Part shown: in pieces, positions 1 through 64,000 of the stretch
Numbering within the stretch: position 1 is the stretch's first letter
How the letters are laid out: every line of letters starts with the position of its first letter
Assembly (NCBI GenBank): GCA_964373175.1
Contig: CAYJTP010000002.1
Location: forward strand, 40,402-104,401
Origin: an uncultured Planctomycetales bacterium
Lineage (GTDB): Bacteria > Omnitrophota > Gorgyraeia > Aquiviventales > Aquiviventaceae
Length of the DNA: 64,000 bases
Direction: 5' to 3'
The notes under the pieces: generated by a model
Seen by the model: the letters and a program-made list of their open reading frames with translations, nothing else
Databases searched by the model: none
What the model was told of the DNA's origin: nothing
Translations under genes and position numbers: made by a program

Positions 1-20
1 CGGAGTTCGGAACAGCATTT

Positions 21-3000
21 TTGAGCGTCTTCCGGTTCAGCGAGATTCGCGCCAACCTGAATCTCCAAACGAACTCGGCGTGGGCCGACTTTACTCGGTT
101 TGGCATCACGCTCAGCCAACTGGCCAACCCGAGGAAGTACGAGTTGGGCGTGTTGGTGGATGATCCGGACTACCGCCTGGAGAATGTCAAGCGGACGGTG
201 ATTCGCGACCACCAGCTCCTGAGTGCGCTGAACGCTGACGCGACATTCCGAGGAGCCTTCTTTGACGTCTTCAGCCTGGCGGATCCTGGTGGGAGCCTGA
301 GTCTCGATGTGGCCCAATCCTACGCGGATCTCGTGCGGTTCGGGATCAGTGTGAGCTACTTGGCGAACCCGAAGAAGCTCGATCGGGACTCAAGCCGAGA
401 AATCGATGTTGAGTATGACTTCAATGAGACCCGAGACGGGATCATCCACGTCCAGCAGGTTCTCCAGGCGCTGCGAACGGATGCTCGGCTTCTGCAGGAC
501 TTCAACGCGGTGTATGGCTTGCGCTTGATCGTTTCGCAACTCAACCTGGATGTCAGTAGCCCCAGCCGCGATCAAAAGGCGCTCGGCTGGATTTTGGCTG
601 GGATCGTCCACGCGAGGGATGAGTACGACCGGAAACTCCCGTTTGTGTTGGAGGCCTTCACGCATGCGTTGCCGATCGTGAAGCAGATCCTGGAATCCGA
701 CAAGGCCCGGGCGATGTTACAGCGGCTCTATGGGGTTGAGATTCCTCGCGTGTTGAACCCGTTTGATCCGTCACCTCAGGTTCGTTCGGTCCGGGAGACC
801 GCGAGTCGCCTCCTCTTTGGCATCGCCTGGAACTGGATTGGCGATCAACGGATGCTGATTTATGTCAATGGGTGGCAAGAGCCCCACTACCGCTTCCCAA
901 CGGTTGAGCGATACCTGGAGGCGGTGGAGAAGATCGTCACGCTCATTGAGCTTTCGGATGAATACACTGAGATTCGGAACATCTTCAATCACGGCCTGCC
1001 ATTGGAGCTGCGCCATGACCGCGATGCGCTGACCATTGAGCGTCTCTTCGACGCGGTGCGCCACATCGGCCTGAAGGGCGCCTCGAAAGAGCAGTGGTAT
1101 CTGGATGTCCTGGAGTACGCCAAGACCTTGGTGAGCGCTGAGCGATTCAAGCGGTGGGTCGAGGCCAACAGCGATCTCGTGCTGGATCTTGGGCTGGCGG
1201 TGGATGAAGCCTTCATTACGCGCAATGCGAAGTCGCTCGCTGAGCCAATTCGCTCAGGGGTCACTGAGACGTACCAGTTCTACAACCGGCAGTTTGGCAT
1301 GGACATCCCGGCCTTCAGCATCACGAAGATCGCGGGCACGAACCTAGTCATTGCGACGGCCAAGACGCTCAGCGCCAAGCTTGCAGTTGATTTGCAGACT
1401 CATGAGATCTTTGGCGGCGAGATCGAACAAGAACTGGTCACCATTCACCACCAGGGTCGAACAAGGCAAGCCACGAAGGCTTCGAAAGCTTCGGCACAAA
1501 CGCCCACGACCACCGAACCCCGCACAGGCCCAGAACCTCAACGACTGTTGAGACCTTCCAGATTCCTTCCAGGATGGTCGCTTGCAGCCACACACTATGT
1601 TGACCCCACGGTTCGCTTTGGCGGAAGTGAGTGGTACCTCTACGACATTCTTAGTCTGAGTGCCGAGCACAAGCCGTCGCGTCTCCGATTCGAGGCGTTG
1701 ATGGAAACCAGTCTGGTGGGCAAGCCCGATCGAGGCGTGTTCAAAGCCGTTGAGAGTCGGCTGATCGTACCACGGCTGAGCCTCCGGACGAATCTGTTGG
1801 AGGGGAAACGCGGTACCATCGACCTTGAGCTGAGCAAACCGTTCATTGGTGAAGCCTCTGGGCCATGGTTGGCTGGTCTCCTGACACAAGGCGGGGGAGA
1901 ACGATGGTCGGCTGGGATGGAACTGAGGGGTTCGCTGTGGACCTTGGGCAAGACCACGCGAGGTGCAGGATTAGTCACGTTCCCGGTGTCCCTCCAGATT
2001 CCTGCTCTCCGAGGATCCTTGAACTTGACACCCGGCTTCTTCATTGAAGAGGGATTCTTCATAGTTGATGAGCAGCTAAGTGCTGGGGTTGGGATTGGCG
2101 ATGTGACGCTCTTTGCAGAACACAACCTCACCCATCTGGACGTCGTTCCAGCGGGTTTCCTCACCCCCAACACCGGTGATCGCCTCGGCCTTGGTGTTGG
2201 GAATCAGACGATTGGTCCACTCTCATTGACTGGCACGCTCTACCTCTATTCGTTGAATCCGCTGTTTAACAAGTGGAGGATTGAGGGAGGTGGGCTCACA
2301 CTCGGCATCACCGCGACGAGAGAACCCCAAGAGGCGGAACCGGAAGCTCCTGTCATGTCATCAGAGGAATCGATCAGTCAGGAACCGCAGGACGACCTCG
2401 CGACTGATCAGGCGCGCTTGGATACCGCTGCACTCAGCATAGATACTGTGATGGAAGGGGCAGTCAACCGTCTCATCGAGCGCAGAACCGTGGCGGTCGC
2501 CACCGGCCAGTTCACGCGCAAGGAGTTCGGCCGCTACGTCATTGATGAAACGACGCAGGAGCGGCTCTGGGTTTCGAGTGGCTATACGGTTGTGCGCATC
2601 GATGACAGGTACAGCCGCCTTGACTTCAACGGGACGCCCGTCCTCTACTACCGCGACACGGGTGAAGCCGGTCAGGACGTTCAGACGGAGCACCTTGGGA
2701 CATTTAAGACGAAGCTCGTGGAAGTCATCGATGCCAAGACTGTTCCGGCGGACAAAGACGGCACCCTCCAGCTTGACAAAGGCACCGTCATCGAACGACA
2801 ACACGTCGTGGTCGGCGATCCGCTTGGCCGAGCGGTGAGCCGGCACCATGTGGGTGGCCTGCTGAACGGCTATGTCGCGCTCATCGATGGTCTCGATCCG
2901 TACCTGCTGAACGGGTCCTTTACCGCCGAGCGCAGCCGGTTGGTGGACCCGAAGGGCAACACCGTTCGCTCCTATGAGGTAGTCAACCTCCATGAGAACC

Positions 3001-6000
3001 CTGAGGAGCTTGAGGTTGCTGTCCGCGATGCGAGTGGCTTACTGCTCTATCACGAGTTCATCCCCAACGGCGACATCCTCGGTGAATGGGTGAAGCGGGT
3101 GAAGACGCACGCCGACATGCAGGCCGTCACCACGCGCCACGCCGATCCCAAGGATCCCCGCAAGGACGCTGGCTATGACGTGGTCGTGACGAACAAGGGC
3201 GTTCCCATTGAGCACCGCGAAGTCTCAGATATCTGGGAAGAACCCGACACAGGTTTGATCCACGCCCACGAGCGCACGCAGGAAACCGGACAAGAAAAAG
3301 TCAGCATCTACGGCGCACTGGATGACCTCCGGGCTGAATTTACCGTCGGGCTGTCCAACAACACCGTGACGTTGGTGGAGTACGACGCCGACGCCAACGA
3401 GGCTGCTCGAACCACCTATCGCCTCACCGAAAACACGCAGGTGGATCCCAAGACGACCAGCCTAAAGGCTCTTCAGGACGTGGTCCAGCAGCCTCAGAGC
3501 GCCCAGGTCAGCAACGGCGCCGGGCAGCCCACGCGGAATGAAGATGGCACGGTCACAGTCCGAACCTGGGAAATCGTCTTCAGCGACCAAGGCCAGCCGC
3601 TCGGGAAGAAGACCGCTGTCGAAGTCCGCAACGGCTTGGGACGTCTCCTGAGTCGCACGACAGGCCACCAACGGGTCGAGCATGATCCAACCAAGCCCTT
3701 GGAACCGCCGCTTCGCAAAGTCGATACGTCCACCAACCAGCTCGTTCAGGACTACACCACGACTTTCGTCACCGAGGACCAGCGCATCACAGCCTTACAG
3801 GTGAAGACGACGGACCACCGTCATCACACCCAGTGGACCGACGTCTACAGCGTGAAGGAGGGCTTCGTTGAGCATCTCGTCGAGGGAACCGAGAACGGCC
3901 AGTCTGCTCAAGAGGTCACCGTGCCGGAGCGCGATGAATTCGGGATTATCCGGCATCAAGACACGTACTGGAACGATCGCGCAGGGACGAAGATGTACGA
4001 GGATCGGCTCACCGGATTTGACGAGTCAACCGGTGACGTCACTGTCACCCGCACCGATGTCAGGAAACGCGTTGAGGAAATTCGTACGTTCAACCAGGAT
4101 GGTGACCTCATCACGATCAAAACCGAATCGCGCACCACCACCATTGATCCAGCGACCCAGACGAGCACGACCATCGACAACGCCACAGGCGAAGTCCTCG
4201 TTGAGTCGATTGAAGCGTTCGAGCACGGGAAGAGAACGCGGATAGACACCTACTGGTACGACAAACGGCTTGGCATTAAGGCCTATCAGGACACCTCAGC
4301 CCTGAATGTGTTTGGCAGAGCCGAGACGGTGGTCACGGAAGATGAAAGGGCTCGCGTCGCCTACCACGAGGGCTTGGAGGTCGGCAGGCAAGTCTGGTGG
4401 AAGGGTGAGCTGGCTCGCGTGTACCGTCACTACGGTTATGGCCATGGCATCACGACACGCGAGGTGGACAACCAGTTTACGCACGGCACGCACACGGAAC
4501 GTCTGGACCAAAACGGTCGAGTCGTGAGCGAGCGCCACGGGAATGTGGAACTGAAGGTCATGTATGATGGCGCGACACTCCGGAGGACCAAGGCGTCCCT
4601 CCATCGGAAGATGAGCGATGGGAAGCTCAGCGCCAAACCCCTCATGACGTGGAAATACGAGTGGATCTTGGCATACAGCCACATCCCATGGCTGAAGGAG
4701 CTGTCACCAGAGGACCGGGCCGCGCTCGGCCTGAAGGACGCCACCCAGCTCCAAGCGATCACCACGACGACCGACTGGGGGGAAACCTCAACGGACTACG
4801 TCTTGGCTGGTGATCGGTATGGCCGAGCCCTCGTGACGAAGCTGCCGACGGGTGAGAAGCGCATCGTGGATGCATGGCTCAAGAATACCAACATGGCGCT
4901 GCAGAGCCGAATCCTGAGCCAAGACAATCAGCTGCTGAAGCGCTACGAGGCCACGCCCAAGCGATTGAGCGACGTGCTGGCCACGACGCAGCAGGGTCCC
5001 AACGGCCGCACGCTCCTGAACGACGAACTGGCCGGTGCGACGGTGGCCGAGATCAAGGAGTTTGACAATCAGGGGGTGTTGAATAAGTCGTGGGTCAGCT
5101 TCTTTCAGGTCGTCCCCGTGGCCAACCTCAAGGCTGGGGCACTCGATGTGATCCGCTATGATCCGACCAAGACCTGGGTGAAAGACGGCCAGGACACGTA
5201 TGAGGTGATCGACCAGCAGATCGGCAAGAAAATCATTGAATCCTACCGTGATGGCGCATTCGATGTTACGGGGTTGCAAGAGTGGCTGAAGGCGGATGGC
5301 TACCCCGACGCTGCGAACGCGCTCGCCCAACACGAAACCTACGATATCTACGTGCTCGGGCTTGATGAGCACACGCGGATCAAGACCTGGAAGACCGTCT
5401 TGAAGGCCAACAGCGATGAAGAGGTCTTACAGTATAACGCCAACGCCAGGCGGCTCCGCCTCAATCTCTACGATCGCGCAGGGACGAAGATCGGTGGAGT
5501 CGATTTCGACTACGACGGGTCGATGCCGGCCAGTCAGAGCCTGGAATCCTTAGCAGTGTCGGTGCGGTTGTCGGATCCCCTCGTCAAGGCCTTGGGCTAT
5601 CTCTCGGACGGTGAGGAGAAACAGTTCGAGAGCTTCCTCGTCCTGGACATCAAGAACAAGCTGGCATTTATCGAAGTACGGGACAAGCAAGATGGCGCCA
5701 CGGACAGGGTGGTCGACGCCAGCCCGCAATCGCCTCTCACCGACCAGTTGATCGGCGACCTGCTCCAAAGCCTGAAAACCTCGAATCTGGCTGAGGCCAA
5801 CGGCAAGCTGCCCCAACCGCAGCAGATCGAGAAATGGAAAATTGTCTCGAAGACCGTGTATCACTATCGTGCCTTTCAGGACTTCAGCGCGGTCCACCTG
5901 CGCAGGATGGGGATCGCTGGTCAGGCAGAGGGGTTCCTGTTTGATCCCAACACCAGGACGTACGCAGACCAGGCGGCGAGTGAATCGATCCTTGGCAATC

Positions 6001-9000
6001 TCGTGATTGGCCCTGAAGCCATCCGCTTCCCTGAGGCGATTCGCATTGAGATCTTCAGGGAGGATCGGCTGGAGCGACACGGCGCCCATGAGCTCAAGCA
6101 CACCGTAGAAGTGAAGGATGGCCTCGGGAGGAACACCGAGACCCAGTTTGGCCCCGCGGCGTCCGGCGAAACCCTGGAGGAGAAATTCCGCAACTTCACA
6201 GCAGAGCGCAAACGCTACCAATTCTATTTCTTCGAAGGCGGGGAGGAGAATCTGGCCAAGTACGGCATCGCAGATAAGAGCTTGGTCACCGTCGTCCTCA
6301 ATGGCCAGGAGTACCTCGCGGCGTTGTCCAACGCCACAGTCCCTCTTGCCAACGGCGATATCGACTACCGGACGCAAAAGGGTGTGAGCATCGAGCCCTT
6401 AGACATCCAGACCTTGGGCAGCACCGAATGGTATGCCCAGTTACGGGCCTGGCTGATGGAACGGAAACTGCAGTTGGACGGAGTCGTCTTGTCCTACGGG
6501 GAGGTAAAGACCAATCGCGGCCATCTCAAGCTCATCCTCACGGGATTCACTAAGAGCCAACTGGATCCGACGACCCACTTTGCGAAGAAAGGCGAACTAC
6601 CCCGAGACGTGACCTTCCTGCGCTACAACGACGAGGCACTCTTGTTCTACCTGGGCATCCCAGAGGGCAGCGTGACCTACGCCTACGATCCAGAGAAGCA
6701 GTTTGACCGTGCCCAATACGGGGAGGCTGATGAGCTTGCCCGAGCCAACGGGTTCAGGATTCAAAACCACCTCATGGTGTATGACGTCCACTTCGCCAAC
6801 AAATCAGAAAACGAGGGGAAGAAGCATCTTCGAGAAATGGGCGTCCGGTTGGACGGGAGTCTCGCCTATCAGGTCGGTCGCGATCGGTTCGATCTGTGGG
6901 GTTTGGATTTCGCACGGCCTGGCCGGGAGTACGACGCGATCGTCTCCTACGACATCCGAGAACTCGCTGAGGTCACGGAGCCGCTTCCGGAAGAGACGAA
7001 CCGGATCACCGACTTAGCACACCTCCGTCTACCTGGCGCAACAGCGGGCCGGAAGATCCAGCACCTGAATATCGTGTTTAAGGATCATCCGGGCTATCTG
7101 ATCACAACCAACACGGTGGCCCAAGAAGATCGCGATTACCTCGATGCTTTCTCGGACCTCATCAACGGTCGGGAAGCCCATTACGACAAGGCCCGTCATC
7201 TCCTTGTCCTGACAGGCGAAGAGCCTACGGTGGTGCTGAACGCCAAAGCAGGCCGGGACGCCAAGCTGTTCTTCCAAGGCGAGGAAGTCATGACGAAACA
7301 AGATCAGTTCACCACCCATGTCCTGCGAGATGATGAAGGAAAGAAACTGAACTTCGTGAAGCGACTCTATGAGGAAAATGTCAAGCGCAACAGCCTCTTC
7401 TCGAAGATCGTCAAAGCGCTTCCCGTCATCGGGGCACTCACGTTCTTGACATCGTTGCAGATGTATGCTGGCGAGCCCGCTGTGCCTGGAGTGGGGGCAA
7501 GCCAACCCAACCTGTGGCTCTATAGCCTTGGGGTGATTGCCGCTTATGTGTTTGTGATCTTGCCAACGTTGATCGCCGGGTTGTATTTCCTCTCGAAGGT
7601 CAACGCCTTGTTCTTGAGACTGGTCGTGAATGTGAACAAACTGATCCAGAAACCGACCAACAGACCACTGGCTCCTGGGGTGAACCCGGCTGACTATCGG
7701 ACCCCTCGGTATCACGAGGTGAAGCGCAAGGTCGGAGCTGTGAGCATCATTCCAGAGCTGATCCTCTACCTGGTGAACAAGGGAGCTGCTGACACCGAGA
7801 TTGAGCTTCAACGAGACTTCTGGAGGGCGGTGATCGATTACCAGATGAATCGCAAGCTCGGGGGGTATCGCTCCAAGAACTCGCTGCTCACCGCTCGTCC
7901 GTATGTCTTGGATATCCATGAGATCTCCAGCTTCTTGAAGCGTGCTCGTCAACAGGGGATCGATCCGATGACAGATGTCCCAGTGAACGGTCAAACACTC
8001 CAAACCGTGATCGAGTCACGGGCATGGGACGAGGCAGTGATCGACCAGGTGACCCAGGCGATTCGAGCCTTCTTGAGGGCTGGGCGACAGCAAGAGAACG
8101 CCGAACGGAAAGCCGCCAGGCTCCGCGGGAAGTTGCTTGAGGAAACCCCCTATCCGGTTGGGGCTTGGAAGTTTTCCTTCAAGATCCTCCCTCGGATGTT
8201 GAACGTCATGTTCCGGACACCCTTCCGAGGGGAAAGGACGCCGAACCTCTGGCAGGCCTCCAAGTTTTTTGGACTCATCATTGCCGAGACGATCCTGTCC
8301 GCAGTCGGGTTAAGTGCGCTGATGTTTGTCTATACCGCTCCTGAAATCTCTGCCTTTCTGCCGATGCTCTTTGGCCTCATCCCATTTACCGCGGTCGTGC
8401 TGCTCAATTTCTGGACTGTGCTGTACCTGAACTATGCAAGCCTGTTTCGGATCGTTCGGGGTCGGTTGCATCTGGATAACGTCTCCACGTGGAGCAGCGC
8501 CCAGCGCGTGTTTCGGCAGCTTCGACGCCAGTTGAAGCCTCAACTGAGAGGAATCTTTGATGTGTTCTACCGGCATGAAATTGACAACCTGCGGTTTGCG
8601 AATGATCAGCCAGGGAGAGGGCCGCTCGTCAGTGAAGACGAGCACACCGCGTTGCTCCATGCCCTTGAGGGAGGCCGGTTAATCAAGCCCCAGACCTTCG
8701 AAGCGACAGAAACCCTCAAGCGATTCCTCAACAAATGGGCAAAGGTCCAGGCAGACTTTAATGCACACCCTGAAGAAATTGAAGCGATCCTGCAAGGCGT
8801 CGAAGATAACCGGGAAGACTACCGGCTCAATGTGATGCACTCAGGCTATGGGGAACTGGTGTGGGTGCATTTCGAGCAGCTGGATGTCTTGGCTGAAGAG
8901 CCTGGAAAAAGAGAGGTGGTCACAAAGTTCCGGAAGCTCATGATGGTGCACCCCGAGGAGTGGACCCTGTTCATTCACGACCGCGTTGGCAATCAGCTGA

Positions 9001-12000
9001 CCAGACAAGACGAACAATTCCTGTCACCTCGTCGCAGAAGCCTCACCGCTGAATCGGCCGCTGCGTATCTCGCCCAACGCTTAGGACAACCGCTCGATGA
9101 TATCAAGGAGCAAATCGAGAAATGGGCCAACTGGCGGTTGGAGAACGCTGGGAAGACTATCATCGCCACGATCTTTAGCCATCTGGAAACCTATAAGGCA
9201 TGGGCAGAGGTCCTAGGGATTCCTGAGACACAGAGGGAGGCGTGGGCACGAGCCAGGGTTAAGGTGGTGGTCAAATATGACGAGTATGGACAGAATCCAG
9301 GCCGAACCGCCGACTGGGATCATGTCAATCAACGCTTTGGCAACATCCTCACCACTGCAAACCAGACGTCCTATGAAGCCAGGGAGGCGGCCATATCGGC
9401 CTGGCATCACGATGATCAGCATGCGGCAATCCTTGTGGGAGCGCCACCTGCCGAGATGAGAGGACATGGAACTAAGGTCGGGGGGTGGGCGTTGGTCATT
9501 CCCTATTTGGATAGCGACCTTGTCTATTTCTTGGATATTGGCCATCGGTTGGCATTCGATAGTGTGATGTTCACGCCGTTCATTTCCCGACAATTTGAGA
9601 CCAATCAGTCCCTGGCCATGGTGTCGCCGGTCTACTACGCGTATGAGGAAAACTACACGTCAACGAGCCGGAGCATGAGCATTGGCCATGAGGTGTGGGA
9701 CCGGGATATCCGCTCTATCAAAGACGTCATCGATAGCGAAGACGACTGGGGCAAGAAGTATGCTCGTGTGAGCGCCTTCGAAGCCGTCAACGCGTTTCTG
9801 CCAGAGTACAACTCTGAGGATACCGCTGGCGGGGTGCGGATGCTCAAGCTTGGCTACGACATCCGCCACACGGAGCTTGTGGATGTTCCGCAGTCTGTGG
9901 AAAAAGTGCACTTCTTGGGACGCTCCTTTGTGCTGCGCTTTGGCTCAACGGTCCCAGAACTCCTGCTCGGCCGTCCAGTGTGGAAGTTTCTCGGGTCACC
10001 CTTTGTCCACTGGACCGCGAAGCTTGGCACATTCATCAGCTTTAGCCACTACCTGCGCATTGCCTTGACGGCGGTGACGATGGTGAGCTTTGTCGTGTTG
10101 AATATGTTCTTCCCCTGGTCCCTCTTTACGCTGCTCCCATTTGTTCCAGTGTTTCTGACGCTCAACTTCTTGGCGAACCAGGCGGTCAATGCTCAAACCG
10201 TGTATCGGTACGAGCAGCGCTATGGGCTCCTCAAGGGTCTGGTGATGTTCTACAAGGATTTCCCGAACCTCTTCATCGATTACGTGACCTACGAGGTCGG
10301 GAACTTCCGACAATTCCTTGAGGGCCTACGCGGGTTTGGAATGTTTACATTCAGTCCAAGGATTAGCAATCTCTACCGCCATACGTTCAAAGCCCTTTGG
10401 AATGAACCGACTGTACGGACAGGGGTCAAGCTGGCGGCATTCCTCACGCCATTTATCCTGCTCATGCCGCTGCATCCAGTGAAGCTCTTGCCCAACCTTG
10501 GCTTTGTCGTGGCGGTCGTCACGTGGTTGGTGGGGCCGTTTATTCGGAATGTCCGTACGCCGTTTTCCGTCAATCCCATTCAATGGGCTAGACAATTGGC
10601 GATGGATGTGTTGCTGGTGCCTTGGGCGTTGTTGCGTGTTTTTGTAGACATAGGAAAAGACCTGAAAGAGAAAGTAAAGAAATGGCACGCAGGCCAACAG
10701 CGGTTGAACGTCATGCTGAGCGTGGCTCCACTTCTTGCCTGGCCGATGCTTCACAGGGCTATGCAAACCTCAGGTGTGACGTGGGGCGATGTGGCGTATT
10801 ACTCGTTAATGGGTATCACAGCTCTGGCAGTGCTGGGATCGATTGCCTCCGCAATTTATGAGATGAGGTACCGAACAATCTATTTTCAGCACTATGGAGA
10901 ATACGAACTAGAATTGAAAGAGAGAGCGGACTCACATCCTCTAGTGAGAATCCTCGTGGGACTTGGTGTAGCTACAGCCGTTCCTCTTTTTATGGTTGCA
11001 GTTGATGGGGTTAACCTGTCGGTCGTCATGATGATCGGCATGATACTGGCTCTCATGTTTGGAATAAGGAACCTAGATACGTCACTGGGAGTGATCTGGC
11101 AAAGTCGTCCTCTCCAGGTTAAAGAGCTGTTCAAGACAACAATGCCATTTCTCTCCGCTGAGTTCAGCGATAAGTTGCTGGAACAGTTGTGGTATGTGAC
11201 GCGACCGTATCGTGACAACAAGGCAGCTCTAGATGCGATTGCAGAAATCATTAGTTCTATGACGGAGCCTGGACGGAAACTCAAACCTGACTACTTTAAA
11301 CGGGGTGGTAAGTACTACACGACTAAATGGTGGAGCCATGGATATGGGGCCTATGAAGAGTACGAGGAGGAAGTAAGTGAAGAGGAAGCCACTCTCCCTG
11401 AGGTAGTAACCATCCCTGATGTAGCTAAAATCACAGAACTACTTAGCCATCCTAATGAACTTAACCGATTAGTGGTGGAACGTCTCAAAACAGTACAACA
11501 GTTAACTTCCAATACAGATAGCTTGAGACATCGTGGTCGCGGTGAAGCGTCTCCTGGGGCGTCTGAGACCGGGAACACGAAGCACCCTGGGAAACGACAC
11601 CAGCGATATCCTGGCAAGGTTGAGCGGGTTGGCTCTGAGGACAAGACCCAGGACGTCCATGTGACTGCGACGGTCAGTCCTGATCGGAACATCGCCTTTG
11701 AGTATCCGCCTGACGCCACGGTGCTAACCCGCTTGACGCCCGAGGAAGAACAGATGGTCCGCCAGAGTCTCCAGAACTGGCTGGCGACGCTCGAGCATGC
11801 GCCGCCCTTGCAGGCGAGGCAGATTCCGCTGTTGGTCACCGACAATCTCGATGAGGTGGCCAGACATCAGGCCGGCAGAATCGAGATCAACGCCGCCATC
11901 CTTCGTGGGCCACCTCCTGGTGGTCCCGAAACCCCCCAAGACCGCCAACTCTTCCTGCACGGTGTGATCTATCACGAAGGCTATCACTTCCTCTCCCCGC

Positions 12001-15000
12001 GCGACTCAGAAGCCCAAGTCCAGCGAGCCACCCTTGACTACTTTAAGACCAGACGAGACATCCTCGTCGCGACGCGCCGGGTTCTCGATGCGAACAATCC
12101 AAACCTCATCACCGGACAGGAGTGGCTTTCCCAGCTCGACGAGCTCGAGCGAACGCTCCAGCTTCAGGATGGTGTCTTGGTCTTCAGCTTGGAGGGAGTC
12201 CTGGTGCCCTACACCCCGCAGCGCAAAGCTCGACTGGTTGACAGTCCTGTCTATCCAGAATTCATGGCGCTCCTCCGCAACGGGTTCCGGATCGTGGTCA
12301 ATGCGGGACACAGCCTTGAGAACGTGCTCCCTCAGATTCTGGATGGCCTGCCCGAGGCTGATAAACCGCTGCTGAGGAACCTGACCATCTATTTCAACCG
12401 CGGCACGGCGAAAGTGACGTTCAGGTCCTCTGGTGAACCAATCTTCGTTGAGTCCTATGCAAAGACGCTCTCGGATACCGACATCCCTAGGCTGCACAAT
12501 ATTCTCACAGAGCGCGTCAACGAGTATTGGAACTGGGTCCTGGAGGATCGTGATCGGTTCGAGCGGATGTTCCCGCGGTTCAGGCTCACCGATCCGCCGA
12601 GTCCGCCGAGGACTGAGTATCGTACATGGCAACCCTCTGCGTCGCAAGACCAAAACATGGGATTGTACAAAATGATGTTGTACCAATGGGGGTTGAAAGC
12701 AATGCCCTCTATTCCCCACGTGACACAAATCACGATTCTCCCATTCCCGTCCATAGAACTCGAAGGCGTTCCGGGAGCGACCGATTGGAGAAAAGCGTTC
12801 TTAACGCGTCTCCTCGAGGACCTCAAGGCTCAGGCTCCGGACTTATTGGAGCGTTACGATTTTATCCCTGGCGGGATCTATTCCATTGATATCGTCCGGA
12901 AAGGGGTGGGTAAAGATACACCGCTCAAAGAGGCCACGGCAGGTGTTGATCCTGGACATGTCCTGGTGGTCGCGAACACGGATCTGCATGGAGAAGGGGA
13001 AGGGGATTTGCCCTTGGGAACCCTTTCCTATCTCCAGCCCTACTCCGTGGGGGACATCAGCGATCTCCCGAAGGGATTCCGCACAGCTGGAATGGGGCTC
13101 TTTGCGACAAAACAGCTTATGCGCGAGGTCCTCAAAAACTATGACTATGCGAAGGCCCATCCGGAGCGTCCACCAACGAATGCGATCGGCACGGTGAAAG
13201 AATTCCTCCGCAAGCGACAACAGGCGATTTATGACATGTCGTGGTCCCCGACGATTGAAGGAGCGGTCCAGCAGTTCAACGCGTGGAGGAACCAACAGGC
13301 GACCCAAGGGAAGTCACCGAGCCGGGAGGACCAAGAAGACTATGTTCGGGGACTCTTTCAGACCTATCAACTCAATCGACTGAAGGGGTCGCCCTGGACG
13401 GACCTTTACGCACGAACACTTGCAGAACGCATGCACGCACAGACAGCCATCCGCACCCTCTTAAAAGAGCTCACCGCGGTCGATAAAGCGGAGCAATTCT
13501 ATGCACTGGTCGACGCAATTGACCAGCGCATGGGACTACGGAACGAACTGAGCAGCCAAGATTTCTGGGAGTACTACAAAGCAGTCGATCCCCGTGTGAT
13601 CCTAGCCCTCCGACGCCTCAAACAGATCACCGGATACGATGAGCATCGGCTTCGGGACGAGGTGATTCGCGAGGTCGCAGCATCTGAGAGGTCTCTGGGG
13701 CATGCGTTGAGTGTGCCACGGGTTTTGGTGAGCTACGCGGGTGATCGGATGGTCTTTCCGGCGATCAAAGCAAGCCCTCACAAGCCGCATGTATCTCCGA
13801 GCCAATACATGTATGTCGGTGGCGGGGGACCGGCGGCATCGTTCCTCATCCAAGGATGGATCCATCAAGCTCGCCAACGTGGAGAGCTGGCTCCAAACGA
13901 GCACGTGACAGATGTCACACTCGATCGCACCAAGCTGGGGCCTGCGGTCATGACGGTGGCCACGATCACGACCACCTTTGATGATGGGGGAGACTCGAGG
14001 AATTTCCTGCTTGGCTTTCTCGAAACCCCTCCCTATGAGACCTACTTCCTCCCGCCGGGAGACATCTCCGTCATGCTGGGCTTTGCGACGGATGATCCTG
14101 CGAAGCTCTGGTTTCTGCACTATGCCGACAAGAAAGAAGGACGGATCAGCGGTCGTGCAATTGCTCCGATCTGGCTCAAACGCCTCAAGATGATTCATGA
14201 AAAAATTGAGAATGGCCTATTGCCCCGTCCACCGGATTGGCTGGCCTTCGTCAACGCCGCGATGACGCTGGGTGATCTGTTGGATCGCGAGCTGGTGGAG
14301 CGGAACGTGGTGCATCCATCTCGATCGGAAGCGCCTCCAGCTCAAGCACGAGGGAGGGAGCTTCTGTTCAAAGACGGCAGCAGCCAGAATTTCTTCACGG
14401 AGGCTGCTGCGGGCTTAGACACCGGGGCGCTGATCCCTGGCGATGAACACCTGATCCGCGGGTTGTTCGATCCCTCGCGCTTGGATATCGACCATCTCAA
14501 GACTCTGCTGGGCATCCGCGATGCCCACGTCTACCCGGTGAGCCCCGATGAAGCTACGCTCGTGGCCCTTGATGAACAGGGCCACACGGTGGATCAAGAC
14601 ATGCACGTGACCCTTGGGGGCCGTATCTATCCAGTCCACCCTGCCGAGGAACAGACCGGCATTAGTGACAAGGCGCATGTTGGACGAATCCACCAGGTCA
14701 TCTTTCGAAAGCGGGTACCTAAAAAAGAGGAGAAAACGAACGTCATTTCTTATTCCTATCGCCAATTGAGACCTGAAGAGATACCAAAAGCGACCAAGGA
14801 GGAACTAGAGGGTATTGCGCGAGTTCTACAGGTGATTGTCTCCGGGCTGGGGAGTTCCTTCACGAGCATTCTTCCTGACCTGATGGTCCAAGGGGTGGTG
14901 GAGGCGATCATGGAGCGGCAAGACATCCCCCGCATCTATGTCGCCAAGATCAAGAAAGACCTCGAGACCTCCCAGCTTGATGTAATCGGGAAGACCTTGC

Positions 15001-18000
15001 GGGCGATCCCGCTCCGTGAGCAAATCGCCGTGATGGAACGATCCCTCGAAGGCGCACTGGGCAAGCCGGTCCGGTTTGAGCGGCTCTTCAGCCATGTAGT
15101 CCTTCCCCGTCTTTCGCAGAAAACCATTGACCGGCTGGCTGAGCTGGACAAGCTCACGGACCTTGAGGTCGAAAAGCTGCTCGAAGGGGGACCCCAGATC
15201 AGCAAGTATGTTCGAGGAGCCCAACTCATCAGCCAGGAAGACCTCGAGTTCCTCCAATCCCGCGGGATTCAAATTGTCTGGGTTGACGAATCGGACATTG
15301 AACTGCTCGGTGAGAAGAGGCGAGATGCGTGGTATCTGGGACTCGCCTTGAAGGCGTTACAGACAAAGACACCTCTCGAAAATGAGGATCAGCTGCTCTC
15401 CGTAGCCGACAAGACGAAAATTGTCGTTGAACACTCGACAGGTCAGGTCTTCGTGGATGGGAAAGAAGTGACCAAGGCACTTGGGGACCGAAAGGTTACC
15501 GAAGCAGCTCAGGTGGTTTCTCGCCACCCGAAGGTCCGTCACTACGTCAATCAACACTTGTTGGCTGAGGGAACGCTCACGGAGATTGAAGCGTTGGTCG
15601 ACCACATGGACCAGAAACCTCCCTACTATAAGACGCAGCCCCTCCTCAGGACGATCGATGAGATTGTCGCGTCGTACAGACCTTCCCAGCAGGCTGATAT
15701 CATCACGATTGACGGCCCTGCGGGAACCGGCAAGAGCACGGTAGCGCGCAAACTCGCTAAGCGCTTGGGTTGGCGCTACCTCGATAGCGGGGCGCTGTAT
15801 CGAGCGCTCACCCTCAAGGCGTTGGAGGAAAAGATTAAGTTGGATGATGAGATAGGGCTGTCCGACCTGGCCTGGGAAACCCAGATTGAACTCTCCGGAG
15901 ATCAGGTCTTGTTGGATGGAAAGGACGTGACAAAGGCGATTCGGAGTCAACAGGTGACCAGGGCCGTCTCGCTGGTTGCGCAACATCCAGGGGTCCGGCA
16001 ATACATCACCTGGCTGCAGCGCCGCCTGGCCAGGTCGGGAAAGACGATCTTAGAGGGCCGAGATACCGGAACCGTGGTGATGCCGGGAGCGATGCATAAG
16101 GTCTATCTCGATGCGCCGCTCAACGTACGTGCCGAGCGGCGTCAACAGGAACTCGCTTCCCGAAAGATCACGTCCAGGCTCGAGAAGGTCCGTCAGGGCA
16201 TCGAGAAGCGCGATCAGCGTGATCAGGGACGCGCGATCGCGCCACTGCGTCCTGCGCCAGGGGCCCACCTCATTGACACGGATCAGATGACCAGTGACCA
16301 GGTGGTTGACCAGATTCTCGCTGGAAAAGGAGCCGCCTACGGAGCCCTCCTGATCGATGCTGATGTGACCCTGCTACGCTCGGCCGATAAGACAGAGACG
16401 TTGAGCACCAGCCCGGCCCGAGACGCCTTGCTCAAGGTGCTTCAGCAGGGGGTGCGCGTGGCGATCATGACAGGCAACAGTGCGACACAAGCCCTGGCCC
16501 GCCTGATCGAGACCCCCGCACAGGGAGAGCAGCCAGCTCTCGTCCACATCCCACCGGAACTTCGTCACCTGGTCACTGTATACGCCAACGGGGGCTTACA
16601 GAAATTCACCTTTGACCAGGCTGGCGTTCCGCACGAAGAGGAAGCGTACCGGTCGGGGAAAGAGATTCCAGCGACCGATCGACAACGGATCCTTAAATCC
16701 ATCCAGCCGCTGCTAGACTGGTATCGCAACCGCGTTCAGAGTCTGGGTGGGCGGTTTATTAACGCACAACCCGACTTCCTCCTCCAAGGCAGAACCCTTA
16801 GGATTCCTGAGATCGTTCTCGAAGGAGAAACATCGGGTGAAGGGGTGCTGAAAATTGCCCTGATGTTCCTTTCCGCTCATCGGGCCATGGAGCTGAAAGA
16901 CTCCAAAGCCCCTGAGACCTTTCCGGATCTCCGGCAGGAGTTCCTTGAGAAGCTGTTGGCCATGCTGCCAGATGACCTGAAGGGCCGCTACAGCTTTAGC
17001 GAAGGTGGTCTCAGCAGCATCGATATCAAGCGCAAGGGGCTGGATAAATTGGTGGATGTCCGAGACTACTTGACCTCAACCAACCTTGCGCCTGAAGATG
17101 CCATCTACTTCGGAGATGAAGTCTATCCGGGAGGAAACGACTACCCTGTGACGACGATTCCAGGGCTGTTGGTGATTGGAGTCAATCCCGATCAGTCGAC
17201 CGTCGCAACTCCCGCCATCCCGGGTGGCGCAGGTGTCATGGGGACCACGTGGTGGTTAGAGAACCTTGATCAGTTGATTACCTTTCATCCCACGAGGAAG
17301 AAGTTGGTCAATCACCCGATCGCGCCCACGCCGATTCAACACCTACGTCTCCAAGCACAAGGACCGTGGCGGGAGCGAGAGACGTCGGCAGGCGTCGCCC
17401 GCGAACTCCTCACCTCTGTGGATGGGGGTCGTCTCATCGCCACGACCTATTCGCTCACTGAGCACTCAGCGCGCGATCAGGAGGCGCCTCAAGTCGCAAA
17501 AGGCCCCAACCAACTTGCGAGAAATGTGCTGGTGGATGGGGTCGTATTTCCCCTGGTCAATGACCAAGGCTGGACTCTTGATACCGCGTTAGCCCAGGAC
17601 CTGACCTCAGAGCAGCAGCCGCTCCTCCATCCAGCTGAGGCGGCCAAGGGTGCTCCCGGGACACGCTTCATCCTCAATCTCCTTTACTACCTCACGGTGC
17701 GGCTGTATGAACGGTATAACCAACTCCGGAAAGATCGACCGGCCGAGCAGCTGACTCGCCAAAACTTCTATCTCGATCACTACAAACCCTTGCACGGTGA
17801 GGAACGGTTCCCCTTGTACAACAAGGGCTATGTTGGCATCGGTAAGGACGGTAAGCTCATCTTCGGCCAGCGAACGCTCCTTGGAGGCAAGCTCTGGTTC
17901 GGTTCGCGGGAGCTGTCCTGGACCGAGCGAGATATCAACCCCACTGCTTGGAGCTTAGCCGGTCATCCGGTCATCGTTTACACGCCGAGTTACGCCGATG

Positions 18001-21000
18001 CCGCTTCGTCTTTCACTTCGCAGGTCACCGGCAAGCCCGGTGATCCCAATTTCAGCGTCACTGTCGGGCGAGCACGGTACAACCTCCTCGTCATCGATAA
18101 CCGCATCGAAGCGGTGATCCACGGGGAGGTATTCCTGCCCTATGTGGGGGTGGTGCTCTCGGTTGATCAAGCGACCTTCGATCGGGTGTTCCGTGATCAG
18201 GTGGAGCAGGTGGATGTTCAAGGGGAACGCCGCGAGGTCTACCGCCCACGCGTCAGCTATCGCTTCCAGCTCGATCCGCCGAAAGCGTTTGAAGGTGATT
18301 GGAGCCACGTGCAGTGGCTGATGGGAGGCGGGTACCTGTTGGTCGCGCACGGCGAGAACCTCGTGGCCACACCAGAAAAGACGCAGGAGAGCCTGAGAGC
18401 TCAGGGCTGGCTCAACCCACTGTCACGCCAGTCACTGGAAACGCCACTGGACGTGCGTGGTCCTGAGCAACGAGATCCTACCGTGGTGATCGGCCAGACG
18501 AAAGATGGGCAACTGTTCGTGGTCACCTTCAGCGGACGGACCATCCACAGCAGCGGCGTGACCTTCCCTGAGGCCGTGCGCATTCTTGAGGAAGAGTTTG
18601 GCGCTGGGAATCTCGAGTGGGTCTTGAATCTCGATAGCGGATCCTCAGTGTCCTTGGGTGCGGTGGATGAAGAGGGTCGCTACCATCTCCTGAATTATCC
18701 TGGACCAGGTCCTGATACCTTGGCGGGAGAGGTGAGGCCGGTCAATAGTCTCGGGTTCATCACGACCCGCCAAGTTCCCAGACGTCTTGGGCAACTTCAG
18801 ACACTCGCCCATACCGCCGCGCCCTTCCAGCCCATTACGGAATGGAACCAGACATTTGAGAAGTTCAGGCCTGGCGATCCCGGGACCGACACAGTCACCG
18901 TCGGGCTTGATCTGGGTTCAGGGAGAGGCCGACACCTCTTCCAGATCACGGTGCCGAGAACCGACGATCCTCCCGTCCAAGCCGCGATCATCCGCTACCT
19001 GGCGATCCAGATCTATAACCGCTTGGGAACGTTTGGTCCTGAGCGGGTGTTGATCGATGCGCCTGAGGCGCTCTACAACCAACTTGTCGCCTTCTTAGCG
19101 CAAGGCGGCTCAGCGACCTCGTTTGGACGCATCCAGGCGTATCTAGCCCTAGTGAACCAGAAGCCGTTTACCATCCTGCCAGCCGATCGCACGACCATCG
19201 AGGCGCTCCCGGCTGAGCCTGTCGGTCTGGCTGTGCCGGATATCAATCCGCGCCGAGGCCAGGTCGTAGCGATTGACATCGGAGGGACCGATGTCAAAGT
19301 GGTCGCCATGCAGGACGGTGTAGTGGTCTATCAGCACACAGCAAACTGGGTTCCCGAGCAGTTCACCGACCCTGAGCAACACGTTGAACTCCTTGAGCGT
19401 TTGATCCGACAGGCCCAAGCAGAGGGCAAGCTCCCAGCATTGGATGCCATTGGCATCAGCTGGAACTCAGCTGTGCGCGACGGCCGCATTGCGGCTTCCA
19501 CCAAGGCGACCAAGGGATTGACCGAGGAGCAGTTCCGCAACGTGATCAGTCCGATCCGCGAGCGCTTTGAACGCGACTTCAAGATTCCTGTGGCTATCGC
19601 GAATGACGGGGATGCTGGGGCGCTGTGGGCAGCGGTAGAGCTTGGCGTGAACAATGCGCTGGCCCTCAGCATGGGAACCAACCTCGCCTCTGGCTATGTG
19701 GACCCCCAGGGGGACCTTGCTCCCTACTTGACCGAGATGACCAACGTCATCATCGACCTTGGGACAGAAGCCGCTCCCCATTCCTTTACGAAGGTCCCAG
19801 GGGTCTCGCAGCAATACCTGTCTCAACAACCTGCGTTCCGCTTGGCGCGTCAAGCTGGCATCAGCCTCGATGCGATGGCGCATGACGCGGCTCGGTTAGA
19901 GTACGTGCAATCGCTCCTTGACCAGAACGACCCACAGGCCGTTTCGATTTTCAAACAGATCGGTCGATACTTAGCGACGCACATCGCAGAGACCCAGCAG
20001 TACCTTGGAATGACCAACGTCATCCTCTTTGGTCGTGTGGTGCGCGGTCGTGCTGGTAACCTGATTGTGGAGGAAGCCCAACGCGTCCTGCGGGACATGG
20101 ACCCGGTCCTGGCTGATGCGGTGACCATCCGCCTTGCGACCGAGGTCCACTATGGGCAGGCGATCGGGGCAGGGTATCTGGCCAGTCGCCATTTCCAGCA
20201 GCTTAATTCCACTGATGAAGTCGAGATTGCCCGTCGGCGATTCGATGAACGGTGGGTAGCAGCTCAACAAAAACAGGCGCGTGGATTTACAGCCGAGGAT
20301 GTGCACAACGCCTACTACGATGCGCAAAGCAAGCAGTGGAAGTCAATCTACGGAATCAGCCCCGTCGTCTGGATAGACCCAGGCCTTATGAAACAAGTCC
20401 AGAGCGCGTTGAAGGCTAAACTCTCACCAGCGCTTCAATCAAAGCTTGTCTGGTTCACTCCATCCACGAGCCACGTCACCATCGCTTACCTTGGGCTTTG
20501 GAGAACGACGCCCCTCGATAAGGAAACAGTTCAAACGTATCAAGCGCTGTCCGACCAAATCATTCCAAAACTCATTCGGAGACCCCTCAGCTTTTCAGCA
20601 GAAGGCGTTGGTATGATGCTAAACGGCGCCCTGTTTGTTCCCATGATTCCCACTGAGGGATCGCTCGCGATCCTCGACCAGGTGGACGCACGCTATCTTG
20701 AAGAGGTTCCTGGTCTCGAACATTTCCCGAGCGTCGTTCCCCATGTAACGCTTGCGTATCTTGTTAGCGAATTAACCCCAGAAGAGATGCAACAGCTACT
20801 CAAGGCCATCGAAGAGCTTCGGGGAATCCAATGGGGAGCCTATCGGGCTGACGAGATCGTGCTCTATGCTTACGATGACTTGTCGCTTGAACGTGGGCGC
20901 GTGTTGAACCGGTACGATCTGACGGCGCCCGCGAGCCAAGCCAAATCCCCAGCGCCGATGGCGATCCTGACGGGTCTCTTGGCTGGACTGTGGCTGGGCC

Positions 21001-24000
21001 TAACTCAGGGCGCTGGGACTGATCTTCCAGCCTGGGCCGACGTAGTCCTGGGTGGCGGTGCCGCGTTCTTCGGACTCTGGACCCTCATAGAGATCGGGAG
21101 ATACATTCGCGGCAAGATCAAGGCTAGCAAGCTAACCGACGAGCAGCTTGAAGCCAACTTCAGGGCATTGGTGGAAACGACCCTCAGCGAAGACTGGGTC
21201 AAGGCGCTTTGCGATAACTGTCTGAAGTCTGCGACCGACCTTCCGGCTCGCCAGAAACTCAAGCCCCTCCAGTCCGCCAAACGGATTGGGACGAACGTCT
21301 ATCTTGATCTGCGACTTGCGGCTTCACCAAAAGAATTCTCTCGGGTAGTCCGCCACGAGTTGACGCATCTCAAGAGCCATCCGGCTCACGCTCCCCCACG
21401 TCTCCTTGGGACCGTCTGGTACTACAGCGTTGGGTACCTCCTCCGAGAGCTCAAAGCCCACCTGGCCGAATTCCGCTGGCCCCATCCTGCCAAGCCTCCT
21501 CAATCAAATCCTCGTACTCTCAGAGCCACTGAGCAATATGCTCGCCTGCCCCAAGAAGATTTTATTAGCCCAAACGAGAAAGCGCTTCCTCACATCGCGG
21601 ATGGCAATGCCCTTGAGCGGTTCGAGCAAGCCCTGAATGCGCCCGGGGCTTTTGAGCGTTTAGGAGTTCCACTTGGTCTCGCCTCGGCCATTGCTCACCG
21701 ACTCCTCACCCGAAGCGAGCAACGCTTGCGCTGGCTATTGGGACAATGGGCGTCATTACCACCGGCCAGGATTTATGAAGTGTTCAAAGACGATCTGCTG
21801 CGGGGTGAGGAAGGGTTGCGGACGTGGATGGATGACCCGGATCCAACCACCGTGGTTGGGGTTGAACGAATCATCCAGAACGTTCTGGAAAGTCAGCCCG
21901 AGGTGATGCGGCGAGGTTTCTTCCTCAAATATAGCACGGCTGAGCGACTCATCCGGCAACACCCGCCAGTTCGGATGATTCAAGAGGTGCTGCAGGACCT
22001 TTCGCCTGAGGCACGGACTGTGGATGAGCTCCTGCGTCGAGTAGATTCCTTGACCGTCAGTAGCGCGGCGCGGTTTAGCGAAGAGCAAGCCTGGCGCGAG
22101 CGCTTTGCGACATTGCTGAACGAGCTGGCGCCTGACGATTTTGAGCACCGCGGTCTGCGGGTTGTCGTTCTTGATCCAAAGGTGTGGGGGAAGGTGGCCG
22201 ACCATCTTCGAGAAGACAAAGCCTACATTCACTACGGCAAACTGGTGGGGATCCTCTTGGGCACTCCTCTGCAGGAGCGTCATCCGTATGCCATTCTTCG
22301 AGGTGTGTTGAAGGTGCTCAGCTACATCAAAGAGGTTGAGCTGTTCAACCGGATGTGGGAAGTCGCGAGCGAGCAGAGCCGCCACGCCCCTGGTTCATTT
22401 GGGCCTCGCATTCGGAAGGCGTTCGCCGGGTATCCGTTATCGGATCAGCCGACGCTCGGACTTGTACTGGAAGGCGCCACACAGCGCTACGTTCACCAGC
22501 AATTGTGGAAACTGGCGCAAGAGATTCCCGCCTTGACCGCCTTGGCCCAAACGTATGACACCTTGCATATGGCGAACCAGGAAGCCGTTAGCCTGAACGC
22601 CTGGACCCATGTCTCTCAAGCCGTCCGAGGACTGCAGCAACCGTTGCTGCGAGAAGCCCGGCAGATCGTCCTCTACAACTTTTTCGCGAAATTCTTAGGT
22701 TCTGATCACCAGCTCGATCAGTGGATTGTCGAGCACACGGGGGTTGATGAGACGCTGCCGACCACCACGACCGTGAAGGCAGTTCCCAACTACCCCTTGA
22801 CCGCCTCGACTGTGAGCGGCTGGCAAATGCCTCTTGTTCACCCCTCGCGCCAGGGGGCGATGACCATTGATCTTGACCCTGATGTCCCGGTTCCTGATGC
22901 CGGAACGCAACTACTGATCCAAGCGGTTGATACGTGGCTGCGACGGCAGGGGCCGAAGGCCAAAGACGCCTCGCTGCTTGGGATCGCGGCCATGGCTGGG
23001 ACGGTCCCCAAACTGTTTGCCGACGACGTCTCGCGAGTCGTCGTGATCGCACGCAACCCCTACGCCATGGCGCTGACCCGAAAGAACTCGGCTGACAAAC
23101 CTAACGTGACCGTTCTGGTTGGAAACCTCTTTGAGGCGCTGAGAAGCGTTGACCCCGCGACTCGACAGGAGCGGCGAGAGCAGTTCGACTTGATCGTCGG
23201 GCAGGTCCCTACTGTTCCGACGCCTGTTGATATCCCCATCGATCCCAGCGATCCTGCAGTCCTGTCCTACGAAGGGGGAGGGAAAGGCCGGGAGGTGTTG
23301 GACCGGCTGATCCAGGAAGCCTCCCAGTATCTCAAGCCGGGTGGAACGCTCTTGCTTGTCCAGCCCGAGTACGTCGATGCGGGAAAAGGAGAACACGCTA
23401 TCGAGTTGCTCAAGCAACAGGGTTTCTCCGCCCGCGTCATCCAGAGGGTAGGTACAGAGATTGTTGAGGGATCGTTGCTCTCCAGCCGCCTGGAATGGAT
23501 TCAGCAAGAGTTGGCTTATACGTTTGAGCGAGTCCGACAACCATGGTGGCGAAACGTGCTGTCTCGCTTTCTAGGTGGCCCTCGACCTCACGCGCCGTAC
23601 CTCAATCGCCTCATAGTGATTGAGGCCACCAAACCTTCCCAAGCTGGGTCTCTCACAGATAGGGCAGGGGGATTGCCCATCTTTATGCAATCTGGGTCAT
23701 ACCCACCGTTGCTCCTTGGTGCTGGAAGCATCGGGGGCATTGGGGCGTCAGGTTTCTTCCACGAACCTGTCCTTGCGCTCCTCGGTCTTGGCTTAGACCT
23801 GTTGGGTGGGTTGGTGGCGCTTTTCTGGCCGATCCTCTTTGCGATGACCCTACGAGACGAGAAGACTGAGCAGTTACCCGAGGCCGCGCGGGCGGCTTTT
23901 GCAGAAGCGCTGGACGCGATCGATGTCACGTCCGGCTTGGGCTTGGAGCGGCTGGCGTCGAAGATCCAGACCGAACCGCTGGATGAGATGCTGCGGCGCC

Positions 24001-27000
24001 ACATCGAGCGGCTGATCGCGTTGGCTCCGCGAGACCGGGCGAACGTCCTGCGGCGGTACCAGCGCGTCATCGAGCTCAACCAACAGTCAAAGAAGATATC
24101 GCTGCGGGCTGGGAACGAGTTGCTGAAGCGCTTAGAGGCGATCACCTCGCGGACCGTCCGAGATGCCCTCATTGCAGAAGCGAAGGCCGCGAATGACCGG
24201 TCGAGTCGGCGTCCATCAGAAGCACTGTACCAGGATGGGGCGTTCGACGTGAAGCTCCTGGAACAACTCCTCCAGCAGGCTGCCCAACAGGCTGAAGGAG
24301 AACTTCGAACCGCCCACCAGGACAACACCATACATCTCGAGGCTAAGATCGGCGGCAGTACACGCTATCTCCACTCGGGCTCTCGAGGTGATATCGATGT
24401 CATGCTGCTCCATCAAGGATCCGTGACCCGTGAAGCGGCGACAGATGCCTTCCTCGCGGCATTCAAACCACTGGCGGAGGCGTTCAAGAATGTCTCGATT
24501 GATCGGCGTGGTCCAGCACGAAGCCCCGTCTTGATTGCCTCCTCTGCTGCTGGAACGCGTGAAGTCAACCTCGATCTCTACCCGATCACCTCGTGGGGGG
24601 AGGCGAGAGACTGGATCATCGAGTTCCTCCAGGAAGGCTTTAGCACCCTCGCCAGTCCCCACCGAGCGGTCGAGGATGCCGTGGCCGTGGCCTATTACCT
24701 TCGAGAAGATGCGTTGTACCGCAAGATGCTGGACCGGTTCCTGGCCATCCGCAGAGGGACCGCCTTCGAAGCCGAGGATCTCCACGCATTTCTGACTCAA
24801 TTCGCCGATGACCTGAAACGCTTCGGCATGCTCGTCTACCAGAACCCCGCTGCCTTAGATATCCTCGGCCGTCTGAACGAGTCTGCGGCGTTGACGGAGT
24901 CCGAATTGGCTAAGGAGCAGCAAGCTAAAGCGACCACGTCCAAGAGTCAAAAGCCAAGGAAGGGAAGCCCGTCAGGCTCGCCCCTATCGTGGGTAGGGAT
25001 CCTCCTCGGGCCGATTGGCCTGCTTGCGACTCTCGTCGTCTGGGGGGCGGCGCTCTTCCGCCCGCAGCTTCGGGCATCATGGCAAGCGTTGAAACGGCGG
25101 CGGCTGATTCACCGGACGTTTGGCGGGCTCATCGACACGATTGGCGTCATGCTCGATGAACTCGGAGAGGTGCCGACCGGGCATGAGGCACAGGCGGCCT
25201 TTATGCGCACGCTTCAACCAATCGTGGAGGCCTGGTATCAGGAGAACCGCAAGCGGATTGAGCAGTTGCAGCCGTTGTTGGTCCAACCGACCGGGCGCGA
25301 GGGGTACCACAGTAACCTGATCTACAAAGATCGCAAGGGGCGCTTCTTTATTCTGGGCCATCGCTTTGCCCCGAACGGTGGGGGAACCCCAATTCACTTC
25401 CGTGGCGATGCAGATCACGGCTACAAGTCGGGCATCCTGGTGACGCTCGATGAGGGAATTAAAGAGACGCGGTTTCGTGTTGAGTCCCGCAACGGCCCGT
25501 GGGTTCGCCTCACTCCTCTTGAGACTGCTACACTTCCTGCCGGCGGCATAAGCGTTTCGACCGAACAAATCGGTACCCCGCACATGGTGACGAATCGTAG
25601 AGACACGCCGGTCGGCGTCATTGGGCTCTACCTGGGCTTGTTCACTAAGGCTGAGCGGGCTACACCAAAAGCTGACGATCCGACCCTCTACTTTGTGCAA
25701 AAGGTGAATCCGAGCGAGCTGCGCTTTACCTGGAAAGACCTCGTCAAGGAGCAAGGCTGGGAAGCCCTGTATACCTTTGCGGCGCGCGAGGCCCTGAAGG
25801 ACGCCAAAGAGAAGAGCCAGATCGTCTACCACATCGATGGGACCGTCATGAATCCAGATGAAGTCTTGAGCATCGAGCCATTTAACCTGTCATCCGAGTC
25901 GATCATCTACCACGATCAACAGACCGGCCGCTTGCTCTTTTCGCCTCGCTCGCCTCCACCGAGCAGCGACAACCTTGCGCCACTGCCCACACCGACCCGC
26001 GACCTCCAGCAATCGGCCGAGGCCCAGCCTGAGCCGACCTCTTTTGTTTCGCCTGCTGAGCAAGCGCTTCCTCAAGAACCCCTCGTTCAAGCTCAAGGTC
26101 AGACCCTGCCAAGTGCGTTTCCCTTGACCTTCAAGTTCGGCATCATCAGCGACCTTATGTCAGGTGATCCTGCTAGGGCCATTGCTGCTGCTCGAAAAGC
26201 CTCTGAGCTCGGCTATCGGTATGGAATGCTGGAAGCGATTCGTAGCTTACCAGGACCGGTGGAACAGATTGTGGCTTTTATGATTTACTTCTTCGACGGC
26301 AACATCCTCGATGAGCAGTTTCCATCCACGTTTGGCATTACTGATCCAGCACGAGTAGCCACGGCCATCCAGTACCTTCAAGGTGAAGGCATCATCACCT
26401 CCAATGGACTTCGGTGGCGTTTCCATCCGATGCAAGCCCCATTACCAAAGGGCGTCTTTAGGTCGCTGAATGCCAGGCAACAATTCATGTTGAACGACCA
26501 GCGCTATCTTACGCTGAACAAGGACCGATTATCTCCAGTCCAGCGTCAGCGGCTGACGGACCACATCCAGTTCCGCCAAGGCGTGCTTGATCAAGTTGTG
26601 GCTCAAAGCCCGTTTGGTCAGTTATGCCTTAGTTGCATCCGCGCCCGGCCAACCGCGTACAGTTTGTTCCACTTACAACACTTTCAAGCAATTTGGAACC
26701 AAGTAGGCCAACGCCTCAATCCTGATGGACAATCCCTGGACCTCGCTGCCCAACTCAACCTCCTTGCGCAAGATCCTACCGGGGAGGGGCAGCGGCTTGT
26801 GCGTGAAGCGATCTTCGAACCACGCCATGCCACGTATCCAAGACGACTCGTCATTGAGGACTCCCAACTTGAGCGCCTCATGCGCCTCAAAGGTGAGGAT
26901 CCAACGCAGAGCGTGGTCTTGGATCAGGGAAGCAGCACCATGGTCACGTCACAGGAACTCCAACGTCGGCTTGGAGGGACTGTGATCGCGACGGACATTG

Positions 27001-30000
27001 CGAGCTTAGAGGAGATTCGATCCCGCCCAGGAGGTCTTTTGGTGCGCGTGGAGAATGAACCGCTTGATGAACAGGTGGTGCTAACCGACCGTTTGCAATT
27101 CCGCCAGGGGGACATGGCAAGGGACTTGTACACCGACCTAGCGGGTCGTGTGAACGTTATCCGGCATGCGAATGTATTGCATTATCTCAGCGAGGAGGCG
27201 TTCCAGCACACGATCGAAAACGTGTTTCGCTACGCTCAAGCTCGGCCCCAGGGACTGTTGTACCATGTCGGGAAAGCAGACATCAGTGATCCCGGCTTCC
27301 TTGATCAACTGATCTTTGATATCGGTGGGCAGTCGGCACGTGATTGGAGGTTAGTGTACGCTGGCTACCTCGGCTCAGGCTCAGCAAAGGAGCACAGCCC
27401 AGAATTTGCGCCAGAGCAGCTCATTGCCAAAGAGGAGGCCATTTCGAAACGGGTGCTCGCGATCCATCAAAAAGCCCTTGAACTTTCGGCGCATCTGCAT
27501 GGTGGGCAACTTGACGAGGCACTCGATCGCTTTGGCCGACTGCGCCAAGAGGCGCAAGACCAGCTCATGCAGTTCCTGTTTTCAGCGCATCCCCGAACCA
27601 TTTCTGAAGAGCTGACGCGTACAATCCTCCAGGACATCTTGCTGATCAGCCCATGGACACGGCATAGTGAATACACTGGCAGTTATTACCGTGATCAACG
27701 GGTCATGGTTCCACACGAGCTGGGGTGGCGGTTTGTGGAGTTACCACGAGACCTCAACGACCTCCTCGACGAACTTCTTCAGCTATTAACCACTCGTGCC
27801 TTTCAAACTCAGGGTCAGACCCCCGACAGTCACAGGACGGAACTGCAACACGCGCTCTTCAACGCCCTCACCGACATTGAGCTTAAGGCACAACCTGTCG
27901 AACCTCGCCAGGCTCCAGTCTATCGAGTGCCTGTTGGTAAGCTCAGCGTCCAACGGCTCCACGAAGCCGCAGCTTCGGTGCGCGCGCAGGTCACCGAAAA
28001 AGAACCGGTGGGGTTTGTTGAGCTACGGCCTGAGCACCTGGCCGACCTTGAGACAGCGCTGGCCAATTCTGACCTCACGCAGGCGCTTGAGGAACTTCGC
28101 GATGATCAACAGGTGAGGGTGCTGCTGGTTGCCAGCGCACAGGACCTTCACACTGACCCGCTTCACCGGTTGCACCGGCGCTTGGGTGAGCTGGGTATCC
28201 AGATTGCGCCCCCCATTGCTGACATCGAGCGGTTCGCGGATGACTGGCCGCCGGAGTGGACGCCGGAAGGACTTTCCCCTGAAGACTTGGCCGATGGCGA
28301 GGCGTACCACCGCGCGCTGTATCACGATGGGGATGTCAACCGACCAGTGAGCTGGCATGAGGAAGAAAGTCGCAAGCTCATCGAGCGGGCCTTCCGCTAC
28401 ATCAAGGATGGTGACGTCGTGGTGGACTACGGCACCGGAACTGGCGGCTCAGCCATCGAACTCCTCAAGGCGCTGGATGAGCGTGGGATCAGGGTTACGT
28501 TGGTCTGTGTGGATCCGCTGGCCTCGTGGTTTAGCAAGGCCTGGCAGTTACTCCACCATCGCGCCGATGTCCAGTTCTACTCCCTGTGGGATCCAACGAC
28601 GCGCAAGATGCGTCCACTCACTGAAATCCTGGGTTCCCACAAAGCCAACGTGATCGTCTCGGGCAGTACCTTCCACCTCATCCCCCAGAAAGCCTTTGGC
28701 CGAGCAATGCAAGACCTTGCGGATTCGCTGGTGGATGGCGGCGCGCTCCTTTGGAACAGCGGAGACATCGCCCTTGAGGGGGGCAAGCGTCCAGAGGACG
28801 CGGTACTCCTTCACGATCCCTATCGATCCATGCGGAAGGTGGCGATAGAACGGGTGAACACCGAGGGGGAATTCGCGACGCTGCGAGCCTCGCTCACGGA
28901 GGATGAACGCAAGGCCGCTGAAACGCGTGCCAATCGGATCTTTCCTCCGCAACCTCTGACAATCGATCAGATCCGGCAAGCCTTGACCGCAGCCGGGTTT
29001 GTCGACGGACGAATCACCCATGAACGGATCGAGGTGCTGGATGAGGATTCGGTTCAGTTCATCTCAACGGTCCCTCGGCTCCTGGACTTCCTTAGCGAGG
29101 TCCAAGATCCCAGTGTTCGTCAGGGGGTTATCAAGCACGTCATGCGCGAACAGGTGCTGCCCGAATTTCACAAGCAGCCAGCCGGCACCATCGAGGGGAT
29201 TCAGACATTCTGGACGTTCGGGGAGTTCATCAAGCCCGTTCTTGCGCCAACCAAACCTGAAACCGGTTCACCCGATCGGTTTGCCAAGGGGCAACCGGTA
29301 CCAAGTACCGAGGGGTCAGGTTCCGCCGCGCCGCCAACTGAGACAGCCACCATCGACTGGACCAATTCTCCGGTGCTCACTCAGCAGGAGCTGGCTGACC
29401 GCCTGAATGAGCCGGTCCACAACGTCCTGAACCTGCCAGGCTTCGCAGGCACGTTCAGGGTGGGAGACTTGTTGGTTCGTTCCCCGCAGGAGCGGGAGGG
29501 TTTTGAGATTGTTCAGCTCGCCAGCGGCAAACTCGTGCTGCGCTACAACCAGACGATCGTCGGGGGCAAGGCGGCTGAGCCGTCCGACATCGACGCGTTG
29601 TGGGAGGCACTTCGGGCCAAGGATCATAAGCGGACGCAGGCACTCATCAAGCAGCTTCACAAGCAACCGGAGACCTGGGTGTGGAAGGTGCACAAGCGCA
29701 CGGTGACCAAGATATCCGAGCGCATTGGCAAGCTGGGCCAGGAGCTTGGTCTTGACGAGCAGCACGCCGATGCGTTGGTTGTGACTGCTTCAGAGCTTAT
29801 GAATAACATCGCGCGTCACGCTGAGAAAGGGGTCGTGGTACTGCGTAAGGTCACGGTTGACGGGAGGGTGGGTGTTGAGGTGTTGGCGCTCGACCGAGGC
29901 CGAGGATTGCCTGAAGCGAGGAAGTTGGAAATTCTCAAAGGGAGGTTGCCGCTTGATTGGCAACGTCAAACAGGTCGAGGGTACGCGATCATCACGAATT

Positions 30001-33000
30001 ACAAGAACGTCCAGCACCTCATCGACGACTTGCAGGTCGACTCTCGGCCAGGCGAAGGTGTGAAGGTCACTCTCCGAACCCGGCTGCCTGTTGACACCAC
30101 AAGCAGGGCAGAACAGCAGTTCTCCGAATATCCACTGCAGGGAGGCGCCACCCTGCGGACGCGTCTTGCCGTGGAAGAGGTGAAACGCTTGCGCACCGGG
30201 CACGTGGTGGTCGCCGATGCCGCGAATCAGTTGAGGCTGGTGATTGAGTTGCCTAGCCTGCTTGGGAGCGTGGGGACATCCCTCGCACTCGCCAATGAGC
30301 TCCTTGGGACAGATCTTGTTCAAGAGATCGCTGACCGAGCAGCCAGGGATCCCAATCGAATCGTGACGGTTGTGGACTGGGGTTGTGGCAATGGGAGTAC
30401 GTTGAGGGAGCTTGCCACAGCCCTGCACCAACGCGGGATCACCAACGTCAGGCTGGTGGGATTTGCCAATATGTACTTTGATGAGTGGCAGGAGGCCCCC
30501 TCGAACGTCACATTCGTGCTCGATACGGCTGATCATCTTCTCAACTATTTCTCAGAGGGAGAAGTCGATCTGATCTACAGTCTCAGTGGACTGAAATACT
30601 TAGCCTGGCGAGCCTATCTCAAGCATCTGAAACAGCTTCGCTCCAGCCTCCAGCCAGACGGTGTCATCCTCGATGCTCCTAGGAGGCTCATGCTCTTCTA
30701 TCAATTCGGCCTTCCCATGTTCAAGGTGAGTAAGGTTGGTGTTGGTCGTCTTGGTGCTCGACTGACTCCAAAACCCACCTCTGTCTTCAAGGAAGGCGTG
30801 TTCAGTGATGGCCCACTGTCAAATCCTCCGCTGCGGAGATCTTTTGAGGGCACCTATTCCAGACCGGATCAGCCGCTGACCTTCGGCGCAGACTTCGGGT
30901 TTGGCCAGTTTGTTGAGCGCCTCAGGGACTTGTGGCGGCGGCTCATGCCGCGGCTGGCCAGGCGAACGACCCCAACCCAGCTGACGTGGCAGGCCCTGCA
31001 GCCGTTTGAGCGGATCTTGCTGGTCGATGATCGAGCGATGGTCTTGGCTTCGCTGTTGGCGTTCCTCAGAGCGCGCATGCCGACTGCCTCGTTTGACGTG
31101 GCCCGCGACCGGATGGAAGCGATCGCAACACTCACCGCTTCTCAACAAGCTGGCACACCCTTCGACCTGGTGGTCACGGACTTGAAGATGGGAGACGATC
31201 TGCTCACGATGCCTGTTGAACAGAAGCAGGGCGGCAAGCTCATCGCAGACATCCGGAGGAGCGCGTCGCTCGGTCGTCAGCCACGCATCGTCGTCTTGGC
31301 GGCTGGTGCGGCGAGCGAGGCGACGACGTTGCAACGCCTTGGAGCCGATGCGGTCGTGGATAAGCTTAGCGATGGATTCCTGGATCAGCTGTGGGAAACG
31401 ATCACCCACCTGCCCGATGAGGCCCTGGCGCGGGACACGGAGGAATGGCTGCGTCAGCATGCGACGGACAAACGCATCGACCCAGAACTCATCCGGCTGC
31501 AACGGGAGTTCCTGGAGCGCCTTCGCATCTTGCGAGAAATCAACAAGGAGAGGCAGCAGCCTGGAAGCGGCAACATCCACAAGATCGCCCTCGTGAGCAA
31601 ATTGCAAGGCCAGGCGAAGAAAGGGGCTGCGCTGTTGAGAATGGCCCAGCACGAGGGGATCGACTTCATGTACGCGCTTGGCGATGTGATTGGTCGTGGC
31701 GAGAAAGCCCACCTGCTGTTACGGACGATCCGGGCCTGGATGCAGCAACACAGGCCTCCTCACCTCGAGCTCCTCATCGGGGCGAATGAAGCGAAATTCA
31801 TGGCAGCGATGATGGGCCATCCGAAGTTTTCATCCCGCTTCCTCGACCCCATCGGGGGCGGACGAGCCCTGCTTAAAGAGGTGGGGGCCACGGAAGAGAC
31901 CTTCCGGTTCAATCGACAGCTCGTGGAGGATCTTCGCTTCATCCAAGACCATTTCCTGCTCTTTGACTATGACCTCGTGCATGGGGTGGGCATGGGATTT
32001 AGCTATCCGATCAATGACGACGGTCAACTGGCCGTGAACTTCTTCGGAGAAACAGGACCGCAAGCCCTGGCGAAGATCGAGGCGAGTATCCGGGCTTCGA
32101 GCAGTCTCAAAGGGTCTGTCCTGAACCACCTGCTGGCACTCCTGTTTGCCTTGGAAGAGAAACAGGCCGCTTCGCTGCCGGTGAAAGCCAAGGAACTGAT
32201 CGACGGGAAGCACACGACGATCGACGAGCTGCTTGAACACTTCAAAGTGCTCGGTCAAGGACATGAGCTGCTGCGATTTGTCCTGACAGAACCGAAAGAA
32301 GGAACACATCTTGCGCTCTTTGGGGATCGGGTCATCGGCATCATGGATGGAGCAGCTCATGAAGCGGACAGCGTCTTAGTGCTGGGGGGCGAAGGGATCC
32401 GTTGGTGGACGTGGAACGCCAAGCACGGGCGGTACGACCCGGGCAACGAGGTGCTTGAGGGCGCGACCTACCTCAACCAATTGGAAGGCCTGCACAAGGG
32501 CTGGATTGAGACCCATCGAACAGAAATCGCGTGGCGAAAGGAAGCCGCTGAGCTAGCTCAGAGCTCGGGGTGGGTCGATGAGCTGATCCGAAGGGTCAGG
32601 GACTTCCTCTCAGACCGCCTGCGCGCCTTCCGCTATGACCGGCGCAGCGACTACTATGTGAGCCGATTCATGAACCGGATGTATCAGGAAGGCTGGTACA
32701 TCGGGCGGGATGGCATCCTGCAACAAGGCATATCCAAGCATGAGCCGTCTGAGGCGTACCGGCAGCTCTTCAAAGCCGCGGAAATCCAAGCCCTTCATGG
32801 GAATATCATCCTGAATCGCAAGACGGGTGAGGCCGCCTTCCTCTTTGCGGATGAGAAAACAAATCCAGGACAACCGGATCTGTCCTATGTGACCTATCTG
32901 CTCCTGAAGAAGAACCCCGACCTCGTCTTGGTGGCTGATGACATCGCCCGGGCGTTTACACTGGGAGGGAAACTCTACGGAGGAACGCTGCCCTTAGTGC

Positions 33001-36000
33001 ATATCGGACAGGACCTGGTGGCGCTCGACTACAAGGATGACACAGGATTGCTGGTCGAACCGATGCTGGATGGCAAGCCGATTGTCCCGCAAGAAGGATT
33101 TGTCCCGATGACGAAAGTCATTTGGCTGAACTATGGCCGTGAGCCAGCCATGTCTCGCCAAGACATCATCCGGCGCATCTTGCGATCCCAAAAAGACCGG
33201 CACCATGTGTTAAGTCGTCGCTTCCTCAGAGGAGCCGTGGGACTGGAGGTTGAAGAGGTTCGGGTACCGCAATACAAGGTGTTTGAAAATGCCGCGAAAA
33301 TCGTGGCTAGAGATCTCCAAGGACTCTTTGATGAACACCACCCCCACCCGTTCTTGGGTCTTCGGCGGTGGGCGAAGATCGTAGCGCGGATCTTCAACCA
33401 GCCCCAGCCGTACCAGAAGTGGGAAGCCAAGGTCCTGAGGGAGAAGACCGCAACGCACATCCCGTTGATCCAGTTCCTTCGATCCTGGCTGAAAGTCGTC
33501 TTGTGGGTCGGCGTGGGCCCCTTTGCGAGTGTCACGCTCGCTATGCTCACCGGGATGGGAGGACGGGATGCAAAGCAGCCAGAGCCGCCGACCCAGCCGA
33601 GACGCCTCCTTGTGGTTGATGACAATGCCGCTGTGTTGGAGAAGGTCAAAGCCGCGCTGACGGCCCAAGGCTACGAGGTGGAGACGGCGCAAGGGGGCGA
33701 TGATGCACTTGCGCTCTACCAAGAGGCTCGAGACGCCGGCTGGCCGTTTGCCGCGGTCGTGACGGATCTGGCGATGCCGCCGCAGATGGATGGGATTCAG
33801 TTGCTCTCGGCGCTTCGACGACTCGATCCGACGTTGCCCATTGTGTTGCAGACATCAGAGACGACTGACGTCATTTTCCAGAAGCTCAAAGTGACAGATG
33901 GGGCGGACAGCGCAGACCAAACCAAGGGCCTCATCATTATGAAGAAGGCGGATGAGCATCTTGACAAGCTCGTGGGATTGCTGGCTCAGCTCCTCGGACC
34001 GACGACACTCCAAAATCCGCAGCCTTCCGCTGGCCAGGTATCTAGGTCTGTAGTTGATCAGTATTTGTCAGCAGAGGAACTTCAGCGATTCCAGGCGATC
34101 CGGGAGCTTCGGGAACGCAACCGAGGTGCGCTGTTCCACAAGGTCTTTGGACAACCCGATGCGCCGCCTGTGGCGTGGGGCGATCTCTCGCCAGAAGACG
34201 AGGTGCGCTTTGCGATCTGGGACTCAAGGATCTTGGATTCCCACAAACGGATGCATCGCGAAGAGCGCCAAGCCCTCATCGACATCTTGGCGAAGCGCGG
34301 GAACCTTTCTGACCATCTGCTGACCCTGTTGGACTCACAGTCCCGGCAAGTGAGCCGGCGTGCTCTCTTGGCGTTGATGGATCCCACCTTGCCAGTCAGC
34401 CGTAAGCGAAGGCTGATCCAGGCGCTGGAGCGCTTGTTCCATCGCTATGAGTCCTCTCCGCTTGAGCCGTTCTTCATCATCAAGGCGATGGAAGGTCAGG
34501 GGGCGGTGGGAGCGCTCAAGCGGATTGTCAAGGAGAGTCCTTCATGGCGAGCGGATGCGCAAGCGGCCCTCGAGCACATTCGCGCCTGGGAACAACCCCG
34601 TCGATTGGATGGCCGATTTGACAAGAAGCCGGGCGGAGACTGGCAACATGTGCTCACCGCCATGCTGTGGCACCCCGATCTGCTGGTGTCGGCTGAGACG
34701 GGCAAGCTGACGATTGCGAAATACCGAGCAGTGGACAGCACCGTGGAGGAATCCACAACCCGGAGAGATTTTGCCGACCTGGTACGGCTTGGCTACCTCA
34801 TCCCCGATGCTTCGACCAAGCCCTACACCTATCGCCTGGATTTTGTGCGGCTCCAAGACTATGACCCTGAAGCCCGGCAACGAGCCCAGACCATTCAGCT
34901 TGAGAAAGACATAGTCTCAATGCTGGTTGACGCGCTGACTGACCAGCTTGAGCAGCCCCTCGGCAATCTGGAGGGTCGCGTGCTCCTCGTTGGATCCCGG
35001 TACAGTCATGCCCAGCTTGCCGAACTCGCCCGGACGTTCCACAACGCCACTGTGGTTGGGATCGGGCAGCATCAGGGGCGGCTGGACATGATCAAGAAAA
35101 TCCTCAAGGCGTGGTATCCAGACCTCTGGCCTCGGATTGACCTGCGGCACGCCCCTGCCCACGATCTCCACGGCGTGATTCCGGATCGGTCGATGAAGCT
35201 GGTGATCGTGCCGACGGCGCGTGAACTCTTCGACGAGGCTGGCAACCCGCCAAGGCTGCGGCGCCTGCTGTCCGAGGCGGTCCGGGTGCTTGAGCCAAAC
35301 GGGGTTCTCCTGGCCGGATTGGGGCACCTGAGTCTCTCGCGGCAGATCCTGACAGACGAACTGGGGATGGAGGACCTTGATTCGGCCCGGCACCATCCCC
35401 TGGTGCTGCTCTTCAGGAAACCCGCTGCGAACACAACCACATCAGGTGCGCACACAGGATTTGTCCGCCGCGTGATTCTGCTTGTTGTGGTGGCCCTCAT
35501 GGTCCTCGTCGGCGCGCCAAAGGCCTTCACGCAGACTCTGGTCCTGGATCGGACAGAGCAGATCGCCCAGGGTCAGACCCCTAGGGCAATCACCAAATTG
35601 CAAGTTCCAAATAAGTTCCAAGCTCCAATCACCAATCACCAAACGCGGGACACGGTTTCAGAGACCACCACGCCCGCGGCTCAAGACACCGCGATCGTCA
35701 ACGAACTGGTACGGCGCGGGTTCACCGAAGATGAAGCGAAGATGGTGATTGAGGAGCAGCGGCTTCTTGTGCAACGCGTAGCCCCGCATCTGTCTGAGGA
35801 AGAACTCCAACAACTCCATTGGCACACCTATCCGAAGAGCGCGGGGACGCTGCTTCAGCGGTCACTCAGGACAGTGATTGAGTTGGGTGTCCTGGCTGGG
35901 CTGTGGGTCTGGTATCTTGTCTGGTCGTGGAGATCCATCAAGCGAGACCGAGGGAAGTCGCTACCCCCAGGGCTCATTTTTGGAATCGGCCTGTTGATGC

Positions 36001-39000
36001 TCACCTCAACAATGATAGATCCAGTGACCAAGCCAGGTGGGTTTTCCGACACCTTGAACAAGCGCATCTTTGTCACAAGCGGTTGGGCTTCTTCGAAGCT
36101 CTTCCGGGCCTTAGCGACTCATGAGACAGCCCACCAGCTCTATCCTGTGGTCCTCACTGGGATCAACCACGATGTCATCTTCGCATTGGGGAACCTGCGG
36201 CTCTTTGAACTTGGCGCACGGGAGCTCGCAGGCTCACCCTTCTTGCCGACGAAAGGTGCGTCCGCTACGAGAGCCTGGGAACTGGGTCAGCAGACGAACA
36301 ATCCTGGCAACGCCTGGCTCTACCTGCGCCTGATCGCGGAAGGCAAGACGCCTGAGGAGGCCGAGGCGATCGTGCGCTCAGGTCGGCCGTCTTCGCAGGG
36401 TATTCAGGGTTCGGCAGCGCAAGCTCAGGGTCAGACCCCCAGCACAAAATTTGGCGATTTTCCCGCACAGGGTCTGACCCCAAGCCTCCCTCAAGCGAAG
36501 CCGAGGAAGCTGACGGAGGCCGATAGTTTGTTCATCGATGCGGAGGCGTGGGTGAATGGCATCCACACGTTCAAGGTCGCGGGTGCTTACCTGCAGGCGG
36601 CAGCGCGTGCATCCCTGCGCGGCTTTCTCCTCAATATCAGAGAAGCTGTGGCAGATCAAATGGCCATTGACACGAGCTTGAGCCAAGTCTATTCCGACGT
36701 GGCCAAGGACGTTGAAGAAGCCCTCGACACAACTGAGCAGTGGGTCAATGCCCCACGAACCGTTCGAGCCATCCGTGCGTGGGTGAAGGAACTCCGTACG
36801 CTTGCTGACCAACCTGACATGGCAGGACCTGTTCCGGATAGCCTCAAAGTCCAGTTGCTTGAACAACTTCAGGGGCAGCTCCGCAGACTTGCAGATCAGG
36901 TTCCGATTCGGCCGTTGCCGAAAGCGCTGCGACCCCTCCGGCCTGAACGACCTAATCCAGACCCGTGGTGGCTTGATGCGCCAGAGCTGAAGCAACCAGA
37001 GCGCCCCGAGGAATTCAAACATCGCCAACCGCAGCCGGATTCAAGCCGCCAGGTTGAGCCGAATCGCAAAGACTCTGGCCGTGATCTCCTCCTGCCGTTG
37101 TTCCTGGGTCTTGGCCTTATGTGGATGGGAGTAAGAGGAAAACACTCATACCCAGGCGACGAAGTGATCAAAGAGTGGATCACGCGATATCAGGCCAACG
37201 CCTCTGCGATCGCTAAGGGTGAGAAGAAACATCGGACCACAATCAGGCGCTGGATCAAGCGTTTTATCCAGAGCGACCCAGCGCAACGTGAGCAACGTCA
37301 ACAATGGGTTGACGCACTTCGAGAACAAAGGGATGATCCAAGGGATAAGTACCCTGGTGATGTTCAGATGAAGGAACTGATCCAGACGTACCAGGCTAAC
37401 ACCTATGCTCTTGCCAAAGCCAAGCACGTCAGTCAGTCCACTGCGTCTGAGTGGATCAACCGTTATATTCGGGGAGAGCCTAGCCAAAGCGGCAAGCGTC
37501 TTGCTTGGGTCAATACGCTTCGGAGACAAAGAGGCGCCCTATACGACCTGTACCCAGGCGATCGTAAGATGGAAAACTTACTCCGCACATACCGGGCGAA
37601 CAGCCGCTTTCTCGCTGAGGTTCTGAATGTCAGTCCCACCACTGTTTGGAGATGGATCAGGCGGTATGTTCAGGCCGATCCTCGCCAACGCGACAAGCGT
37701 TCTACCTGGGTCGAGGCGCTTCGAAGACAAAGGCGTCACGAGCAGAGGGATGAGTACCCTGGCAATCGTGAGATGGAAACATTGATCCGCACACACCAGG
37801 CTAATAGCGCTGCGATTGCTAGGGCTGTGCACGTCCATCGCACCACTGTTTGGAGATGGATCAAGCGTTTTATCCAGAGCGACCCAGCCCGACAGGAAGA
37901 ACGTCAGCAGTGGGTCGAGACACTTCGAAGACAAGTGAGTTACCCAGGTGACTCGAAGTTTGAGCGGTGGGTTTACGAATACGAGGCAAACGGGTTGGCT
38001 ATTGCCAAAGCCACCAGGGCTCATCCTGCAACCATTCACGGTTGGCTCAAGCGGTATATCCAAAGCGACCCGGAACATCGCGCAGCGCTGGTGGACCGTG
38101 TCAGAGCTCTTCGGCCAATCCTTCGCAGATGGAGGCGGTGGTTTACACGCAACTATCAAGGGCTCGGAGAGGAAGCCTACTACCAGCGCACGATCCCCGC
38201 GCTGATCCAACATTGGGGAGAAGACGCTAAACGGCTAGACCAAGCGTTAGGAGTCATTCTCACGAAGGGCCTTGAGGCTCCCCACAACCAGATCGATGGC
38301 TACTTTGCTGAACCCATCCCCGCGCTTCTTGAGGCTCACGCAAAGCAAGACCTCTCAACATTCGAGCGCGGTGTGGATGACGCTGTTGCTAAGCTGCGCG
38401 CAAACCGGACCACAATAAAACGCACGGCACATCTTCAACCAGTCACCCGTCGCGGATCCGGCACCCTCTTTTTTGAGGCGGGCAGCGCGGTGCTGGTGGG
38501 CTCGACGGCGATCGCACTGCTTGCGCTGGTGGTGCCGAATTGGGTTGTCCTTGCTCTTCTTGGCGTGTTCGGGGTGGCGGCTGCGCTCTATACAAAGTGG
38601 GTGATCTGGTTGGCGAAACAAGGGTTCGGACTCTTCACCAACGAGCAGCGTCTTGGCCGTGTGGATTATCCAAGGATTGTGGGCGCTGCTGCTGTCATCA
38701 CGATGGTGACGGCTGGGACACTCAGCATGCCGACGGCTGTGGCGGTTGTGTGGATGGTGCTGCTCTTGAGTGTGCTGTCAGCCCTTTCAGCACATACACT
38801 CCGCAATCTAGTAGAGACAGTCCTGGAAGACCATCTCCCCACCGTTGAGTGGGAATCGCTATCACGGAAGTGGAAACACGACGAGCAGACTATTGATACC
38901 ATTTCCTACGCTGGAAGTTTGATTGGACTGTTCGGCGGGGCTTATCTTTACTCCTCCTTCTTCTTCTTGTGGCTTTTCTATATGATGAGTGGCTTCTATG

Positions 39001-42000
39001 CAGCCAAGGCAGTCTCCAGTGTTATCCTCACGCGGTCCTTCCTTCGTGAGGCGGCGCAACGGTATGGCATGCCTCAGGGTGTCTTCTGGAAATCGATGTT
39101 GACATTCAGCCGCAACAAGGAGGTCGGTCTTCCGACTCTGCAGAAACCGGCTTCGCAAAAACTTCTGCCCCCCCACAATGACGGATCCGGCACCCTCTTT
39201 TTTGAGGCGGGCAGCGCGGTGCTGGTCGGTGGGGCTGCGATCGCGGTGCTGATGCTGTCATTGGGGCAACTGTTTGGCCTGACGGTGTTGGCCGGCTTGA
39301 TGGCGTTAGTCGCTTATCTTAGCAGTCTCACGGTGCATCAACGATACTTCGAGGGCCAATCCGAAGATCATCATCACCTGTGGCAGAACTTCTTGGTCAA
39401 CCGACGTTGGTTTGCGGGTGGGATGAGCCTCGTCTCAGCTAATCTGCCTGTGTTTGTGCTCCGGCAATTTGATGCGCCAGTGGAGTGGCTCAATATGTTG
39501 CCCTATGGGCTCGCGGGGATCTTCGTTGGCTACATGCTGTTTAGTCTGCTCCTGATCCCGCTTGTCCAAAGAGCCAAGCAGCTTGGGTTGACCGAGCGGT
39601 TTGCGGTGACGCTGCAAGATAAGCGCGGGATGCATGTCTTTCCGAACATCAAGATCTCTCAGCTTGTTAATCGCATGCTTCAAGAAACCCCATCCCTTGA
39701 GCGCATCGAGGTCGGCTTTGTGGGGTATCAAAAGACGCTTCGTGTTACGCGAGATGCCCCGTTGAAAGAAAATGACCTGACCATCTTGGCAAGCGAACTC
39801 CCCCAGGATACCCCGCAGAATGTCGTGCGATTCACCGTGGTGGGACACAGTCGTCGTAATCTTGAGCGTGTGAAGCGCCTTATCAAAGGTGGCTTCCAGC
39901 ACATCAACGAGCTGAGCCAGCCAAAGCCCTCTCCTGAAGTCCTCGATCCTGAGCGAACCTGGCAGCAACTCGTGGCGCAAGTGGAACACCTCACCCCAGC
40001 GCAGCGGCCTCAATTCATCGACACGCTCTACCAGGAGCTCATCCTGAATCGGCCCAGACACGCTGTGTCGTCCAAGACCCTTGCACTGGCGCGTCGCAAC
40101 GATACGCTCTTGAAGCGACTGCGAGAGACCGACAACCCTGCGCTTTGGACCGTGTACCAAGGCCTCGAGGACCGTTACGTCGAGCGCGTGAGGGCGTTTT
40201 TCACGCAACGGGTGCGGCCGCTGTCAGCGCAGCTTGATGCGTGGCGCGATTGGCCATCTGGGCCTGTGGCACGGCCGATGAAGGACTCGACCGATCCTGA
40301 GGTTCAAGAGATGTATGGGCGGTTGGTTGAGCTCTTCAAGGGTATTCACGAGACGAGCGTCATCCCACTTGACTTGCATCTGGAGCTGGCCAGGCAGGGA
40401 CTCCTCGGCCCTCAATATCCGCAGGAGTTTGGAGGACTGGGATTGTCAGAGCATGCCTGGGTGCGGCTGGCCGCCGAGAGCGCCAGACACAGCTCCGGGG
40501 TGACGGTCTCGCAGATCAACGTGAACACCGGGATTGTGCTTGACATTCTGAAGGATCAACCCGAGGAGATCAAGCGACAGCGGATGCCTCGCATCTTGAG
40601 AGGGAAAGTCTTCGGGGCGTTCCTCCTGAGTGAGAAAGACGCCGGCTCTCACAACGCCAATCTCAAGAGCCACGCCGAAGACGGCAAGGCGACTGGCGAC
40701 AACGTCTTCATCACCAACGGCATTGTGCTGCCGCCGAATTTCAAAGAGCTCTTGGAACTTGAGGAGGAGATTCTCCGCAAGGAACGAGAGGTCTGGCGTG
40801 GTGAGAAACCGGAGCTTGCCGAGTTGAAGGCGTACCTCGGACAAGTCCGCCGGACGTTTGGGGTCTATCGGGCCATGGAACATCTCGGGATCAAAGCGGC
40901 TTGGACGGTGCCGCGTGGGACGCAGCCTGCAGACGAAGGCATTTCTGCCCTGCTCATCATCCTGAAGGAGCCAGGCACGGTTCCCATCCGCCCAGGTGGA
41001 GGGGGCGACCACCTGCAGCTTGCAGAAGGCGTATTGGTGAAGGGTGAGGATACCGTTGGGCAGAAGGGCTCAGGGACAGCCAGCATGTTCTTCAAGGACG
41101 TTCCGGTCCGAACCGTGATCGGACGATTGGGTGAGTTCCTGAAGGCTCTCCAGAGCGGCCGAGGGACCGTGGGCGCCCACGCGCTTGGGCTCTCCGAAGA
41201 TGTGGAGGGTCTGCTCCGAGAAGCGATAGAGGCTGTCCGCACAGGCAAGCAGCAGGGCGTTGAACCGGATGTCCTGGCACAAGCCGAAGCGTTGTTGGAC
41301 GAGCTGCATTGGCAAAACCGTCTGATGCGGCGCTTCATTGAGGAGACGGCCCTGGCGAAGGACCACGGGGAGAATGTTGTGGTTCGGGCGGCATTGGCCA
41401 AGCTGTTTGCCTCGGAGATGGCTACACGGGCCGCAAGCGAGGCCTACCAGATGGCGCACAGTCTGAACGCCGATTCAGCGCTCATCAACCGACTGGACAT
41501 GCGCTTTCGCGATGCGAAGGTGATGGAGATCTACGAGGGCACGAATGAGATTCAACGGCTCTTCGTCATCACGCCATCGCTCTTGGAGAACACAGACCAG
41601 CAATATCAACACATCCTGGCCATGCTGCGGGAAGACCAGAAGCCAATCACATTCTTCCCGAAGGCACTCAAGGGACTCATCCATCTGCGCAACCAACTCC
41701 TCGACGCCTTTCGCCAAGATCTCCAGCATATCCTTCCTACCTGGGTCATGGCGCGCAGCCCTGAGGACACCGCCCCGACAGTGACGGTGAAGCAACTTGC
41801 GCCCTTTGTGTTGCCCGATGTCGAGATGCGCCTCCTGACACTCGTTGAGGCGTACCATGCCTACCGGGCTGCTACGAAAGACGAGGTTCCGCTCTGGGAA
41901 CGTCACCTCCGCTACCTCATCGAAGAGTTTCTCGGTTTCTTCGGAACAACATTCGCGAACCTTCCGCATGACGCGCAAACGCAACTTGAGGACAAGCTCC

Positions 42001-45000
42001 AAGCGGTGAAAGACACCATCCGGACTTGGCATGTCCAAGAGATCGCCCGATTGATCACGGCGTTCGATGAACCCAAGCGGCCGATGGTGCTGGTGATCGG
42101 TGGAGACGAGCTGTTGACCAGCCGATCAATCGCTGAGCACAAGCCACTGGTGATGCACCAACCAGTCCTTCAGCAGGTCATCCAACGGATGAAGAAAGGC
42201 GATACCATCCTGGTGGGCGGCTACGCGGCCAGCGGCTTCCAGACGGCGCTCGATCTTGGTACGCCGCAGTCCGATGAGTCGGTGGACGAATTCCTGGTGC
42301 GCAAAGAGCGCGAGCTTGCCCCTGGGTTTACTACAAGCGACCTCGGCAAGCTCAACCAGGCTCAATTTGAAGAGGCGAAGGTCGCCTATCGGTTGCTTGA
42401 TCTCGCCCGGCAGCGAGGGGTCGAGGTACGGGTGGCGCAGATCAGCTACACCGAACCAGGGACAGGGCGCTTCAAGTATCATCCGGACCTGCTGGTGGAC
42501 GATCAAGAGCGCTTCATTCACAAGCTCCGGCATGCAAAGACCATCCTCTGGATCGGCCAAGCATTGGGTCTCACAGAGACCGCGACCACGACTGAGATCA
42601 AGCGCATCGCAATGGAACAGGTTGAGAAACGACAGACCGCCATCTACGTCAACGAGAATCCTGACCACCTCGAGGCGGCCCTGCACTTCCTGAACAGCGG
42701 CGGGTCGTTGCCTGAACGCTACCAGGCCCTTGAGCCAGAGGTGCTCAAACTCCTCCGCGGAGAGCCTGCTCAAACCAGAGAAGCGCCTGACACTTCAAAG
42801 ATAGCTCAACTGGCGGTGCTTGGACAGGTTCCAGCCGTTGATCATGCCAGTCGGGATACCTCACAACTAGCGGAATGGGTGCGCAAACATCGAGTTGGCC
42901 GTGTGACCATCAACCCGAACTGGGTTCGAGACGCCATTGTCAGTGGGTCCTACGACGACCTGATCCAGGATGGTCTTGCCAAGGACTATTCGGCACAACA
43001 GATCTACCGGGAAATCGTGGCTAATCTCGTGACTCGTACAGCTAATGTCCTCAGAGAACAGCATAAGGAAAGTCAGGGCCGGGATGGCATGGTGAGCATC
43101 CAGGTGAGCCCTGAAGCCTATCGTTCGGCTGAAGAGATCCTTGAAGAAGCACGGTGGATTTATGAACACACGCCAGAAAATGTGGACATCAAAATCCCTG
43201 CGACCCCCGAAGGCCTCAAGGCCATTGAGCAGGCTGTGGCTGAAGGCATTCGGGTGAATGTGACAAATCTGTTTCCAGATGTGACCTATGACACTGACCG
43301 TGATAAATTCCACGCCGAACAGTATGAGGCTGTGGTTGAAGCGTACCTGAAAGGGTTGGAGCGGTACGTTGAGCGCGTCCGGAGCCAGATGGCTCCTAAG
43401 CAGTTGCAAAGGCATCTTAGCCGGTTAGGTTCAGTCATCAGTATTTGGCTTCGCATGATTGACGACCTTGCGGATTCTCATCTTCCCGTCGAGTGGCGTG
43501 GAAAATTGAGCATCGCACAGGCGAAGGTGCTCTATGAACTTCATGAACGGCTCTTTCAGTCGGAGCGATTTCAACGCCTGGCGGTCCTCGGCGCAAGACC
43601 ACCCCGTCTCTTATGGGCCAATACCCGTGTCAAACCCGAGGTTCATTTTGTCCGATGGCACGGCCAAACTGGCTTTGATGAAACCCGAGAGTACTTCCAC
43701 TACATCGAACCACTCATCGGTCCAGACACGTTATCGACCATGCTTCCTGACACCCTTGAGCGCTACGCTCTCAACGGAGATCCGCAACCGCGGCTACGGC
43801 TTGGGGTAAATGAGGCAAAGCGCGCTGTCAAGGCCATTGCGCAACTCCTAGAGCGTGCAGGGACGAGTGCGCGAGAGATCCATGAGCGTGCAGTGCAAGA
43901 GAGCTTGGTAGCCTTTGGACATGCCGCGCAGCAATCTGTTGAGTATATTCAGCTCTATGAGTTAAGGCCAGCCATCAAAGATGTGATACTCGCGATTGAT
44001 CATCGGCTCAGTGACCAGGGTGGATTGGTGGCGATTGATGGGCCGTCTGCGGGCAGGAAAAACACGTTGGCGAAAGGGGTAGAAGGTCAGTATGAGAAAA
44101 CCCATCCTGGCCGCAGGATCGTTGTGCTAGACCTCGATGAATTGTATGTGTCGCGAGAGCGAAGACAAGCCATTATCAAACGGCTCATAGGAGACCAACT
44201 GACAGAAGCGGAGGAACAGCTGCTCACGGAGCACGACCGTGCGACGATGGAGCCAGGCAAAGACTACCTGCACGAAGAAGAGGTCGTTTGGAAGAACGAT
44301 ACGATCCTCGAGGTGTTGCAGCGGATTCACGCCTTTCTCAAGGCGGGCCATCCAGAAAACGCGGAGCTTTCTTTCAACATTGATGCGTACGATCACAGCA
44401 TTCGACAAACTCACCCGAAGCCTTACACGATCAAACGCGGGGACATCGTGTTGGTCATAGGGAAGTTCGCCAGCCGCGAGCCGCTTGCCCAGTTGTATGA
44501 TCTCAAGGTTCGAGTGCTTGATCATCTCAAGAGCGCCAGGCAGCGCTATGAAGCTCGAGAACGGCAACGGAGAACGTCCGAGGAAGCCGATCGCCTGATG
44601 AAGTTTTACGACTCAGCCCTTGTGCCGAGCTGGGAAGCCTACGACACACGGACCCGGAACCTCATTGACCTCGTTGTTGATCTCGGTAACGCCACAACCG
44701 CCTGGAAAGGCCCGACCAGTCCTCGAGCGCCTCCTGGAGCCCAGTCTTTCGCGAGCCTCTTGAGTGTCCTCGCAAACCCGCTCGTCTTTCTCACCACCTC
44801 ACTGGCGCTGGTCGTGGCGGCATGCACAAAGCCGACGGTGAAAGACTCCCTGGCGAGCCGAGCGCCTCTGGTCCTGACGGCTAGCGACTCTGCTCGCATC
44901 GCGCAGTTGATTGGGCAGTCCCGCGCCACCTATCTGTCTAGAGATTTCAAGGCCGCCTTGAAATTGTTCGAGCAATTGCAATTGCTCGCGCCGAATTTTG

Positions 45001-48000
45001 ACATGTACTACAACACGGGCCTGACCAGATTTCTGCTCGGCCAGCTTGAGCAGGACTCAGGTCGAGCCAAGCCCGCCCACGAGTACTACGAACGCTCCAT
45101 CGCGGATTTTGACACCTCGATTGCCCTCAAGCCAACCTTGGAAGCGTATTACCATCGGGGCCTGGCGTTCTACAACGTGCAGCAGGAAGAGAACGCCATT
45201 GAGGATTTCAAGCAGGCCCTGGCCTTTGAGGAGGCCTCCAGGCTTCCTCCGGGATCGCAGGCAGAGCTCCTGCGTGCCTTAAGCGCCGCGTACGTGGCTC
45301 ATCGCGACTACCAGGCGGCCCTCCTCTACAGCCACCAGTCGCTTGCCCTCAAGCCAACGTTGGAGGGTTATTACTACCGAGGGCTGGCGTTCTACGGTCT
45401 TGGCCAAGAAAGCGATGCACGGGCTGACGAGGCTGTCGATTCGGTTGAGCAAGACGCGGCGTTGCAGGAGGCCTATCAGTCTTATCTGGATGCTGCCGTG
45501 GATCTTGAGGAGGCGCTGGCCTCGGAGGAATTCTCGTTGTTAAGCCCGCGCACGCAAGCTGAGCTGCATCGAGCCCTTGGCGCGACCTCTTTTGCGCTTG
45601 CCGAGTATGGTGAGGCGATCAAGCAGTATGACGAAGCGCTTCGTCTTGATCCTGACAACGCTGAGCTGTACATCAGACGTGCTGAGAGTTATGCCCTTTC
45701 CGGATCGACGTGGTTTGCCATCCAGGATTTCAAGGAAGCGATTAAGCGAGGCGCAGAGCAAGCGGTCAAGGCCTCCCTCGCTAAACTCCGCAGGCTCGGG
45801 ATCGAGATTATCATCCCGATGATCCTCGCGCCGGTGGTCGGCCTCCTCGCCTGGGCGGCGCACCTGTTTGGGCTTGGTGGCGCGGAGCAGACGGCAGGGT
45901 TTGTGCTCAGCATGGCGATACCGATGAGCGTGCCAATCGCGAACGCGATTCGCGCAAGGTGGATCGATGTGCTTCCCGATCATGTGCGTTTTGGCAAGGG
46001 ACCGATTATTGACCAAGCCATTCGCGCGGCGTTCGCTCATGCGATCCAAAATCCTGAGCAAGATGCCGAAGGCGCCATTGTTGACACTGCACAAGCGCTC
46101 GCGGAGGACTTATTACCACCAGGCGCACAGGACAGCTACACCGCGCTCATCCAGCGCGCGCAACACCTGACAAGCGATCCAAGGAAGCTCGTGGTTCTCC
46201 TGCGACAGCCGCTTCTTGAGGCACAAGAGCTTAAGCTCCAGTTCACAAATGGCCGCGATCAGTCCATGCGCTTTTTTTATCGCTTTGATCTCAAAGAGCT
46301 AATTGGACAGCGGAGGAATGGAGATCGGCATCCCCAGAAGAAGCCGATGGGACCAGCAGCCACGGCCAAAGCGGAGCAAATCGCCGTCGCGCTCTGGGAA
46401 CTTCGCGATGAGGTCAAAGCTGGTTTGCTGGATTTTCCACGGTTTAGAAAGTACTTGGTCGTGCATGAACTGCGCAAACGCAAAGGCCAGCAGTTTCTCT
46501 CTCCTTGGACATTAAGTGTTTATCCCCGGCACTCCCAAGCCGTCCAAGAGGCCTTACGAGAGCTGAAGCGTGCGATCGAGGAGCGCCAGGAGCAAAAACG
46601 CCAAGCGGGGCAACTCGTCTACGACTACGTCCACGCGGAGCGGGCTGCCAAAGTGATTGATGAACAGCTCACGCAACTTGAGCAACAACTCGATCGTGGA
46701 GAAAAGCCACGCTACAAAGTCTCAGAGGAAACATTCTCCGGACACATCGATCTCTCCCGCCAAACGCTGGCCAAGCACCTCACGTGGAATCCGGTGTTTC
46801 GTACAAGGTTTGAGTCTTTGCAAGAGAAGACAAAGGATTTCCGCGATTACCTCTCGAAGGTCCTTCAGCGTCTCGCTTCGGAATATCCCGGCCGCTGGTG
46901 GACAGTCAAGAAAATCCGCCAACACGCCCAGATGACTGAGGTCGCTCACGATAAGACGTATCATGATTTGGAGCAGCTTGCCAAAGATCCGTCCTCAGGT
47001 GTGAAAAAGGAACCCAGAGCGAGCCGCAGTCCCTATAAACCCAATCGCTATCGCTTCGTCTCTCAAGGCACAGTCGTCCTTGCGATCCTCCTGCCGCTCC
47101 TCGGCGGCCTGGCCTATCCTCTGCACCTGATTGCGGGGGCAGGCGATGCGTTGCTCAGTGCGGTGTTGCTTGGTGGATTTGCTGGTTTTCTCGGTGTGAC
47201 TGTCTCACTCAAGCAACTGTCGGCGATTTTGCGAGACACCCTGAGAGAAGGATCAGACAAGCTCGTCACCCTCTACTGGTTAGCGAAAACTGAACTGGCC
47301 CTGGGCCATCTCGAGGAAGCCTATACCCGGTCCGCCTCCGGATTGGCCCAGGCCGTTGTCGCCCAGCAAACACTCAAGCTCACTGGTCGGGAACGCGAGG
47401 GTGAGCTGGCAGAGCTGGACAGACAGATCGCTGATCTGGTCGATCTCCACGCCAAGGTCCTCTTGAAACGAAGACACCACGACGATGTGGATCGCGCGAT
47501 CGCCATCTTATCCCAGGCGGTGAAGGACCACCCCGAGGCCTTCTTCCTCCGGATCACCCTCGCGAAGGCCTACGAAACCAAGACCAACACCCCAGGTCTC
47601 CACGAGAGCGACCGCCGCTTTGCCTTGAAGCAAGCGGAGGCGACAATCCGCAAGGCCGTTAAGGACCTCTCGACGTCCCCACAGTATTCCAGGATCGCTG
47701 AATCTTACGCGAACCTCCCCGCCTGGCAGGACCGAATTGATGAGGCGATTCACGTGCTGAGTGCCGGTGGGCGCCATGTGAAACGGCAGTTTCGAGGAAA
47801 TCGGTTGATCCAGCAATTGTTCTCTCACCTCGTCAGGCTTCGGGATGGCACACGGCGTTCGGGTAAGGCCGAGACAATCCTCAAGCTTGCCGTCGGATTC
47901 CTCAGCCTCAGACTCCTTGATTTGACCGTGCAAGCCCTCAGCCACGGTGCCTCTAAGAACATGGTATCTGATACCATTTCCCAGGCGACTCTCTTCAGGC

Positions 48001-51000
48001 TTGACACCCCTGACATCAACCTGACGCTTCTTGGGCTTCTCCTCACCGGGGCCGTGGTCCTCTGGTCGCTCTATCATTGGCTTGCCACGCGCTTCCATGC
48101 GCCGCCAGAAGCCGCTCCATTGAGTCGCTGGAGCGTCCCCGCCTCTGATCGATTTGCCCTCCTTAGTGGTGTGGTCAGCTTGCCGATGATGGCCACATTG
48201 CTGCCCTCCAAAGATCCTGACAGCAAGTTGGCTCGGGATGCAGAGGATTTACGTGAACAAGGCTGGACGGCTGAGCTCGTTCGGAGCGATCTGACCACGC
48301 AGCAGCTTCAGCACACCATGGACGCCATCTTGGATGGATTAGTGTTTTCCCCACATGATCGGCCGCTCGGCCTTCCGGCCTGGCTTGGTGAACAAGGGAT
48401 CGCCGACTCCTCGAGCCGCTTACCTCGAGCATGGGTCGAGATGGTCATTGGCGAGTTGCTCTGGAATTGGCAGAGGCAGCCTGCCAGTAGTCCGTCCTCA
48501 GGCGTCGCCAGACCTCTCTTGGTCGCCTACCGACGAGGCCACATCGTGAGCGAAGAGACCATCGAGCTCATCGCGCGAAACCTTGTGGAGGAGATCCCGA
48601 ACATCCGCGAGGCGGTGAGGCCTACTGAGGCTCAGCCTGTGACGGAACGCGGCCAATGGCTTCAGCGCATGATCGCCATCGTGGTGGGGATGTTGGATGG
48701 GGAGGTGGTCATTCGATCGCATGGCAAAAAGTCTCACTTCTTCCTGCCGCAAGGAGGCGTGGGCAGTTACACCCAGCTGCTCGAGGCGAGCACGTCCTTT
48801 GACTCCTATGTGACCAAGGGCACCTCCATCTCCATCAGAATCCCGACCGCCGCGTGGTCGGCAGATGCATCGGGGCGAGCGCTCAGACAGGGCAAGCGGC
48901 TCATGAGGAAGCGACGGTTTGCCGAGGCTGCCGCGGTCTTTGCCAACGTCCTGAACCGAACGCCAACGCACCTGGGTGCACTCCACTGGTTGGCGAAAGC
49001 CGAACTCATGCAAGGGCATCTTATAGCGGCTTTGGCGCGGCCGCTGTACGGAATCGCCCAGGCCATGATGAGCCGCTCGACCCTGCACACAGAAGATCAT
49101 GTGCACGAGCTTGCGAAGCTGGATGCCCAGACTGCTGATCTGGTGGATACCTACGCTCGTGTGCTCATGGCGCGACGGCATCCTGGCGAGGTGGATCGCG
49201 CTATCGCCGTCTTAACGGCGGCGGTCCAGGAGCAGCCGCACGCGTTCTTCCTGCGGATTACCCTGGCCAAGGCCTACGAAGCCAAAGCCGTCATCCCCGA
49301 CCTCCATGAAAACGAGCGACGCTTTGCCTTGAAGCAAGCCGTCGCCATCACCCAGCAAGCGCTTGCGGACTTCTCCGCGCATCCGAAAGTCCGCCTGATC
49401 GCAGCGTACGACGCCGGGCTGTTGTCCCGCCAGGGCCGCATCGAGGAGGCCATCCGCGTGCTCAGCGATGATGAGGGACGCCACGTGAAGCGGGAGTTCC
49501 ACGAGGATCAAGTCATCCGTCGGCTCTTGGACAAACTGGCGGCAAGCCGCTTGGCTGTTGGGGTGACACCGTGGGCGCTCTCGCAAGCCCCGGCGGAGCT
49601 CTTCTGGTCGGTGGTAGCACTCGGGGCGATCGGGCGCGTGGTGTTCTCGCTGCGGCGGTGGCTCGCGGAACGCTTCCACCGCGCACCGCAACCCGATACC
49701 GAGGCGCAGAAGTTGCTTGAGGAGGCGCGATCACGACATCAGAAGAGAGACTTTGCCGGCGCCGCCCACGGGTATCGGGAGTTTGGTCATCACCTCAAAG
49801 TGCGGGACGGTCTGGCGAAGACGGAACTTGAACGCGGTCATGACTTGGATGCGATCGCGCTCGCCAGAGAGACCCTCGCGTTGGAGCAGCGACTTCTCGA
49901 GACGGAGCACTATCTCGAGCGGGTGTTAGCGGCTGAGCAGATGCCGTTCACCCTGGAGGTCTTGATCGATGCGCTCATCGCGCAGAGGAACCATGCCGAA
50001 GCGCTCACGGTCGCTTCCAACGGCATTCGCGATTTTCCGGACAACCCGCGTCTTCGCGTGAAGCAGGTGAAGGTGTACTACAGTGCCAACGACTACGAGC
50101 TGGGAATCGCCATCGCGCGCGAGGCCCTTCAAGACCCCACGTTCGAGGAGAATCCGCATCTTCACGAAGTGCTCGCGGCTGGGCTGCGGCACCTCAAGCG
50201 GGCGAAGGAAGCCAAGCACGTCATGAGTTTTGATGGCCGCACCCTCAAACCGTGGCTGCGTGGCCATAAATCCGTCTATCCCACCTTTGCTGCCATCCTG
50301 GGCGCCGATGGCCACCCGTGGGAGGGGATTGACCAGTTGATGATCAATCGGCAGGTCATCAAGCGCGAGCTTCGCGACCACCCGGCTGTCTACCCGACCC
50401 TGGCAACCCTGTGGGGTCGCGTGGGTCAGTTTGACACGGGGATTGCGCTGCTGAGCCCGGATGGTGGCCGCACAGTCCAACCAAAACTCAGCGACCATCC
50501 GGCTTCGTGGACCGCACTCGTGGAGTTACTGGAGCATAGCGGGCGGCACGCTGACGCCCTGACCCTTGCGCGCGAAGCCAAGAAGAAGTTTCCAAGAAAT
50601 CCCGTTGTCCGTCGCACGCTGCAGCACATCGAGGCCTCCTTTTACCGCCCGGGTGGTCGGGGAAGACCAGACCTCCCGATCATCAGCGCCTGGCTGGTTG
50701 TCCTAGGGCTTGGATGGTTCCTGGACCGATTCCTGGATGTGGGGACCTCATTCTCAGAAGCTGCGGTGTTTGGAGATCTCTTCTGGCCAGCGCTGGTTCT
50801 CCTCGGGGTAGTCGCAGCGGCGTACCAGCATCGAGCGCTCAGTCCTCGAACCGCTCGTCGGCTCCGTGAGGCCATCGCCTATTTCAATCAGCAAATCAGA
50901 AACAAAGTCTTACGACTAAGACAACTCACCGAAGCGGATGTTGCCGGAAAGGCCGATGTGAGCCATACGACCATCTATTGGGCCCTCAAGATCACTGACC

Positions 51001-54000
51001 CGTCGCAACAAGACATCAAGCGAGGGCTCATCCGACTGTTGAAGTCGGAACGCGCGACCATACCTCCATCCTGGCCGGGATCCCCTGAGACCCGCAGGGA
51101 GCAACTGGTCGGGCAGATCCTGAGCGCCATCCAGGATCTCACGCGACTTGCCGGTGAAGGAAAGATTCAGCGTTACTCGACGGCTGAACTCGTGGCAGCT
51201 CATGTCAGGAAGATGACCGGTGATCAGACAATTTCCGACCATGAAGTCCGGCAATTGATCGCGCATCGCAAGAACCTCCAAGATGCCATGGGGGTCTTGC
51301 GGAAGAGCACGGAGTCCTTCCACTTCCAGCCAAAGCCGCGTCCGAAGAAGACACCCGGATCGAATCCGCTCAGGGTATTCGCCGCCCCGCTGCTCGTGGC
51401 CATCGGCCTGTGGGTCGGTGGGCTCGAAGGGCACTTGCTGGCCGGGCTGGGCGTTGTGCTCAGCGTGATCGGGTTTGGCGGGCTGCTGCTGGCAATGCGA
51501 CCGGTCAGACAAGAAACAGAATCAGAACTCAAGCCAGGCGAGATTGCGGGAGGCGTCCAGCAGGAGCTTGGCGCGGTCCAAGCATCCAGCCCATCCAAGA
51601 ATCAAGGGGACCTGGTCAGTCTTGACCAACATCGCCCACAGCGGCAGGGGTGGCGAGGTATGCTTGGCATCCAGCAGTTTTCCAGTCACCTTCGCCAAGA
51701 CCGCGTCAATCTCGGCGTCTTTCCCTGGGACGAGGCCACGCAGCGGCAGTTCGCCCAGTCGTTCAGCACGCAACGCGGGCCACAACGAGATGGGGATCAC
51801 CGAGTAGGGAGCGCCCGTATCGATGATGGCCAGATGGTCATCACTCCACCCAACAGACTGTCTGAACTGGACTCGACCCAAGAGTCGAGACAGGAAGAGT
51901 CGACGACGACGGCGGCTGGCCTCGAGGTCCCGCACGCGCTGGACCTCAAGGGCGACGCGCATATACGTGGATTCCGGCCTCGAGGAACAAATGCGGGATA
52001 TGCGGCCAGTCAAGCTGCTGGCGAGCTTTCGCGAGCACCCGGATTAGATGCGGACCAACAGCCAACACTCGCCGGTGCGCAAAGGCGACCCATTGATTCG
52101 GGTAGCGTGTGGCCAATTCGGCATAGTGCGCAAAGGCCCAATCGTACTCCCGCTGAAGAGCCTCTGGAAAGAGCGCTGTTTGAACCGACATCAGTTTCAC
52201 CGACCTCCACCTCGACTATAACCGACGATGAAGAGGCTGTCAAGCCAGACCGCTTCTCCGACCTTATCGGTGGGCTCGAAGGGCACTTGCTGGCAGGGCT
52301 GGGGTTTGTGCTGAGCCTCGTCGGGTTTGGCGGACTGCTGGCGATGCGGAAGATTGGCGGAAAGGAACAGCTAACAGGCAAGGCAAGAAGCGCGAATAGG
52401 CAGAAGACAAGCCGTCAAGGAATGCCGAGTTTTTCTTCCACAACTTTCAAGCGGGCGTCGAAAGTCTTCATCTCGGATCTGATCGCACGGATTTCAACAA
52501 GGATCAGGTCGGCGTCTTTCCGAAGGTTGCCGACGTCTTTCGACAAATTATCCACCTTTGTGCGAAGGTCAACGAGCCCTTCAGCGACGAGGCGGATCTC
52601 ATGGCGAAGCGACTCGATGAGCGCGCCGACTTCGGTCACCGTGAAGGCGTCTTTGGAAGGCCGTTTGGATGGAGGCATGAACGCCATTCTACGCAGGACA
52701 GGAGCACCAGTCAAGGAACATCGGGATGACTCGGTTGCGCCAGGTGGCCTCCTGACCCCGATGGGGGGATTCGTGCTCATAGGGATCGGGCTCCTGGCCA
52801 AGCATCTGATGGGGCTTGCGCTCTTCGGGACGGTGGCGGAAGTGGTGGGCGTTGGGCTGACCGCGCTGTGGGCAGGTTGGAATACGACTCTTCATTCAGC
52901 GTCTCAGGTACTGTCGTGGAGGGTGAGAGCGCTACCGAAAGATCTCATAGCCATCACTGCGCAGCACGAGGACTTTTCCACGCAACCACCGCTCAGGTCT
53001 GATCTTCAACAAGTTCCTGACAGCCTGGGTGATCGTTTCAGCCATGGGTGGGTGGATGCGGATCACGACAATTCCGGACAGCTTCGAGGGCAGGAAATTC
53101 AGGAAGTCCCGGTCACGCGTGAACAGGATCGCGCCTTCCCGTTCGGCAAGCGCAGCGATGGTCGCGTCGGTCGCACGGGGGGACGGACGGATGACGTGAT
53201 GCCCCACCCGGCGCAGGAAGGCTTCCGTCTGTCCAGGGATATGTTCGTCAAGCAGCACACGCACAGCGAGCTACGCCTTGAAGGCCACGAATTCCCGGTG
53301 CTTGAATTGCTCAGCGGCGTACTGCAGGGCGGCGCGAATGTGCTGCGGGGTCAGCTGGGGAAAATATTTCTTGGACGTGATCTCGGTGCTCGAAACCCCG
53401 GCTCCAAGCAGCTCAAGGACATCCGAAACCAGGATGCGAGTCCGCCCAAAGCAGGGTTGGCCATGACAGATGGCTGGGTCCACGTCGATCAGCTTCTCAA
53501 GGGAGTTTTTCATCGCCACCTTCACACTCCTCCTAAGAAGGATAGCATCCTCGCTCCTCGTCGTCAAGGCACGTCTTCTGGAGTACTCAACGTGGGGTTC
53601 AGCGCAGAGACCCTTGCCGGGCGGTGGCCGGAGGGTTCGCCCATCTGGATCGCGCCGGTGGTGGGGCTGCTCGGGTGGGAGTTCCTCGTGGCGGGGTTGA
53701 AGATGGGCGGCCTAGAGGGGGTGGCGCTCGCGGGCTTTGGATTGGCACTTGGCCTCTTCGGGTTTGGCGGGCTGCTGCTGGCGACGCAACGCGGTGGGAG
53801 AGTAAAGGGGAGGGAAGCACGGCTTAGAAGCTACCGGGTTCCCAAAGAGGTGGCCGAGCGTTATGTCACTCCGGAGATCCTGACACTCTTCGAAGTGGCT
53901 GAACAACTTGGACTCAAGATCAAAGCAACCGGCGGGACCGCGCGGGATTTTGCCGTGTCTGTCATGACACAACACCCGCTTCGACTCCCTCGCATCACCA

Positions 54001-57000
54001 ATTTTGATGTGGCGATCCCACTGGCTCCCCATCAGAAGCCCTCAGAATTGTTCAACGAATCAGCCTACCAGAGGTTTGCGCAAGCCTTCGAACAGGCCCT
54101 TCGAGCCCGTGGCGTGCTCAAGCCAAACCAAAAGATGCCTGAGGTGGATTTCATGCCAGGCGTGTATGTGGAAGGAGCCGGCTACATTTACCAGATTAAC
54201 ATGAACATCCGACCCACAAAGGAGCGGCCTGAGATTGGCGAGGCATTTTCGATCAGCAAACTGGCGGTCAAGAAAGAAGGCGACGGGTTTGTGATTGAAG
54301 ATCACGTGGGCGCTATGGCCGACATCAAGGCTAAGCGCCTTCGGATTATCGCCACACCCGGACGGTTACTCACCGAAGGGATGCTGGGGAAGATGTTGGG
54401 TCGATGGGCGGATTACCGGAAGCTGGGATTTGACTTTGACCGGCCATCGAGGCAGCTGATCCAGCAGTCGGTGAACGCGCTCCGGCATACCACACCAGCA
54501 GACCAAAGCACCTTTGTGAGCTTGCTCCTCGACAACAGCCAAACGCAGCAGGATCTTCTCTTCGTGATTGACCAGTATCGATTAGACGAGGTCTTGGGGG
54601 TACGGCGAGCCTCCCTGGCAAGACGATTCAAACGGCATGAGCGCGCGTCGACGGCTTCCTCCGCGGCTCCTGATCCAGTCAAAGCCTTCGTCACACAGTA
54701 CCTGCAAGCCAACTACGGCCAGTTCAACCTGTGGGCCAACACCGAGGCCGTTGTGGATGCGGTGGTGAACCGCCTGTATCCGTCGCGGGATCCAGCAGCG
54801 ATTGAGCAAGCGCGAGAGCAGTCGGGGATTGGCGTTGCGGGAAGTGACTTTACGAGGCGCTATGATGACTATCAACACGATCAGAAACTGGAGCTGACCT
54901 ATGAGCTCATTCGAGAATTTCTTACAGGCGGAGTGGTCGTGGATGTGGGGGCTGGGAAGAATCTGTTGGCGCGGAAGCTGGCTGAAGAAATCCCAGGGAT
55001 CAAGGTGATCGGGACGGATGTCTTGGATTGGCATGAGGAATCGTCCGATCCGAGAGTCGAGTATCGAAAACAACTCACCCCTGAGCGAGTCCCTGTTGAG
55101 GATGAGAGCGCCGACGTCGTGATACTCCAAAGCGTCCTCCACCACATCACGGATGAGCATCTTGACAGTCTCTTGAAGGAGGTCCACCGAATCCTGAAGC
55201 CGGGTGGGAAGGTGCTCGTGTTAGAGAACACCTTCCCGGAGACACCCGAGGTGCTCCAGACCGTGAGGGACCAGGAAGGCTTGTCGGAGTTGAGCAAAGC
55301 CTTCCTGAGCTTAAACCCAGCGCAACAGCAAGCCTTCTTCGAATTTATGGATTGGTATGGCAACGTCTTTGTGAAGCAGCAGTCTGACATGCCCTTGTCC
55401 TTCAATTACAAGTCGATCGAAGCCTGGAAAGCACTGTTTGACCAGCATGGATTGGTGACGCGCACGGATCGGTTCATCGGCTTTACCCCGGGCCGCTTCC
55501 ACTGGCTGGCCACCGGCCTCTTCGTGTTTGAAAAAGTGTCCAGCGAGCCTCCTATCTCATCCATCCTGAAGCGCCATCCGTACTTGAATGAAACGCAACT
55601 GAAGCGTTTCGCGCAAGGCGAAGCCGGGTTTGCGGTCACCCGGAGACTGAGATGGACTTTGGAGAAGCTGGATCAGTTTCTGACCGGTTTGGAGCAGGTG
55701 AGCGGGATCCCCTTGGACAAGGCAGTACAACTCGTTGTGGAACCCGCTGAGATGTATCTGATCAAGCAGGTTCGCGATGAGCGGGCAGGCCAATATCTGA
55801 TCAACCTTGGCAATTCCATGTATCCTCCAGATGTTGTCATCCAAGCGGCTGGGTACGTAGGGACTCATGAAGGCCATCACTACCTTGACGAGCTTAATAT
55901 GGTTGACGCTTCTGGTCTTGCAGAAATGGGGGGTTCTGGTGGCACGACTCGCCGAGGCTCAATCTTGGAGCAGTTTGATCGGATGGTAAGCGACGCGGCT
56001 CGAATGAATCCGATGATGCGTGGGCTAGCAGGTCGTCCAGATCTATTGTGGATGGTGGAAGAGCTCAGCGTTGATAGTGATACGGCTAACACACTCGGTG
56101 CTCGCGTCGTCAAGAACTATCTCCCCCTTGCGGAAGCTCGATTGGCTTATCAGGAACGTCAAGCAGAGAGTCCTCGCGGAGTTGTTCCTGGTCTTGCGGA
56201 GCTCGTCCGGTATGAAACCGTCGCACGGGAATATGCATGGATCGAAGGGGTCGATGGGGCATCCCGCGAACGTCTCAAGCGCGTGGAGGAGGGGTACGCC
56301 AAGTTAGCCAAGAAGGCCAAAGACTACTCGGAGGCCAAATACAAGTTCTTCCTCGGTGTGTTCACAAGCATCTACCGGATGACGAGTTTGCTCAAACCAC
56401 GTGGTGGGCGGTGGCCGAAGCGGCAGCCGTGGTATGACCGCCTGGAAGCGCGCTACGGGTGGTTCGTGGGACAGGTGCTGGCGCCAGCGCTCAGAGAGTC
56501 CGGATTCTTTGTCGGTGGCGGGAGCTTGCTACTCAGTTGGGCCTTTGGGATTCCGCTTGAGCTGAGGCCTCCAACCGTGGCACTGCTAGCTGGATTCCAA
56601 ATCCTGTGGCACCTCCGCCATCTACCGGGTGCCGAAGGCAAGACCTTGGCTCAGAAACTCGCCGCGGCGTTCTCCGCTGAGAAACTCCTCATCACCGGCC
56701 TGACGGTCGCGCTTCCCAGCCTCCTGCTGCTAGATCCCAGCAGCCCATTCCATCCGATCGGCGTCGGCTTCGTGGCACTCATCCTCGGCGTTGCGTCCTT
56801 ACCTCACGCCTTCATCAACCTCGTCACACCTATCCAAGATGGTCGTGTGGTAGGTGTCCGCGACGCGGGATCTGATACCGTCGGCAGGCAGGCGGATGGG
56901 TCTGGTCGCACTTCGCAGGACTCACCGTTGACCATCGTGGAGATGGTGTACGCTGACCTAACCAACACAGGAGGCTTGGAAAGCTACTTGCGGGAGCTTC

Positions 57001-60000
57001 ATCGCGAGCTCCTCACCCACCCAGGGATTCGAATCCATGCGCTGTATCCGGTGCAGGCCGCGCCAAGGACGTTTGAGGAACGCGCTGACAATGGGAGCAC
57101 GCTCGTTCATCACCAGTTTGTGAGACAACGTCCTTGGGTGAAGGTTTCGTGGCGCTCACCGTGGGGCTCCCTTCAGCAGAGTGCGGAGATCTTCCGCAAC
57201 CTCCGTCAGATCATTCGGCAAGAGCAGGTTGGCGTCCTGCATCTCCATACGCCGTTCTATTTCCCCGCGCATCTGGCGTTTTGGTTGGCGGGCGTGTGGT
57301 ATCGCATCCCCCGTGTGGTGACCTCGCACCAGACACACGCAGGGGGCTCGAGATGGTTCTTGCGCACCATCCACCAGCTTGGTGCCAAGGTGCTTCCTCT
57401 TGGCGCGGCGGAAGTCACCGGGGTGAGCGACGCGGCGGCCCGCAGCCTGAAGCGCAAGGCCTCTATCATCGGCAGCGGGATTGACACGCACTTCTTCACC
57501 CCGCAACACGGCCGGGGCGATGCGTTTCGGCAGCGTGAGGGGCTCTCAGCAGAGGTGCCACTGATCGTTTATCCGGCTCGGATCGATCCTGAAAAGGGCC
57601 AGCGGGATCTTTTGGATCTGGCCGAGGCGCTTCGGGCCAACGGCCTCAAGGCTCAGGTCGTCATGATGGGACCAGTCGCTGATCCCTCCTACGTTCAGCT
57701 GCTCAGCGACGACATCATCGCGCGGGACCTGTCAGAGATCGTCCACATCTTGCCCGCTGGGACTCCTGAAGAGGTGCGCGACGGCTACGCGGCTGCCACC
57801 GCGGTGGTGTTTCCTACCTATTCGGAGGCGTTGGGCCTTGTGGCGTTGGAAGCCAGCGCGATGGAAAAACCGGTTGTGGCCTACGCGACAGAAGGCGCGC
57901 GGGAAGCGGTGAAGGATGGCGAGACCGGCTACCTGGTCCCGACCGGCGATGTCGAGGCGCTTAGCCGTCACGTGATTCAACTCTTACAGGATGAGCCACT
58001 TCGTCAACAGGTGGGTCGTGCGGGTCGGGCTTTTGTGGAAGCCCGCTATTCGCTTGAGCAGTTAGCCAATCGACATCTTGCGCTGTACCGACGTGTGGCC
58101 GGCCGCGACGCGGACGCGGTATCTGATACCGTTACTGAACTGACGTCGCAAGCGATTCGCGCGGGTCTTGAGCGGCTCATTCGGGAAGGGAAGGGACTAC
58201 TTGTTGCCAAACCTCAGAAGGGCCCAATTACACAGTGCTACCTGGACTGGGGAGGGACGTTGAGCAATCTGACGCCGGAAGAACGGCGCGCGGCGCTTGA
58301 GCTGTTTCGCGCGCGCGGGATTGAGGTCAACATTCTCACCACGGCCAGCCCCGAGGCGATCGCCAGGCAGCTTGAAGCGGAAGGCAACCTGCCCTTCTTG
58401 CGCTCCATCATTCACGCCATGGGCAGCTCCTCAGGGAAGGTCCACGTCGCCCGCTATCAGGACTCAACCGGCCAAGACACTCCCATCGTCCTGGTCCACT
58501 CGCCTACGACCAAGGCCGGCTACTTGAATTCGCTCCCTGGACAGGGCCGCGTCCTGTTTGTCGATGATCAGGCGACGCATTTTTACATCACCTCAGGACA
58601 GGTCATCCGCGTCGGCGTGATCGGCAAGGGCGTCACGAGGTTAAATGACCTGCTCGGCGAGGACACGGAGTTGGCGGAGTATTACCTGGCGTCCCTCAGC
58701 GACCGTTCCTCCCTTGATGAGTTGCTCACCGCGGTATCTGATGCCGTATTGAGACCAGAGACCAGCCCGCCCCCCCGGCCCGACGCCGGCGACAGCCGGG
58801 GCGGGCGGCGGATGCTTTCGGCGGGCCGGGGAGACCAGCCCGCCCCGGCGGATGCTTTCGGCGGGCCGGGGAGACCAGAGACTCGAGTGGGCATGACTGA
58901 CAACGAGGTCATGAACGGATCGGTGAGTTACTCCGACAATCGCTTGCACAGGGCTCTTGAGCGGCGGGCCGACAAGCTCGCGCGGCTCTTTGGCAATCTC
59001 GAGTACCAGCTCATCGAAGACCTCAACCCAATCACGATGGATCATCGGCTGCCGCGCGAGTTTGCGCGGGTGAAGCTGCCGCTCTTGGCGATGCTCGTGG
59101 CCGACCACCTCATACCGAGCCACCGGACGTCACCGAAAGAGACGCTGCGTGGAGAACTGCGCGAATTCATGATGCCCGATGGGGTGACGCTGCGCGGCCA
59201 GTGGTTCAAAGTTGAAGGAGATGGCCCTGCCCCCGTGGTCGTGTTCATCCCGCCCTGGGGGATGTCGAGCAGCCAGTACGAGTCGCTCGTCGACACCTAT
59301 CGCCAAGAGGCCAACGTCCATGTGCTGCTGCTCAACCTGCGCGGGCAGGGCTTGAGTGAGGGGGAACTCACGACGCATGGCGCGGAGGACGTCGATGACG
59401 TGCAGCGCGTGCTGCAGATGCTGCGCGCCAGCCAGGAAGTCAGCACCCAGCCGATCCTCCTCCATGGCACGTCGCTTGGCGCGCTCGTCTCTCTGCGGCT
59501 TAAGACCCTGTTTCCTGAGCTCATCCAAGGCGTCTTGGCTGAATCGTGCCCGCCCATCCAGGCGCACGCCATTCAGCGGTTCTTGCAAACACAACTGCAA
59601 GACCGCTACGGCAAGGTCTTGCAACAGCTCTATCCCGAGGTCGCACGCCAGGATCCTGATTTCTCGAACTTGGCGAGCGAGACCGTACCGCTCCTTGAGC
59701 GGGTGTTAAGCCATCGCCTCGGGCGCTCCATTCACCTCATGCGGCCCATCGATGACCTCAAGACGGCGCAGGGGCCGATCACCTTCCTGTACGGTCGCGG
59801 TGATCACGTGATCCCGGCGAATGAGCAGTTGGACATAGCTCGTGCGGTGAAAGAGCGCCTCGATGCTGGTGAGGGCATCCAACTCTATCGGCTCGACGGC
59901 GGCCACCTGGCGATGAGCAACGATCCGCAGTACGCCACGGTGATCTCATCCGTTGTCCGTGAGGTCATGGTTCAGGCTTCGTCCAATGTCTTCGAGCAGA

Positions 60001-63000
60001 GGAGCTGGGGAAGGTTGCGCAGCGTGAGGAGGACCTTGCTCGGGGCCGGCATGATCCTCACAGGGATCGGCAAGTTGATGGGACACCGACCGCTTCTCGC
60101 AGTCGGGTTATCGCTCGCTAGTCTTGCCGTCAGTCTGCTCGCGTTGAAGGTCTTCCCGCAGACCTACCGGAGTATTGAACAAGCGGTCACGCGGATCAGT
60201 CAGGCAAAGCCTCTGCCGACCATTGTGCTCATGGGCAGTTGGCTCATCGCGCTGGTGTCGTTGATGGCCGTGTGGAGCGTGGGGCTGTTGATTGGAGGGC
60301 GGATTCTTGAATGGGTGACTGCCGGCTTCTCTCTGCAGGGAATCGACACGTCGTTCTTGAGTCCGGTGCCGTGGGTCGCGTTGCTTGCGGGCGGGGTGTT
60401 CCTGGTTAAGGCGACCCTCCTGTTTGGCTCAGACAATGGGGTGCCATTCGAGCGCTCATCCCAGGTGCGCCCAGCCTTGAGGACGAACCTACTCTTCTAC
60501 GGAACGCTCCTGTTGGCCAATCTCCTGATGGCGTTGGGGTTGTCGTCCCATATCGGCACGCTGATCTTCCTCTATCAAAAACCCATGCCGTTACACCACG
60601 GGGATGGGGTCATCGCGCTGGCTGGCATGGCGGCGCTGTGGGGGATCGTGACTGGCAGAACCGCCTCGGTGCTGTGGCGAGAGGTGGGCCAGCGGCTTTC
60701 GGCGTGGTGGGCGCGCCACCGCCACTTCTTCGTGCCGTTTGGCCTGATGGCGACGATGAACGGGCAGACGACTCCGTCCTACTACGAGGCGGTGCAGCGA
60801 GTCTTGCCACCTCACATGGCTGGTCGTCGTAAGGTAGCCCACTATATCGTGGAGCGGTTTGGGAGCCGATGGGACGAAGCGCTCTCCATGATGGGTGGCC
60901 ATCTCCTTAACCGCACCCGTTGGCCCTTCATCGACCGAGCGCTCAAGGCTGGGCTTTCGATCACGGCTATTGCAGATTTGCTGCATTACTCCCACACCGT
61001 GGATGAGCAGAAGACGGGGGTCAAGACATTGCTAACGATAGAAGATTTCCCTCCCGAGTTTCAGGAGCTCGTCCTGACCCATAGTCAAAGCCGCCGAGGA
61101 TTTCATCGCGGGTCGATCAATTTACTGTGGACGCTCTATGAGGTTCTGAGACCTACTGGAAGTCCTGCGCCATCGGCCATCGAGTTTCCCGCATGGCTTA
61201 AGTTTGGATCGAGTGCGTCCCAGGCTGAGCGAGCGCTTCTCGAAACTCTTGAACGACGCGGCACGGCGGTGACTGATGAAGAACTCGTGCAAACGGCACG
61301 GAAGATTTTTGAGCTTCAAAAAGCCCAACGTCGTCGCTTGATTCCTCTCTATGCGTCTGACGGTGGTCCCTTGAGTGAACAAGACGTTCCAGTCCAGTTC
61401 CTCTCACCCGACTCCCCCCTCAAGTTTACCGTCCGGCAACGTGTGTTCTACGAGTTTCCTTCGCAGCCAACGAGCCATCCATCGCTTGATGCCTGGTTGA
61501 CCGATGAGTCACTGTATCAGTCGTTACGGCCGTTTCTCGCCAATCAACCTGAGGTATCATTCCCGCTGCTGTTGGCGAGTGTTGCCTTTGAGCCTGAGCG
61601 CGCCGATCGCATCGACACTGTTGAAGAGCGGTTCCTGCAAGTGTGGTTGCATCTGAGCAACCAGCTCCCAACAACTGTTCGGCAGCGGTTGCAAGGTCTC
61701 GAATCAACCATGGAGCAGGCATTTCGCCTCTTTGCTGCCCAACAGGGATTTGTACGTGTCAGAGCACCAACTGGAAGTCGATGGTTCAGCCACACCGCTC
61801 ATCTGTTGCACCGCAACACGATTGAGCGGTTGAACAGCCTGTACCGCGACGCAGGGTATCGGTTGGTGTTTGAGGATAGCCAGTTCTGGTGGGAACGAAA
61901 CCTCGCGACGGTGCCGAAGACAAACGGCTCTGTTTCACCCTTTGGAGTTGGCTTGGGCCAGCTCTTCACCCCTGAGGTCTGGCGGGATCTTGCCCAGCGG
62001 CTTTCGGCGTGGTGGGCGCGCGGGGTCTTAGGCGTGAACGGGAAGGTTAATATTCACGAGAAAAAGGGTACGAAAAAGGGTACCGGTTCTCATTTCTCGA
62101 CGCCGGACACGACCCCCATTACCTTCGGAGCCGATGCGGGTTTTGGGGAGCTGCTGAGGCGGCTTGGACAGGTGCCTCGAGCCTTCCAACAGTTGTTGCG
62201 CCGCGCCGTGCTGCCCATCACCACGCTCCAACCCGGCCCCTCGGTACCTGGTACCGGAGCCACAAGACCCAAGGCTCAAGGGAACGGATCAATCCTGCGC
62301 AGGCTCAACGAGCGGTTGCCGAGGAGCTACTGGTTCAATGGGGTGGCGATCGGGACCTTAGGCTTAGCCGCCTATTGGCTCGGGCTGATTCCGCACAGCG
62401 GGGAAAACTGGTTGCAAGTCCTCGCCAAAACTGTCGGCGGCTTCGTGGTCTTCTGGACGGTATCTGATACGCTCGCCAAGCGCAGCACCAGCGAGCCCAT
62501 CACCGGCAAGGGGCTGCGCGGTGCCGCCAGCGCCGGGTTGATTAACGGCCTGTACACGCTGGGCTTCTTTGCGCTCATCGCGCTGATCCCTGAGCCGATC
62601 GGTGCGCCGGCGCGTGTGTTCTTGGTGACGTTCCTCTTGATTGCGTCACGAAATTGGATTTATTCGAAGCTGTTCCACAGCCACGCCAAGGAGGCGCAGG
62701 ATGCGTGGCTAGTCAACCGGAGAAAAGAGGCCTACTGGTTTAGCCGTCCCGCCTCCATTCTGAAGAATACGATCATCCAGGCGCTCCTGCCGCTTCCGGT
62801 GCGGGGGCCGGTCGAGGCGATCATGACCCAGTGGTTCCAGCAGTACTACGCCTGGGCGTTCCATGTGCGCCGTCCATCACTGATCAGCCGGCCGCAGCGG
62901 GTTTCGGCGATCCAGCGGATGGTCTTTCCGTGGCATCGGGGTCCGGCGCTGATGGTCTACGGCCTGGTCGCGCCGGTGGTAAACGCTTGGGGAGGTGTGC

Positions 63001-63065: not shown

Positions 63066-63113
63066 AGACATGAGGCACAGGAGACCAGACACAACAAATG
63101 GGTAGTAAAAAGA

Positions 63114-63169
63114 GGGGTCAGACCCTGTGCGGGAATTTTGTCAGTTTTCGTGCGAAGGGTCTGACCCTG
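63114..63169. repeat. REP-like palindromic element ~50 nt after the giant ORF stop
   Basis: The arms gggtcagaccc (63115-63125) and gggtctgaccc (63158-63168) form a stem of about 12 bp with a ~30-nt loop. No U-tract follows. It is the same family as 36423-36480, in the opposite orientation. Confidence 0.75.
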
Positions 63170-63253
63170 AGCACGCTCACGGCAGGGGAACAGGGAAAGA
63201 GGGGACTGTCAAGAGTCTTCCAGGGCTCTCTTAGTACAAGATAAAAAAAGCAC

Positions 63254-63282
63254 TTGACAAGCTTTTTGAAAGATATTATTAT
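63254..63282 (+). promoter_or_regulatory. Sigma70-like promoter for the downstream gene
   Basis: TTGACA (63254-63259), a 17-nt spacer, then TATTAT (63277-63282), within an AT-rich patch. Confidence 0.55.
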
Positions 63283-63360
63283 ATGGCATCCTTTTCCTAT
63301 GTCTCGCTTGTGTCTAGGCTAACCACGGTGAGAGCTGATGGCTGTAAGAGGCCTGAAGTG

Positions 63361-64000
63361 ATGGGGAAGTCGAAGACAGGACGGCTTGGCATCTGGGCTG
63401 TCGTGTTCTTCTGCAGCGTGTTCCAGATCAGCCTAGCGGGTTCTAAAGTCGAGGCGGCTCAGACGTCCCAGGGTCTTCTGGACGCTTCCGATCTCGCCAT
63501 CCCCGAAGATCTTGGTTACGTGGTCGAAACTCATCGGCCAACCCCTTCCACCTCGTCCCATCCTGCCCTTGTTATCCACATCCAAGAAGCGCACACCAAC
63601 TACGAAGGCCAGCAGCACCTCGCGGGGATTCTCGAGCATCTCATCAAGCAGTACGGGCTTCGACTGATCCTCGTGGAAGGGGGGCAGGGGGATGTGGGCC
63701 TGTCCTACCTGCGCAGCTACGGTCCCCCAGAGACTCGCAAACAGGTCGCTGGCAAATACCTGAAAGCCGGCATCCTGAGCGGGGAGGAGTACTTGGATAT
63801 GGTCTCCGACTATCCGCTCATTCTCTGGGGGGTGGAGCAGCAGGATCTCTACCAGCAAAACGTCGAGGCGTTCCTGAAAGCCGAGGAAGTCCGGGATTCC
63901 CTGAAGCCCCTAGTCGCTTCGGTGAGGGAGGCGATCGAGCTCGTCAAACCCAAGGTGCAGGACCCCGCCCTGCAGGAGCTGGACACCAAGGGCCAGGCGT
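63361..64000 (+). CDS. Secreted hypothetical protein (3'-truncated by the window edge)
   Basis: The ATG at 63361 is preceded by AAGAGG 9 nt upstream. My hand translation is stop-free to nt 64000. The N-terminal 'MGKSKTGRLGIWAVVFFCSVFQISLAGSKVEAAQ' looks like a Sec signal peptide. This ORF is absent from the ORF track, presumably because no stop falls within the window. Confidence 0.65.
   Translation, partial: MGKSKTGRLGIWAVVFFCSVFQISLAGSKVEAAQTSQGLLDASDLAIPEDLGYVVETHRPTPSTSSHPALVIHIQEAHTNYEGQQHLAGILEHLIKQYGLRLILVEGGQGDVGLSYLRSYGPPETRKQVAGKYLKAGILSGEEYLDMVSDYPLILWGVEQQDLYQQNVEAFLKAEEVRDSLKPLVASVREAIELVKPKVQDPALQELDTKGQA

Follow-up and report, generated by a model that had tools for sequence, protein, structure and literature searches.

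Introduction

Can an open reading frame of more than 63 kb be a single bacterial gene, and if so, what kind of protein would it encode? The stretch of DNA analysed here (64,000 nt, referred to below as the window) raises both questions. Metagenomes abound in giant multi-enzyme membrane proteins from Omnitrophota-type bacteria, and the function of these proteins is unexplained. Hundreds of multi-enzyme giants of this type have been described in two surveys (West-Roberts et al. 2023, bioRxiv 10.1101/2023.11.21.568195; Nielsen & Lui 2026, bioRxiv 10.64898/2026.06.07.730766), and the corpus of the second includes 3,650 proteins with a length of 10,000 aa or more. We therefore examined the reading frame, domain content, membrane segments and relatives of the giant ORF and weighed what they suggest about its product.

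Results

A single coding frame of at least 21,020 codons

We found that frame +3 is free of stops from nt 3 to nt 63062, a run of 21,020 sense codons that ends in a TAG at 63063-63065; the original prediction had counted at least 21,014 codons in the same frame, likewise open at the 5' edge. The other five frames are broken into short ORFs, as it had described, with 724, 873, 706, 921 and 305 stops and a longest open stretch of 984 nt. With stop frequencies taken from these frames, a run of 21,020 codons free of stops has a probability of 10^-131 to 10^-315. Stop-codon reassignment is irrelevant here, since the open stretch contains no stop of any kind. GC at the second codon position was the lowest of the three in 139 of 139 overlapping 900-nt windows of frame +3, and the frame therefore appears to be coding throughout. 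GC is also homogeneous along the ORF, and in-frame homology extends from nt 6837, where a block shared with an Omnitrophota fragment begins, to nt 59927, at the end of an alpha/beta-hydrolase; the original prediction had placed it between about 9 and 60 kb. Taken together, these results confirm that the giant ORF is one genuine gene in a real coding frame.

Coding periodicity is already present in the 711 nt ahead of the first ATG (GC1/2/3 = 0.61/0.38/0.76). Since the frame also runs open to the edge of the window, the 5' end of the gene must be cut off, as had been suspected; its true start lies upstream of the window, and 21,020 aa and 63 kb are lower bounds. At the other end, 935 nt of downstream flank are visible. 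The strong hairpin located there (Table 1) is likely a terminator or a REP-like element, and a terminator scan passed over it because it has no T-tract. The REP-like copy inside the ORF is inverted with respect to the one that follows the stop codon. The visible 213 aa of the next gene had no family match in a Pfam scan, and no RNA families were found anywhere in the window (Rfam).

Heterogeneous modules along one chain

Tiled Pfam scans revealed about 25 recognisable enzyme, regulatory and scaffold modules in frame +3, along with membrane-spanning segments (Table 1). Distinct families number about 20, the commonest being methyltransferases at about seven copies (seven were counted along the chain), and for about 70% of the chain no fold could be assigned.

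Table 1. Features of the window. P0001, P0053 and P0151 are the related proteins described in the text; aa numbers refer to the visible chain.
Feature	Position (nt)	Strand	Remarks
Giant ORF	3..63065	+	21,020 sense codons and TAG stop; open at 5' window edge
~80-aa tandem repeat at window start	6..587	+	aa 2-114 vs 82-195, 32% identity
Pfam-dark TM-containing block, aa 2279-3528	6837..10586	+	homologous to P0001 and P0151
GT2-type (GT-A, BcsA-like) glycosyltransferase-like core, aa 3156-3301	9468..9905	+	~80% identical to P0151
Cluster of 7-8 TM helices, aa 3353-3688	10059..11066	+	directly after GT2-like core
Block aa 4042-5106, homologous to P0053	12126..15320	+	23% over 1134 aa, E 6e-75
CofD / YvcK-like (UDP-GlcNAc-binding family) domain	14487..14978	+	
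Partial duplicate of Cmk domain	15327..15593	+	43% identical to aa 5264-5352
(d)CMP kinase (Cmk) domain	15696..16325	+	P-loop GPAGTGKST intact; TIGR00017 equivalog cut-off passed
HAD-IIB (Cof/PMM-like) hydrolase domain	16347..17192	+	
Conserved block, then NAGPA domain	17259..18710	+	aa 5753-6041, 37% identical to P0001
NAGPA phosphodiester-glycosidase domain	aa 6097-6236, within 17259..18710	+	
ROK-family sugar kinase domain	19227..20183	+	33% identical to P0001 over 345 aa
2H phosphoesterase (2'-5' RNA ligase / LigT-like)	20469..20876	+	below Pfam cut-off
HemK/PrmC-like SAM methyltransferase	22860..23459	+	
Class I SAM methyltransferase	28362..28751	+	
HATPase_c / HATPase_c_2 (histidine-kinase or anti-sigma-type ATPase)	29697..30086	+	
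Class I SAM methyltransferase	30318..30671	+	motif I DWGCGNG
Response-regulator receiver domain 1	31014..31367	+	weak, 25.7 bits, below cut-off
Response-regulator receiver domain 2	33594..33884	+	56.9 bits
Class I SAM methyltransferase	35013..35312	+	
REP-like palindromic element, in-frame copy	36423..36481	.	GGGTCAGACCC-N31-GGGTCTGACCC; linker, aa ~12141-12160
Five tandem ~67-aa helix-turn-helix units (HTH_23/HTH_29, IS630-transposase-like)	37131..38114	+	44-55% mutual identity
TM cluster, ~7 helices	38511..39566	+	duplicated TM motif aa 12808-12842 vs 13051-13085
Acyl-CoA dehydrogenase (ACAD) N- and C-terminal domains	40332..41573	+	
Transaldolase/FSA-family (TAL) domain	42795..43943	+	Schiff-base Lys (IKIPAT) and Asp kept
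Internal lipoprotein-signal-like segment, aa 14922-14941	44766..44825	+	ends in lipobox LALVVAA|C, then TPR block
TPR repeats	45087..45755	+	
TPR-rich region broken up by TM hairpins	47220..50618	+	
Class I SAM methyltransferase (Methyltransf_11)	54891..55271	+	50.8 bits
GT4 glycosyltransferase (Glyco_transf_4 and Glycos_transf_1)	56970..58103	+	118 bits
Alpha/beta-hydrolase (Hydrolase_4 / S33-like)	59208..59927	+	
C-terminal cluster of four TM helices	60090..60545	+	one more at aa 20844
Strong hairpin	63114..63172	+	dG -36.7 kcal/mol, z -5.0; 49 nt past stop
Sigma-70-like promoter match TTGACA-17-TATTAT (11/12)	63254..63282	+	ahead of next gene
Next gene, frame +1, cut by window end	63361..64000	+	213 aa, signal-peptide-like N-terminus

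The Cmk module scored 249 bits against a TIGR00017 cut-off of 135.55 bits and is about 50% identical to ordinary Cmk, and thus not divergent. The GT4 module retains its EX7E motif (EALGLVALE), and the transaldolase-like domain has Gln at the catalytic Glu position. Self-comparison at the protein and DNA levels revealed few local duplications in an otherwise essentially non-repetitive chain. One of them lies in the TPR-rich region (aa 15740-15899 vs 16310-16467, 51% identity), and the tandem repeat at the window start probably extends upstream of the window. No recognisable domain was found in the last ~1000 aa, and the dark regions had no match in PDB sequence searches.

Tiled Pfam scans of the 21,020 aa revealed no KS, AT, ACP/PCP, C, A or TE domains and no long Ig, cadherin, RTX, TSP3 or dockerin arrays, in agreement with the original prediction, which had seen neither KS/AT/ACP/C/A motifs nor Ig, cadherin or RTX arrays. 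This domain content excludes both an NRPS/PKS, which would show KS/AT/ACP or C/A/PCP in repeated modules, and a repeat adhesin, which would show Ig-like, cadherin or RTX arrays. The same scans gave no match to the SecA family at E <= 0.01-0.05 in the visible 21,020 aa, although such a domain may be encoded upstream of the window, and no HEAT, NUDIX, glycoside hydrolase or lytic transglycosylase domain within the window; starch-synthase (GT5), PGM, radical-SAM and GNAT domains were not seen in the window either.

The best-conserved dark block looks like a membrane glycosyltransferase

A Pfam-dark block containing TM segments aligned with a fragment from Ca. Omnitrophota MAG234 (P0001, MEW6009527.1; 24.8% over 1384 aa, E 1e-78) and with a JGI fragment (P0151; 38% over 634 aa). 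In the core of the block, P0151 still shows about 80% identity although its GC differs by 16 points, a pattern that points to purifying selection. The motifs of this core read K-x-G, D-[IV]-G-H in place of DxD, SED, G-Y and P-Q, and the putative QxxRW reads L-R-F. A GT2 profile matched it in HHalign with a probability of 91.7% (P 8e-7, 135 columns), and 60 shuffled controls reached at most 6.2%. When the conserved block was compared with E. coli BcsA, PgaC and OpgH by HMM-to-sequence search, no match was significant; a profile search of the PDB returned no match, and permissive Pfam scans assigned its members to no family. An AlphaFold2 model of aa 2990-3700, built on a three-sequence alignment, had a mean pLDDT of 35. 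Judged by the profile-profile comparison, the block looks like a GT2-type membrane glycosyltransferase-like module, in which catalysis is only putative because DxD reads D-x-G-H.

Membrane segments, topology and cysteine

Kyte-Doolittle hydropathy, a crude predictor, gave 35-46 transmembrane candidates depending on threshold, many in tight hairpins, which amount to 3-4% of residues and bear out in rough terms the dozens of TM segments first proposed. Sixteen consecutive pairs of candidates are no more than 30 residues apart, most of them 1-15, and K+R is richer in the outer flanks of these pairs than in their loops (0.142 vs 0.085). Domains that depend on ATP, SAM, FAD or nucleotide sugars, as well as receivers and HTH units, require a cytoplasmic location. 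An unconstrained positive-inside dynamic program placed the segment from CofD through the first receiver (aa 4829-10455) in the cytoplasm in 6/6 parameter sets. Past a lone helix at aa 11165 the heuristic was unstable, and some settings put receiver, HTH, ACAD and TAL domains outside. It is from these data that we infer the topology of the chain.

The chain is extremely depleted in cysteine (9 of 21,020 residues). The Cmk module has none, whereas 119 free Cmk proteins average 1.24. Depletion of "pre-stop" codons was considered as a reason and rejected, because TGG and TAY codons are not depleted. One of the nine cysteines, Cys14941, is the candidate lipobox residue of the internal lipoprotein-signal-like segment.

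Relatives of the giant chain

Among the best 150 of 21,959 matches, the only proteins that aligned with several blocks of the chain were two partial proteins annotated Candidatus Omnitrophota, consistent with the likeness to Omnitrophota giants noted in the original prediction. The Omnitrophota relatives align to Pfam-dark blocks too. P0053 (MCK4859124.1), a Ca. Omnitrophota partial protein, matches a block in which the CofD/YvcK-like domain is accompanied by a degenerate HAD-like duplicate (aa 4078-4304), and one Ca. Omnitrophota relative fills an 11.6-kb contig and is open at both ends. Overall identity of the relatives to the chain is 23-38%, and GC is 39-42% in three of them vs 58% here. 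The nearest neighbours of the Cmk domain are scattered across Bacillota, Armatimonadota and other phyla at 50-52% identity, and the window holds no marker gene for placement. The multi-block matches suggest Omnitrophota as the phylum of origin.

Discussion

What does such a protein do? The reading that we favour, and regard as probable with considerable room for doubt, is that of an Omnitrophota-type multi-enzyme giant: a single gene whose membrane-inserted chain would carry out sugar work on surface glycans or at cell contacts. It builds on an ORF with coding signal throughout, on the identities of its domains, on several intact catalytic motifs (Cmk P-loop, GT4 EX7E, TAL Lys and Asp) and on homology to fragments of giant genes from Omnitrophota. 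The chain would enter the cytoplasmic membrane co-translationally by means of about 35-45 hydrophobic helices, a large number of which form tight hairpins. The recognisable modules would revolve around the chemistry of sugars and nucleotide sugars and the assembly of glycans; they include the GT2-type synthase-like module, which would be embedded in the membrane by a helix bundle of its own, GT4, ROK, HAD-IIB sugar-phosphatases, the YvcK/CofD-like UDP-sugar-binding domain, (d)CMP kinase, the phosphodiester glycosidase and a transaldolase/aldolase. Alongside these would work seven SAM methyltransferases, TPR scaffolds and an alpha/beta-hydrolase, with a small putative signalling set of HATPase, two receivers and five HTH units. 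The likely outcome would be a surface glycan or "coat", or sugar processing at cell-cell contact, and fusion in a single chain would hold the modules at set ratios and in a set spatial arrangement inside a very small cell. Thus, we infer both single-chain expression and a glycan-factory function.

Several observations weigh against this model. The window showed no SecA_DEAD, HEAT or NUDIX domains, which are reported as hallmarks for most giants of Omnitrophota, and cysteine depletion of this degree is more typical of extracytoplasmic proteins. The low identity of the relatives and their GC gap, the scattered Cmk neighbours and the unstable topology past aa 11165 also count against it, as do the large share of the chain that has no assigned fold, the low-pLDDT model and the D-x-G-H of the GT2-like core.

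The possibility that the open frame was created by misassembly, by over-polishing or by the chimeric joining of unrelated sequences, or else is a decaying pseudogene, is extremely improbable. The source contig was not found in GTDB, JGI or IMG/VR, which is the point in its favour; several hundred expected stops are, however, beyond removal by chance or polishing (P below 10^-131), the periodicity and GC are uniform, domains and catalytic motifs are intact and all in one frame, and homologous frames are open end to end on independent contigs. Furthermore, we found no DNA tandem repeats in the window (TRF) and no long near-identical repeats that would hint at a collapsed or duplicated assembly join. 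A different matter is whether the same kind of gene occurs here in another PVC-group or unrelated lineage, the Omnitrophota label being a by-product of database content. We hold this to be unlikely while giving it more weight than any other alternative: the GC and identity gaps and the lack of a marker gene in the window speak for it, and proteins of at least 10,000 aa have been reported from Elusimicrobiota, Verrucomicrobiota, Planctomycetota and others. Against it stand the multi-block matches, both annotated Omnitrophota among the best 150 of 21,959, and a domain repertoire close to the Omnitrophota catalogue.

Two further readings accept the gene and differ on its product; we think each of them unlikely, and neither more so than the other. 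The chain might be a polyprotein, translated as one and then processed into individual enzymes, lipoproteins and membrane pieces. Signal peptidases acting on signal-like segments within the chain, or peptidase domains devoted to the task, would make the cuts, and the gene would amount to operon-like co-expression. The modules are complete enzymes that are free-standing proteins elsewhere, aa 14922-14941 has every appearance of a lipoprotein signal peptide whose lipobox uses one of the nine Cys and is followed by a TPR block, the chain carries an S33-type alpha/beta-hydrolase, and cleavage by an N-terminal C39/S8 peptidase has been raised as a question (West-Roberts et al. 2023). However, no protease of known processing role was found in the window (a C39/S8 site would lie outside it), no recurrent cleavage motif was identified, and the lipobox, a single case in 46 hydrophobic segments, was noticed post hoc. 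Alternatively, most of the chain might lie outside the cell, binding and degrading the cell wall of a host or prey, as the literature interprets the Archaeovorin class, for which it also reports secretion-system neighbours. The near absence of Cys (9/21,020), as in many exported proteins, together with the NAGPA phosphodiester glycosidase and the TPR repeats, would fit such a role. Yet scans of the window turned up no glycoside hydrolase, lytic transglycosylase, peptidase, dockerin, lectin or adhesin repeat, and the majority of the identified modules depend on ATP, SAM, FAD, nucleotide sugars, phosphotransfer partners or DNA. The topology heuristic, moreover, places aa 4829-10455 inside; the N-terminus, and hence any signal peptide, lies outside the window, and the visible flank of the gene is only 1 kb. 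More speculative still, and in our view quite improbable, is a membrane "assembly line" in which a threaded polyprotein chain would be processed at internal signal-peptide/lipobox-like segments (e.g. aa 14922-14941), much as flavivirus polyproteins are by signal peptidases of the host. If this were true, each translation event would deliver a fixed set of enzymes, lipoproteins and a GT2-type synthase on both membrane faces, and the near-total removal of cysteine would be an adaptation for folding on the reducing and oxidising sides.

Whichever of these readings holds, the locus offers three handles that the main text of both survey papers does not mention: the GT2-like block, the purge of cysteine, and the lipobox together with the REP-like insertion. 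The most conserved dark block resembles a membrane-embedded GT2 synthase and would therefore imply glycan synthesis and export, not only degradation, and the internal lipobox and in-frame REP-like insertion bear on the processing and growth of giant genes. All three can be checked in the published catalogues of thousands of giant proteins.

Comparison with known systems

In processive GT2 synthases (BcsA, PgaC, OpgH) the motifs K-x-G, D-x-(D/H), (T/S)ED and G-(Y/W)...P-Q follow in the same order as in the GT2-like core, and in BcsA a bundle of TM helices likewise comes after the catalytic core. The present module differs in that the second Asp of DxD is replaced by Gly-His, the match is visible to profile-profile comparison only, and the module is embedded in a giant chain with no PilZ domain or partner subunits seen. 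NRPS/PKS megasynthases are also very long multi-module enzymes made from a single ORF, but they iterate a set of modules, whereas the modules here belong to unrelated stand-alone enzyme families and are membrane-anchored. Giant repeat adhesins (RTX/Bap/Ig-like; the large ORFs of Chlorobium chlorochromatii), which the literature links to symbiotic lifestyles, share extreme length and very low cysteine; their Ig, cadherin, RTX, TSP3 or dockerin arrays contrast with an essentially non-repetitive chain.

The Archaeovorins come closer. Their type example is a 39,678-aa protein of Velamenicoccus archaeovorus LiM (West-Roberts et al. 2023; Seymour et al. 2023, PMC10066038), from whose ORF peptides have been detected. 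The class was described with genes of > 90 kb or proteins of > 30,000 aa (the 63 kb seen here being a lower bound), with a divergent SecA_DEAD / SecA preprotein-binding domain in most members, with an N-terminal C39 or S8 peptidase close to a signal peptide, with type II secretion / pilus genes in the neighbourhood, and with glycosyltransferase, methyltransferase, glycosyl hydrolase, peptidase, NUDIX, HEAT/TPR and glycolytic-enzyme domains (West-Roberts et al. 2023). A giant single ORF, dozens of TM helices and glycosyltransferase, methyltransferase, TPR and central-carbon enzyme domains are common to both; GT4, the GT2-like module and an S33-like hydrolase are present here. Archaeovorin domains have diverged from their free-standing counterparts, and so have those of the present chain, with the Cmk module as the exception. 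In contrast, SecA_DEAD, HEAT, NUDIX, glycoside hydrolase and lytic transglycosylase domains were not found in the 21,020 aa visible here, the N-terminal part of the chain being upstream of the window.

The closest counterpart is the "multi-enzyme metabolic cluster" class of Omnitrophota long proteins, in which PF08241, PF02518, HAD, PF00534, PF00072, PF00480 and TPR are the recurrent Pfams (Nielsen & Lui 2026). Like its members, which exceed 10,000 aa, the chain (at least 21,020 aa) is tiled by many Pfams, none of them dominant. The six families named in the class definition (PF08241, PF02518, HAD, PF00534, PF00072 and PF00480) are present as such or as close clan members, and Methyltransf_11, HATPase_c, HAD, Glycos_transf_1, Response_reg, ROK and TPR recur in both. 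Members of the class carry TM helices and/or a signal peptide, with ~2% of residues in helices, and hydropathy candidates make up 3-4% of residues here; in both the helices are scattered, the sequence is mostly unique (~70% dark here) and the relatives are distant. A TM-only class with a membrane-anchored, cytoplasmic-domain topology makes up 46% of 916 long proteins in the same survey (bioRxiv 10.64898/2026.06.07.730766). Differences remain: GT5, PGM, radical-SAM, GNAT and HEAT are common in the catalogue and were not seen here, the relatives found have a much lower GC, and the Cmk, CofD, NAGPA, ACAD and TAL domains go unmentioned in the main text of Nielsen & Lui 2026. The original prediction was thus right that the frame is a genuine giant, neither NRPS/PKS nor adhesin and Omnitrophota-like, and was mistaken in holding that the literature leaves whole cytoplasmic enzymes in such chains unexplained, since both surveys describe them. 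The giant ORF represents no new category; it is a further example of the giant proteins catalogued in Omnitrophota.

The giant ORF is a real gene

A six-frame scan of the window showed that frame +3 is stop-free from nt 3 through nt 63062, which gives 21,020 sense codons (residues are numbered from the first of these) before a TAG at 63063-63065. The remaining five frames contain 305-921 stops each, none of them stays open for more than 984 nt, and at their stop frequencies the chance of an equal run is 10^-131 to 10^-315. GC at the three codon positions was ~0.65/0.42/0.67 in every 3-kb slice of the ORF, and the second position was the lowest in 139 of 139 overlapping windows of 900 nt; this also holds for the 711 nt preceding the first ATG. 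Because this pattern is present throughout, and already ahead of the first ATG, the whole frame appears to be coding and the gene to be cut by the 5' window edge. Furthermore, tiled Pfam and NCBIfam scans and PDB sequence searches placed ~25 modules, all in frame +3 (Table). Taken together, these results confirm that the giant ORF is a real gene, in keeping with the original prediction of a single stop-free ORF of more than 63 kb that is coding, not a statistical accident, and open at the 5' edge. No RNA families were found in the window by Rfam.

Modules and other features of the giant ORF and its downstream flank
Feature	Window nt	Residues (aa)	Placement
~80-aa tandem repeat	6-587	2-195	Window's first codons
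GT2-like core (putative)	9468-9905	3156-3301	
Degenerate HAD-like duplicate		4078-4304	Mirrors aa 5467-5682
CofD/YvcK-like domain			First in module order
(d)CMP kinase (Cmk), partial copy then complete copy			After CofD/YvcK-like
Partial, P-loop-less Cmk duplicate	15327-15593	5109-5197	Directly upstream of complete Cmk
Stretch matching the Cmk duplicate	15792-16058	5264-5352	
HAD-IIB hydrolase			After Cmk
NAGPA phosphodiester glycosidase			After HAD-IIB
ROK sugar kinase			After NAGPA
2H phosphoesterase			After ROK
HemK-like methyltransferase and six more class-I methyltransferases			Listed after 2H phosphoesterase
HATPase domain			Listed after methyltransferases
Two receiver domains			Listed after HATPase
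Palindrome half-sites	27811; 35569		
Inverted palindrome copy	36423-36481		In frame, linker before HTH block
Five tandem HTH units (HTH_23/HTH_29)	37131-38114	12377-12704	Listed after receivers
Second TM motif, two copies	38453; 39182		
Acyl-CoA dehydrogenase			After HTH units
Transaldolase-family (TAL) domain	42795-43943	14265-14647	After acyl-CoA dehydrogenase
Lipoprotein-signal-like segment	44766-44825	14922-14941	Internal
Two TPR regions			Listed after TAL
TM hairpin motif (GGLEGHLLAGLGVVLSVIGFGGLL), three copies	51415-51488; 52267-52340; 53704-53777	~17138-17168; 17422-17451; ~17901-17925	
GT4 glycosyltransferase			Listed after TPR
Alpha/beta-hydrolase			Last in module order
59-nt palindrome	63114-63172		49 nt past ORF stop
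Promoter match TTGACA-17-TATTAT	63254-63282		Ahead of downstream gene
Downstream gene, frame +1	63361-64000		Cut by window end

Several modules retain the motifs of their families. The Cmk module scored 249 bits against an NCBIfam equivalog cut-off of 135.55, keeps its P-loop, and shares ~50% identity with ordinary Cmk proteins of 225 aa; the GT4 module keeps its EX7E motif. The TAL module retains the Schiff-base Lys (IKIPAT) along with the Asp, and carries Gln at the catalytic Glu position (IQVSPE vs LEVSPE), as fructose-6-phosphate aldolases do. It also has insertions relative to solved transaldolases. As originally noted, KS/AT/ACP/C/A domains and arrays of Ig, cadherin or RTX type were absent from tiled scans of the giant ORF. 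The assigned share of the chain is ~30%, the GT2-like block included.

A putative GT2-like membrane glycosyltransferase

Sequence searches of the core of the best-conserved "dark" block (one without a Pfam match) against PDB and Pfam gave no match, and an AlphaFold2 model of the conserved dark block, built from a 3-sequence alignment, was unusable (mean pLDDT 35). Since its motifs hinted at a GT2 synthase, we took E. coli BcsA, PgaC and OpgH as comparators. HMM-to-sequence comparison of the core with these proteins was not significant, its best local match being the BcsA TED motif. Profile-profile alignment by HHalign matched the core to a BcsA/PgaC/OpgH profile with a probability of 91.7% (P 7.9e-7, score 55, 135 columns); the maximum among 60 column-shuffled controls was a score of 28.6 and a probability of 6.2%, and the reversed profile scored 11. 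In this alignment the core is paired with residues 338-482 of BcsA, and the motifs K-x-G, D-x-(D/H), (T/S)ED and G-Y...P-Q fall in matching columns. It is directly followed by 7-8 TM helices (to nt 11066), the arrangement of processive synthases, in which TM helices trail the GT2 core. Unlike GT2 synthases, all three dark-block members have D-[IV]-G-H in place of DxD, and the putative counterpart of QxxRW reads L-R-F. Given these two departures, the comparison offers reasonable support for, but does not prove, a putative GT2-like membrane glycosyltransferase module formed by the core and its helices.

Relatives of the giant ORF

An exhaustive HMMER search with aa 4801-6000 returned 21,959 matches, the best 150 of which were nearly all ordinary Cmk proteins. 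Among these 150 were two long multi-stretch matches, MEW6009527.1 (3,860 aa) and MCK4859124.1 (4,533 aa), both annotated as partial proteins from Candidatus Omnitrophota MAGs; their contigs measure 11.6 and 13.6 kb. Compared with the whole ORF, MEW6009527.1 aligns to a Pfam-dark, TM-rich block (aa 2279-3528, E 1e-78), with further alignments at the CofD and ROK blocks and at the block of aa 5753-6041, and MCK4859124.1 aligns to aa 4042-5106 (E 6e-75). The former is annotated merely as "ROK family protein, partial" and begins at an internal Met. On its contig (JBFMEB010000038.1, Ca. Omnitrophota MAG234, 1-11629) a single frame is open at both ends across all 11,629 nt, and similarity to the giant ORF extends upstream of the annotated start; MEW6009527.1 is therefore a giant-gene fragment. 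In addition, a short dark-block query retrieved a JGI fragment whose identity is 38% over 634 aa and reaches ~80% across aa ~3190-3305. That this identity persists despite a GC content of 42% vs 58% for the window argues for a functional core in the dark block.

Predicted membrane topology

A Kyte-Doolittle scan gave 35-46 candidate TM helices, depending on the threshold, which roughly bears out the dozens of TM segments originally noted. Sixteen consecutive pairs of candidates lie at most 30 residues apart, most of these 1-15 residues apart, and Lys+Arg content is 0.142 in their outer flanks and 0.085 in their loops, against a protein average of 0.119. Such close pairing with Lys/Arg-richer outer flanks is the pattern expected of helical hairpins with both large flanks in the cytoplasm. 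A TopPred-style dynamic program without domain constraints placed aa 4829-10455, which spans CofD through the first receiver, on the inside in all six parameter sets; beyond an isolated helix (aa 11165), the predicted topology varies with the parameters. Predictors also disagree on the Archaeovorin proteins (West-Roberts et al. 2023, bioRxiv 10.1101/2023.11.21.568195).

Duplications, cysteine content and flanking elements

Self-comparison of the chain detected only a few local duplications. The Cmk duplicate (43% identity) and the HAD-like duplicate are signs of growth via local duplication followed by decay. The HTH units, 44-55% identical to one another and ~67 aa each, are closest to IS630/IS481 transposase N-termini and, in what is a membrane protein, have TM segments on either side; could they tether DNA? 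The ~80-aa repeat (32% identity between units) is without a family match and probably extends upstream of the window. Copies of the TM hairpin motif share 66-89% DNA identity, and membrane anchors seem to have been copied as cassettes.

Only 9 of the 21,020 residues are Cys (0.04%; aa 7070, 7073, 8875, 8878, 9502, 10128, 14941, 19412 and 19849), four of them in two CxxC pairs (ALCDNCLK and QLCLSCIR). The two Omnitrophota relatives contain 0.40-0.47% Cys, and the Cmk module has none, whereas 119 free-standing homologues average 1.24. Avoidance of near-stop codons was ruled out as the cause, since the codons TGG and TAY show no depletion. Cys14941 ends a hydrophobic segment with a perfect lipobox, VLANPLVFLTTSLALVVAA|C, and a TPR block comes next; the segment could be what is left of a lipoprotein gene fused into the ORF, or a site of internal processing.

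Past the stop codon lies a palindrome resembling a REP element or a terminator, GGGTCAGACCC-N31-GGGTCTGACCC, whose strong hairpin has a dG of -36.7 kcal/mol (z -5.0). The pattern occurs twice in the window vs 0 matches in 100 shuffles and has no Rfam match. Its inverted copy inside the ORF (83% matching) hints at a tolerance of coding sequence for small mobile or repeated elements. The downstream gene has a signal-peptide-like N-terminus, no Pfam or NCBIfam match, and a strong sigma-70-like promoter match.

A proposed role and its alternatives

Most likely, the giant ORF encodes a chain stapled to the membrane whose modules face the cytoplasm and deal chiefly with the chemistry of sugars and nucleotide sugars and with the assembly of glycans. 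This set would comprise the GT2-like synthase and its bundle of helices, GT4, ROK kinase, HAD-IIB phosphatases, a YvcK-like UDP-sugar binder, CMP kinase, phosphodiester glycosidase and aldolase/transaldolase, alongside methyltransferases, TPR scaffolds and a small group of signalling modules. Its probable task would be to build or remodel a surface glycan or coat, or to handle sugars at a cell-cell interface.

A rival to this single membrane-stapled chain is a polyprotein processed into many proteins. Another is a mainly extracellular role in attack or adhesion, as proposed for Archaeovorins. The gene might also have an origin outside Omnitrophota; both multi-stretch relatives come from MAGs annotated as Candidatus Omnitrophota and the domain set fits the published class, consistent with the resemblance to Omnitrophota giant proteins in the original prediction. 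An assembly artefact is very unlikely: base composition is even (52-62% GC), TRF detected no tandem repeats in the window DNA, and the longest direct repeat (269 nt) is only 71% identical, so there is no hint of a collapsed or duplicated join.

Comparison with known giant proteins

Most Velamenicoccia and Omnitrophia genomes carry ORFs >20 kb, and peptide evidence exists for a 39,678-aa, 42-helix ORF of V. archaeovorus (Seymour et al. 2023, PMC10066038). Archaeovorins combine glycosyltransferase, methyltransferase, TPR/HEAT, NUDIX, peptidase, glycolytic-enzyme and SecA_DEAD domains with many TM helices (West-Roberts et al. 2023). A survey of proteins of 10,000 aa or longer counted 916 in Omnitrophota and 3,650 corpus-wide; it defined a "multi-enzyme metabolic cluster" class and named Methyltransf_11, HATPase_c, HAD, Glycos_transf_1, Response_reg, ROK and TPR as families that recur, classed 46% of the Omnitrophota proteins as TM-only, interpreted as membrane-anchored cytoplasmic domains, and found singletons to make up 80% of sequence clusters (Nielsen & Lui 2026, bioRxiv 10.64898/2026.06.07.730766). 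Because the Archaeovorin and multi-enzyme descriptions fit the ORF, the original statement that its enzyme content goes unexplained in that literature was incorrect; the literature reports such content without a mechanistic explanation. GT2-like modules, lipoboxes and cysteine content go unmentioned in the main text of both preprints. The existence and domain content of the giant ORF would not surprise a specialist: with a phylum that we infer, it fits the published giants feature by feature except for SecA_DEAD, HEAT, NUDIX and GH domains, none of which was found in its visible, 5'-truncated part. The protein class is enigmatic, and this example offers testable handles on it.

Follow-up and report, generated by a model that had tools for sequence, protein, structure and literature searches.

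The comparisons reported here suggest, at roughly two chances in three, that nt about 8265-11078 of the analysed window (a stretch of 64,000 nucleotides) encode a single divergent module of cellulose-synthase-like fold, embedded in the membrane and serving as a processive, inverting glycosyltransferase and exporter, which belongs to a GT48-related family. This family appears to be rare and prokaryotic, to reside mostly in Omnitrophota giant proteins, and to be related to the eukaryotic GT48 beta-1,3-glucan synthases. The module, about 940 aa in all, sits within a giant open frame whose 5' end is cut by the window edge, an upstream stop being absent inside the window. An earlier note, read from the letters alone, had placed a GT48-like synthase at 8935-10640; the module is indeed there, but in full it is larger. 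The five motifs that it quoted are all present, in the order and place given, in one open + frame at nt 8949-9878, and the multi-helix bundle that it described after them is seen as hydrophobic helices at aa 3344-3686, both in a hydropathy scan and in the AF2 model.

3-63065, + strand: giant open reading frame containing the module, at least 21,014 aa (stop codon 63063-63065)
8265-8432, + strand: hairpin of two transmembrane helices, aa 2749-2804 (hydropathy scan)
8442-8900, + strand: conserved cytosolic helical region adjoining the membrane (VRGRLHLDNVS ... PGRGPL ... NKWA ...)
8919-9287, + strand: GT48-type N-terminal helical subdomain, aa 2967-3089 (hhalign against FKS1)
8949-8963, + strand: HPEEW (translation)
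9120-9137, + strand: KWANWR (translation)
9258-9293, + strand: VKVVVKYDEYGQ (translation)
9288-9455, + strand: variable insert of low identity between N-terminal subdomain and catalytic core
9456-10010, + strand: GT-A catalytic core including the finger-helix motif SED, aa 3146-3330 (FKS1 residue map, hhalign)
9528-9560, + strand: FLDIGHRLAFD (translation)
9582-9596, + strand: ISRQF (translation)
9813-9833, + strand: SEDTAGG (translation)
9843-9878, + strand: LKLGYDIRHTEL (translation)
10011-11078, + strand: interface and transmembrane helix bundle, presumed glycan channel, aa 3331-3686

Two helices precede the GT domain and about 7-9 follow it. BcsA is similar to FKS1 in having its GT domain inserted between transmembrane helices. 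Since the GT domain of FKS1 is inserted between TM6 and TM7 (PMC12715860), we infer that the N-terminal hairpin belongs to the module, and P0002 and other relatives are likewise hydrophobic at the equivalent position. The helical region that follows has no Pfam match and no known counterpart; many of its positions are invariant between the window and the relative P0001, and it falls within the P0002 match (profile positions 167-892). The N-terminal subdomain carries HPEEW..F, KWANWRLENAGKT and VKVVVKY. Conservation is highest in the catalytic core, which is 61-72% identical to the closest relatives, the insert and tail that flank it reaching no more than 13-27%; the insert, for which this range was obtained against the three closest relatives, also has low pLDDT at about model residues 129-180 and is where P0001 carries large insertions.

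Relationship to the GT48 family

The HMM searches against GT48 and GT2 that the earlier note proposed gave a divided answer. In Pfam and NCBIfam the window's own sequence matches neither a GT48 nor a GT2 model, and among PDB sequences it matches nothing; its segment 8001-12200 has no PF02364 (Glucan_synthase) match even at E<=10 and no Pfam GT2 match, and 4- and 8-sequence profiles of its clade likewise gave no direct match to a GT48/GT2 model or PDB sequence. An exhaustive profile search of 1.84 billion representatives nevertheless yielded 49 relatives, and most of the source-named ones are partial Omnitrophota giant proteins. Three of them pass the PF02364 gathering cut-off of 37.2 bits over the same region (P0026 at 42.9, P0037 at 100.8 and P0042 at 108.3 bits), having been recovered at E=8.7e-12 to 3.5e-6 in the relative search, and some reach Glyco_trans_2_3 (with 28-35 bits, the cut-off being 27). 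Moreover, BLASTP links the window to P0040 at E=7e-25, and P0040 in turn to FKS1 at 42 bits.

We compared the module with yeast FKS1/GSC2 (PDB 7XE4, 7YUY, 8JZN, 9WZV), plant callose synthases and PF02364. A 19-sequence family profile, headed by the window sequence, finds FKS1/GSC2 at E about 8e-35, in a match that spans FKS1 745-1275. The match to FKS1 starts at profile position 197 and that to BcsA only at 450 (positions 450-690), and thus the N-terminal subdomain is common to GT48 and not to BcsA. In a second profile the GT48-positive members were excluded, leaving 24 family members for comparison with FKS1 745-1075. Here hhalign aligns window aa 2967-3089 with FKS1 870-1007, where FKS1 carries HPxEW..F, WAS.R.QTL.RT and a KF..V strand (probability 91%, E=1.1e-6), and the corresponding core profile matches FKS1 1081-1274 (95.7%, E=9.6e-9); both halves are collinear, and cross-controls gave E of 0.5-0.9. 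No FKS1 match was found outside 745-1509 in the family alignment, and the membrane bundle shows no significant similarity to the membrane region of FKS1. The motif correspondences with FKS that the earlier note had drawn are those that the profile alignments produce. These comparisons give good support for a significant GT48 homology over the catalytic domain, through a link that is transitive or profile-based; the label 'GT48-like' is justified for the module, that of a GT48 member goes further than the comparisons show, and the window itself stays below the PF02364 gathering cut-off. The earlier note would have given up its proposal on the lack of any significant GT48 or GT2 hit together with a fold unrelated to GT-A; because the lack of hits applies only to the window sequence itself, the proposal of a GT48-like synthase module is upheld via relatives, profiles and hhalign to FKS1.

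The AF2 model of the module (pLDDT 70, pTM 0.69) rests on only 19 sequences and is unreliable over its C-terminal 100 residues. In it strands precede D3172, and E3266-D3267 stand at the N-terminus of a helix (306-316) that begins at E3266. Its top Foldseek matches are all processive membrane synthases, the highest TM-score being that of FKS1 (0.47), the enzyme with which the earlier note had proposed a structural comparison. The module also shows the architecture of GT2 processive membrane synthases, its GT-A domain being continued by helices that would form a transmembrane glycan channel.

Active site and competing readings

Four sites in the core can be placed on FKS1:

9474-9476, + strand: K3152, equivalent of FKS1 K1082; K in 35/35 aligned family sequences
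9534-9536, + strand: D3172, equivalent of FKS1 D1102; D in 35/35 sequences
9816-9821, + strand: E3266-D3267, equivalent of the FKS1 E1221-D1222 'ED' catalytic motif; invariant in 36/36 sequences
9891-9905, + strand: QSVEK, aa 3291-3295, at the position of FKS1 K1246-G-R1248-D (residue map)

As in FKS1 and other GT48 enzymes, the GT-A core of the module is preceded by an N-terminal helical subdomain, collinear with theirs (P-x-E-W..F; W-A-x-x-R.....[KR]-T; K-x-x-x-V strand), and a helix bundle comes after the GT domain; the module also keeps K1082, D1102 (without DxD), E1221/D1222, H1238 and E1240. K1082 was proposed, with mutant data, to stabilise the UDP-Glc donor (PMC10499315). D1102 opens the metal-independent 'DAN' motif, which reads D-I-G in the window; at its third position the GT48-positive relatives have N (FDANA), the stand-alone relatives D (LDSDH) and most of the window's clade G. 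The BcsA counterpart of the ED motif is TED. The earlier note had asked after the ED motif and the basic residues downstream of it: the former is invariant, but in the window's clade the latter are not basic, K1246 being replaced by Q3291 and R1248 by V3293. QS[VA]EK is kept in the window, P0001-P0007 and close kin, with GK[GA]RE in the GT48-positive relatives. In the residue map of the window FKS1 E1155 becomes Y3205, K1172/E1173 become G3222/H3223, and H1195 falls in a gap. Five active-site positions that are lethal to FKS1 when mutated are altered in the window (K1246, R1248, E1155, E1173 and H1195), each being required for FKS1 function, as is K1172, and the K1246/R1248 double mutant is inactive (PMC10499315).

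The module further differs from FKS1 in having about 2+7 helices where FKS1 has 17 transmembrane ones; FKS/CalS enzymes have about 15-17, together with an N-terminal accessory domain and Rho GTPase regulation. It lies inside a prokaryotic protein of >21,000 aa, whereas FKS1 is a eukaryotic enzyme some 1,900 aa long, and the FKS1 accessory (AC) domain was not detected in the module. The GT48-positive prokaryotic relatives (P0023, P0026, P0032, P0037, P0040 and P0042) share its architecture and lie mostly within multi-thousand-residue giant proteins, P0026 being named Omnitrophota. These relatives keep the FKS-type FDANA, EYI, FYGH and GK[GA]RE, whereas the clade of the window, P0001, P0002 and P0003 has DIGH, GHEVWDRD and QSVEK and fails the PF02364 threshold.

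That the motif likeness arose by chance in a giant ORF that is long and poorly conserved might be argued from the window's want of a direct Pfam, NCBIfam or PDB-sequence match, yet this explanation is refuted, and we give it a negligible probability: besides the 49 relatives, hhalign joins the window's 4-sequence clade to the GT48-positive group at 99.7% (E=1.5e-25), and an HMM of the GT48-like relatives only, built without any window-clade sequence, scores the window at 132-140 bits (139.8 in the shuffle test), whereas none of 500 shuffles of the segment scores above 3.2 bits. A more serious alternative is that the module is a divergent GT2 processive synthase, of cellulose-synthase or Glyco_trans_2_3 type, which resembles GT48 through the common GT-A core only. 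We consider this unlikely. Glucan_synthase far outscores GT2 in proteins that match both (108.3 vs 35.3 and 100.8 vs 31.7 bits), the 19-sequence family profile gives FKS1 123 bits and BcsA 48 (E=3e-12), 250 profile columns N-terminal of the core are matched by FKS1 only, and the N-terminal subdomain still aligns with FKS1 when GT48-positive members are excluded. Unlike BcsA and other GT2 synthases (HAS, CesA, CslF6, chitin synthase), the module has no DxD (D-I-G there), no QxxRW (Q-S-V-E-K there) and no PilZ or c-di-GMP domain, a single D and the ED being what is left of the GT2 signature, and it has the extra N-terminal helical subdomain where BcsA matches only the core.

The altered active site also raises the idea of a dead synthase relic, kept in the giant protein as a membrane anchor, glycan-binding or glycan-conducting channel, or scaffold. 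The loss of the five FKS1-essential residues, the missing metal-binding DxD and a sequence lying under every curated family threshold all favour such a relic, but we judge it improbable: 35-36 divergent sequences show no variation in the nucleotide-binding K and D or in the catalytic ED, strong conservation extends to the replacement motifs QSVEK, GHEVWDRD and YENYTSTS, and no other part of the module is as well conserved as the catalytic block, which is the pattern expected of a working active site. Considering both the invariant K, D and ED and the peak of identity in this block, we propose that the module is probably catalytically active.

If the module is a GT48-related synthase, homology suggests how it would work. 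A cytosolic GT-A domain would sit between the two-helix membrane hairpin and the downstream helix bundle, and would bind an NDP-sugar through K3152 and D3172, probably without metal, like FKS1, given that no DxD is present. D3267 of the SED finger helix would then act as the catalytic base extending the polymer, and the growing chain would be threaded through the channel of the downstream helices. The acceptor/product side is remodelled in a clade-conserved manner, with QSVEK for GKGRD, GHEVWDRD for GKEQTF and no H1195 equivalent, which argues for a product that is probably other than the beta-1,3-glucan of FKS1. The altered acceptor-site residues also call for caution in assuming that the module would turn UDP-glucose into linear beta-1,3-glucan.

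The giant open frame and its relatives

Downstream of the module CofD-like, cytidylate kinase, HAD/PMM-like and ROK sugar kinase domains are fused in conserved order, and these sugar/nucleotide enzyme-like domains could plausibly supply or recycle precursors. If so, this part of the giant protein would be a self-contained factory for an envelope or coat polysaccharide. The synthase module by itself suggests that these giant proteins, which are poorly understood, also build polysaccharide. Elsewhere in the frame Pfam finds CofD, cytidylate kinase, HAD/PMM-like, NAGPA, ROK, methyltransferase, response regulator, acyl-CoA dehydrogenase, transaldolase, GT4/GT1, alpha/beta hydrolase and TPR domains, and the hydropathy scan shows many hydrophobic segments. 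Partial giant proteins are collinear with it over thousands of residues, and its domain order recurs in giant-protein fragments, several in each case being named Omnitrophota. The window's giant protein is itself probably of Omnitrophota origin; an exact 51-mer had no match in the GTDB representatives or among the JGI contigs.

These features recall the 'Archaeovorin'-type giants of Omnitrophota, which include a 39,678-aa protein of Velamenicoccus archaeovorus (West-Roberts et al., bioRxiv 10.1101/2023.11.21.568195). Both are multi-transmembrane giant ORFs with glycosyltransferase, methyltransferase, TPR and sugar-metabolism domains, and the window's nearest source-named relatives are likewise Omnitrophota MAG proteins. 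Most full-length 'Archaeovorin' examples contain a divergent SecA_DEAD domain (bioRxiv 10.1101/2023.11.21.568195); none was detected by domain searches of the window, in which the ORF is 5'-truncated. Term searches of the full text of that preprint found a glucan/cellulose synthase-type module nowhere mentioned; regions with transmembrane helices were not folded by its authors, and what is published stresses adhesion and the degradation of cell walls rather than the synthesis of polymers (bioRxiv 10.1101/2023.11.21.568195).

We can only speculate, and hold it as a rather doubtful proposition, that the eukaryotic GT48 glucan and callose synthases have a sister lineage among prokaryotes, borne by Omnitrophota giant proteins together with some few genes that stand alone. 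Its motifs would form a graded series, from GT2-style (LDSDH / GQGEE) through FKS-style (FDANA / GKGRE) to the window type (LDIGH / QSVEK), so that the lineage could mark the long-sought prokaryotic root of GT48. If true, the giant 'predation' proteins would be self-contained factories with sugar activation, synthase and exporter combined, and would build the extracellular coat of the cell rather than only degrade prey walls. Within the giant protein itself, the HMM of the GT48-like relatives finds the synthase module as a single copy in the whole 21,020-aa translation.

A giant reading frame with one synthase module

The window encodes a giant protein of the Omnitrophota type that contains a GT48-like synthase module whose acceptor site is remodelled. 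The open reading frame occupies nearly the whole window on the + strand, from nt 3 (the first in-frame codon) to a stop at 63063-63065, and comprises at least 21,014 aa, its 5' end being truncated at the window edge. The earlier note had recognized in it a series of glucan-synthase-like motifs followed by a multi-helix bundle, and we found every motif where it had been placed and in a single frame, with a run of hydrophobic helices behind them:

nt 8949, + strand, frame of the giant ORF: HPEEW
nt 9120, + strand, giant ORF frame: KWANWR
nt 9258, + strand, giant ORF frame: VKVVVKYDEYGQ
nt 9528, + strand, giant ORF frame: FLDIGHRLAFD
nt 9582, + strand, giant ORF frame: ISRQF
nt 9813, + strand, giant ORF frame: SEDTAGG
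nt 9843, + strand, giant ORF frame: LKLGYDIRHTEL
aa 2749-2804: two hydrophobic helices ahead of the motif region
aa 3344-3686: run of hydrophobic helices after the motif region

An HMM of seven GT48-like relatives, built without any sequence of the window's clade (the window with P0001, P0002 and P0003, its nearest relatives), had a single match in the giant protein, at aa 3033-3599 (132 bits), and found no second copy elsewhere in it; the excised segment scored 139.8 bits, and 500 shuffles of it at most 3.2. The module is a single copy whose position is conserved within giant proteins.

Relationship of the module to GT48

Direct family scans of the window sequence were negative. Pfam and NCBIfam profiles run on aa 2661-4060 (window 8001-12200) gave no GT48 or GT2 match at E<=10, only noise (Sid-5, Sld5); phmmer of the window sequence found no match among all PDB sequences, and window profiles with the 1, 3 or 7 nearest relatives matched neither FKS1 nor BcsA there. 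By the curated Pfam criterion the predicted protein is therefore not a GT48 member, and the HMM search proposed earlier gave no match for the window itself but did so for some of its relatives. A word-indexed homologue search, even with a 19-sequence profile, retrieved only P0001 (38% identical to the window) and P0003, and nothing when the P0037 fragment was the query. When HMMER was run exhaustively on 1.84 billion representatives with the window and P0001 as query, 49 proteins were recovered at E<=1e-3, with a common core at profile positions ~470-880. In a lenient Pfam scan (E<=0.1) of 20 of these, Glucan_synthase (PF02364) was matched in 10 and Glyco_trans_2_3 in 7. Three exceed the PF02364 gathering score of 37.2 bits (P0026 with 42.9, P0037 with 100.8 and P0042 with 108.3 bits), the match covering the same region in each and their GT2 scores reaching just ~30-35 bits. 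P0026 in turn matches the window and P0001 profile at E=8.7e-12, the window's four-sequence clade aligns with the GT48-like group at a probability of 99.7% (E=1.5e-25, hhalign), and a further relative, P0040, is matched by the window at E=7e-25 (BLASTP) and by FKS1 with 42 bits.

With the 19-sequence family profile, of which the window is the first row, yeast FKS1/GSC2 was matched at E ~8e-35 (123 bits) over FKS1 745-1275 and, weakly, 1375-1509, and BcsA with 48 bits over the GT-A core only. The FKS1 745-1275 sequence was rebuilt from the profile output, and 14/14 published active-site residues were verified in it. As a control for circularity, every member with any PF02364 signal was dropped before the FKS1 alignment, and two separate halves were still collinear with FKS1: window aa 2967-3089 with FKS1 870-1007 (probability 91%, E=1.1e-6) and the catalytic core with FKS1 1081-1274 (95.7%, E=9.6e-9), swapped-half controls giving E=0.5-0.9. 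The former half holds the first three motifs of the earlier note, paired between window and FKS1 as HPEEWTLF/HPVEWECF, KWANWRLENAGKT/IWASLRSQTLYRT and VKVVVKY/KFKFLVS. It is mainly because this N-terminal subdomain, the part unmatched by BcsA, matches FKS1 that we term the module GT48-like and not merely GT-A. For the helix bundle the alignment with FKS1 1375-1509 was not significant in the window's clade (E=0.1-0.3) and marginal in the DxD subgroup (E=0.0065, both hhalign), and we therefore claim no GT48-specific homology for the membrane part.

Structure prediction, proposed earlier as a comparison with FKS1, gave a model resembling processive synthases. An AlphaFold2 model from the 19-sequence alignment reached pLDDT 70 and pTM 0.69, with confidence of ~80-90 across the GT core and first membrane helices and an unreliable last 100 residues; a model from a 2-sequence alignment (pLDDT 34.6) was discarded. 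The top Foldseek matches were all processive membrane synthases; BcsA ranked first by E-value (9e-8), FKS1 (9wzv) by TM-score (0.47). Taken together the family comparisons show that the predicted module is homologous to processive GT-A membrane synthases and, through its N-terminal subdomain and the family-level scores, specifically related to GT48. The original reading as a GT48-like glycan synthase was correct.

A conserved core and a remodelled acceptor site

Read against the published roles of the FKS1 active-site residues (PMC10499315), the core catalytic residues are conserved in the predicted family: K3152 (=K1082), D3172 (=D1102) and E3266/D3267 (=E1221/D1222) are invariant in 35-36 sequences, and H3283 (=H1238) and E3285 (=E1240), kept in the window, are the family's commonest residues there. 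In the model D3172 is immediately preceded by a strand and E3266 begins a helix, in keeping with a DxD strand and a 'finger helix'. Altered relative to FKS1 are N1104 (to G), E1155 (to Y), K1172/E1173 (to G/H), H1195 (a gap), K1246 (to Q) and R1248 (to V). Of the two features that the earlier note proposed to check in homologues, the ED motif is conserved, but the basic residues downstream of it are missing in the window's clade, where QS[VA]EK stands in place of the GK[GA]RE of the GT48-positive relatives; a third subgroup, including P0015, combines a GT2-style LDSDH with GQGEE.

Two other accounts of the module have to be weighed. That it should rather be assigned to GT2, as a divergent member, seems to us unlikely, roughly a one-in-five matter, given that the N-terminal subdomain aligns with FKS1 870-1007 but not with BcsA. 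That it is an inactive relic is less probable still, since sequence identity in the window's narrow clade is highest in the catalytic block (61-72%, against 13-27% in insert and tail), a pattern pointing to an active site that still works, even if re-specified. Chance resemblance was also considered and is excluded. If the GT48-like module is active, as we infer, it would use an NDP-sugar without metal and export the polymer through the downstream helices, the product would be other than beta-1,3-glucan, and the neighbouring sugar and nucleotide domains would feed it.

The giant-protein setting and distribution of the family

Relatives with a named source are mostly partial proteins of 'Candidatus Omnitrophota' MAGs, and with several fragments the window is collinear over thousands of residues in the order unknown regions, synthase module, CofD, CMK/HAD, ROK:

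nt 1-8250 (~2,740 aa): Pfam-blank flank upstream of the module
nt 11100-14480 (~1,130 aa): Pfam-blank flank downstream of the module
nt ~14487-20200 (aa ~4823-6730): CofD, cytidylate kinase, HAD/PMM-like, NAGPA phosphodiester glycosidase and ROK sugar kinase, downstream of the synthase

This order of sugar and nucleotide enzyme-like domains recurs in fragments P0004-P0007 and P0009, of which several carry the name Omnitrophota, and suggests a fused precursor-supply cassette. Elsewhere the ORF holds methyltransferases, response regulators, acyl-CoA dehydrogenase, transaldolase, GT4/GT1, alpha/beta hydrolase and TPR domains. In the flanks (aa 1-2960 and 3694-4833) a Pfam scan relaxed to E<=1 gave no match; stretches within aa ~1700-2900 are nonetheless conserved in other giant-protein fragments, among them P0004, P0018 and P0049.

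In the literature consulted, GT48 counts as a eukaryotic family, as it does in CAZy. The present prokaryotic family, whose motifs link GT2 with GT48, is relevant to the origin of FKS and callose synthases, and it provides small homologues, perhaps tractable ones, of an antifungal drug target. Enormous Omnitrophota ORFs are described as poorly annotated, with adhesion or prey cell-wall degradation proposed (PMC10066038; bioRxiv 2023.11.21.568195), and the synthase module suggests a further possible function for them. The window ORF's domain content fits the description of the 'Archaeovorin' giant proteins, whose TM-helix-containing regions were left out of structure prediction in that work (bioRxiv 2023.11.21.568195), and term searches of it found no mention of glucan or cellulose synthase; the searchable literature yielded no link between Omnitrophota giant proteins and glucan synthases, a single co-occurrence (PMC8581802) aside. 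The finding points to prokaryotic GT48 relatives and offers for the giant proteins a biosynthetic role that can be tested: a conserved membrane synthase ahead of sugar and nucleotide enzyme-like domains in fixed order leads to the biochemically testable hypothesis that part of the giant protein makes and exports a polysaccharide.

The giant ORF also contains five HExxH motifs (window nt 6087, 11973, 21354, 36120 and 55866), against 0.84 +/- 0.95 expected (200 shuffles, maximum 4), four of them in similar context (GVIYHEGYHFL, RVVRHELTHLK, ALATHETAHQL, GYVGTHEGHHYL). The motif at nt 11973 is ~300 aa beyond the synthase helix bundle; in P0003, 'MIVHELIESA' follows that protein's own synthase module. 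Such sites may represent mini-zincin modules by which the giant protein is cleaved into separate parts.

The window's subclade (DIGH / GHEVWDRD / QSVEK) is extremely rare, with three relatives above ~35% identity (P0001, P0002 and P0003, all on short contigs) among representatives of ~15 billion proteins and no match in GTDB representative genomes; an exact 51-mer was absent from both the GTDB representatives and the JGI contigs, and pattern scans of these two collections yielded no relatives of greater length. P0015 is a stand-alone 742-aa gene (10001-12229 of its locus, L005) that carries a GT2-style DSDH motif and is surrounded by ordinary bacterial genes (GH62, GH127, diacylglycerol kinase, radical SAM), and the module is therefore not confined to giant proteins; neither P0015 nor its subgroup profile had an informative match in the PDB. 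P0037 (961 aa, MHA1676782.1), whose PF02364 score is second only to that of P0042 among prokaryotic relatives, is labelled 'Candidatus Njordarchaeales archaeon' (Asgard), which may be a binning error because its 2.9-kb contig is so short; if genuine, this origin would bear on that of eukaryotic GT48.

Follow-up and report, generated by a model that had tools for sequence, protein, structure and literature searches.

How bacterial genes of tens of kilobases originate and change is an open question, and the locus analyzed here offers a concrete, testable example. The window, a stretch of 64,000 nucleotides, carries a giant open reading frame (ORF; Table 1) that is already open at window position 3 without an upstream in-frame stop, which means that the full gene exceeds the window in length. 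Inside this ORF lies a segment, here called the island, whose composition departs from that of its surroundings. An earlier note on this DNA had read the island and two milder dips as foreign segments acquired in frame, and the gene as a mosaic of modules. Did the island come from elsewhere? The ORF as a whole has a GC content of 0.581, with 0.646, 0.423, and 0.674 at the three codon positions (GC1, GC2, and GC3). Its Pfam domains are diverse (CofD, cytidylate kinase, HAD, NAGPA, ROK, 2H, methyltransferases, HATPase, REC, HTH repeats, acyl-CoA dehydrogenase, transaldolase, TPR, GT4, and alpha/beta hydrolase), and ~39 transmembrane (TM)-like hydrophobic runs are spread across it. The same modules occur in relatives in differing orders and combinations. 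This reshuffling and the antisense read-through at 51.5–53.6 kb described below independently support the general idea of a mosaic gene; the main island is a junction spacer within it, with poorly conserved membrane helices, rather than a recognizable module.

Table 1. Location of the features discussed, in nucleotide positions of the window
Feature	Position	Strand	Basis and properties
Giant ORF	3..63065	+	At least 21,020 codons; stop at 63063-63065
Module A, divergent GT48-like (1,3-beta-glucan-synthase-like) membrane module	6603..10538	+	Homology; GC3 0.684
Compositional island, broad	10539..11555	+	Maximal-segment scan; 339 codons, GC 0.478, GC3 0.484
Island core	10806..11555	+	Best two-level likelihood change-point fit; 250 codons, GC3 0.448
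Two adjacent hydrophobic helices (aa 3647-3688), putative TM hairpin in island	10941..11066	+	Kyte-Doolittle scan
Orphan soluble segment (aa 3689-3851)	11067..11555	+	K/E/Y-rich, mostly helical by prediction, no homologue detected
Deepest trough	11415..11555	+	47 codons, GC3 0.255; GTA/CTA/TTA/ACA codon run directly before module B
Module B, conserved ~190-aa HExxH domain	11586..12152	+	HEGYH at 11973-11987; host-like codons, GC3 0.709
2H-phosphoesterase domain	20472..20876	+	Pfam; GC3 0.548, z = -3.4
HTH-repeat dip	37140-38117	+	GC3 0.567
Transaldolase domain dip	42759-44207	+	GC3 0.54, p = 0.006
Further dips	51960-52199; 61080-61391	+	Segment scan
Secondary low-GC3 segment around HEGHH	55722..56237	+	172 codons, GC3 0.477; synonymous sites only

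The island is the strongest outlier of the ORF in GC, GC3, codon usage, and tetranucleotide signature. Over positions 10850–11530, which the earlier note had described as AT-rich and as using codons rare elsewhere in the ORF, GC was 0.455 compared with 0.581 (GC1 0.551, GC2 0.361, GC3 0.454), and the 600-nt windows at the island were the lowest of ~420 in the ORF (z = -3.9 for GC and -3.6 for GC3). The amino acids of this interval, combined with ORF-wide synonymous usage, lead to an expected GC3 of 0.685, a deficit of z = -7.7 with codons treated as independent and of about -4 once the overdispersion of the ORF is allowed for. The segment scan scored the broad island at 36.6 (GC3 0.484 vs 0.692 expected), compared with a mean of 8.6, a 99th percentile of 12.9, and a maximum of 15.6 in 1000 null simulations. 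Rare codons were enriched two- to sixfold relative to the ORF, as for CTA (12% vs 2%), GTA (26% vs 5%), ATA (18% vs 4%), and AGA (19% vs 6%), and the shares of AAA (71% vs 32%), CCT (62% vs 21%), and ACA (42% vs 15%) were also raised. Codon usage overall was strongly atypical (G = 124, 40 df, p = 1.5e-10), ranking first among windows of equal length (mean 52, SD 14). The composition-normalized tetranucleotide correlation with the ORF signature was 0.32 in the island, the lowest of any window (0.705 ± 0.086, z = -4.4), and dinucleotide delta* gave z = 1.8. Sliding-window GC, GC3, and codon profiles thus deviate significantly, and both of these descriptions in the earlier note hold. Amino acid or TM composition as the cause of the dip was ruled out, since the island's amino acids predict a GC3 of 0.69; TM helices in the rest of the ORF lie slightly above expectation (+0.04), and within the island TM and non-TM stretches are depressed alike, at -0.21.

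The two edges of the island differ. Change-point support intervals are 11534–11639 for the 3' edge and 10530–10896 for the 5' edge, so the sharp shift claimed by the earlier note is found at the 3' edge, whereas no sharp shift is resolved at the 5' edge. A three-level model, in which the trough at 11415–11555 has a level of its own, improves on the two-level fit by a marginal 4.9 lnL.

The island is genuine coding sequence, because the giant frame outscores the other five frames across it and codon-position periodicity is kept. A gene in another frame or in antisense was rejected as the source of the anomaly on the same scores, alternative-frame ORFs being unremarkable. GC1, GC2, and GC3 of the island are 56.3, 38.6, and 48.4%, compared with a GC1 of 64.7% and a GC3 of 67.7% in the rest of the ORF (differences of -8.4 and -19.3), and GC3 falls to 44.8% in the core. 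With the rest of the ORF alone taken as host, the island is classed as atypical by the parametric criterion of Lawrence and Ochman (GC more than 10% lower at codon positions 1 and/or 3), and it combines the atypical codon usage and oligonucleotide signature used to recognize acquired DNA. On the Lawrence-Ochman lines (equations as given in PMC7042692), the three positions imply genome GC contents of 47.9, 44.2, and 47.7%. All three look like coding DNA of a genome of ~46–48% GC, and the flanks are host-like at synonymous sites. The gene of one relative, L003, has closely similar values (53.2, 37.4, and 45.8%). Counting against a low-GC source, amino acid indices of the island are only mildly low-GC-like, with K/(K+R) at 0.44–0.50 and I/(I+V), at 0.35–0.41, equal to the host value. 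Module A, by comparison, combines low-GC-like amino acids with a host GC3 of 67.6%, and shows the pattern of a long-resident segment.

The island separates two modules that are conserved in relatives. Module A is 36% identical to P0002 over 1,500 aa and 43% identical to P0003 over 564 aa. Its own sequence in the window falls below Pfam thresholds, and the portions of L003 and L006 aligned with the module match PF02364 (5.9e-27 and 5.5e-23; 94.7 and 81.5 bits, cutoff 37.2); we call the module GT48-like on this transitive homology. Identity to the closest relatives is 40–72% up to aa ~3509 and decays to background by aa ~3590. The predicted hairpin downstream, which aligns weakly to a TM pair in P0030 and has TM helices at an equivalent offset in L002, may be the poorly conserved tail of the module A membrane domain. 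For the island itself, a single-sequence AF2 model was uninformative (pLDDT 45), and a direct PDB sequence search with module A plus the island returned nothing. Module B is better defined, with a profile HMM score of 239 bits, an alignment-based AF2 model of pLDDT 83.5, and HEGYH as the majority state of its family. Its best PDB profile match (MJ1213, E 0.25) and best Foldseek match (selecase 4qhi, E 0.9, TM-score 0.54 on target) are weak and point to a possible selecase/MJ1213 minigluzincin. We also considered whether the island had arisen as a copy of module B that then degenerated, given 7-bit phmmer alignments of "WSHGYG...EEATL...PD" to "WHEGYH...EEATL...PD". This was rejected as unsupported, since a 33-sequence module B profile put the island in a different register at 0.7–1.4 bits, a score equaled by ~3% of 1,307 scored shuffles.

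Homology and composition change at the same places. Five homologue alignments end at aa 3513–3516 (nt 10541–10550) and others by aa 3612, with only the weak P0030 alignment (23% identity) continuing to aa 3696, and module B alignments to many relatives begin at aa 3848–3869 (nt 11544–11607). These limits coincide with the composition edges at 10539 and 11555. The spacer between modules A and B in relatives is 22, 94, 195, or 318–375 aa long and shows 13–14% identity to the island, which is the random level. Searching with the island peptide, a check proposed in the earlier note, showed it to be an orphan, as we found no match among 1.84 billion representative proteins and no donor or homologue in genomes, metagenomes, viral contigs, plasmids, or phages. 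The island is absent or unrelated in all relatives found, which are 22–50% identical in the flanking modules; none closer than ~50% was found in any collection searched, including GTDB genomes and a word-indexed protein search, and a JGI metagenome search returned two loci only, at 33% identity to module B. All 12 of the relatives' loci that we fetched are low in GC (0.37–0.46). No comparable low-GC3 segment occurs in the homologous giant genes, their A–B junction shows no GC3 dip, and seven of them have no cluster of rare codons there, so AT-richness is not a conserved property of this junction, and a conserved junction effect was ruled out.

Signs of a regulatory or mobile element were also sought. 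The island contains no promoter-like site (2.0 expected), its terminator-like sites are at chance level, and it has no Rfam match even at E ≤ 1. Only short, chance-level direct and inverted repeats were seen at its edges, and mobility hallmarks (integrase, tRNA) were not found. Within the 64-kb window, no island DNA has a second copy or the near-identical template repeat of a DGR variable region, and the ORF contains no paralogue of the island. An intein, mobile intron, IS, or MITE found no support in Pfam, NCBIfam, or Rfam matches, or in terminal repeats.

Our leading explanation, held tentatively, is that, fairly recently, DNA from a source of lower GC was inserted in frame at a module junction or replaced what stood there. 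The island is a lineage-specific link between the conserved modules A and B in a giant membrane protein built of many modules. It encodes the final membrane helices, which are poorly conserved, and then ~165 aa of orphan soluble sequence. From the composition we infer a gain: the junction would have been replaced or expanded in frame, relatively recently, by coding DNA of a ~46–48% GC genome, for which the corresponding variable spacer in the giant gene of a relative with lower GC is a plausible source. The island would not yet have drifted to the ~58% GC and GC3 of 0.67 of its host, and its two-helix hairpin would leave the downstream topology unchanged. If the hairpin is ancestral as a part of module A, it may favor replacement, or no transfer, over simple insertion. 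The foreign origin proposed in the earlier note fits the main island but is not proven, and no donor, close relative, or mobility signature was found.

A serious rival, which explains most of the same facts but which we consider somewhat unlikely, is that no transfer took place. A weakly constrained or relic junction spacer, or one too variable to recombine, could lie at an AT-biased mutational equilibrium or keep an ancestral low-GC state. All that such a spacer would require is an open frame with some hydrophobic helices, while codon selection or GC-biased gene conversion would hold the conserved modules at high GC3. The host codon table fits the island worse than any flank (-1.84 vs -1.52 bits per codon), which speaks for acquisition. 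The best fit to the island, however, is a uniform codon model (-1.68), ahead of the table of any real low-GC relative (-1.77 to -1.89); such a fit also suits sequence without codon selection and counts against acquisition. So does the 5' edge, where the fall in GC3 runs parallel to a gradual fading of conservation. The island's GC of 0.46–0.48 is near that of the only intergenic DNA at hand (0.497), host composition being known from the window and 0.9 kb downstream. Spacers at the A–B junction are hypervariable in all relatives, the amino acids of module A imply a low-GC ancestry for the whole region, and every sampled relative is low-GC. However, a 0.2 shift in GC3 at synonymous sites is not expected from protein constraint, and accuracy-selection effects on synonymous sites are small. 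In other stretches for which the sampled relatives offer no homologue, GC3 is normal or high (0.722 at aa 1–1695; ~0.675 at aa 5107–5421 and 6042–6259). The strong codon-position periodicity of the island (56/38/48) indicates ordinary coding constraint rather than neutral drift, and its normalized tetranucleotide signature is the most atypical of the ORF. The spacers of relatives show no consistent dip, though one would be hard to see in low-GC genomes.

Selection for a cluster of slow, rare codons or for weakly structured mRNA is, in our view, improbable. The ribosome would pause once the last membrane hairpin has been made, giving the glucan-synthase module time to insert and fold before the next domain emerges. 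As in known pause clusters, which lie at domain boundaries or behind TM segments, rare codons are in local excess (two- to sixfold) after a TM hairpin and just before a domain, with the 47-codon trough (GC3 0.255) lying directly upstream of module B and ~125 codons past the hairpin, and co-translational folding should matter in a protein of more than 21,000 aa. At 250–340 codons, however, the island far exceeds known pause clusters. It is not conserved in homologues, the seven homologous genes having no rare-codon cluster at the A–B junction, and no dip follows the other ~35 TM runs of the ORF (residuals -0.02 ± 0.015). Selection on synonymous codons also fails to account for the shifts in GC1 and GC2. 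An assembly artefact, with part of the giant gene of a lower-GC relative spliced into the contig at conserved sequence, is very improbable. The DNA evidently comes from a metagenome assembly (window positions 51576–55278, outside the island, are 100% identical to a Logan contig of run ERR4904392) and the island edges adjoin conserved modules, but two in-frame chimeric joins between genomes more than 10% apart in GC would be needed, shared k-mers at both edges are very unlikely because the conserved modules are less than 50% identical in amino acids in every relative found, and the frame is continuous, with the 5' part of the island still collinear with module A of P0002 and P0009.

The evidence for acquisition does not extend well to the milder dips that the earlier note placed at ~20300–20900 and ~55550–56130. 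The second is significant, as the scan score of 55722–56237 (18.4) was exceeded in 0 of 1000 simulations, and the dip in the 2H region is marginal (score 8.2 and p = 0.56 for the scanned segment 20415–20798). A foreign origin is a weak reading for both, because GC3 alone is low and GC1 is host-like or higher (71.5% at 55722–56237 and 65.9% in the 2H domain), unlike what low-GC foreign coding DNA would show. For 55722–56237 we found no Pfam match, and a homologue search was empty, although the same search also missed known module B homologues. Four further dips, including those in the transaldolase domain and the HTH repeats (Table 1), are of similar strength to these secondary islands and are not listed in the earlier note.

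A more surprising feature than the island lies at 51.5–53.6 kb. There, at least three minus-strand genes supported by Pfam or by homologues, among them a toxin-antitoxin pair, lie opposite the giant ORF, which crosses their antisense without a stop, and a 74-nt repeat in three copies partitions the region. The minus-strand genes include DUF433 and DUF5615 genes. This antisense cluster bears on whether "giant ORFs" are single genes. We raise, as a speculative and rather unlikely idea, that giant genes grow and diversify by in-frame capture of foreign DNA at module junctions. In that case, 10.5–11.6 kb would be a young capture and 51.5–53.6 kb an extreme case, where two giant genes were welded or real genes lie nested in antisense in a translated giant gene.

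An intragenic compositional island is by itself an ordinary kind of signal. What matters here is that the A–B junction is either compositionally young or otherwise escapes the forces that shape the remainder of the gene, and, if a gain did occur, replacement at module junctions would be a route of giant-gene evolution. Like recently transferred DNA as described in the amelioration model of Lawrence and Ochman, and like ORFans, the island has low GC at all codon positions in consistent proportions, atypical codons and oligonucleotides, no homologues, and host-typical flanks. Unlike transferred genes and genomic islands, it is ~1 kb within one continuous frame, with no mobility genes, tRNA, edge repeats, or known donor. 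Mosaic genes such as pneumococcal pbp and Neisseria porA and tbpB are similar in having a divergent block between conserved sequence in one ORF, with the frame kept. In these classic mosaics, homologous blocks are swapped between close species and donor alleles are identifiable, whereas the island has no detectable homologue and the known relatives are less than 50% identical.

The giant ORF itself resembles the "Archaeovorin"-type giant proteins of Omnitrophota, as described in a preprint (West-Roberts et al. 2023, bioRxiv 10.1101/2023.11.21.568195), in its great length, its many scattered TM segments, its divergent metabolic and carbohydrate enzyme domains amid mostly unannotated sequence, and the occurrence of relatives in groundwater and sediment metagenomes. 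A term search of that preprint gave no mention of codon usage or mosaic origin. The SecA_DEAD domain of those proteins was not found in the Pfam map of the window, upstream of which the ORF extends. With a GC of 58% compared with 37–46% in all relatives found, the window carries at high GC a set of modules for which all other known examples come from low-GC genomes.

Base composition within the giant plus-strand open reading frame (ORF) shifts most strongly in an AT-rich stretch, hereafter the island, that lies between module A, a GT48-like membrane module, and module B, an HExxH domain. The earlier note had described AT-richness and rare codons at 10850-11530, and profiles along the ORF confirm this. 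Overall, the ORF has a GC of 0.581 (GC1/2/3 of 0.646/0.423/0.674) compared with 0.455 (0.551/0.361/0.454) at 10850-11530, and the island windows have the lowest GC (z = -3.9) and the lowest GC3 (z = -3.6) of the whole ORF. The GC3 expected there from the encoded amino acids and ORF-wide synonymous usage is 0.685, and the observed value gives z = -7.7 under independent codons; we note that the ORF's overdispersion factor of ~1.9 brings the effective z to about -4. Rare codons were enriched 2-6x, with the highest codon-usage G among equal-sized windows (G = 124, p = 1.5e-10). Tetranucleotide patterns, normalized by base composition, were also most atypical here: the island correlated with the ORF-wide pattern at 0.32, compared with a mean of 0.705 +/- 0.086 across windows, and the two lowest correlations in the ORF were island windows.

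The limits of the island are better set at 10539 (broad) or 10806 (core) to 11555. A maximal-segment scan returned 10539-11555 (339 codons, GC3 0.484 versus 0.692 expected) with a score of 36.6, compared with a mean of 8.6 and a maximum of 15.6 in 1000 null simulations, while a likelihood change-point fit returned the core, 10806-11555 (GC3 0.448), with a tight 3' edge (11534-11639) and a loose 5' edge (10530-10896). GC3 falls to 0.255 in the final 47 codons (11415-11555).

Trivial causes were ruled out. GC3 runs a little higher than expected (+0.04) in transmembrane (TM) helices outside the island and does not dip after the ORF's other TM runs; inside the island, codons fall below expectation by the same amount (-0.21) whether or not they belong to TM helices. 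Another reading frame is also excluded, as the giant frame scores best in the island and codon-position periodicity is kept. Promoter-like sites, Rfam matches, flanking or dispersed repeats of the island, and an internal paralogue in the ORF were all searched for and not found. A 12-nt exact repeat, TGACTACTTTAA (encoding DYFK), occurs at 11288-11299 in the island and at 12035-12046 in module B. The peptides 'WSHGYG..EEATL..PD' in the island and 'WHEGYH..EEATL..PD' in module B also show a faint likeness, which a module-B profile HMM did not confirm.

Homology stops where composition changes. In a HMMER search of nt 9903-13202 against 1.84 billion representative proteins, the 54 matches covered query residues 1-260, 549-750, and 740-1086, and none of the 54 was best placed in query ~260-550, which corresponds to the island. 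Module A is 36% identical to the relative P0002 over 1,500 aa and 43% to P0003 over 564 aa. The parts of relatives' loci L003 and L006 that align to it match Pfam Glucan_synthase (GT48; 5.9e-27 and 5.5e-23), and module A of the window itself has diverged too far to score with Pfam. Module B was modeled confidently by AF2 with an alignment (pLDDT 83.5), and its sole profile and fold matches are weak, to the minimal metallopeptidase selecase/MJ1213 minigluzincin. This unannotated ~190-aa domain (11586-12152) is widespread in giant proteins, with two copies in P0001 (locus L011). Five module A alignments stop at aa 3513-3516 (nt 10541-10550) and others by aa 3612, with one weak alignment (P0030, 23% identity) extending to aa 3696; module B alignments start at aa 3848-3869 (nt 11544-11607). 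In the two closest module A relatives, identity is 40-72% to aa ~3509, then 35-38%, 15-25%, and background by aa ~3590. The compositional edges (10539 and 11555) thus match the homology edges. The island is a junction spacer and not a functional module.

Features of the A-B junction and of the antisense region (aa, residues of the giant ORF; other coordinates, window nucleotides)
Feature	Coordinates	Strand	Remarks
Module A	aa ~2200-3600		upstream of island; from homologue alignments
Helix	aa 3597-3618		inside island
Two-helix hydrophobic hairpin	aa 3647-3688		inside island
Orphan soluble stretch	aa 3689-3851		inside island; K/E/Y-rich
Module B	aa 3862-4050		downstream of island; conserved ~190-aa HExxH domain, HEGYH at nt 11973-11987
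Retropepsin-like ORF	51522-52013	minus	weak
DUF5678 ORF	51946-52200	minus	7e-6, above gathering score
Coiled-coil ORF	52415-52801	minus	44% identity to a free-standing 91-aa gene on two groundwater contigs; database-wide E 4.5e-4
DUF5615/PIN-like ORF	52932-53264	minus	1.5e-13; directly downstream of DUF433, toxin-antitoxin-type pair
DUF433 ORF	53271-53567	minus	1.6e-18, 66.7 bits

The junction varies among relatives that carry both modules. The gap between aligned A and B parts is 22 aa in L003, 94 aa in L001, 195 aa in L007, and 318-375 aa in L004-L006, and ~250-355 aa in this window. Re-alignment of L001, L003, and L007, anchored at a conserved GPF motif close to aa 3513, gave a distance of ~90-150 aa with 2-3 hydrophobic helices, versus ~355 aa here from the same motif. 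P0002, the closest module A relative, continues for 255 aa past the end of homology; it has a TM pair at the corresponding offset and shares only 13-14% identity with the island. P0030 aligns weakly across the island hairpin. Judging from this TM pair and alignment, the membrane helices of the island's 5' half may be a fast-diverging module A tail and not new sequence. For the soluble half, the searched collections and the relatives held no counterpart. Module order has evidently been shuffled among these giant genes, since L009 and L010 carry module B without module A upstream and P0007 carries module A without module B.

All relatives with fetched DNA are low in GC (0.37-0.46, GC3 0.29-0.48), and the window, at 0.58, is a high outlier among known carriers of modules A and/or B (L001-L012). 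Under the equilibrium lines GC1 = 0.615x + 26.9, GC2 = 0.270x + 26.7, and GC3 = 1.692x - 32.3 (PMC7042692, citing Lawrence & Ochman), codon positions 1, 2, and 3 of the island imply genome GC of 47.9, 44.2, and 47.7%, and those of the rest of the ORF 61.5, 57.9, and 59.1%. Module A gives 48.7, 48.7, and 59.0%, that is, low-GC-like amino acids with host-like synonymous sites. The island's GC1/2/3 profile of 56/39/48 is near that of the L003 gene (53/37/46). With the codon table of the host, meaning the rest of the ORF, the flanks score -1.52 bits per codon, a good fit, and the island -1.84, a poor one; the best real table for the island is that of L003 (-1.77), and a uniform table is better still (-1.68). 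Homologous giant genes contained no comparable low-GC3 segment and no dip in GC3 or codon typicality at their A-B junction, and GC3 is normal or high in other stretches of the ORF that lack homologues among the relatives sampled. A 613-codon segment in the giant ORF of L009 (JGI Ga0315284_10000083) has GC3 0.51 compared with a gene average of 0.33 (segment scan score 44.7 versus a null of about 6), so other giant genes also hold strong intragenic compositional islands, in this case opposite in direction.

The simplest account, which we put forward tentatively, is that coding DNA of a genome with about 46-48% GC replaced or expanded the A-B junction in frame, comparatively recently. Its source would plausibly be a variable spacer in the giant gene of a lower-GC relative, and the segment would still be short of amelioration; the two-helix hairpin and soluble stretch would leave downstream topology unchanged. 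Our caution arises because no donor of the island and no close relative was found in proteins, genomes, JGI metagenomes, viral contigs, plasmids, or phages, and no mobility signature (repeats) at the island. In addition, the uniform-codon fit, the closeness of island GC to the sole intergenic stretch at hand (0.497), and the graded 5' edge are also compatible with no transfer, in which a weakly constrained or non-recombining spacer sits at mutational equilibrium or in an ancestral low-GC state; we consider this the less likely of the two. A selected pause cluster spanning the whole island is distinctly unlikely, but the 47-codon trough immediately ahead of module B could still be under such selection. 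We regard an assembly chimera as very unlikely.

The earlier note's proposal of foreign in-frame segments is thus partly supported for the main island and poorly for its two milder examples. Around the HEGHH motif, a dip does exist at 55722-56237 (GC3 0.477, scan score 18.4, exceeded in 0/1000 simulations), whereas the 2H region is marginal (domain z = -3.4, scan p = 0.56). Similar-sized dips occur in the transaldolase domain (42759-44207), in HTH repeats (37140-38117, GC3 0.567), and at 51960-52199 and 61080-61391. GC3 is unusually high (0.79-0.82, with z of about +3.6 to +4.2) at 4503-5477 and at 58878-59852, which spans the alpha/beta-hydrolase domain. These dips and high-GC3 stretches show that GC3 is heterogeneous at module scale throughout the ORF, with an overdispersion ratio that climbs to 2.4 over 800 codons. 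The milder dips are low in GC3 alone, with GC1 host-like or higher (e.g., 71.5% at 55.7 kb), unlike low-GC foreign coding DNA.

A different kind of evidence bears on both "mosaic" and "one continuous ORF". When all six frames were scored by the codon table of the ORF itself, the giant frame was best across 63 kb except at 51.5-53.4 kb, where minus-strand frames scored best. The minus-strand ORFs at 51.5-53.6 kb look like real genes, and their own-frame GC3 (0.62-0.73) is host-like. A 74-nt direct repeat at 51415-51488, 52267-52340, and 53704-53777 (89% and 66% identity to the first copy) brackets and partitions this region; in the giant frame, it encodes TM-like 'GGLEGHLLAGLGVVLSVIGFGGLL' followed by basic residues, a peptide with no sorting-signal HMM match. 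Across 51489-53703, the giant frame has 0 stops and each of the other five frames 14-29. When synonymous codons of the minus-strand genes were resampled, the chance of the giant frame staying open was ~2e-4, which overstates the surprise if the window was chosen for a long ORF. An independent Logan contig (ERR4904392_32146, L015) is 100% identical to 51576-55278 (3.7 kb), indicating that reads of the source organism are present in run ERR4904392, and its gene caller predicted the minus-strand genes.

In relatives, toxin-antitoxin genes sit between consecutive giant genes. PIN, HicB-like, and ParE/PhdYeFM genes directly follow the giant gene in L005 (17.1-21.7 kb), L006 (26.2-26.9 kb), and L007 (20.8-21.4 kb), and in L006 and L007 a further long gene follows these small genes; this is the arrangement that appears read through in the window. 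Given the antisense genes and the open giant frame, the ORF could be either two giant genes joined by read-through over antisense cassettes or a translated giant gene with real genes nested antisense in it.

Nearly the whole window is a single plus-strand ORF of at least 21,020 codons, ending at 63063-63065. The frame runs open from position 3, and no in-frame stop lies ahead of it in the window, so the gene extends past the window's edge and need not start at the TTG at 21. Pfam gave no match in the first ~14 kb, beyond which domains are scattered: CofD, cytidylate kinase, HAD, NAGPA, ROK, 2H, several methyltransferases, HATPase, receiver, HTH repeats, acyl-CoA dehydrogenase, transaldolase, TPR, GT4, and alpha/beta hydrolase. 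Five HTH_23-type repeats of ~67 aa lie in tandem at 37149-38114 (mutual identity 42-55%), and a TPR-like helical module of ~280 aa is duplicated at 47220-48110 and 48930-49691 (44-51% identical), with a third, weaker copy at 49812-50300. The Pfam search found no SecA domain within the window. With ~39 hydrophobic TM-like runs interspersed among its domains, the giant ORF is similar in kind to the giant multi-module membrane proteins of Omnitrophota, as described in a preprint (bioRxiv 10.1101/2023.11.21.568195).

What the first reader, a model, noticed from the sequence alone, without database searches (positions are those of the whole stretch)
12170..59950. The giant ORF is a mosaic of apparently whole, normally free-standing enzymes fused in one frame between TM anchors
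Full-length collinear matches to ordinary single-gene enzymes all occur in one frame. These include Cmk, transaldolase including its N-terminal region, acyl-CoA dehydrogenase, a GT4 glycosyltransferase, an alpha/beta hydrolase, a ROK-like kinase, HAD phosphatases and methyltransferases. Linkers and hydrophobic clusters separate them, at roughly 7.4, 8.3, 10.0-11.1, 21.0, 23.7, 25.0, 33.5, 35.5, 35.9, 37.1, 38.5-39.6, 44.8, 45.8, 47.1, 48.0, 49.6, 50.7, 51.4, 52.3, 52.8, 53.7, 56.5-56.8, 60.0-60.7 and 62.3-62.7 kb. The modules have no obvious shared pathway, so the whole resembles an operon, or several, whose stop codons and intergenic regions have been converted to coding sequence. Two interpretations fit: a membrane-tethered multi-enzyme scaffold, or a polyprotein.
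Basis: partly seen in the sequence, partly recalled or inferred. Interest (0 to 1): 0.85.

Follow-up and report, generated by a model that had tools for sequence, protein, structure and literature searches.

The report
Giant multi-enzyme membrane gene, Omnitrophota-type
The window is almost entirely one open reading frame of at least 21,020 codons that strings real enzymes together between membrane anchors; this kind of giant gene is already described in Omnitrophota bacteria, but this copy also reads straight through a set of intact genes on the opposite strand.

Summary
Frame +3 is open from nt 3 to the stop at 63063-63065, giving 21,020 codons with the 5' end cut by the window.

Pfam, NCBIfam and PDB searches confirm:
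- near full-length Cmk, transaldolase, acyl-CoA dehydrogenase, GT4 and alpha/beta-hydrolase;
- HAD, ROK-like, CofD, NAGPA, methyltransferase, REC/HATPase/HTH and TPR blocks.

About 45 hydrophobic segments separate these blocks.

The closest relatives of the non-enzymatic core are partial giant proteins of Candidatus Omnitrophota MAGs. Membrane-anchored multi-enzyme giants of that phylum are already published (West-Roberts 2023; Nielsen & Lui 2026). This is therefore a new member of a known kind.

New details:
- The family's conserved core is an Rhs-like beta region plus a membrane-embedded processive GT2/GT48-type polysaccharide synthase, followed by HAD, CofD and ROK modules. Part of the mosaic therefore shares a sugar/glycan theme.
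- The protein has only 9 cysteines.
- At 51.5-53.6 kb the ORF runs through five intact opposite-strand ORFs (three pass Pfam thresholds): a DUF433/PIN-like toxin-antitoxin pair, DUF5678, a retropepsin-like ORF and a coiled-coil ORF. Their synonymous sites avoid exactly the codons that would put a stop or a cysteine in the giant frame. This argues for end-to-end translation.

Scaffold versus polyprotein remains undecided.

The parts
3..63065 (+). Giant ORF of 21,020 codons. It is open from the window's first in-frame codon (5' end missing) to the stop at 63063-63065.
   Evidence: 0 stops in frame against 724 and 873 in the other + frames. Only 9 Cys codons in frame.
5070..6902 (+). Conserved block A (aa 1690-2300): an almost all-beta region of Rhs/YD-repeat type.
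   Evidence: Collinear with relatives. AF2 model has pLDDT 81. Best Foldseek hits are Rhs/Tc toxin shells at E 2.6e-8, but the TM-score is only about 0.12, so the similarity is local.
7188..8732 (+). Conserved block B (aa 2396-2910) with three hydrophobic helices.
9360..11066 (+). Membrane-embedded processive GT2/GT48-like polysaccharide synthase (GT domain aa ~3130-3340, 'NSEDTAGG' at nt 9810) followed by a bundle of TM helices to aa 3688.
   Evidence: - 72 representative homologs.
- Family members hit Pfam Glucan_synthase (7e-17) and Glyco_trans_2_3.
- The family profile matches FKS1/GSC2 and BcsA at E about 1e-13.
- AF2 model has pLDDT 77; its top 49 PDB fold matches are all such synthases.
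12195..13172 (+). HAD-like module 1, degenerate: motif I reads SLEGV instead of DxDxT.
   Evidence: Internal similarity to HAD2. Conserved in L001, L002 and P0126. Motif read from the sequence.
13950..15302 (+). CofD/YvcK-like module.
   Evidence: Pfam CofD 1e-14 and TIGR01826. Conserved in relatives.
15324..15593 (+). Degenerate partial copy of Cmk with no P-loop.
   Evidence: 43% identical to aa 5264-5352 of the intact Cmk module.
15699..16322 (+). Full-length cytidylate kinase module with P-loop GPAGTGKST.
   Evidence: Pfam 265 bits over profile 1-206/211. NCBIfam equivalog passed. 44-53% identical to free-standing Cmks of 215-275 aa.
16341..17285 (+). HAD-IIB-like module 2 with an intact DADVT motif.
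18291..18710 (+). NAGPA (phosphodiester glycosidase)-like module.
   Evidence: Pfam 3.4e-10.
18825..20300 (+). ROK-like sugar kinase module. DIGGT is present; the Cys-based zinc motif is absent.
   Evidence: Pfam ROK 9e-10. 33-37% identical to the same module in relatives.
20472..20876 (+). 2H phosphoesterase (2_5_RNA_ligase2)-like module.
   Evidence: Pfam 3.2e-5, below the gathering score.
22860..23453 (+). HemK/PrmC-like methyltransferase module.
   Evidence: NCBIfam 7.6e-17. Also present in relative P0153.
28362..31367 (+). Regulatory stretch: methyltransferase (28362-28751), HATPase_c_2 (29700-30086), methyltransferase (30318-30671) and a weak REC (31014-31367).
33609..35312 (+). REC domain (33609-33884, 61 bits) and a degenerate methyltransferase (35013-35312).
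37131..38114 (+). Five tandem helix-turn-helix repeats of about 67 aa each.
   Evidence: Pfam HTH_23 1e-16. The repeats are 43-55% identical to one another.
40320..41582 (+). Acyl-CoA dehydrogenase module. The catalytic YEGTNEIQ is kept and the middle domain carries an insertion.
42798..43937 (+). Transaldolase/FSA module. The Schiff-base Lys is kept and the catalytic Glu is replaced by Gln.
   Evidence: Pfam 1.3e-32. PDB alignment covers 5-339/352 of the reference.
45090..50702 (+). TPR block (45090-45767) and TPR-like repeat blocks (47220-50702), each bracketed by hydrophobic segments.
51415..53777 (+). Three copies of a 74-85-nt repeat at 51415-51488, 52267-52340 and 53704-53777. They encode the anchor 'GGLEGHLLAGLGxVLSxxGFGGLL' and bracket the two halves of the antisense island.
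   Evidence: They are not hairpins.
53271..53567 (-). Intact DUF433 (COG2442) antitoxin-type gene lying inside the giant ORF.
   Evidence: Pfam 66.7 bits, E 1.6e-18, profile 1-56/56. A promoter-like site runs 53567->53539.
52932..53264 (-). Intact DUF5615 PIN-like toxin-type gene, 6 nt after the antitoxin gene.
   Evidence: Pfam 51 bits, E 1.5e-13, profile 1-106/110.
52415..52801 (-). Small coiled-coil ORF.
   Evidence: Second-highest codon-usage score of all alternative-frame ORFs inside the giant. A promoter-like site runs 52714->52686. No family match.
51946..52200 (-). DUF5678 gene.
   Evidence: Pfam 26.2 bits against a cut-off of 23.2. Highest codon-usage score. An 11/12 promoter-like site runs 52243->52215.
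51522..52013 (-). Retropepsin-like aspartyl protease ORF with 'IIDTGAP'.
   Evidence: Only weak Pfam hits: RVP 0.012 and Asp_protease_2 0.099. The motif was read from the sequence.
54891..55277 (+). Methyltransferase module.
   Evidence: Pfam Methyltransf_11 2.8e-13.
56970..58076 (+). Full-length GT4 glycosyltransferase module with the EX7E motif present.
   Evidence: Glyco_transf_4 2-168/170 and Glycos_transf_1 5-171/172, 118 bits. PDB matches include PimB, GlgM and MshA.
59214..59927 (+). Alpha/beta-hydrolase module with GTSLG nucleophile elbow.
   Evidence: Abhydrolase_6 1-211/217. Motif located.
60090..63062 (+). C-terminal region with about 7 hydrophobic segments and no detectable homolog.
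63115..63282 (+). Gene end: inverted repeat GGGTCAGACCC/GGGTCTGACCC (63115-63167), then an 11/12 promoter-like site (63254-63282) for the next gene, which starts near 63361 and has a signal peptide.

Best explanation
The window holds the 3' 63 kb of one giant gene of the kind described in Candidatus Omnitrophota, the 'Archaeovorin' or multi-enzyme class. It most likely makes a single polytopic inner-membrane megaprotein.

Conserved core, from N to C:
- an Rhs-like beta region, probably outside the cell;
- a membrane-embedded processive GT2/GT48-type polysaccharide synthase.

What follows the core:
- Long soluble stretches are stapled to the membrane by hydrophobic hairpins.
- These stretches carry enzymes that need cytoplasmic substrates such as ATP, SAM, NDP-sugars and FAD: Cmk, a ROK-like kinase, HAD phosphatases, CofD/YvcK-like, GT4, methyltransferases, acyl-CoA dehydrogenase and transaldolase.
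- They also carry regulatory modules (REC, HATPase, HTH).
- TPR blocks bracketed by membrane segments lie on the other face.

Inferred working model: a membrane-tethered assembly. Sugar-handling and glycan-modifying enzymes are held next to a glycan synthase/exporter. Further modules were added in this lineage, and some have since decayed.

Status of each step:
- Shown: the ORF, the modules, the synthase core, the relatedness to Omnitrophota giants, and selection on the whole frame.
- Inferred: the topology, activity of the modules, the glycan product, and that the chain stays in one piece.
For: The ORF and its modules:
- The ORF and modules are confirmed.
- Catalytic motifs are kept in Cmk, HAD2, ROK, acyl-CoA dehydrogenase, GT4 and the alpha/beta-hydrolase.

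Relatedness:
- 72 homologs of aa 2501-3700 were found. The best are partial giant proteins of Omnitrophota MAGs.
- The block order A-B-C-HAD/CofD-ROK is shared with relatives, including complete 6,278-aa proteins and the giant open frames in L001 and L002.

Synthase core:
- Supported by Pfam hits of family members, a profile search against PDB, and an AF2 model with Foldseek.

Membrane layout:
- About 45 hydrophobic segments occur.
- No strong hydrophobic segment lies between aa 3690 and 6980 (two weak, sub-threshold ones at ~4941 and ~6868), so the seven modules there probably share one compartment.

Single translated unit:
- There are no stops.
- Promoter-like sites are depleted: 1 found against 6.7 +/- 2.8 expected, and 2 against 5.8 +/- 2.1.
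- Across the antisense island the giant frame has 0 stops against about 7.7 expected, and 0 Cys codons against 7.7 expected, under synonymous resampling.
- The five codons that would create a stop or a Cys are absent from 374 aligned antisense codons. Harmless A-ending codons are used 34 times there. Fisher p = 1.2e-4.

Literature:
- The published descriptions of this protein class match.
Against: - The source genome was not found. GC is 58%, higher than in the relatives fetched (36-47%). Two related loci are labelled Planctomycet-.
- No proper topology predictor was run. Several single hydrophobic segments would put ATP- or SAM-dependent modules on opposite faces if they all span the membrane.
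- More than half of the chain has no recognisable domain.
- NAGPA family members are annotated as phosphodiester glycosidases and may act outside the cytoplasm, yet this module sits in the same stretch as the kinases.
- Cmk, acyl-CoA dehydrogenase and transaldolase have no evident role in glycan synthesis.
- SecA_DEAD and C39/S8 peptidase domains, common in published giants, are absent from the window, although the N-terminus is missing.
- Near-absence of cysteine is also what would be expected of an exported protein.
Confidence: 0.55

Rival explanations
1. Polyprotein. The giant chain is a precursor that is cut after or during translation into many separate enzymes and membrane proteins. The ORF is then a way to co-express them in fixed stoichiometry.
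For: - West-Roberts et al. propose cleavage by N-terminal C39/S8 peptidase domains.
- Module junctions can be very tight. Only about 10 residues separate the end of Cmk from HAD2 motif I, as between adjacent genes.
- HExxH motifs are enriched: 5 found against 0.8 +/- 0.9 expected.
- Whether such proteins stay intact is stated to be unclear.
Against: - No protease domain was detected in the giant frame within the window.
- The Glu of the one HExxH site that could be compared is not conserved in a relative.
- No recurrent junction motif was seen.
- Selection against cysteine along the whole chain, including the meaningless island translation, is hard to explain if those pieces are discarded quickly. 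It is not impossible.
Confidence: 0.2
2. Surface or secreted predatory effector. Most of the chain, including the enzyme modules, is displayed outside the cell. There it attaches to prey and digests or remodels prey cell walls.
For: - This is the published interpretation of Omnitrophota giants.
- The N-terminal region is Rhs-like.
- TPR blocks and a NAGPA module are present.
- Cysteine is nearly absent, as in many exported bacterial proteins.
Against: - Cmk, the ROK kinase, the HATPase, REC, HTH, SAM-dependent methyltransferases, an FAD-dependent dehydrogenase and an NDP-sugar-dependent GT4 all need cytoplasmic cofactors or partners.
- No glycoside hydrolase, peptidase, dockerin or lectin domain was found.
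- The GT domain of this synthase class faces the cytoplasm in all solved homologs. This rests on established knowledge of BcsA, HAS and FKS1.
Confidence: 0.15
3. Not one functional gene. The open frame is an accident, an assembly artefact, or a decaying fusion of several genes. It would really be expressed as separate units, for example with a break at the antisense island at 51.5-53.6 kb.
For: - Opposite-strand genes with their own promoter-like sites lie inside the ORF. A weak + strand promoter-like site lies at 53521-53548.
- The giant-frame translation across the island is low-complexity, with abnormal codon-position GC.
- Some modules are degenerate.
Against: - 21,020 codons without a stop cannot be chance, given about 3.5-4% stops in the other frames.
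- GC3 is homogeneous.
- The first third is collinear with independent assemblies.
- Stops and Cys codons are specifically purged from the island in the giant frame.
- Promoter-like sites are depleted elsewhere in the ORF.
Confidence: 0.07

Closest known systems
'Archaeovorin'-type giant proteins of Omnitrophota (West-Roberts et al. 2023, bioRxiv 10.1101/2023.11.21.568195). The type protein is the 39,678-aa protein of Velamenicoccus archaeovorus.
   Same: - A single ORF of tens of thousands of codons.
- Numerous TM helices.
- Glycosyltransferases, methyltransferases, TPR repeats and sugar-metabolism enzymes in one chain.
- Large unannotated regions, including long beta structures.
   Different: - No HEAT repeats, GT5, NUDIX, glycoside hydrolase, SecA_DEAD or C39/S8 peptidase in the 21,020 residues available, although the N-terminus is missing.
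- The preprint does not mention a GT2/GT48-type synthase core, Cmk, transaldolase, cysteine depletion or nested antisense genes.
Class 1 'multi-enzyme metabolic cluster' giants, from a catalogue of 916 Omnitrophota proteins of at least 10,000 aa (Nielsen & Lui 2026, bioRxiv 10.64898/2026.06.07.730766).
   Same: - Many distinct Pfams tile the chain with none dominating.
- The recurrent families are the same: methyltransferase, HATPase_c, HAD, GT group 1, REC and ROK.
- TM helices occur at a few percent of residues.
[quoted passage not shown]
   Different: - This protein is not in the searched databases.
- GC is 58%.
- That paper does not report a glucan/cellulose-synthase-like core, cysteine avoidance or opposite-strand genes inside giants.
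Synthase-dependent exopolysaccharide systems: cellulose Bcs, PNAG Pga, alginate Alg and hyaluronan synthase.
   Same: An inner-membrane processive GT2 synthase that also translocates the polymer, TPR scaffold proteins on the outer face, accessory modifying enzymes, and regulatory receiver-type inputs.
   Different: - In those systems the components are separate proteins of an operon. Here they are segments of one chain.
- No PilZ or c-di-GMP module was found.
- The QxxRW motif is not clearly conserved.
- The product is unknown.
Multi-enzyme fusion proteins and megasynthases, such as AROM, CAD, fatty-acid synthase, and PKS/NRPS.
   Same: Several normally separate enzymes are joined in one polypeptide.
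   Different: - Those join consecutive steps of one pathway, often with carrier domains, and are soluble.
- Here there are no carrier domains and there are dozens of membrane anchors.
- The modules come from unrelated pathways, and some are decayed.
PIN-COG2442 (DUF433) VapBC-type toxin-antitoxin pairs (Makarova et al. 2009, PMC2701414; vapBC10 of Synechocystis, PMC3834315).
   Same: The nested pair at 53567-52932 (-) has the same two families and order (antitoxin then toxin), tight spacing, and its own promoter-like site.
   Different: It lies wholly inside, and antisense to, a much larger ORF. Its synonymous sites are constrained by that ORF.

Membership tests
Omnitrophota giant proteins (Archaeovorin / multi-enzyme class) | A single ORF of at least 10,000 aa. 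West-Roberts et al. use more than 30,000 aa for 'giant'. | tested here: met
   At least 21,020 codons with the 5' end missing. Whether the full gene exceeds 30,000 aa cannot be told.
Omnitrophota giant proteins (Archaeovorin / multi-enzyme class) | Numerous transmembrane helices spread along the chain. | tested here: met
   About 45 hydrophobic segments by hydropathy and charge-free runs. This is a crude method, not DeepTMHMM.
Omnitrophota giant proteins (Archaeovorin / multi-enzyme class) | Many different enzyme and regulatory Pfams in one chain (GT, methyltransferase, HAD, HATPase, REC, ROK, sugar metabolism). | tested here: met
   compared with the lists.
Omnitrophota giant proteins (Archaeovorin / multi-enzyme class) | Sequence homology to giants encoded in Omnitrophota genomes. 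| tested here: met
   The best homologs of aa 2501-3700 are partial giant proteins of Omnitrophota MAGs, 45% identical over 1,056 aa. The block order is collinear.
Omnitrophota giant proteins (Archaeovorin / multi-enzyme class) | The host organism is an Omnitrophota bacterium. | tested here: inconclusive
   - The source contig was not found in either collection.
- GC of 58% is above that of the relatives.
- Two related loci are labelled Planctomycetales/Planctomycetia and one protein Dehalococcoidales.
Omnitrophota giant proteins (Archaeovorin / multi-enzyme class) | SecA_DEAD-like domain, and an N-terminal C39 or S8 peptidase (present in most, not all). | tested here: inconclusive
   Not detected in the window. 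The N-terminus lies upstream of the window.
Processive membrane GT2/GT48 polysaccharide synthases (BcsA, HAS, chitin synthase, FKS1) | A GT-A catalytic domain with conserved acidic motifs, including the (T)ED catalytic base. | tested here: met
   D59 and E153-D154 are invariant in the 17-sequence alignment. The window has NSEDTAGG.
Processive membrane GT2/GT48 polysaccharide synthases (BcsA, HAS, chitin synthase, FKS1) | Sequence and fold similarity to solved synthases, including the TM helices after the GT domain. | tested here: met
   - The family profile matches FKS1/GSC2 and BcsA at E about 1e-13.
- Foldseek's top 49 hits are all such synthases, with TM-score 0.45-0.55 to BcsA.
- The window sequence alone does not reach Pfam thresholds.
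Processive membrane GT2/GT48 polysaccharide synthases (BcsA, HAS, chitin synthase, FKS1) | The Q(Q/R)xRW acceptor-binding motif. | tested here: inconclusive
   The window reads QSVEKVHFLGRSFVLRF at the corresponding place. The Q is kept, but RW is not evident.
Processive membrane GT2/GT48 polysaccharide synthases (BcsA, HAS, chitin synthase, FKS1) | Polymerising activity and an identified product. | not testable with these tools
   This needs biochemistry.
(d)CMP kinase (TIGR00017 equivalog) | A score above the curated equivalog cut-off over the full length, with an intact P-loop. | tested here: met
   249 bits against a cut-off of 135.6, profile 4-214/217. P-loop GPAGTGKST.
Type II toxin-antitoxin pair PIN-COG2442 (DUF433) | Two adjacent small same-strand genes, antitoxin first, each above its family's Pfam gathering score. 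| tested here: met
   DUF433 scores 66.7 bits against 23.6. DUF5615 scores 51 bits against 23.8. The spacer is 6 nt.
Type II toxin-antitoxin pair PIN-COG2442 (DUF433) | Toxicity of the PIN-like protein and its neutralisation by the partner. | not testable with these tools
   This needs expression experiments.
Proteolytically processed polyprotein | A protease encoded in the chain, with recurrent cleavage sites at module junctions. | tested here: not met
   - No protease domain in the giant frame of the window.
- HExxH enrichment is weak and not conserved.
- The upstream part of the gene was not seen.
Integron cassette array (considered for the island and its flanking repeats) | attC-type imperfect hairpin repeats at the cassette boundaries. 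| tested here: not met
   The repeats do not fold better than shuffles, with z from -1.2 to +1.0.

The most novel reading that the evidence does not exclude
Giant ORFs of this lineage are translated from end to end. The whole frame is under strong selection against stop codons and against cysteine. They grow by absorbing whatever DNA lies in their path, including intact opposite-strand gene cassettes that keep working. The 2.1-kb toxin-antitoxin island at 51.5-53.6 kb would then be a kilobase-scale dual-coding region. It would also be a natural experiment showing that the giant frame is read by ribosomes.
Probability: 0.4. Interest if true: 0.8.

Novelty: new member of a known kind. Interest (0 to 1): 0.6.

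Why it matters
Whether the giant ORFs of Omnitrophota and related bacteria are really translated as single chains is an open question. What they do is also open.

This copy gives three handles:
1. It identifies a conserved polysaccharide-synthase core with recurring sugar-handling modules. That points to glycan synthesis and export, not only to prey-wall degradation.
2. It shows an extreme avoidance of cysteine that is shared with several relatives.
3. It contains intact opposite-strand genes whose synonymous sites are tuned to keep the giant frame free of stops and cysteines. This is sequence-level evidence that the giant frame is under selection as a translated frame even where its product is meaningless. 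It also yields specific peptides and transcripts that proteomics and RNA-seq could look for.

Tried and rejected
Searches that led nowhere:
- Source and close relatives. Peptide-pattern scans of genome contigs with the Cmk region and of metagenome contigs with aa 1-400 found nothing. A later metagenome scan with the block C alignment also found nothing. A 17-sequence alignment was too divergent to scan with.
- The C-terminal 1,020 aa have no homolog in the word-indexed search of 5.8 billion proteins.
- Block C alone retrieved only one homolog by that method.
- PDB sequence searches of aa 1-5000 and aa 7001-10000 gave nothing.
- Relaxing Pfam to E <= 1 on ten dark tiles added no domains.
- Exact look-ups of the nested toxin and antitoxin found nothing on record.
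- Rfam, tRNA and tandem-repeat scans of the window were empty.

Ideas rejected:
- Embedded zinc proteases. HExxH motifs are enriched, but the Glu of the one HExxH site that could be compared is not conserved in a relative, and the sites are not similar to each other.
- Integron cassettes. The island's flanking repeats are not hairpins.
- Recent foreign origin of individual modules. GC3 is homogeneous.
- The 324-aa minus-strand ORF at 7029-8003 as a real gene. It has no family hit and does not appear among the 30 best-scoring alternative-frame ORFs, whose scores are already negative below rank 5.
- General bias against A-ending codons as the cause of the missing stop and Cys antisense codons. 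Harmless A-ending codons are used normally.
- Nested genes in the relatives' fragments L001-L003. None stood out.

Full report
**1. The observation**

Frame +3 of the window has no stop codon from nt 3 to the TAG at 63063-63065, which is 21,020 codons. The other two + frames carry 724 and 873 stops. No stop lies upstream, so the gene continues beyond the 5' end of the window. GC by codon position is 0.65/0.42/0.67, a coding pattern. In frame there is no TGA, TAA or TAG at all, while all three are common out of frame. A variant genetic code is therefore not the explanation.

The gene ends properly. An 11-nt inverted repeat lies at 63115-63167. An 11/12 promoter-like site lies at 63254-63282. 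A new gene with a signal peptide starts near 63361.

**2. The modules**

Full or near full-length matches:
- Cytidylate kinase: Pfam profile 1-206/211 at 265 bits. It passes the NCBIfam equivalog cut-off, the only module that does.
- Transaldolase: aligned to residues 5-339 of a 352-residue solved enzyme.
- GT4: both domains end to end.
- Alpha/beta-hydrolase: profile 1-211/217.
- Acyl-CoA dehydrogenase: N and C domains, with an inserted middle domain.

Partial or weaker matches are CofD/YvcK-like, two HAD modules, NAGPA, a ROK-like kinase, a 2H phosphoesterase, methyltransferase domains at five sites in Pfam plus a sixth HemK-like one seen only in NCBIfam (four clear their cut-offs), HATPase_c_2, two receiver domains, five tandem HTH repeats and TPR blocks.

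Catalytic motifs read from the sequence are intact in Cmk, HAD2, the kinase, the dehydrogenase, GT4 and the hydrolase. Others are degenerate:
- HAD1 has SLEGV in place of DxDxT.
- A P-loop-less fragment of Cmk sits just upstream of the intact Cmk. It is 43% identical to the intact copy and closer to it than to any free-standing Cmk.
- The transaldolase has Gln where the catalytic Glu should be, as in fructose-6-phosphate aldolase.
- The ROK-like module lacks the cysteine zinc motif.

Recognisable modules cover roughly 40% of the finding's span. The rest has no Pfam or PDB sequence match even at relaxed thresholds.

**3. What it is related to**

The Cmk module's 120 best database matches are all free-standing Cmks of 215-275 aa, 44-53% identical. 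There was no self-hit, so this protein is not in the collection.

An exhaustive search with the TM-rich, domain-less stretch aa 2501-3700 found 72 representative homologs. The best carry NCBI names as partial proteins of Candidatus Omnitrophota MAGs, several of them filling a whole short contig. Some are annotated from an internal module, such as 'CofD family protein, partial' or 'ROK family protein, partial'.

Local BLAST of these against the giant shows collinear blocks:
- block A, aa ~1700-2290;
- block B, aa ~2400-2910;
- block C, aa ~3130-3520;
- then HAD1-CofD, HAD2 and ROK;
- in one relative, also a Cmk and the HemK-like methyltransferase.

Three loci from species-representative genomes carry the same core inside open frames that fill 16 kb, 16.8 kb and 3.3 kb. 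In L001 the CofD and ROK modules are about 60 residues apart. The window's Cmk-fragment/Cmk/HAD2/NAGPA segment is therefore lineage-specific. In L002 the ROK and HAD-CofD units are swapped.

The N-terminal third is thus an old, conserved architecture with some module shuffling. For the C-terminal two-thirds I found almost no relatives.

**4. The core is a polysaccharide synthase**

Block C gave no Pfam hit on its own. Four lines of evidence identify it:
- 6 of 17 aligned family members hit Glucan_synthase (best 7e-17), and 9 hit Glyco_trans_2_3.
- A profile of the alignment matches FKS1/GSC2 and BcsA at E about 1e-13.
- An AF2 model (pLDDT 77, pTM 0.74) has as its top 49 PDB fold matches only membrane-integrated processive synthases: cellulose, hyaluronan, chitin and beta-1,3-glucan.
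- The ED catalytic motif is invariant across the alignment.

Block A models as an almost all-beta structure (pLDDT 81). Its best, local, matches are Rhs/YD-repeat shells. That fits the long beta structures reported for these proteins.

Neither preprint on Omnitrophota giants mentions a glucan or cellulose-synthase-like domain, Cmk or transaldolase.

**5. Comparison with what is known**

Two preprints cover the phenomenon:
- West-Roberts et al. (2023) describe Omnitrophota giants of up to 85,804 aa. These have many TM helices, glycosyltransferases, methyltransferases, TPR repeats and glycolytic enzymes. The authors discuss both membrane association and cleavage into several products.
- Nielsen & Lui (2026) catalogue 916 proteins of at least 10,000 aa. 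They define a 'multi-enzyme metabolic cluster' class whose recurrent Pfams (methyltransferase, HATPase_c, HAD, GT group 1, REC, ROK) are those found here. [quoted passage not shown]

The finding is therefore a new member of a known kind.

**6. How it most likely works**

No strong hydrophobic segment lies between aa 3690 and 6980 (two weak, sub-threshold ones at ~4941 and ~6868), so HAD1, CofD, Cmk, HAD2, NAGPA, ROK and the 2H module probably share one compartment. Similar long soluble stretches hold the regulatory modules, the dehydrogenase and transaldolase, and GT4 with the hydrolase. Nearly every stretch contains an enzyme that needs ATP, SAM, an NDP-sugar or FAD. The simplest model therefore puts these stretches in the cytoplasm, with the hydrophobic clusters as hairpins. 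The TPR blocks, each bracketed by hydrophobic segments, would face outwards.

Together with the synthase core, this resembles a synthase-dependent exopolysaccharide system collapsed into one chain, with unrelated modules added later.

This topology is inferred. Some single hydrophobic segments break the parity, and no dedicated predictor was available. Scaffold versus polyprotein cannot be decided. No protease domain occurs in the giant frame of the window. HExxH motifs are enriched (5 against 0.8 expected), but the Glu of the one HExxH site that could be compared is not conserved in a relative.

**7. Cysteine avoidance**

The 21,020 residues contain 9 cysteines (0.04%), and four of them form two CxxC pairs. 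In frame there are 9 TGT/TGC codons, against 600-800 in each of the other frames. Relatives are also Cys-poor, at 0.31% overall. Several proteins of more than 5,000 aa have only 0-2 cysteines, though L001 has 0.69%. Neither preprint mentions this.

**8. An island of opposite-strand genes inside the ORF**

Codon-position GC is abnormal at nt 51,753-52,650. The giant-frame translation there is low-complexity and rich in R, S, G and P.

The minus strand carries intact ORFs:
- DUF433 at 53567-53271, 66.7 bits, full profile.
- DUF5615, PIN-like, at 53264-52932, 51 bits, full profile. It begins 6 nt after the DUF433 ORF.
- A coiled-coil ORF at 52801-52415.
- DUF5678 at 52200-51946, 26.2 bits, above the cut-off.
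- A retropepsin-like ORF with IIDTGAP at 52013-51522, with weak hits only.

PIN-COG2442 (DUF433) is a recognised VapBC-type toxin-antitoxin pair (PMC2701414, PMC3834315).

Supporting observations:
- Of 193 alternative-frame ORFs of at least 70 aa in the window, the four with the best codon-usage score inside the giant are exactly these.
- Eight control ORFs gave no Pfam hit at E <= 0.1.
- Promoter-like sites are depleted over the giant ORF: 1 against 6.7 +/- 2.8, and 2 against 5.8 +/- 2.1.
- The only strong promoter-like sites lie on the minus strand just upstream of three of these ORFs.
- An approximately 85-nt repeat encoding a TM-like anchor occurs three times and brackets the two halves of the island. 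It is not a hairpin.

**9. Both strands are constrained**

I resampled synonymous codons of the five minus-strand genes using the giant's own codon usage.
- About 7.7 stops are expected in the giant frame and 0 are observed. The joint probability is about 2e-4.
- 7.7 Cys codons are expected and 0 are observed. None of 3000 resamples reached 0.

The three codon-aligned antisense genes (374 codons) use none of TTA, CTA, TCA, ACA or GCA, against 12.6 expected. Every 374-codon window of the giant's own frame has at least 4 of these codons. The ordinary downstream gene has 5 in 239 codons. Harmless A-ending codons are used 34 times in the three genes, against 41 expected. Fisher p = 1.2e-4.

The small genes stay intact while their silent sites are tuned to keep the giant frame open and cysteine-free. 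This is hard to explain unless the giant frame is translated through the island. It also shows that cysteine avoidance is a selected property of the chain.

I found no such nested genes in the 36 kb of relatives available. Neither preprint reports any.

**10. Verdict**

- The object is a new member of a known class.
- Three details look new: the synthase core, cysteine avoidance and the dual-coding island. The island makes the open question of end-to-end translation directly testable.
- Main uncertainties: the host taxon (source not found; GC of 58% is higher than in relatives), the topology, and whether the chain is processed.

Noticed in passing
window 51522-53567, minus strand: Five intact ORFs (three with Pfam support) lie antisense inside the giant ORF: a DUF433/DUF5615 toxin-antitoxin pair, a coiled-coil ORF, DUF5678 and a retropepsin-like ORF. 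Three have their own promoter-like sites. Their synonymous sites avoid every codon that would give a stop or a Cys in the giant frame.
   Followed up: yes
whole giant ORF, 3-63062; Cys at aa 7070, 7073, 8875, 8878, 9502, 10128, 14941, 19412, 19849: Only 9 cysteines occur in 21,020 residues, including two CxxC pairs. Relatives are also Cys-poor, with some proteins over 5,000 aa having 0-2 Cys. The papers read do not mention this.
   Followed up: partly
window 51415-51488, 52267-52340, 53704-53777: An approximately 85-nt direct repeat (89% and 66% identity) encodes the anchor 'GGLEGHLLAGLGxVLSxxGFGGLL' and flanks the two halves of the antisense island. One copy has an in-frame 3-nt deletion. The repeat is not hairpin-forming. 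Its role, whether a duplicated anchor or a recombination site, is unexplained.
   Followed up: partly
window 15324-15593: A P-loop-less fragment of Cmk lies just upstream of the intact Cmk module. It is most similar to that module (43%). This is an internal partial duplication that has decayed while staying in frame.
   Followed up: partly
window 15699-16322: The Cmk module is 44-53% identical to free-standing Cmks but only 31% identical to the Cmk module of another giant (P0153). It could be an independent capture, or the cell's housekeeping Cmk.
   Followed up: partly
window 43092-43112 (aa 14364-14370): The transaldolase module has Gln (VSIQVSP) where transaldolases have the catalytic Glu, as in fructose-6-phosphate aldolase. 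The Schiff-base Lys is kept.
   Followed up: no
window 1-40000: Sigma-70-like promoter motifs are strongly depleted within the giant ORF on both strands: 1 against 6.7 +/- 2.8, and 2 against 5.8 +/- 2.1.
   Followed up: partly
giant aa 2029, 3991, 7118, 12040, 18622 (nt 6087, 11973, 21354, 36120, 55866): Five HExxH motifs occur against 0.8 expected. The one at aa 7118 follows a CxxC pair by 45 residues. The Glu is not conserved in the one relative that could be compared.
   Followed up: partly
window 37131-38114: Five tandem repeats of about 67 aa each contain a transposase-type helix-turn-helix. They lie between membrane clusters. A DNA-binding array in a membrane megaprotein is unexplained.
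   Followed up: no
window 24378, 31680, 44031, 53931 (aa 8126, 10560, 14677, 17977): Motif-only hints of further modules without Pfam support: a nucleotidyltransferase (GSRGDIDVML), a metallophosphatase (GDVIGRG), a P-loop kinase (AIDGPSAGRKNT) and a CCA/poly(A)-polymerase-like head (GGTARDF).
   Followed up: no
window 38424-38528 and 39153-39257 (aa 12808-12842 and 13051-13085); also aa 15740-15899 vs 16310-16467: There are local duplications of anchor-plus-flank segments (66% identity) and of a TPR-like block (51% identity). Anchors and scaffolds seem to multiply by internal duplication.
   Followed up: no
window 63115-64000: After the stop comes an 11-nt inverted repeat, then an 11/12 promoter-like site, then a gene for a signal-peptide protein (MGKSKTGRLGIW...) that runs off the window.
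   Followed up: partly
window 7029-8003, minus strand: A 324-aa antisense ORF has no family match and is absent from the 30 best-scoring alternative-frame ORFs. It is almost certainly a shadow of the giant frame.
   Followed up: yes

Follow-up and report, generated by a model that had tools for sequence, protein, structure and literature searches.

Does a stretch of bacterial DNA that encodes a long series of enzyme-like modules, some with intact and others with substituted catalytic motifs, hold a mixture of enzymes and pseudoenzymes, and how could such a mixture have arisen? A preliminary description of these motifs proposed captured gene copies, some retained as catalysts and others as binding or scaffold domains. 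We think that this proposal is right in part, and that the modules are better described as a gradient than as two classes.

A single giant reading frame

The window (the whole stretch of 64,000 nucleotides that we analysed) is occupied almost entirely by one gene for a giant membrane protein of at least 21,014 codons (Table 1). This length is a lower bound, the window holding the 3' 63 kb of the gene and the 5' end being missing; the first in-frame TTG lies at nt 21. The frame contains no stop codon, against 291-917 in each of the other five frames, and the GC1/GC2/GC3 coding signature is even over its whole length, so that we are dealing with a single selected open reading frame. About 25 modules derived from enzymes, signalling proteins and repeats are strung between some 36 hydrophobic TM-like segments (hydropathy scan only) that are spread throughout the protein, while about 73% of it belongs to no recognisable family. 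Only 9 cysteines occur among its at least 21,014 residues. Structure models of its regions were unusable (pLDDT 37 and 45).

All motif strings quoted in the preliminary description lie in this one frame on the plus strand, where they had been placed: SLEG at residue 4056 (nt 12186-12197), QVPT at 7728, VSKLQG at 10525, GANE at 10587, GPSAGRKNT at 14674, NFD at 17994 and LDWGGT at 19408. The end coordinate given for the set (53990) is too low, since NFD, the GT4 module, HAD-3 and the hydrolase fall past it (nt 54000-59990). A second NFD, at residue 14992, sits in TPR repeats. That all the modules share one reading frame had not been mentioned.

Two sequences labelled Omnitrophota, P0003 and P0055, match the giant frame directly (1e-78 and 5e-75), with a GC content of 37-39% against 58% here. 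In two Planctomycetales-labelled MAGs the same conserved gene also has a giant reading frame upstream of it, and hardly any sequence similarity links these frames to the present one. We searched for relatives close enough for per-module dN/dS and found none.

Table 1. Position of the reading frame and its modules in the window, with the basis of each assignment
Feature	Position (nt)	Strand	Basis
Giant ORF	3..63065	+	open at window 5' end; stop 63063-63065; at least 21,014 aa
HAD-1, pseudo-HAD	12168..13025	+	internal paralogue of HAD-2, E 6e-12
YvcK/CofD-like	13791..15005	+	Pfam CofD 3e-13
Cmk fragment	15327..15551	+	45% identity to Cmk aa 5258-5330; Pfam Cytidylate_kin
Cmk, apparently competent (d)CMP kinase	15702..16319	+	Pfam 2e-77; TIGR00017; PDB 3r8c
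HAD-2, HAD-IIB/PMM-like	16341..17210	+	Pfam Hydrolase_3 1.4e-5; PDB alignments
ROK-like	19227..20186	+	Pfam ROK 2e-8
2H phosphoesterase-like	20472..20876	+	Pfam 2_5_RNA_ligase2 E 0.001
HemK/PrmC-like pseudo-methyltransferase	22863..23456	+	NCBIfam PRK14968 6e-18
SAM-methyltransferase	28362..28751	+	Pfam Methyltransf_23 6e-12; motif I DYGTGTG canonical
SAM-methyltransferase	30369..30671	+	Pfam Methyltransf_25 3.5e-20; motif I DWGCGNG canonical
Metallophosphoesterase-like	31578..31820	+	NCBIfam ApaH E 0.0039; YfcE-type phosphodiesterase E 0.076
ACAD-like	40338..41576	+	Pfam, N and C domains only; PDB 5ol2 alignment
Transaldolase-like (TAL)	42840..43940	+	Pfam TAL_FSA 2.4e-34; PDB 7bbx, 3clm
P-loop kinase-like (Udk/PRK-like)	44013..44510	+	NCBIfam PRK07667 kinase E 1.8e-4
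CCA-adding/poly(A) polymerase-like	53868..54515	+	NCBIfam PcnB, aa 18091-18161, E 0.019
SAM-methyltransferase (MTase 18307)	54888..55220	+	Pfam Methyltransf_11 1.5e-12; motif I DVGAGKN
GT4 glycosyltransferase	56970..58040	+	Pfam Glycos_transf_1 2e-33, Glyco_transf_4 5e-11; PDB PimB' alignment
'HAD-3', HAD resemblance at motif level only	58218..58610	+	LDWGGT; no Pfam or NCBIfam match
Alpha/beta-hydrolase	59229..59990	+	Pfam Hydrolase_4 4e-12; PDB 6qe2 alignment

From conserved to degenerate catalytic sites

Judged from their sequences, the modules form a gradient that runs from a fully conserved kinase, Cmk, to modules in which the fold is kept and the catalytic residues are lost. Cmk has all of its motifs (GPAGTGKST, DSGALYR, GRDTGTV, RDxRDxxR), matches 40 of the 41 family columns with at least 90% conservation, aligns to PDB 3r8c (2.5e-44) and is the sole module to exceed a curated NCBIfam cut-off (TIGR00017, 242 bits against 135.6); it is predicted to be, apparently, catalytically competent. 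As read from the alignments, the catalytic residues are also kept in HAD-2 (DADVT, TGNS, K and GDxxxxGGND, conserved when aligned to alpha-phosphoglucomutase and PMM in PDB), in GT4 (R..KG, the EX7E of EALGLVALE and the downstream Glu, at 99 bits against a cut-off of 302), in the alpha/beta-hydrolase (Ser of HGTSLGA, Asp and His), in the 2H module, whose two HxT motifs (HVTIAY, HVTLAY) were read off the sequence, and in two methyltransferases. The previously reported integrity of Cmk, GT4 and the hydrolase is thus borne out at residue level. The YvcK/CofD-like module has the motifs VGGGGP, FDDGGDS and GLGSSFTS, scores 43 bits with NCBIfam YvcK against a cut-off of 196 and is 33% identical to a block of P0055.

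Three modules have lost part of the conserved apparatus, and for two of them the earlier label of intact holds only partly. The transaldolase-like module keeps the Schiff-base Lys (DIKIPAT) with Asp, TxNP and NxT, but its catalytic Glu is replaced by Gln (SIQVSP) and SRVD by RMID, and it carries two insertions (192 bits against 367). The ACAD-like module likewise keeps the catalytic-base motif YEGTNEIQ (residue 13838), but reads HSLNA for GGYGY, with loss of GGxG, and AGSH for AGSD, and has an insertion of about 70 residues in its middle domain (best NCBIfam score 93 bits against 640). In the ROK-like module (19 bits against 260) DIGGT and the catalytic Asp of ND are kept, while the zinc and sugar motif made up of ExGH and CxCGxxGC is missing; P0003 shows the same loss, whereas P0055 has the motif.

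The substitutions claimed for HAD-1 and the HemK-like module stand. HAD-1, for which neither Pfam nor NCBIfam gave a match, is identified by its paralogue: its motif I, FSLEGV, has Ser for the nucleophile Asp and Glu for Asp+2, SLEGV lying opposite the DADVT of HAD-2, and motif IV is degenerate as well. The HemK-like module also matches HemK2/MTQ2 (4e-14) and PrmC (1.4e-7), all its matches being under the cut-offs (58-65 bits against 162); motif I reads LGIAAMAGT, motif II has Ala for Asp, QVPT replaces NPPY in motif IV, and the PDB alignment covers motifs I and II, both degenerate. The prediction that HAD-1 and this module have kept the fold and lost the catalytic motifs is solid, bearing in mind that a missing motif does no more than predict inactivity, since the residues of an active site may shift to another place in the fold. 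Among the methyltransferases, the statement that several lack GxGxG was too strong: it applies to the HemK-like module alone, two others being canonical and MTase 18307 partly altered (GAGKN, with 2 of the 3 Gly kept).

In three further regions the substitutions are there but family support is weak. The metallophosphoesterase-like region reads SKLQG for GDxHG, GDVIGRG for GDxxDRG and GANE for GNHE, a loss of four metal/acid residues; its top PDB match, the metallophosphoesterase 3qfm, aligns over motifs I-II at E 0.54, and its motif arrangement recurred in 0 of 2000 shuffles, for a pattern picked post hoc. The Walker A of the Udk-like region is degenerate, with Arg for the Gly before Lys and Asn for Ser/Thr, the Lys being kept; hhalign against a Cmk alignment sets it opposite GPAGSGKST (P 1.3e-4). 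The CCA-like region keeps GGTARD and has NFD for DxD, with a head-motif arrangement found in 0.5% of shuffles, again post hoc. No Pfam match was obtained for any of the three and no PDB match for the kinase- and CCA-like regions, and the structure model of the latter was unusable. These modules have probably kept a fold and lost its chemistry. As for HAD-3, the string LDWGGT is present, with the nucleophile Asp kept and Gly at Asp+2, but profiles do not support a HAD: Pfam and NCBIfam gave no match, hhalign against the HAD modules aligned motif II only (P 0.038), and a weak AAA_33 match overlaps the region.

The mix of conserved and degenerate sites is real, and residue-level alignment did not relocate the catalytic residues; the division into enzymes and pseudoenzymes is graded rather than binary, Tal and ACAD being partly degenerate. 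The observation as a whole is partly confirmed.

Probable gain, retention and decay of modules

Next to the complete Cmk lies a fragment that matches positions 32-106 of the Pfam Cytidylate_kin profile (5e-9), lacks the P-loop and the C-terminal half, and has YL for YR and LG for IR; the alignment to Cmk shows it to be a partial and decayed duplicate of the Cmk insert region. P0055 has 40 residues where the present frame has 340 that include both. This Cmk block, whose GC3 equals the ORF mean, thus looks like a lineage-specific insertion; the direction of this change is read from two distant relatives, in the second of which the modules stand in a different order. The idea of captured gene copies fits this case. 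For HAD-1, the P0055 counterpart (about 26% identity) has FGGPDGV, again without the nucleophile Asp, so that, on this alignment, the residue was lost long ago in a module that has nevertheless been kept. For a module predicted to be dead, such age and retention suggest a part in binding or in structure, in agreement with the proposed retention of non-catalytic modules.

We consider it rather probable that the 63 kb of the frame in the window are the 3' part of a multi-TM, multi-enzyme giant gene of the Omnitrophota kind, in a bacterium of the PVC superphylum, whose modules were gained in-frame and then diverged in catalytic state. The chain would have grown as pieces the size of genes were inserted and duplicated in frame, with Cmk and its decayed half-copy as the clearest case, after which the modules would have taken different paths. 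Cmk, HAD-2, GT4, the alpha/beta-hydrolase, 2H and two methyltransferases may still be membrane-tethered catalysts; in TAL, ACAD and ROK the catalytic apparatus would have become incomplete; HAD-1, the HemK-like module and probably the phosphoesterase-, kinase- and CCA-like ones would be folds without chemistry. A stop or frameshift at any point would remove all modules downstream, so that unneeded modules could decay only by substitution and not by the usual pseudogenisation. Instead of serving for binding or as scaffolds, some degenerate modules may accordingly be fossils kept in frame, an alternative that had not been envisaged; for this reason too we regard the earlier interpretation as partly supported.

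That the degenerate modules in general are functionless fossils, drifting by substitution and in-frame indels while the frame is kept for the parts downstream, seems to us unlikely. The half-copy adjoining a full Cmk, the scores far under family cut-offs of most modules and the large share of the protein without recognisable family are in its favour, as is the very fast turnover implied by the dissimilar giant frames of the two Planctomycetales-labelled MAGs; however, an identity of 26% to P0055 survives in HAD-1 and the adjoining 'linker' across a GC difference of 37% against 58%, which implies long-term constraint, and the coding-type GC pattern is uniform along the frame. We give somewhat more weight, while still doubting it, to the view that several of the supposed pseudoenzyme modules are not homologous to the named families at all, short strings having been matched to motif names by eye. 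For HAD-3 and the phosphoesterase-, Udk- and CCA-like regions Pfam indeed gives no match with the E limit raised to 5, the PDB sequence searches did not reach significance and structure models were unusable. Against this, independent weak matches name the family that was expected and lie where its motifs should be (ApaH, YfcE and 3qfm; PRK07667; PcnB), shuffled sequences seldom show the multi-motif arrangements (post hoc pattern), and the assignment of HAD-1 and of the HemK-like module is firm.

It is also quite improbable that the majority of the substituted modules remain enzymes whose catalytic residues are non-canonical or have shifted, such as an FSA-like Gln in TAL, an Asp-x-Gly HAD or a variant Walker A. 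The change in TAL does parallel the Gln found in fructose-6-phosphate aldolases, and partial FSA models match there, and the HAD-3 nucleophile, the Walker A Lys of the Udk-like region and two of the three Gly of MTase 18307 are kept; but TAL has neither the compensating Tyr nor the phosphate Arg, the HAD-1 nucleophile is gone altogether, the HemK-like module is without motifs I, II and IV at once, and the phosphoesterase-like region is short of four metal/acid residues. Least credible to us is a polyprotein cleaved into separate enzymes, the module states then reflecting ordinary divergence of paralogues among the released proteins: cleavage by proteases has been suggested for those Omnitrophota giants that have C39 peptidase domains (10.1101/2023.11.21.568195), but Pfam and NCBIfam reveal no C39 or other dedicated protease domain in the available 21,014 residues, and hydrophobic segments are interspersed along the whole frame.

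Comparison with known giant proteins and pseudoenzymes

The giant frame belongs to a known kind, the multi-enzyme giant proteins reported in Omnitrophota and related bacteria, and published descriptions of these classes fit its module content (10.1101/2023.11.21.568195, 10.64898/2026.06.07.730766); neither mentions catalytic-site heterogeneity. With the very long proteins of the Omnitrophota 'multi-enzyme metabolic cluster' (class 1 of Nielsen & Lui 2026, 10.64898/2026.06.07.730766) it shares a length of more than 10,000 residues, many distinct Pfam families with no dominant one (methyltransferase, HATPase, HAD, GT1, response-regulator receiver and ROK being common to both), a TM density of about one per several hundred residues, and a unique sequence with few close relatives, besides its direct homology to two Omnitrophota giant fragments. 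It differs in that its nearest genomic neighbours are Planctomycetales-labelled MAGs, in its GC content (58% against 37-39%), and in having Cmk, TAL, ACAD and HTH repeats, which are outside the families listed in that study, whose analyses did not extend to catalytic-site integrity.

Archaeovorin-type giants (West-Roberts et al. 2023, 10.1101/2023.11.21.568195) are likewise multi-TM proteins with a predicted membrane anchor, and have in common with the present one glycosyltransferase, methyltransferase, TPR, HAD and HATPase modules and embedded central-carbon enzymes; unlike them, the available 21,014 residues contain no NUDIX, C39 peptidase, SecA-like, HEAT or lytic transglycosylase domain detectable with Pfam or NCBIfam. 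The general concept of pairs of a pseudoenzyme and an active paralogue (reviewed for example in PMC10211241) differs from the situation here, where many unrelated enzyme families show this within one polypeptide; the likeness lies in the association of HAD-2 with HAD-1 and of Cmk with its fragment, and in the conservation of a dead copy in a distant relative.

Extent and composition of the giant reading frame

Most of the window is filled by a single plus-strand ORF (the giant ORF, along which residues, aa, are counted here). From its first in-frame TTG, at nt 21, it comprises 21,014 codons, a lower bound since its 5' end lies off the window. This frame contains 0 stop codons, where each of the other five has 291-917, and the GC contents of the three codon positions (GC1/GC2/GC3) are about 0.65/0.42/0.67 over the entire ORF. 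It is one selected coding sequence, and not separate genes in a row.

Recognisable modules make up about 27% of the giant ORF. Pfam, run on the whole of it, gives about 20 distinct families, none of them dominant (the largest repeat set is the five HTH units): CofD, Cytidylate_kin (2e-77), Hydrolase_3/PMM, NAGPA, ROK, 2_5_RNA_ligase2, three SAM-methyltransferase domains, HATPase_c_2, two receiver domains, the HTH repeats, the N and C domains of an acyl-CoA dehydrogenase-like module (ACAD), TAL_FSA (2e-34), TPRs, GT4 (2e-33) and Hydrolase_4. A Kyte-Doolittle hydropathy scan, the sole basis of this count, finds about 36 TM-like segments, distributed over the part inside the window, the N-terminus being outside it, and the recurrence of one hydrophobic motif (see table) suggests repeated TM-anchor units.

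Cysteine is extremely scarce, with 9 residues in 21,014 aa (0.04%; window 21-63062). The plus-strand long ORFs of L001 and L002, the loci of two Planctomycetales-labelled MAGs, are similarly Cys-poor (0/1675, 2/1237 and 0/1207 in the carriers of FBPase, PEPCK and aldolase domains), and the Cys content of the Omnitrophota relatives is 0.4-0.5%. The depletion looks like a lineage-wide trait, not one peculiar to the giant protein. Avoidance of stop codons was dropped as its cause: Trp and Tyr levels in the giant ORF are ordinary, and adjacent ORFs of ordinary length in the related loci are just as Cys-poor. Two CxxC pairs, LCDNCL (aa 7064/7067; 21210-21221) and LCLSCI (aa 8869/8872; 26625-26636), account for four of these nine residues; both lie outside recognised families.

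Features of the giant ORF, its downstream region and the related loci (window nucleotides unless marked otherwise)
Feature	Position	Description	Remarks
Giant ORF	nt 3 to stop 63063-63065	+ strand, frame 3	true start upstream of window
Cmk fragment	15327-15551	just upstream of full Cmk	45% identity to matching part of full copy
Five tandem HTH_23-like repeats	37131-38120	~67 aa each, 42-53% mutual identity	hydrophobic segments on flanks
Duplicated ~280-aa block	47220-50300	aa 15734-16030 and 16304-16557	44-50% identity; no family
Weaker third copy of ~280-aa block		aa 16598-16760	
Hydrophobic motif EGHLLAGLG.VLS.IGFGGLL	51435, 52287, 53721	aa 17139, 17423, 17901	three occurrences
Inverted repeat	~63114-63165		after giant-ORF stop
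Sigma-70-like promoter	63254-63282	TTGACA-17-TATTAT	
Downstream gene	starts 63361 (region 63066-64000)	signal peptide	
Enzyme-plus-extension ORFs	L001 11550-20152; L002 10799-14395		two to three times usual length

Catalytic residues of the enzyme-like modules

The preliminary description had divided the enzyme-like modules of 12183-53990 into pseudoenzymes with substituted catalytic motifs and enzymes with intact ones. All the motif strings that it quoted occur, at the places it gave, in the frame of the giant ORF, but the span ends too early: NFD (nt 54000), GT4, HAD-3 and the hydrolase lie past 53990. We consider the observation largely real, with details in need of correction, and the interpretation partly supported; in family and structure alignments the states of the modules form a gradient instead of a two-way split.

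Cmk is intact under every sequence test. It scores 242 bits with TIGR00017 (curated cut-off 135.6), being the sole module over an NCBIfam cut-off; its P-loop, NMP-binding and lid Arg/Asp motifs are all present when aligned to solved Cmk structures; of the 41 columns conserved at 90% or more across 114 free-standing Cmks, it matches 40; and it is 44.9% similar to free-standing Cmks, which are 42.9% similar among themselves. GT4 and the alpha/beta-hydrolase were likewise rightly listed as intact. The former aligns to PimB' with both EALGLVALE (EX7E) and RIDPEKG (R..KG, nucleotide-sugar contacts), and the latter to 6qe2 with the complete triad (Ser of HGTSLGA, Asp of GRGDHV, His of GGH).

The other two members of that list do not belong there without qualification. 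The transaldolase-like module (TAL) keeps the Schiff-base Lys (DIKIPAT, against MIKVPAT of 7bbx and 3clm) as well as the Asp, TxNP and NxT, but the Glu of SxEV, which is the catalytic acid/base of transaldolases, is a Gln (SLEVSP reads SIQVSP), the Arg of SRVD is displaced, there are two insertions, and the module scores 192 bits where the family cut-off is 367. Fructose-6-phosphate aldolases typically have Gln at the SxEV position, but they rely on a Tyr of which TAL is devoid. ACAD keeps the Glu of the catalytic base (IYEGTNEIQ, against IYEGTSEVQ), but its Q-x2-G-G-x-G signature is gone (QLHGGYGY reads QMAHSLNA, with HSLNA for GGYGY), AGSD has become AGSH, the middle domain holds an insertion of about 70 aa, and no family score exceeds 93 bits (cut-off 640). 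The ROK module, absent from the preliminary description, keeps DIGGT and the Asp of ND but is without the ExGH/CxCGxxGC zinc motif, which is still present in P0055, an Omnitrophota-labelled giant-protein relative.

Among the modules listed as substituted, HAD-1 and the HemK-like one stand up best. HAD-1 is a paralogue of HAD-2 (blastp 6e-12), which is canonical (DADVT, TGNS, Lys, GDxxxxGGND); in the pairwise alignment its motif I is SLEGV where HAD-2 has DADVT, and its motif IV is degenerate. The NCBIfam matches of the HemK-like region (PRK14968 6e-18, HemK2/MTQ2 4e-14, PrmC 1.4e-7; 65 against a cut-off of 162) place it firmly in the HemK/PrmC kind, with a weak MTS match only in Pfam; its motif I is LGIAAMAGT, the Asp of motif II has become Ala, and NPPY (motif IV) has become QVPT. 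The further statement that several methyltransferase folds lack GxGxG was too strong, since two of them have the canonical form (DYGTGTG and DWGCGNG) and another a partly altered one (DVGAGKN).

The family assignments themselves are weaker for the remaining substituted modules. In the metallophosphoesterase-like region, GDxHG would have become SKLQG, GDxxDRG would have become GDVIGRG and GNHE would have become GANE; two NCBIfam matches span motifs I-II, one to ApaH (E 0.0039) and one to a phosphodiesterase of YfcE type (E 0.076), and the top PDB match, the metallophosphoesterase 3qfm, aligns SDIHG with SKLQG and LGDI with LGDV at a non-significant E of 0.54. Homology to the family is weakly but consistently supported. 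The Udk-like region matches an NCBIfam kinase model (E 1.8e-4), and comparison with a profile of 114 Cmk sequences places GPSAGRKNT opposite GPAGSGKST (P 1.3e-4), an alignment by which the Gly before the Lys would be Arg, and the Mg-binding Ser/Thr would be Asn. The CCA-like region has GGTARD followed by NFD, with a PcnB match (E 0.019) some 120 residues further on, which is the spacing to be expected; another NFD, at aa 14992, was ruled out as the CCA motif, as it sits within TPR repeats. HAD-3 has no profile support in Pfam or NCBIfam; it is not an established HAD, and it is not clearly dead either, because the nucleophile Asp is retained. Pfam was blank up to E 5 for the HAD-1, HAD-3, phosphoesterase-, Udk- and CCA-like regions, and PDB sequence searches gave nothing significant for the last three. 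Single-sequence AlphaFold2 models of the phosphoesterase-like and CCA-like regions had pLDDT of 37 and 45, and Foldseek on the CCA-like model returned only noise. Shuffled sequences seldom contain the multi-motif arrangements, but this overstates their significance, since the patterns were set after seeing the strings.

Relatives of the giant ORF and the fate of its modules

When aa 4800-5999 of the giant ORF served as query in an exhaustive HMMER search, the matches were ordinary Cmks and two long proteins, P0003 (3860 aa, MEW6009527.1) and P0055 (4533 aa, MCK4859124.1). These two carry the label Candidatus Omnitrophota, are fragments of giant genes cut off by the ends of their contigs, and match the giant ORF across more than 1000 residues (1e-78 and 5e-75). 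Word-index searches (aa 4001-5200; aa 5200-6960; the giant/P0055 alignment) returned no giant relatives, and neither the C-terminal 400 aa nor alignment A1 found anything when scanned against genome and metagenome contigs. Conservation with P0003 is highest (37% identity over 300 aa) in a stretch without family assignment (17259-18125, aa 5747-6035), which is flanked by HAD-2 and the NAGPA-like module.

The L001 and L002 loci were obtained solely via the gene downstream of the giant ORF, whose homologues in the two MAGs are syntenic and 51-53% identical. The host-group labels differ, the homologous giant fragments being assigned to Omnitrophota whereas the syntenic neighbours are assigned to Planctomycetales. 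The downstream gene has no Pfam family; only its full-length L001 homologue gave a sub-threshold ChaN/Tiki match (E 0.007). In both MAGs the homologue of the downstream gene follows a giant ORF that is Cys-poor and runs off the locus (L001 1-9864, L002 2-9061), and these ORFs have almost no similarity to that of the window or to each other (one short match each), which suggests that the locus is conserved while its giant-gene content turns over very rapidly. The downstream neighbours in these loci are ORFs of 1200-1650 aa in which domains of FBPase_3, GTP-PEPCK and class I fructose-bisphosphate aldolase are embedded, so an enzyme-plus-extension architecture seems common in this lineage.

The block formed by HAD-1 and a YvcK-like module has a counterpart in P0055 (26-33% identity), in which HAD-1 reads FGGPDGV, likewise without the nucleophile. 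This loss thus predates a very deep split, to whose depth the GC contents point (37% in P0055 against 58% in the giant ORF), and the module has been kept since. Between this block and the next intact HAD there are 40 residues in P0055 and 340 in the giant ORF (aa 5101-5440); the latter are the full Cmk and a Cmk fragment, absent from the preliminary list, which is without the P-loop, the C-terminal half and two Arg residues. No Cmk-like sequence is present in P0003 or P0055. With its direction taken from these two distant relatives only, cmk reads as a lineage-specific in-frame gain accompanied by a decayed partial duplicate. A recent foreign origin is unsupported, as the insertion does not differ in GC3 from the mean of the giant ORF and identity to free-standing Cmks is about 45-50%.

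The best-supported scenario, in which catalytic competence is predicted from motifs alone, is that the giant chain would grow by in-frame insertion and duplication, its modules then meeting module-specific fates. A redundant module could decay by substitution only, because a stop or frameshift would lose everything downstream, a constraint absent from the considerations of the preliminary description; some dead modules may consequently be fossils in the reading frame, and not the binding or scaffold domains proposed there. The conservation of the dead HAD-1 runs against such a fossil status and argues for a function, in that single case. Growth by insertion and duplication could be given a broader meaning, which we consider unlikely: giant membrane ORFs of this lineage would be in-frame collectors of housekeeping genes, a fully conserved cmk, and possibly other central enzymes, being expressed only within a polypeptide of more than 2 MDa, while duplicated or superseded modules become conserved ligand-binding pseudoenzymes. 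If this were true, catalysts and metabolite sensors would be arrayed along a chain tethered to the membrane, which would also keep a readable record of the change from enzyme to pseudoenzyme.

Comparison with described giant proteins

Giant multi-enzyme genes of Omnitrophota and related PVC bacteria are annotated by counts of Pfam domains and then taken as metabolic or cell-wall-degrading machines. The giant ORF illustrates that a domain match is not an active enzyme: by sequence criteria a single one of its approximately 25 modules is a bona fide family member, several are without their catalytic residues, and very distant relatives share at least one putatively dead module. Should this be general, functional inference for such giants needs checks at the level of residues, and the giants would offer a natural series of enzyme-to-pseudoenzyme transitions in one reading frame.

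West-Roberts et al. 2023 (10.1101/2023.11.21.568195) described the "Archaeovorin" giants, multi-TM proteins with glycosyltransferase, methyltransferase, TPR, HAD and HATPase modules, in which domains of glycolytic enzymes are also embedded. The giant ORF shares with them the combination of glycosyltransferase (GT4) and methyltransferase (at least three modules), but Pfam and NCBIfam scans show none of their NUDIX, C39 peptidase and SecA-like domains in the available 21,014 aa, to which the 5' part of the protein does not belong. Class 1 of Nielsen & Lui 2026 (10.64898/2026.06.07.730766), the "multi-enzyme metabolic cluster", consists mostly of sequence-unique proteins, in which a TM helix is reported about once every several hundred residues; methyltransferase, HATPase, HAD, GT1, receiver and ROK are among the families that recur in it. 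Pseudoenzymes are mentioned in neither paper; the word "catalytic" is never used in the former and is confined to domain or family names in the latter, where "active site" does not occur, and a full-text literature search retrieved no paper connecting these giants with pseudoenzymes. Heterogeneous catalytic integrity is thus a property not reported for the described giant class in these papers. With at least 21,014 aa, for a threshold of at least 10,000 aa in the Omnitrophota-type class 1, and with many Pfam families and no dominant one, the giant ORF appears to fit the "multi-enzyme metabolic cluster" class, to two members of which it is homologous by sequence.
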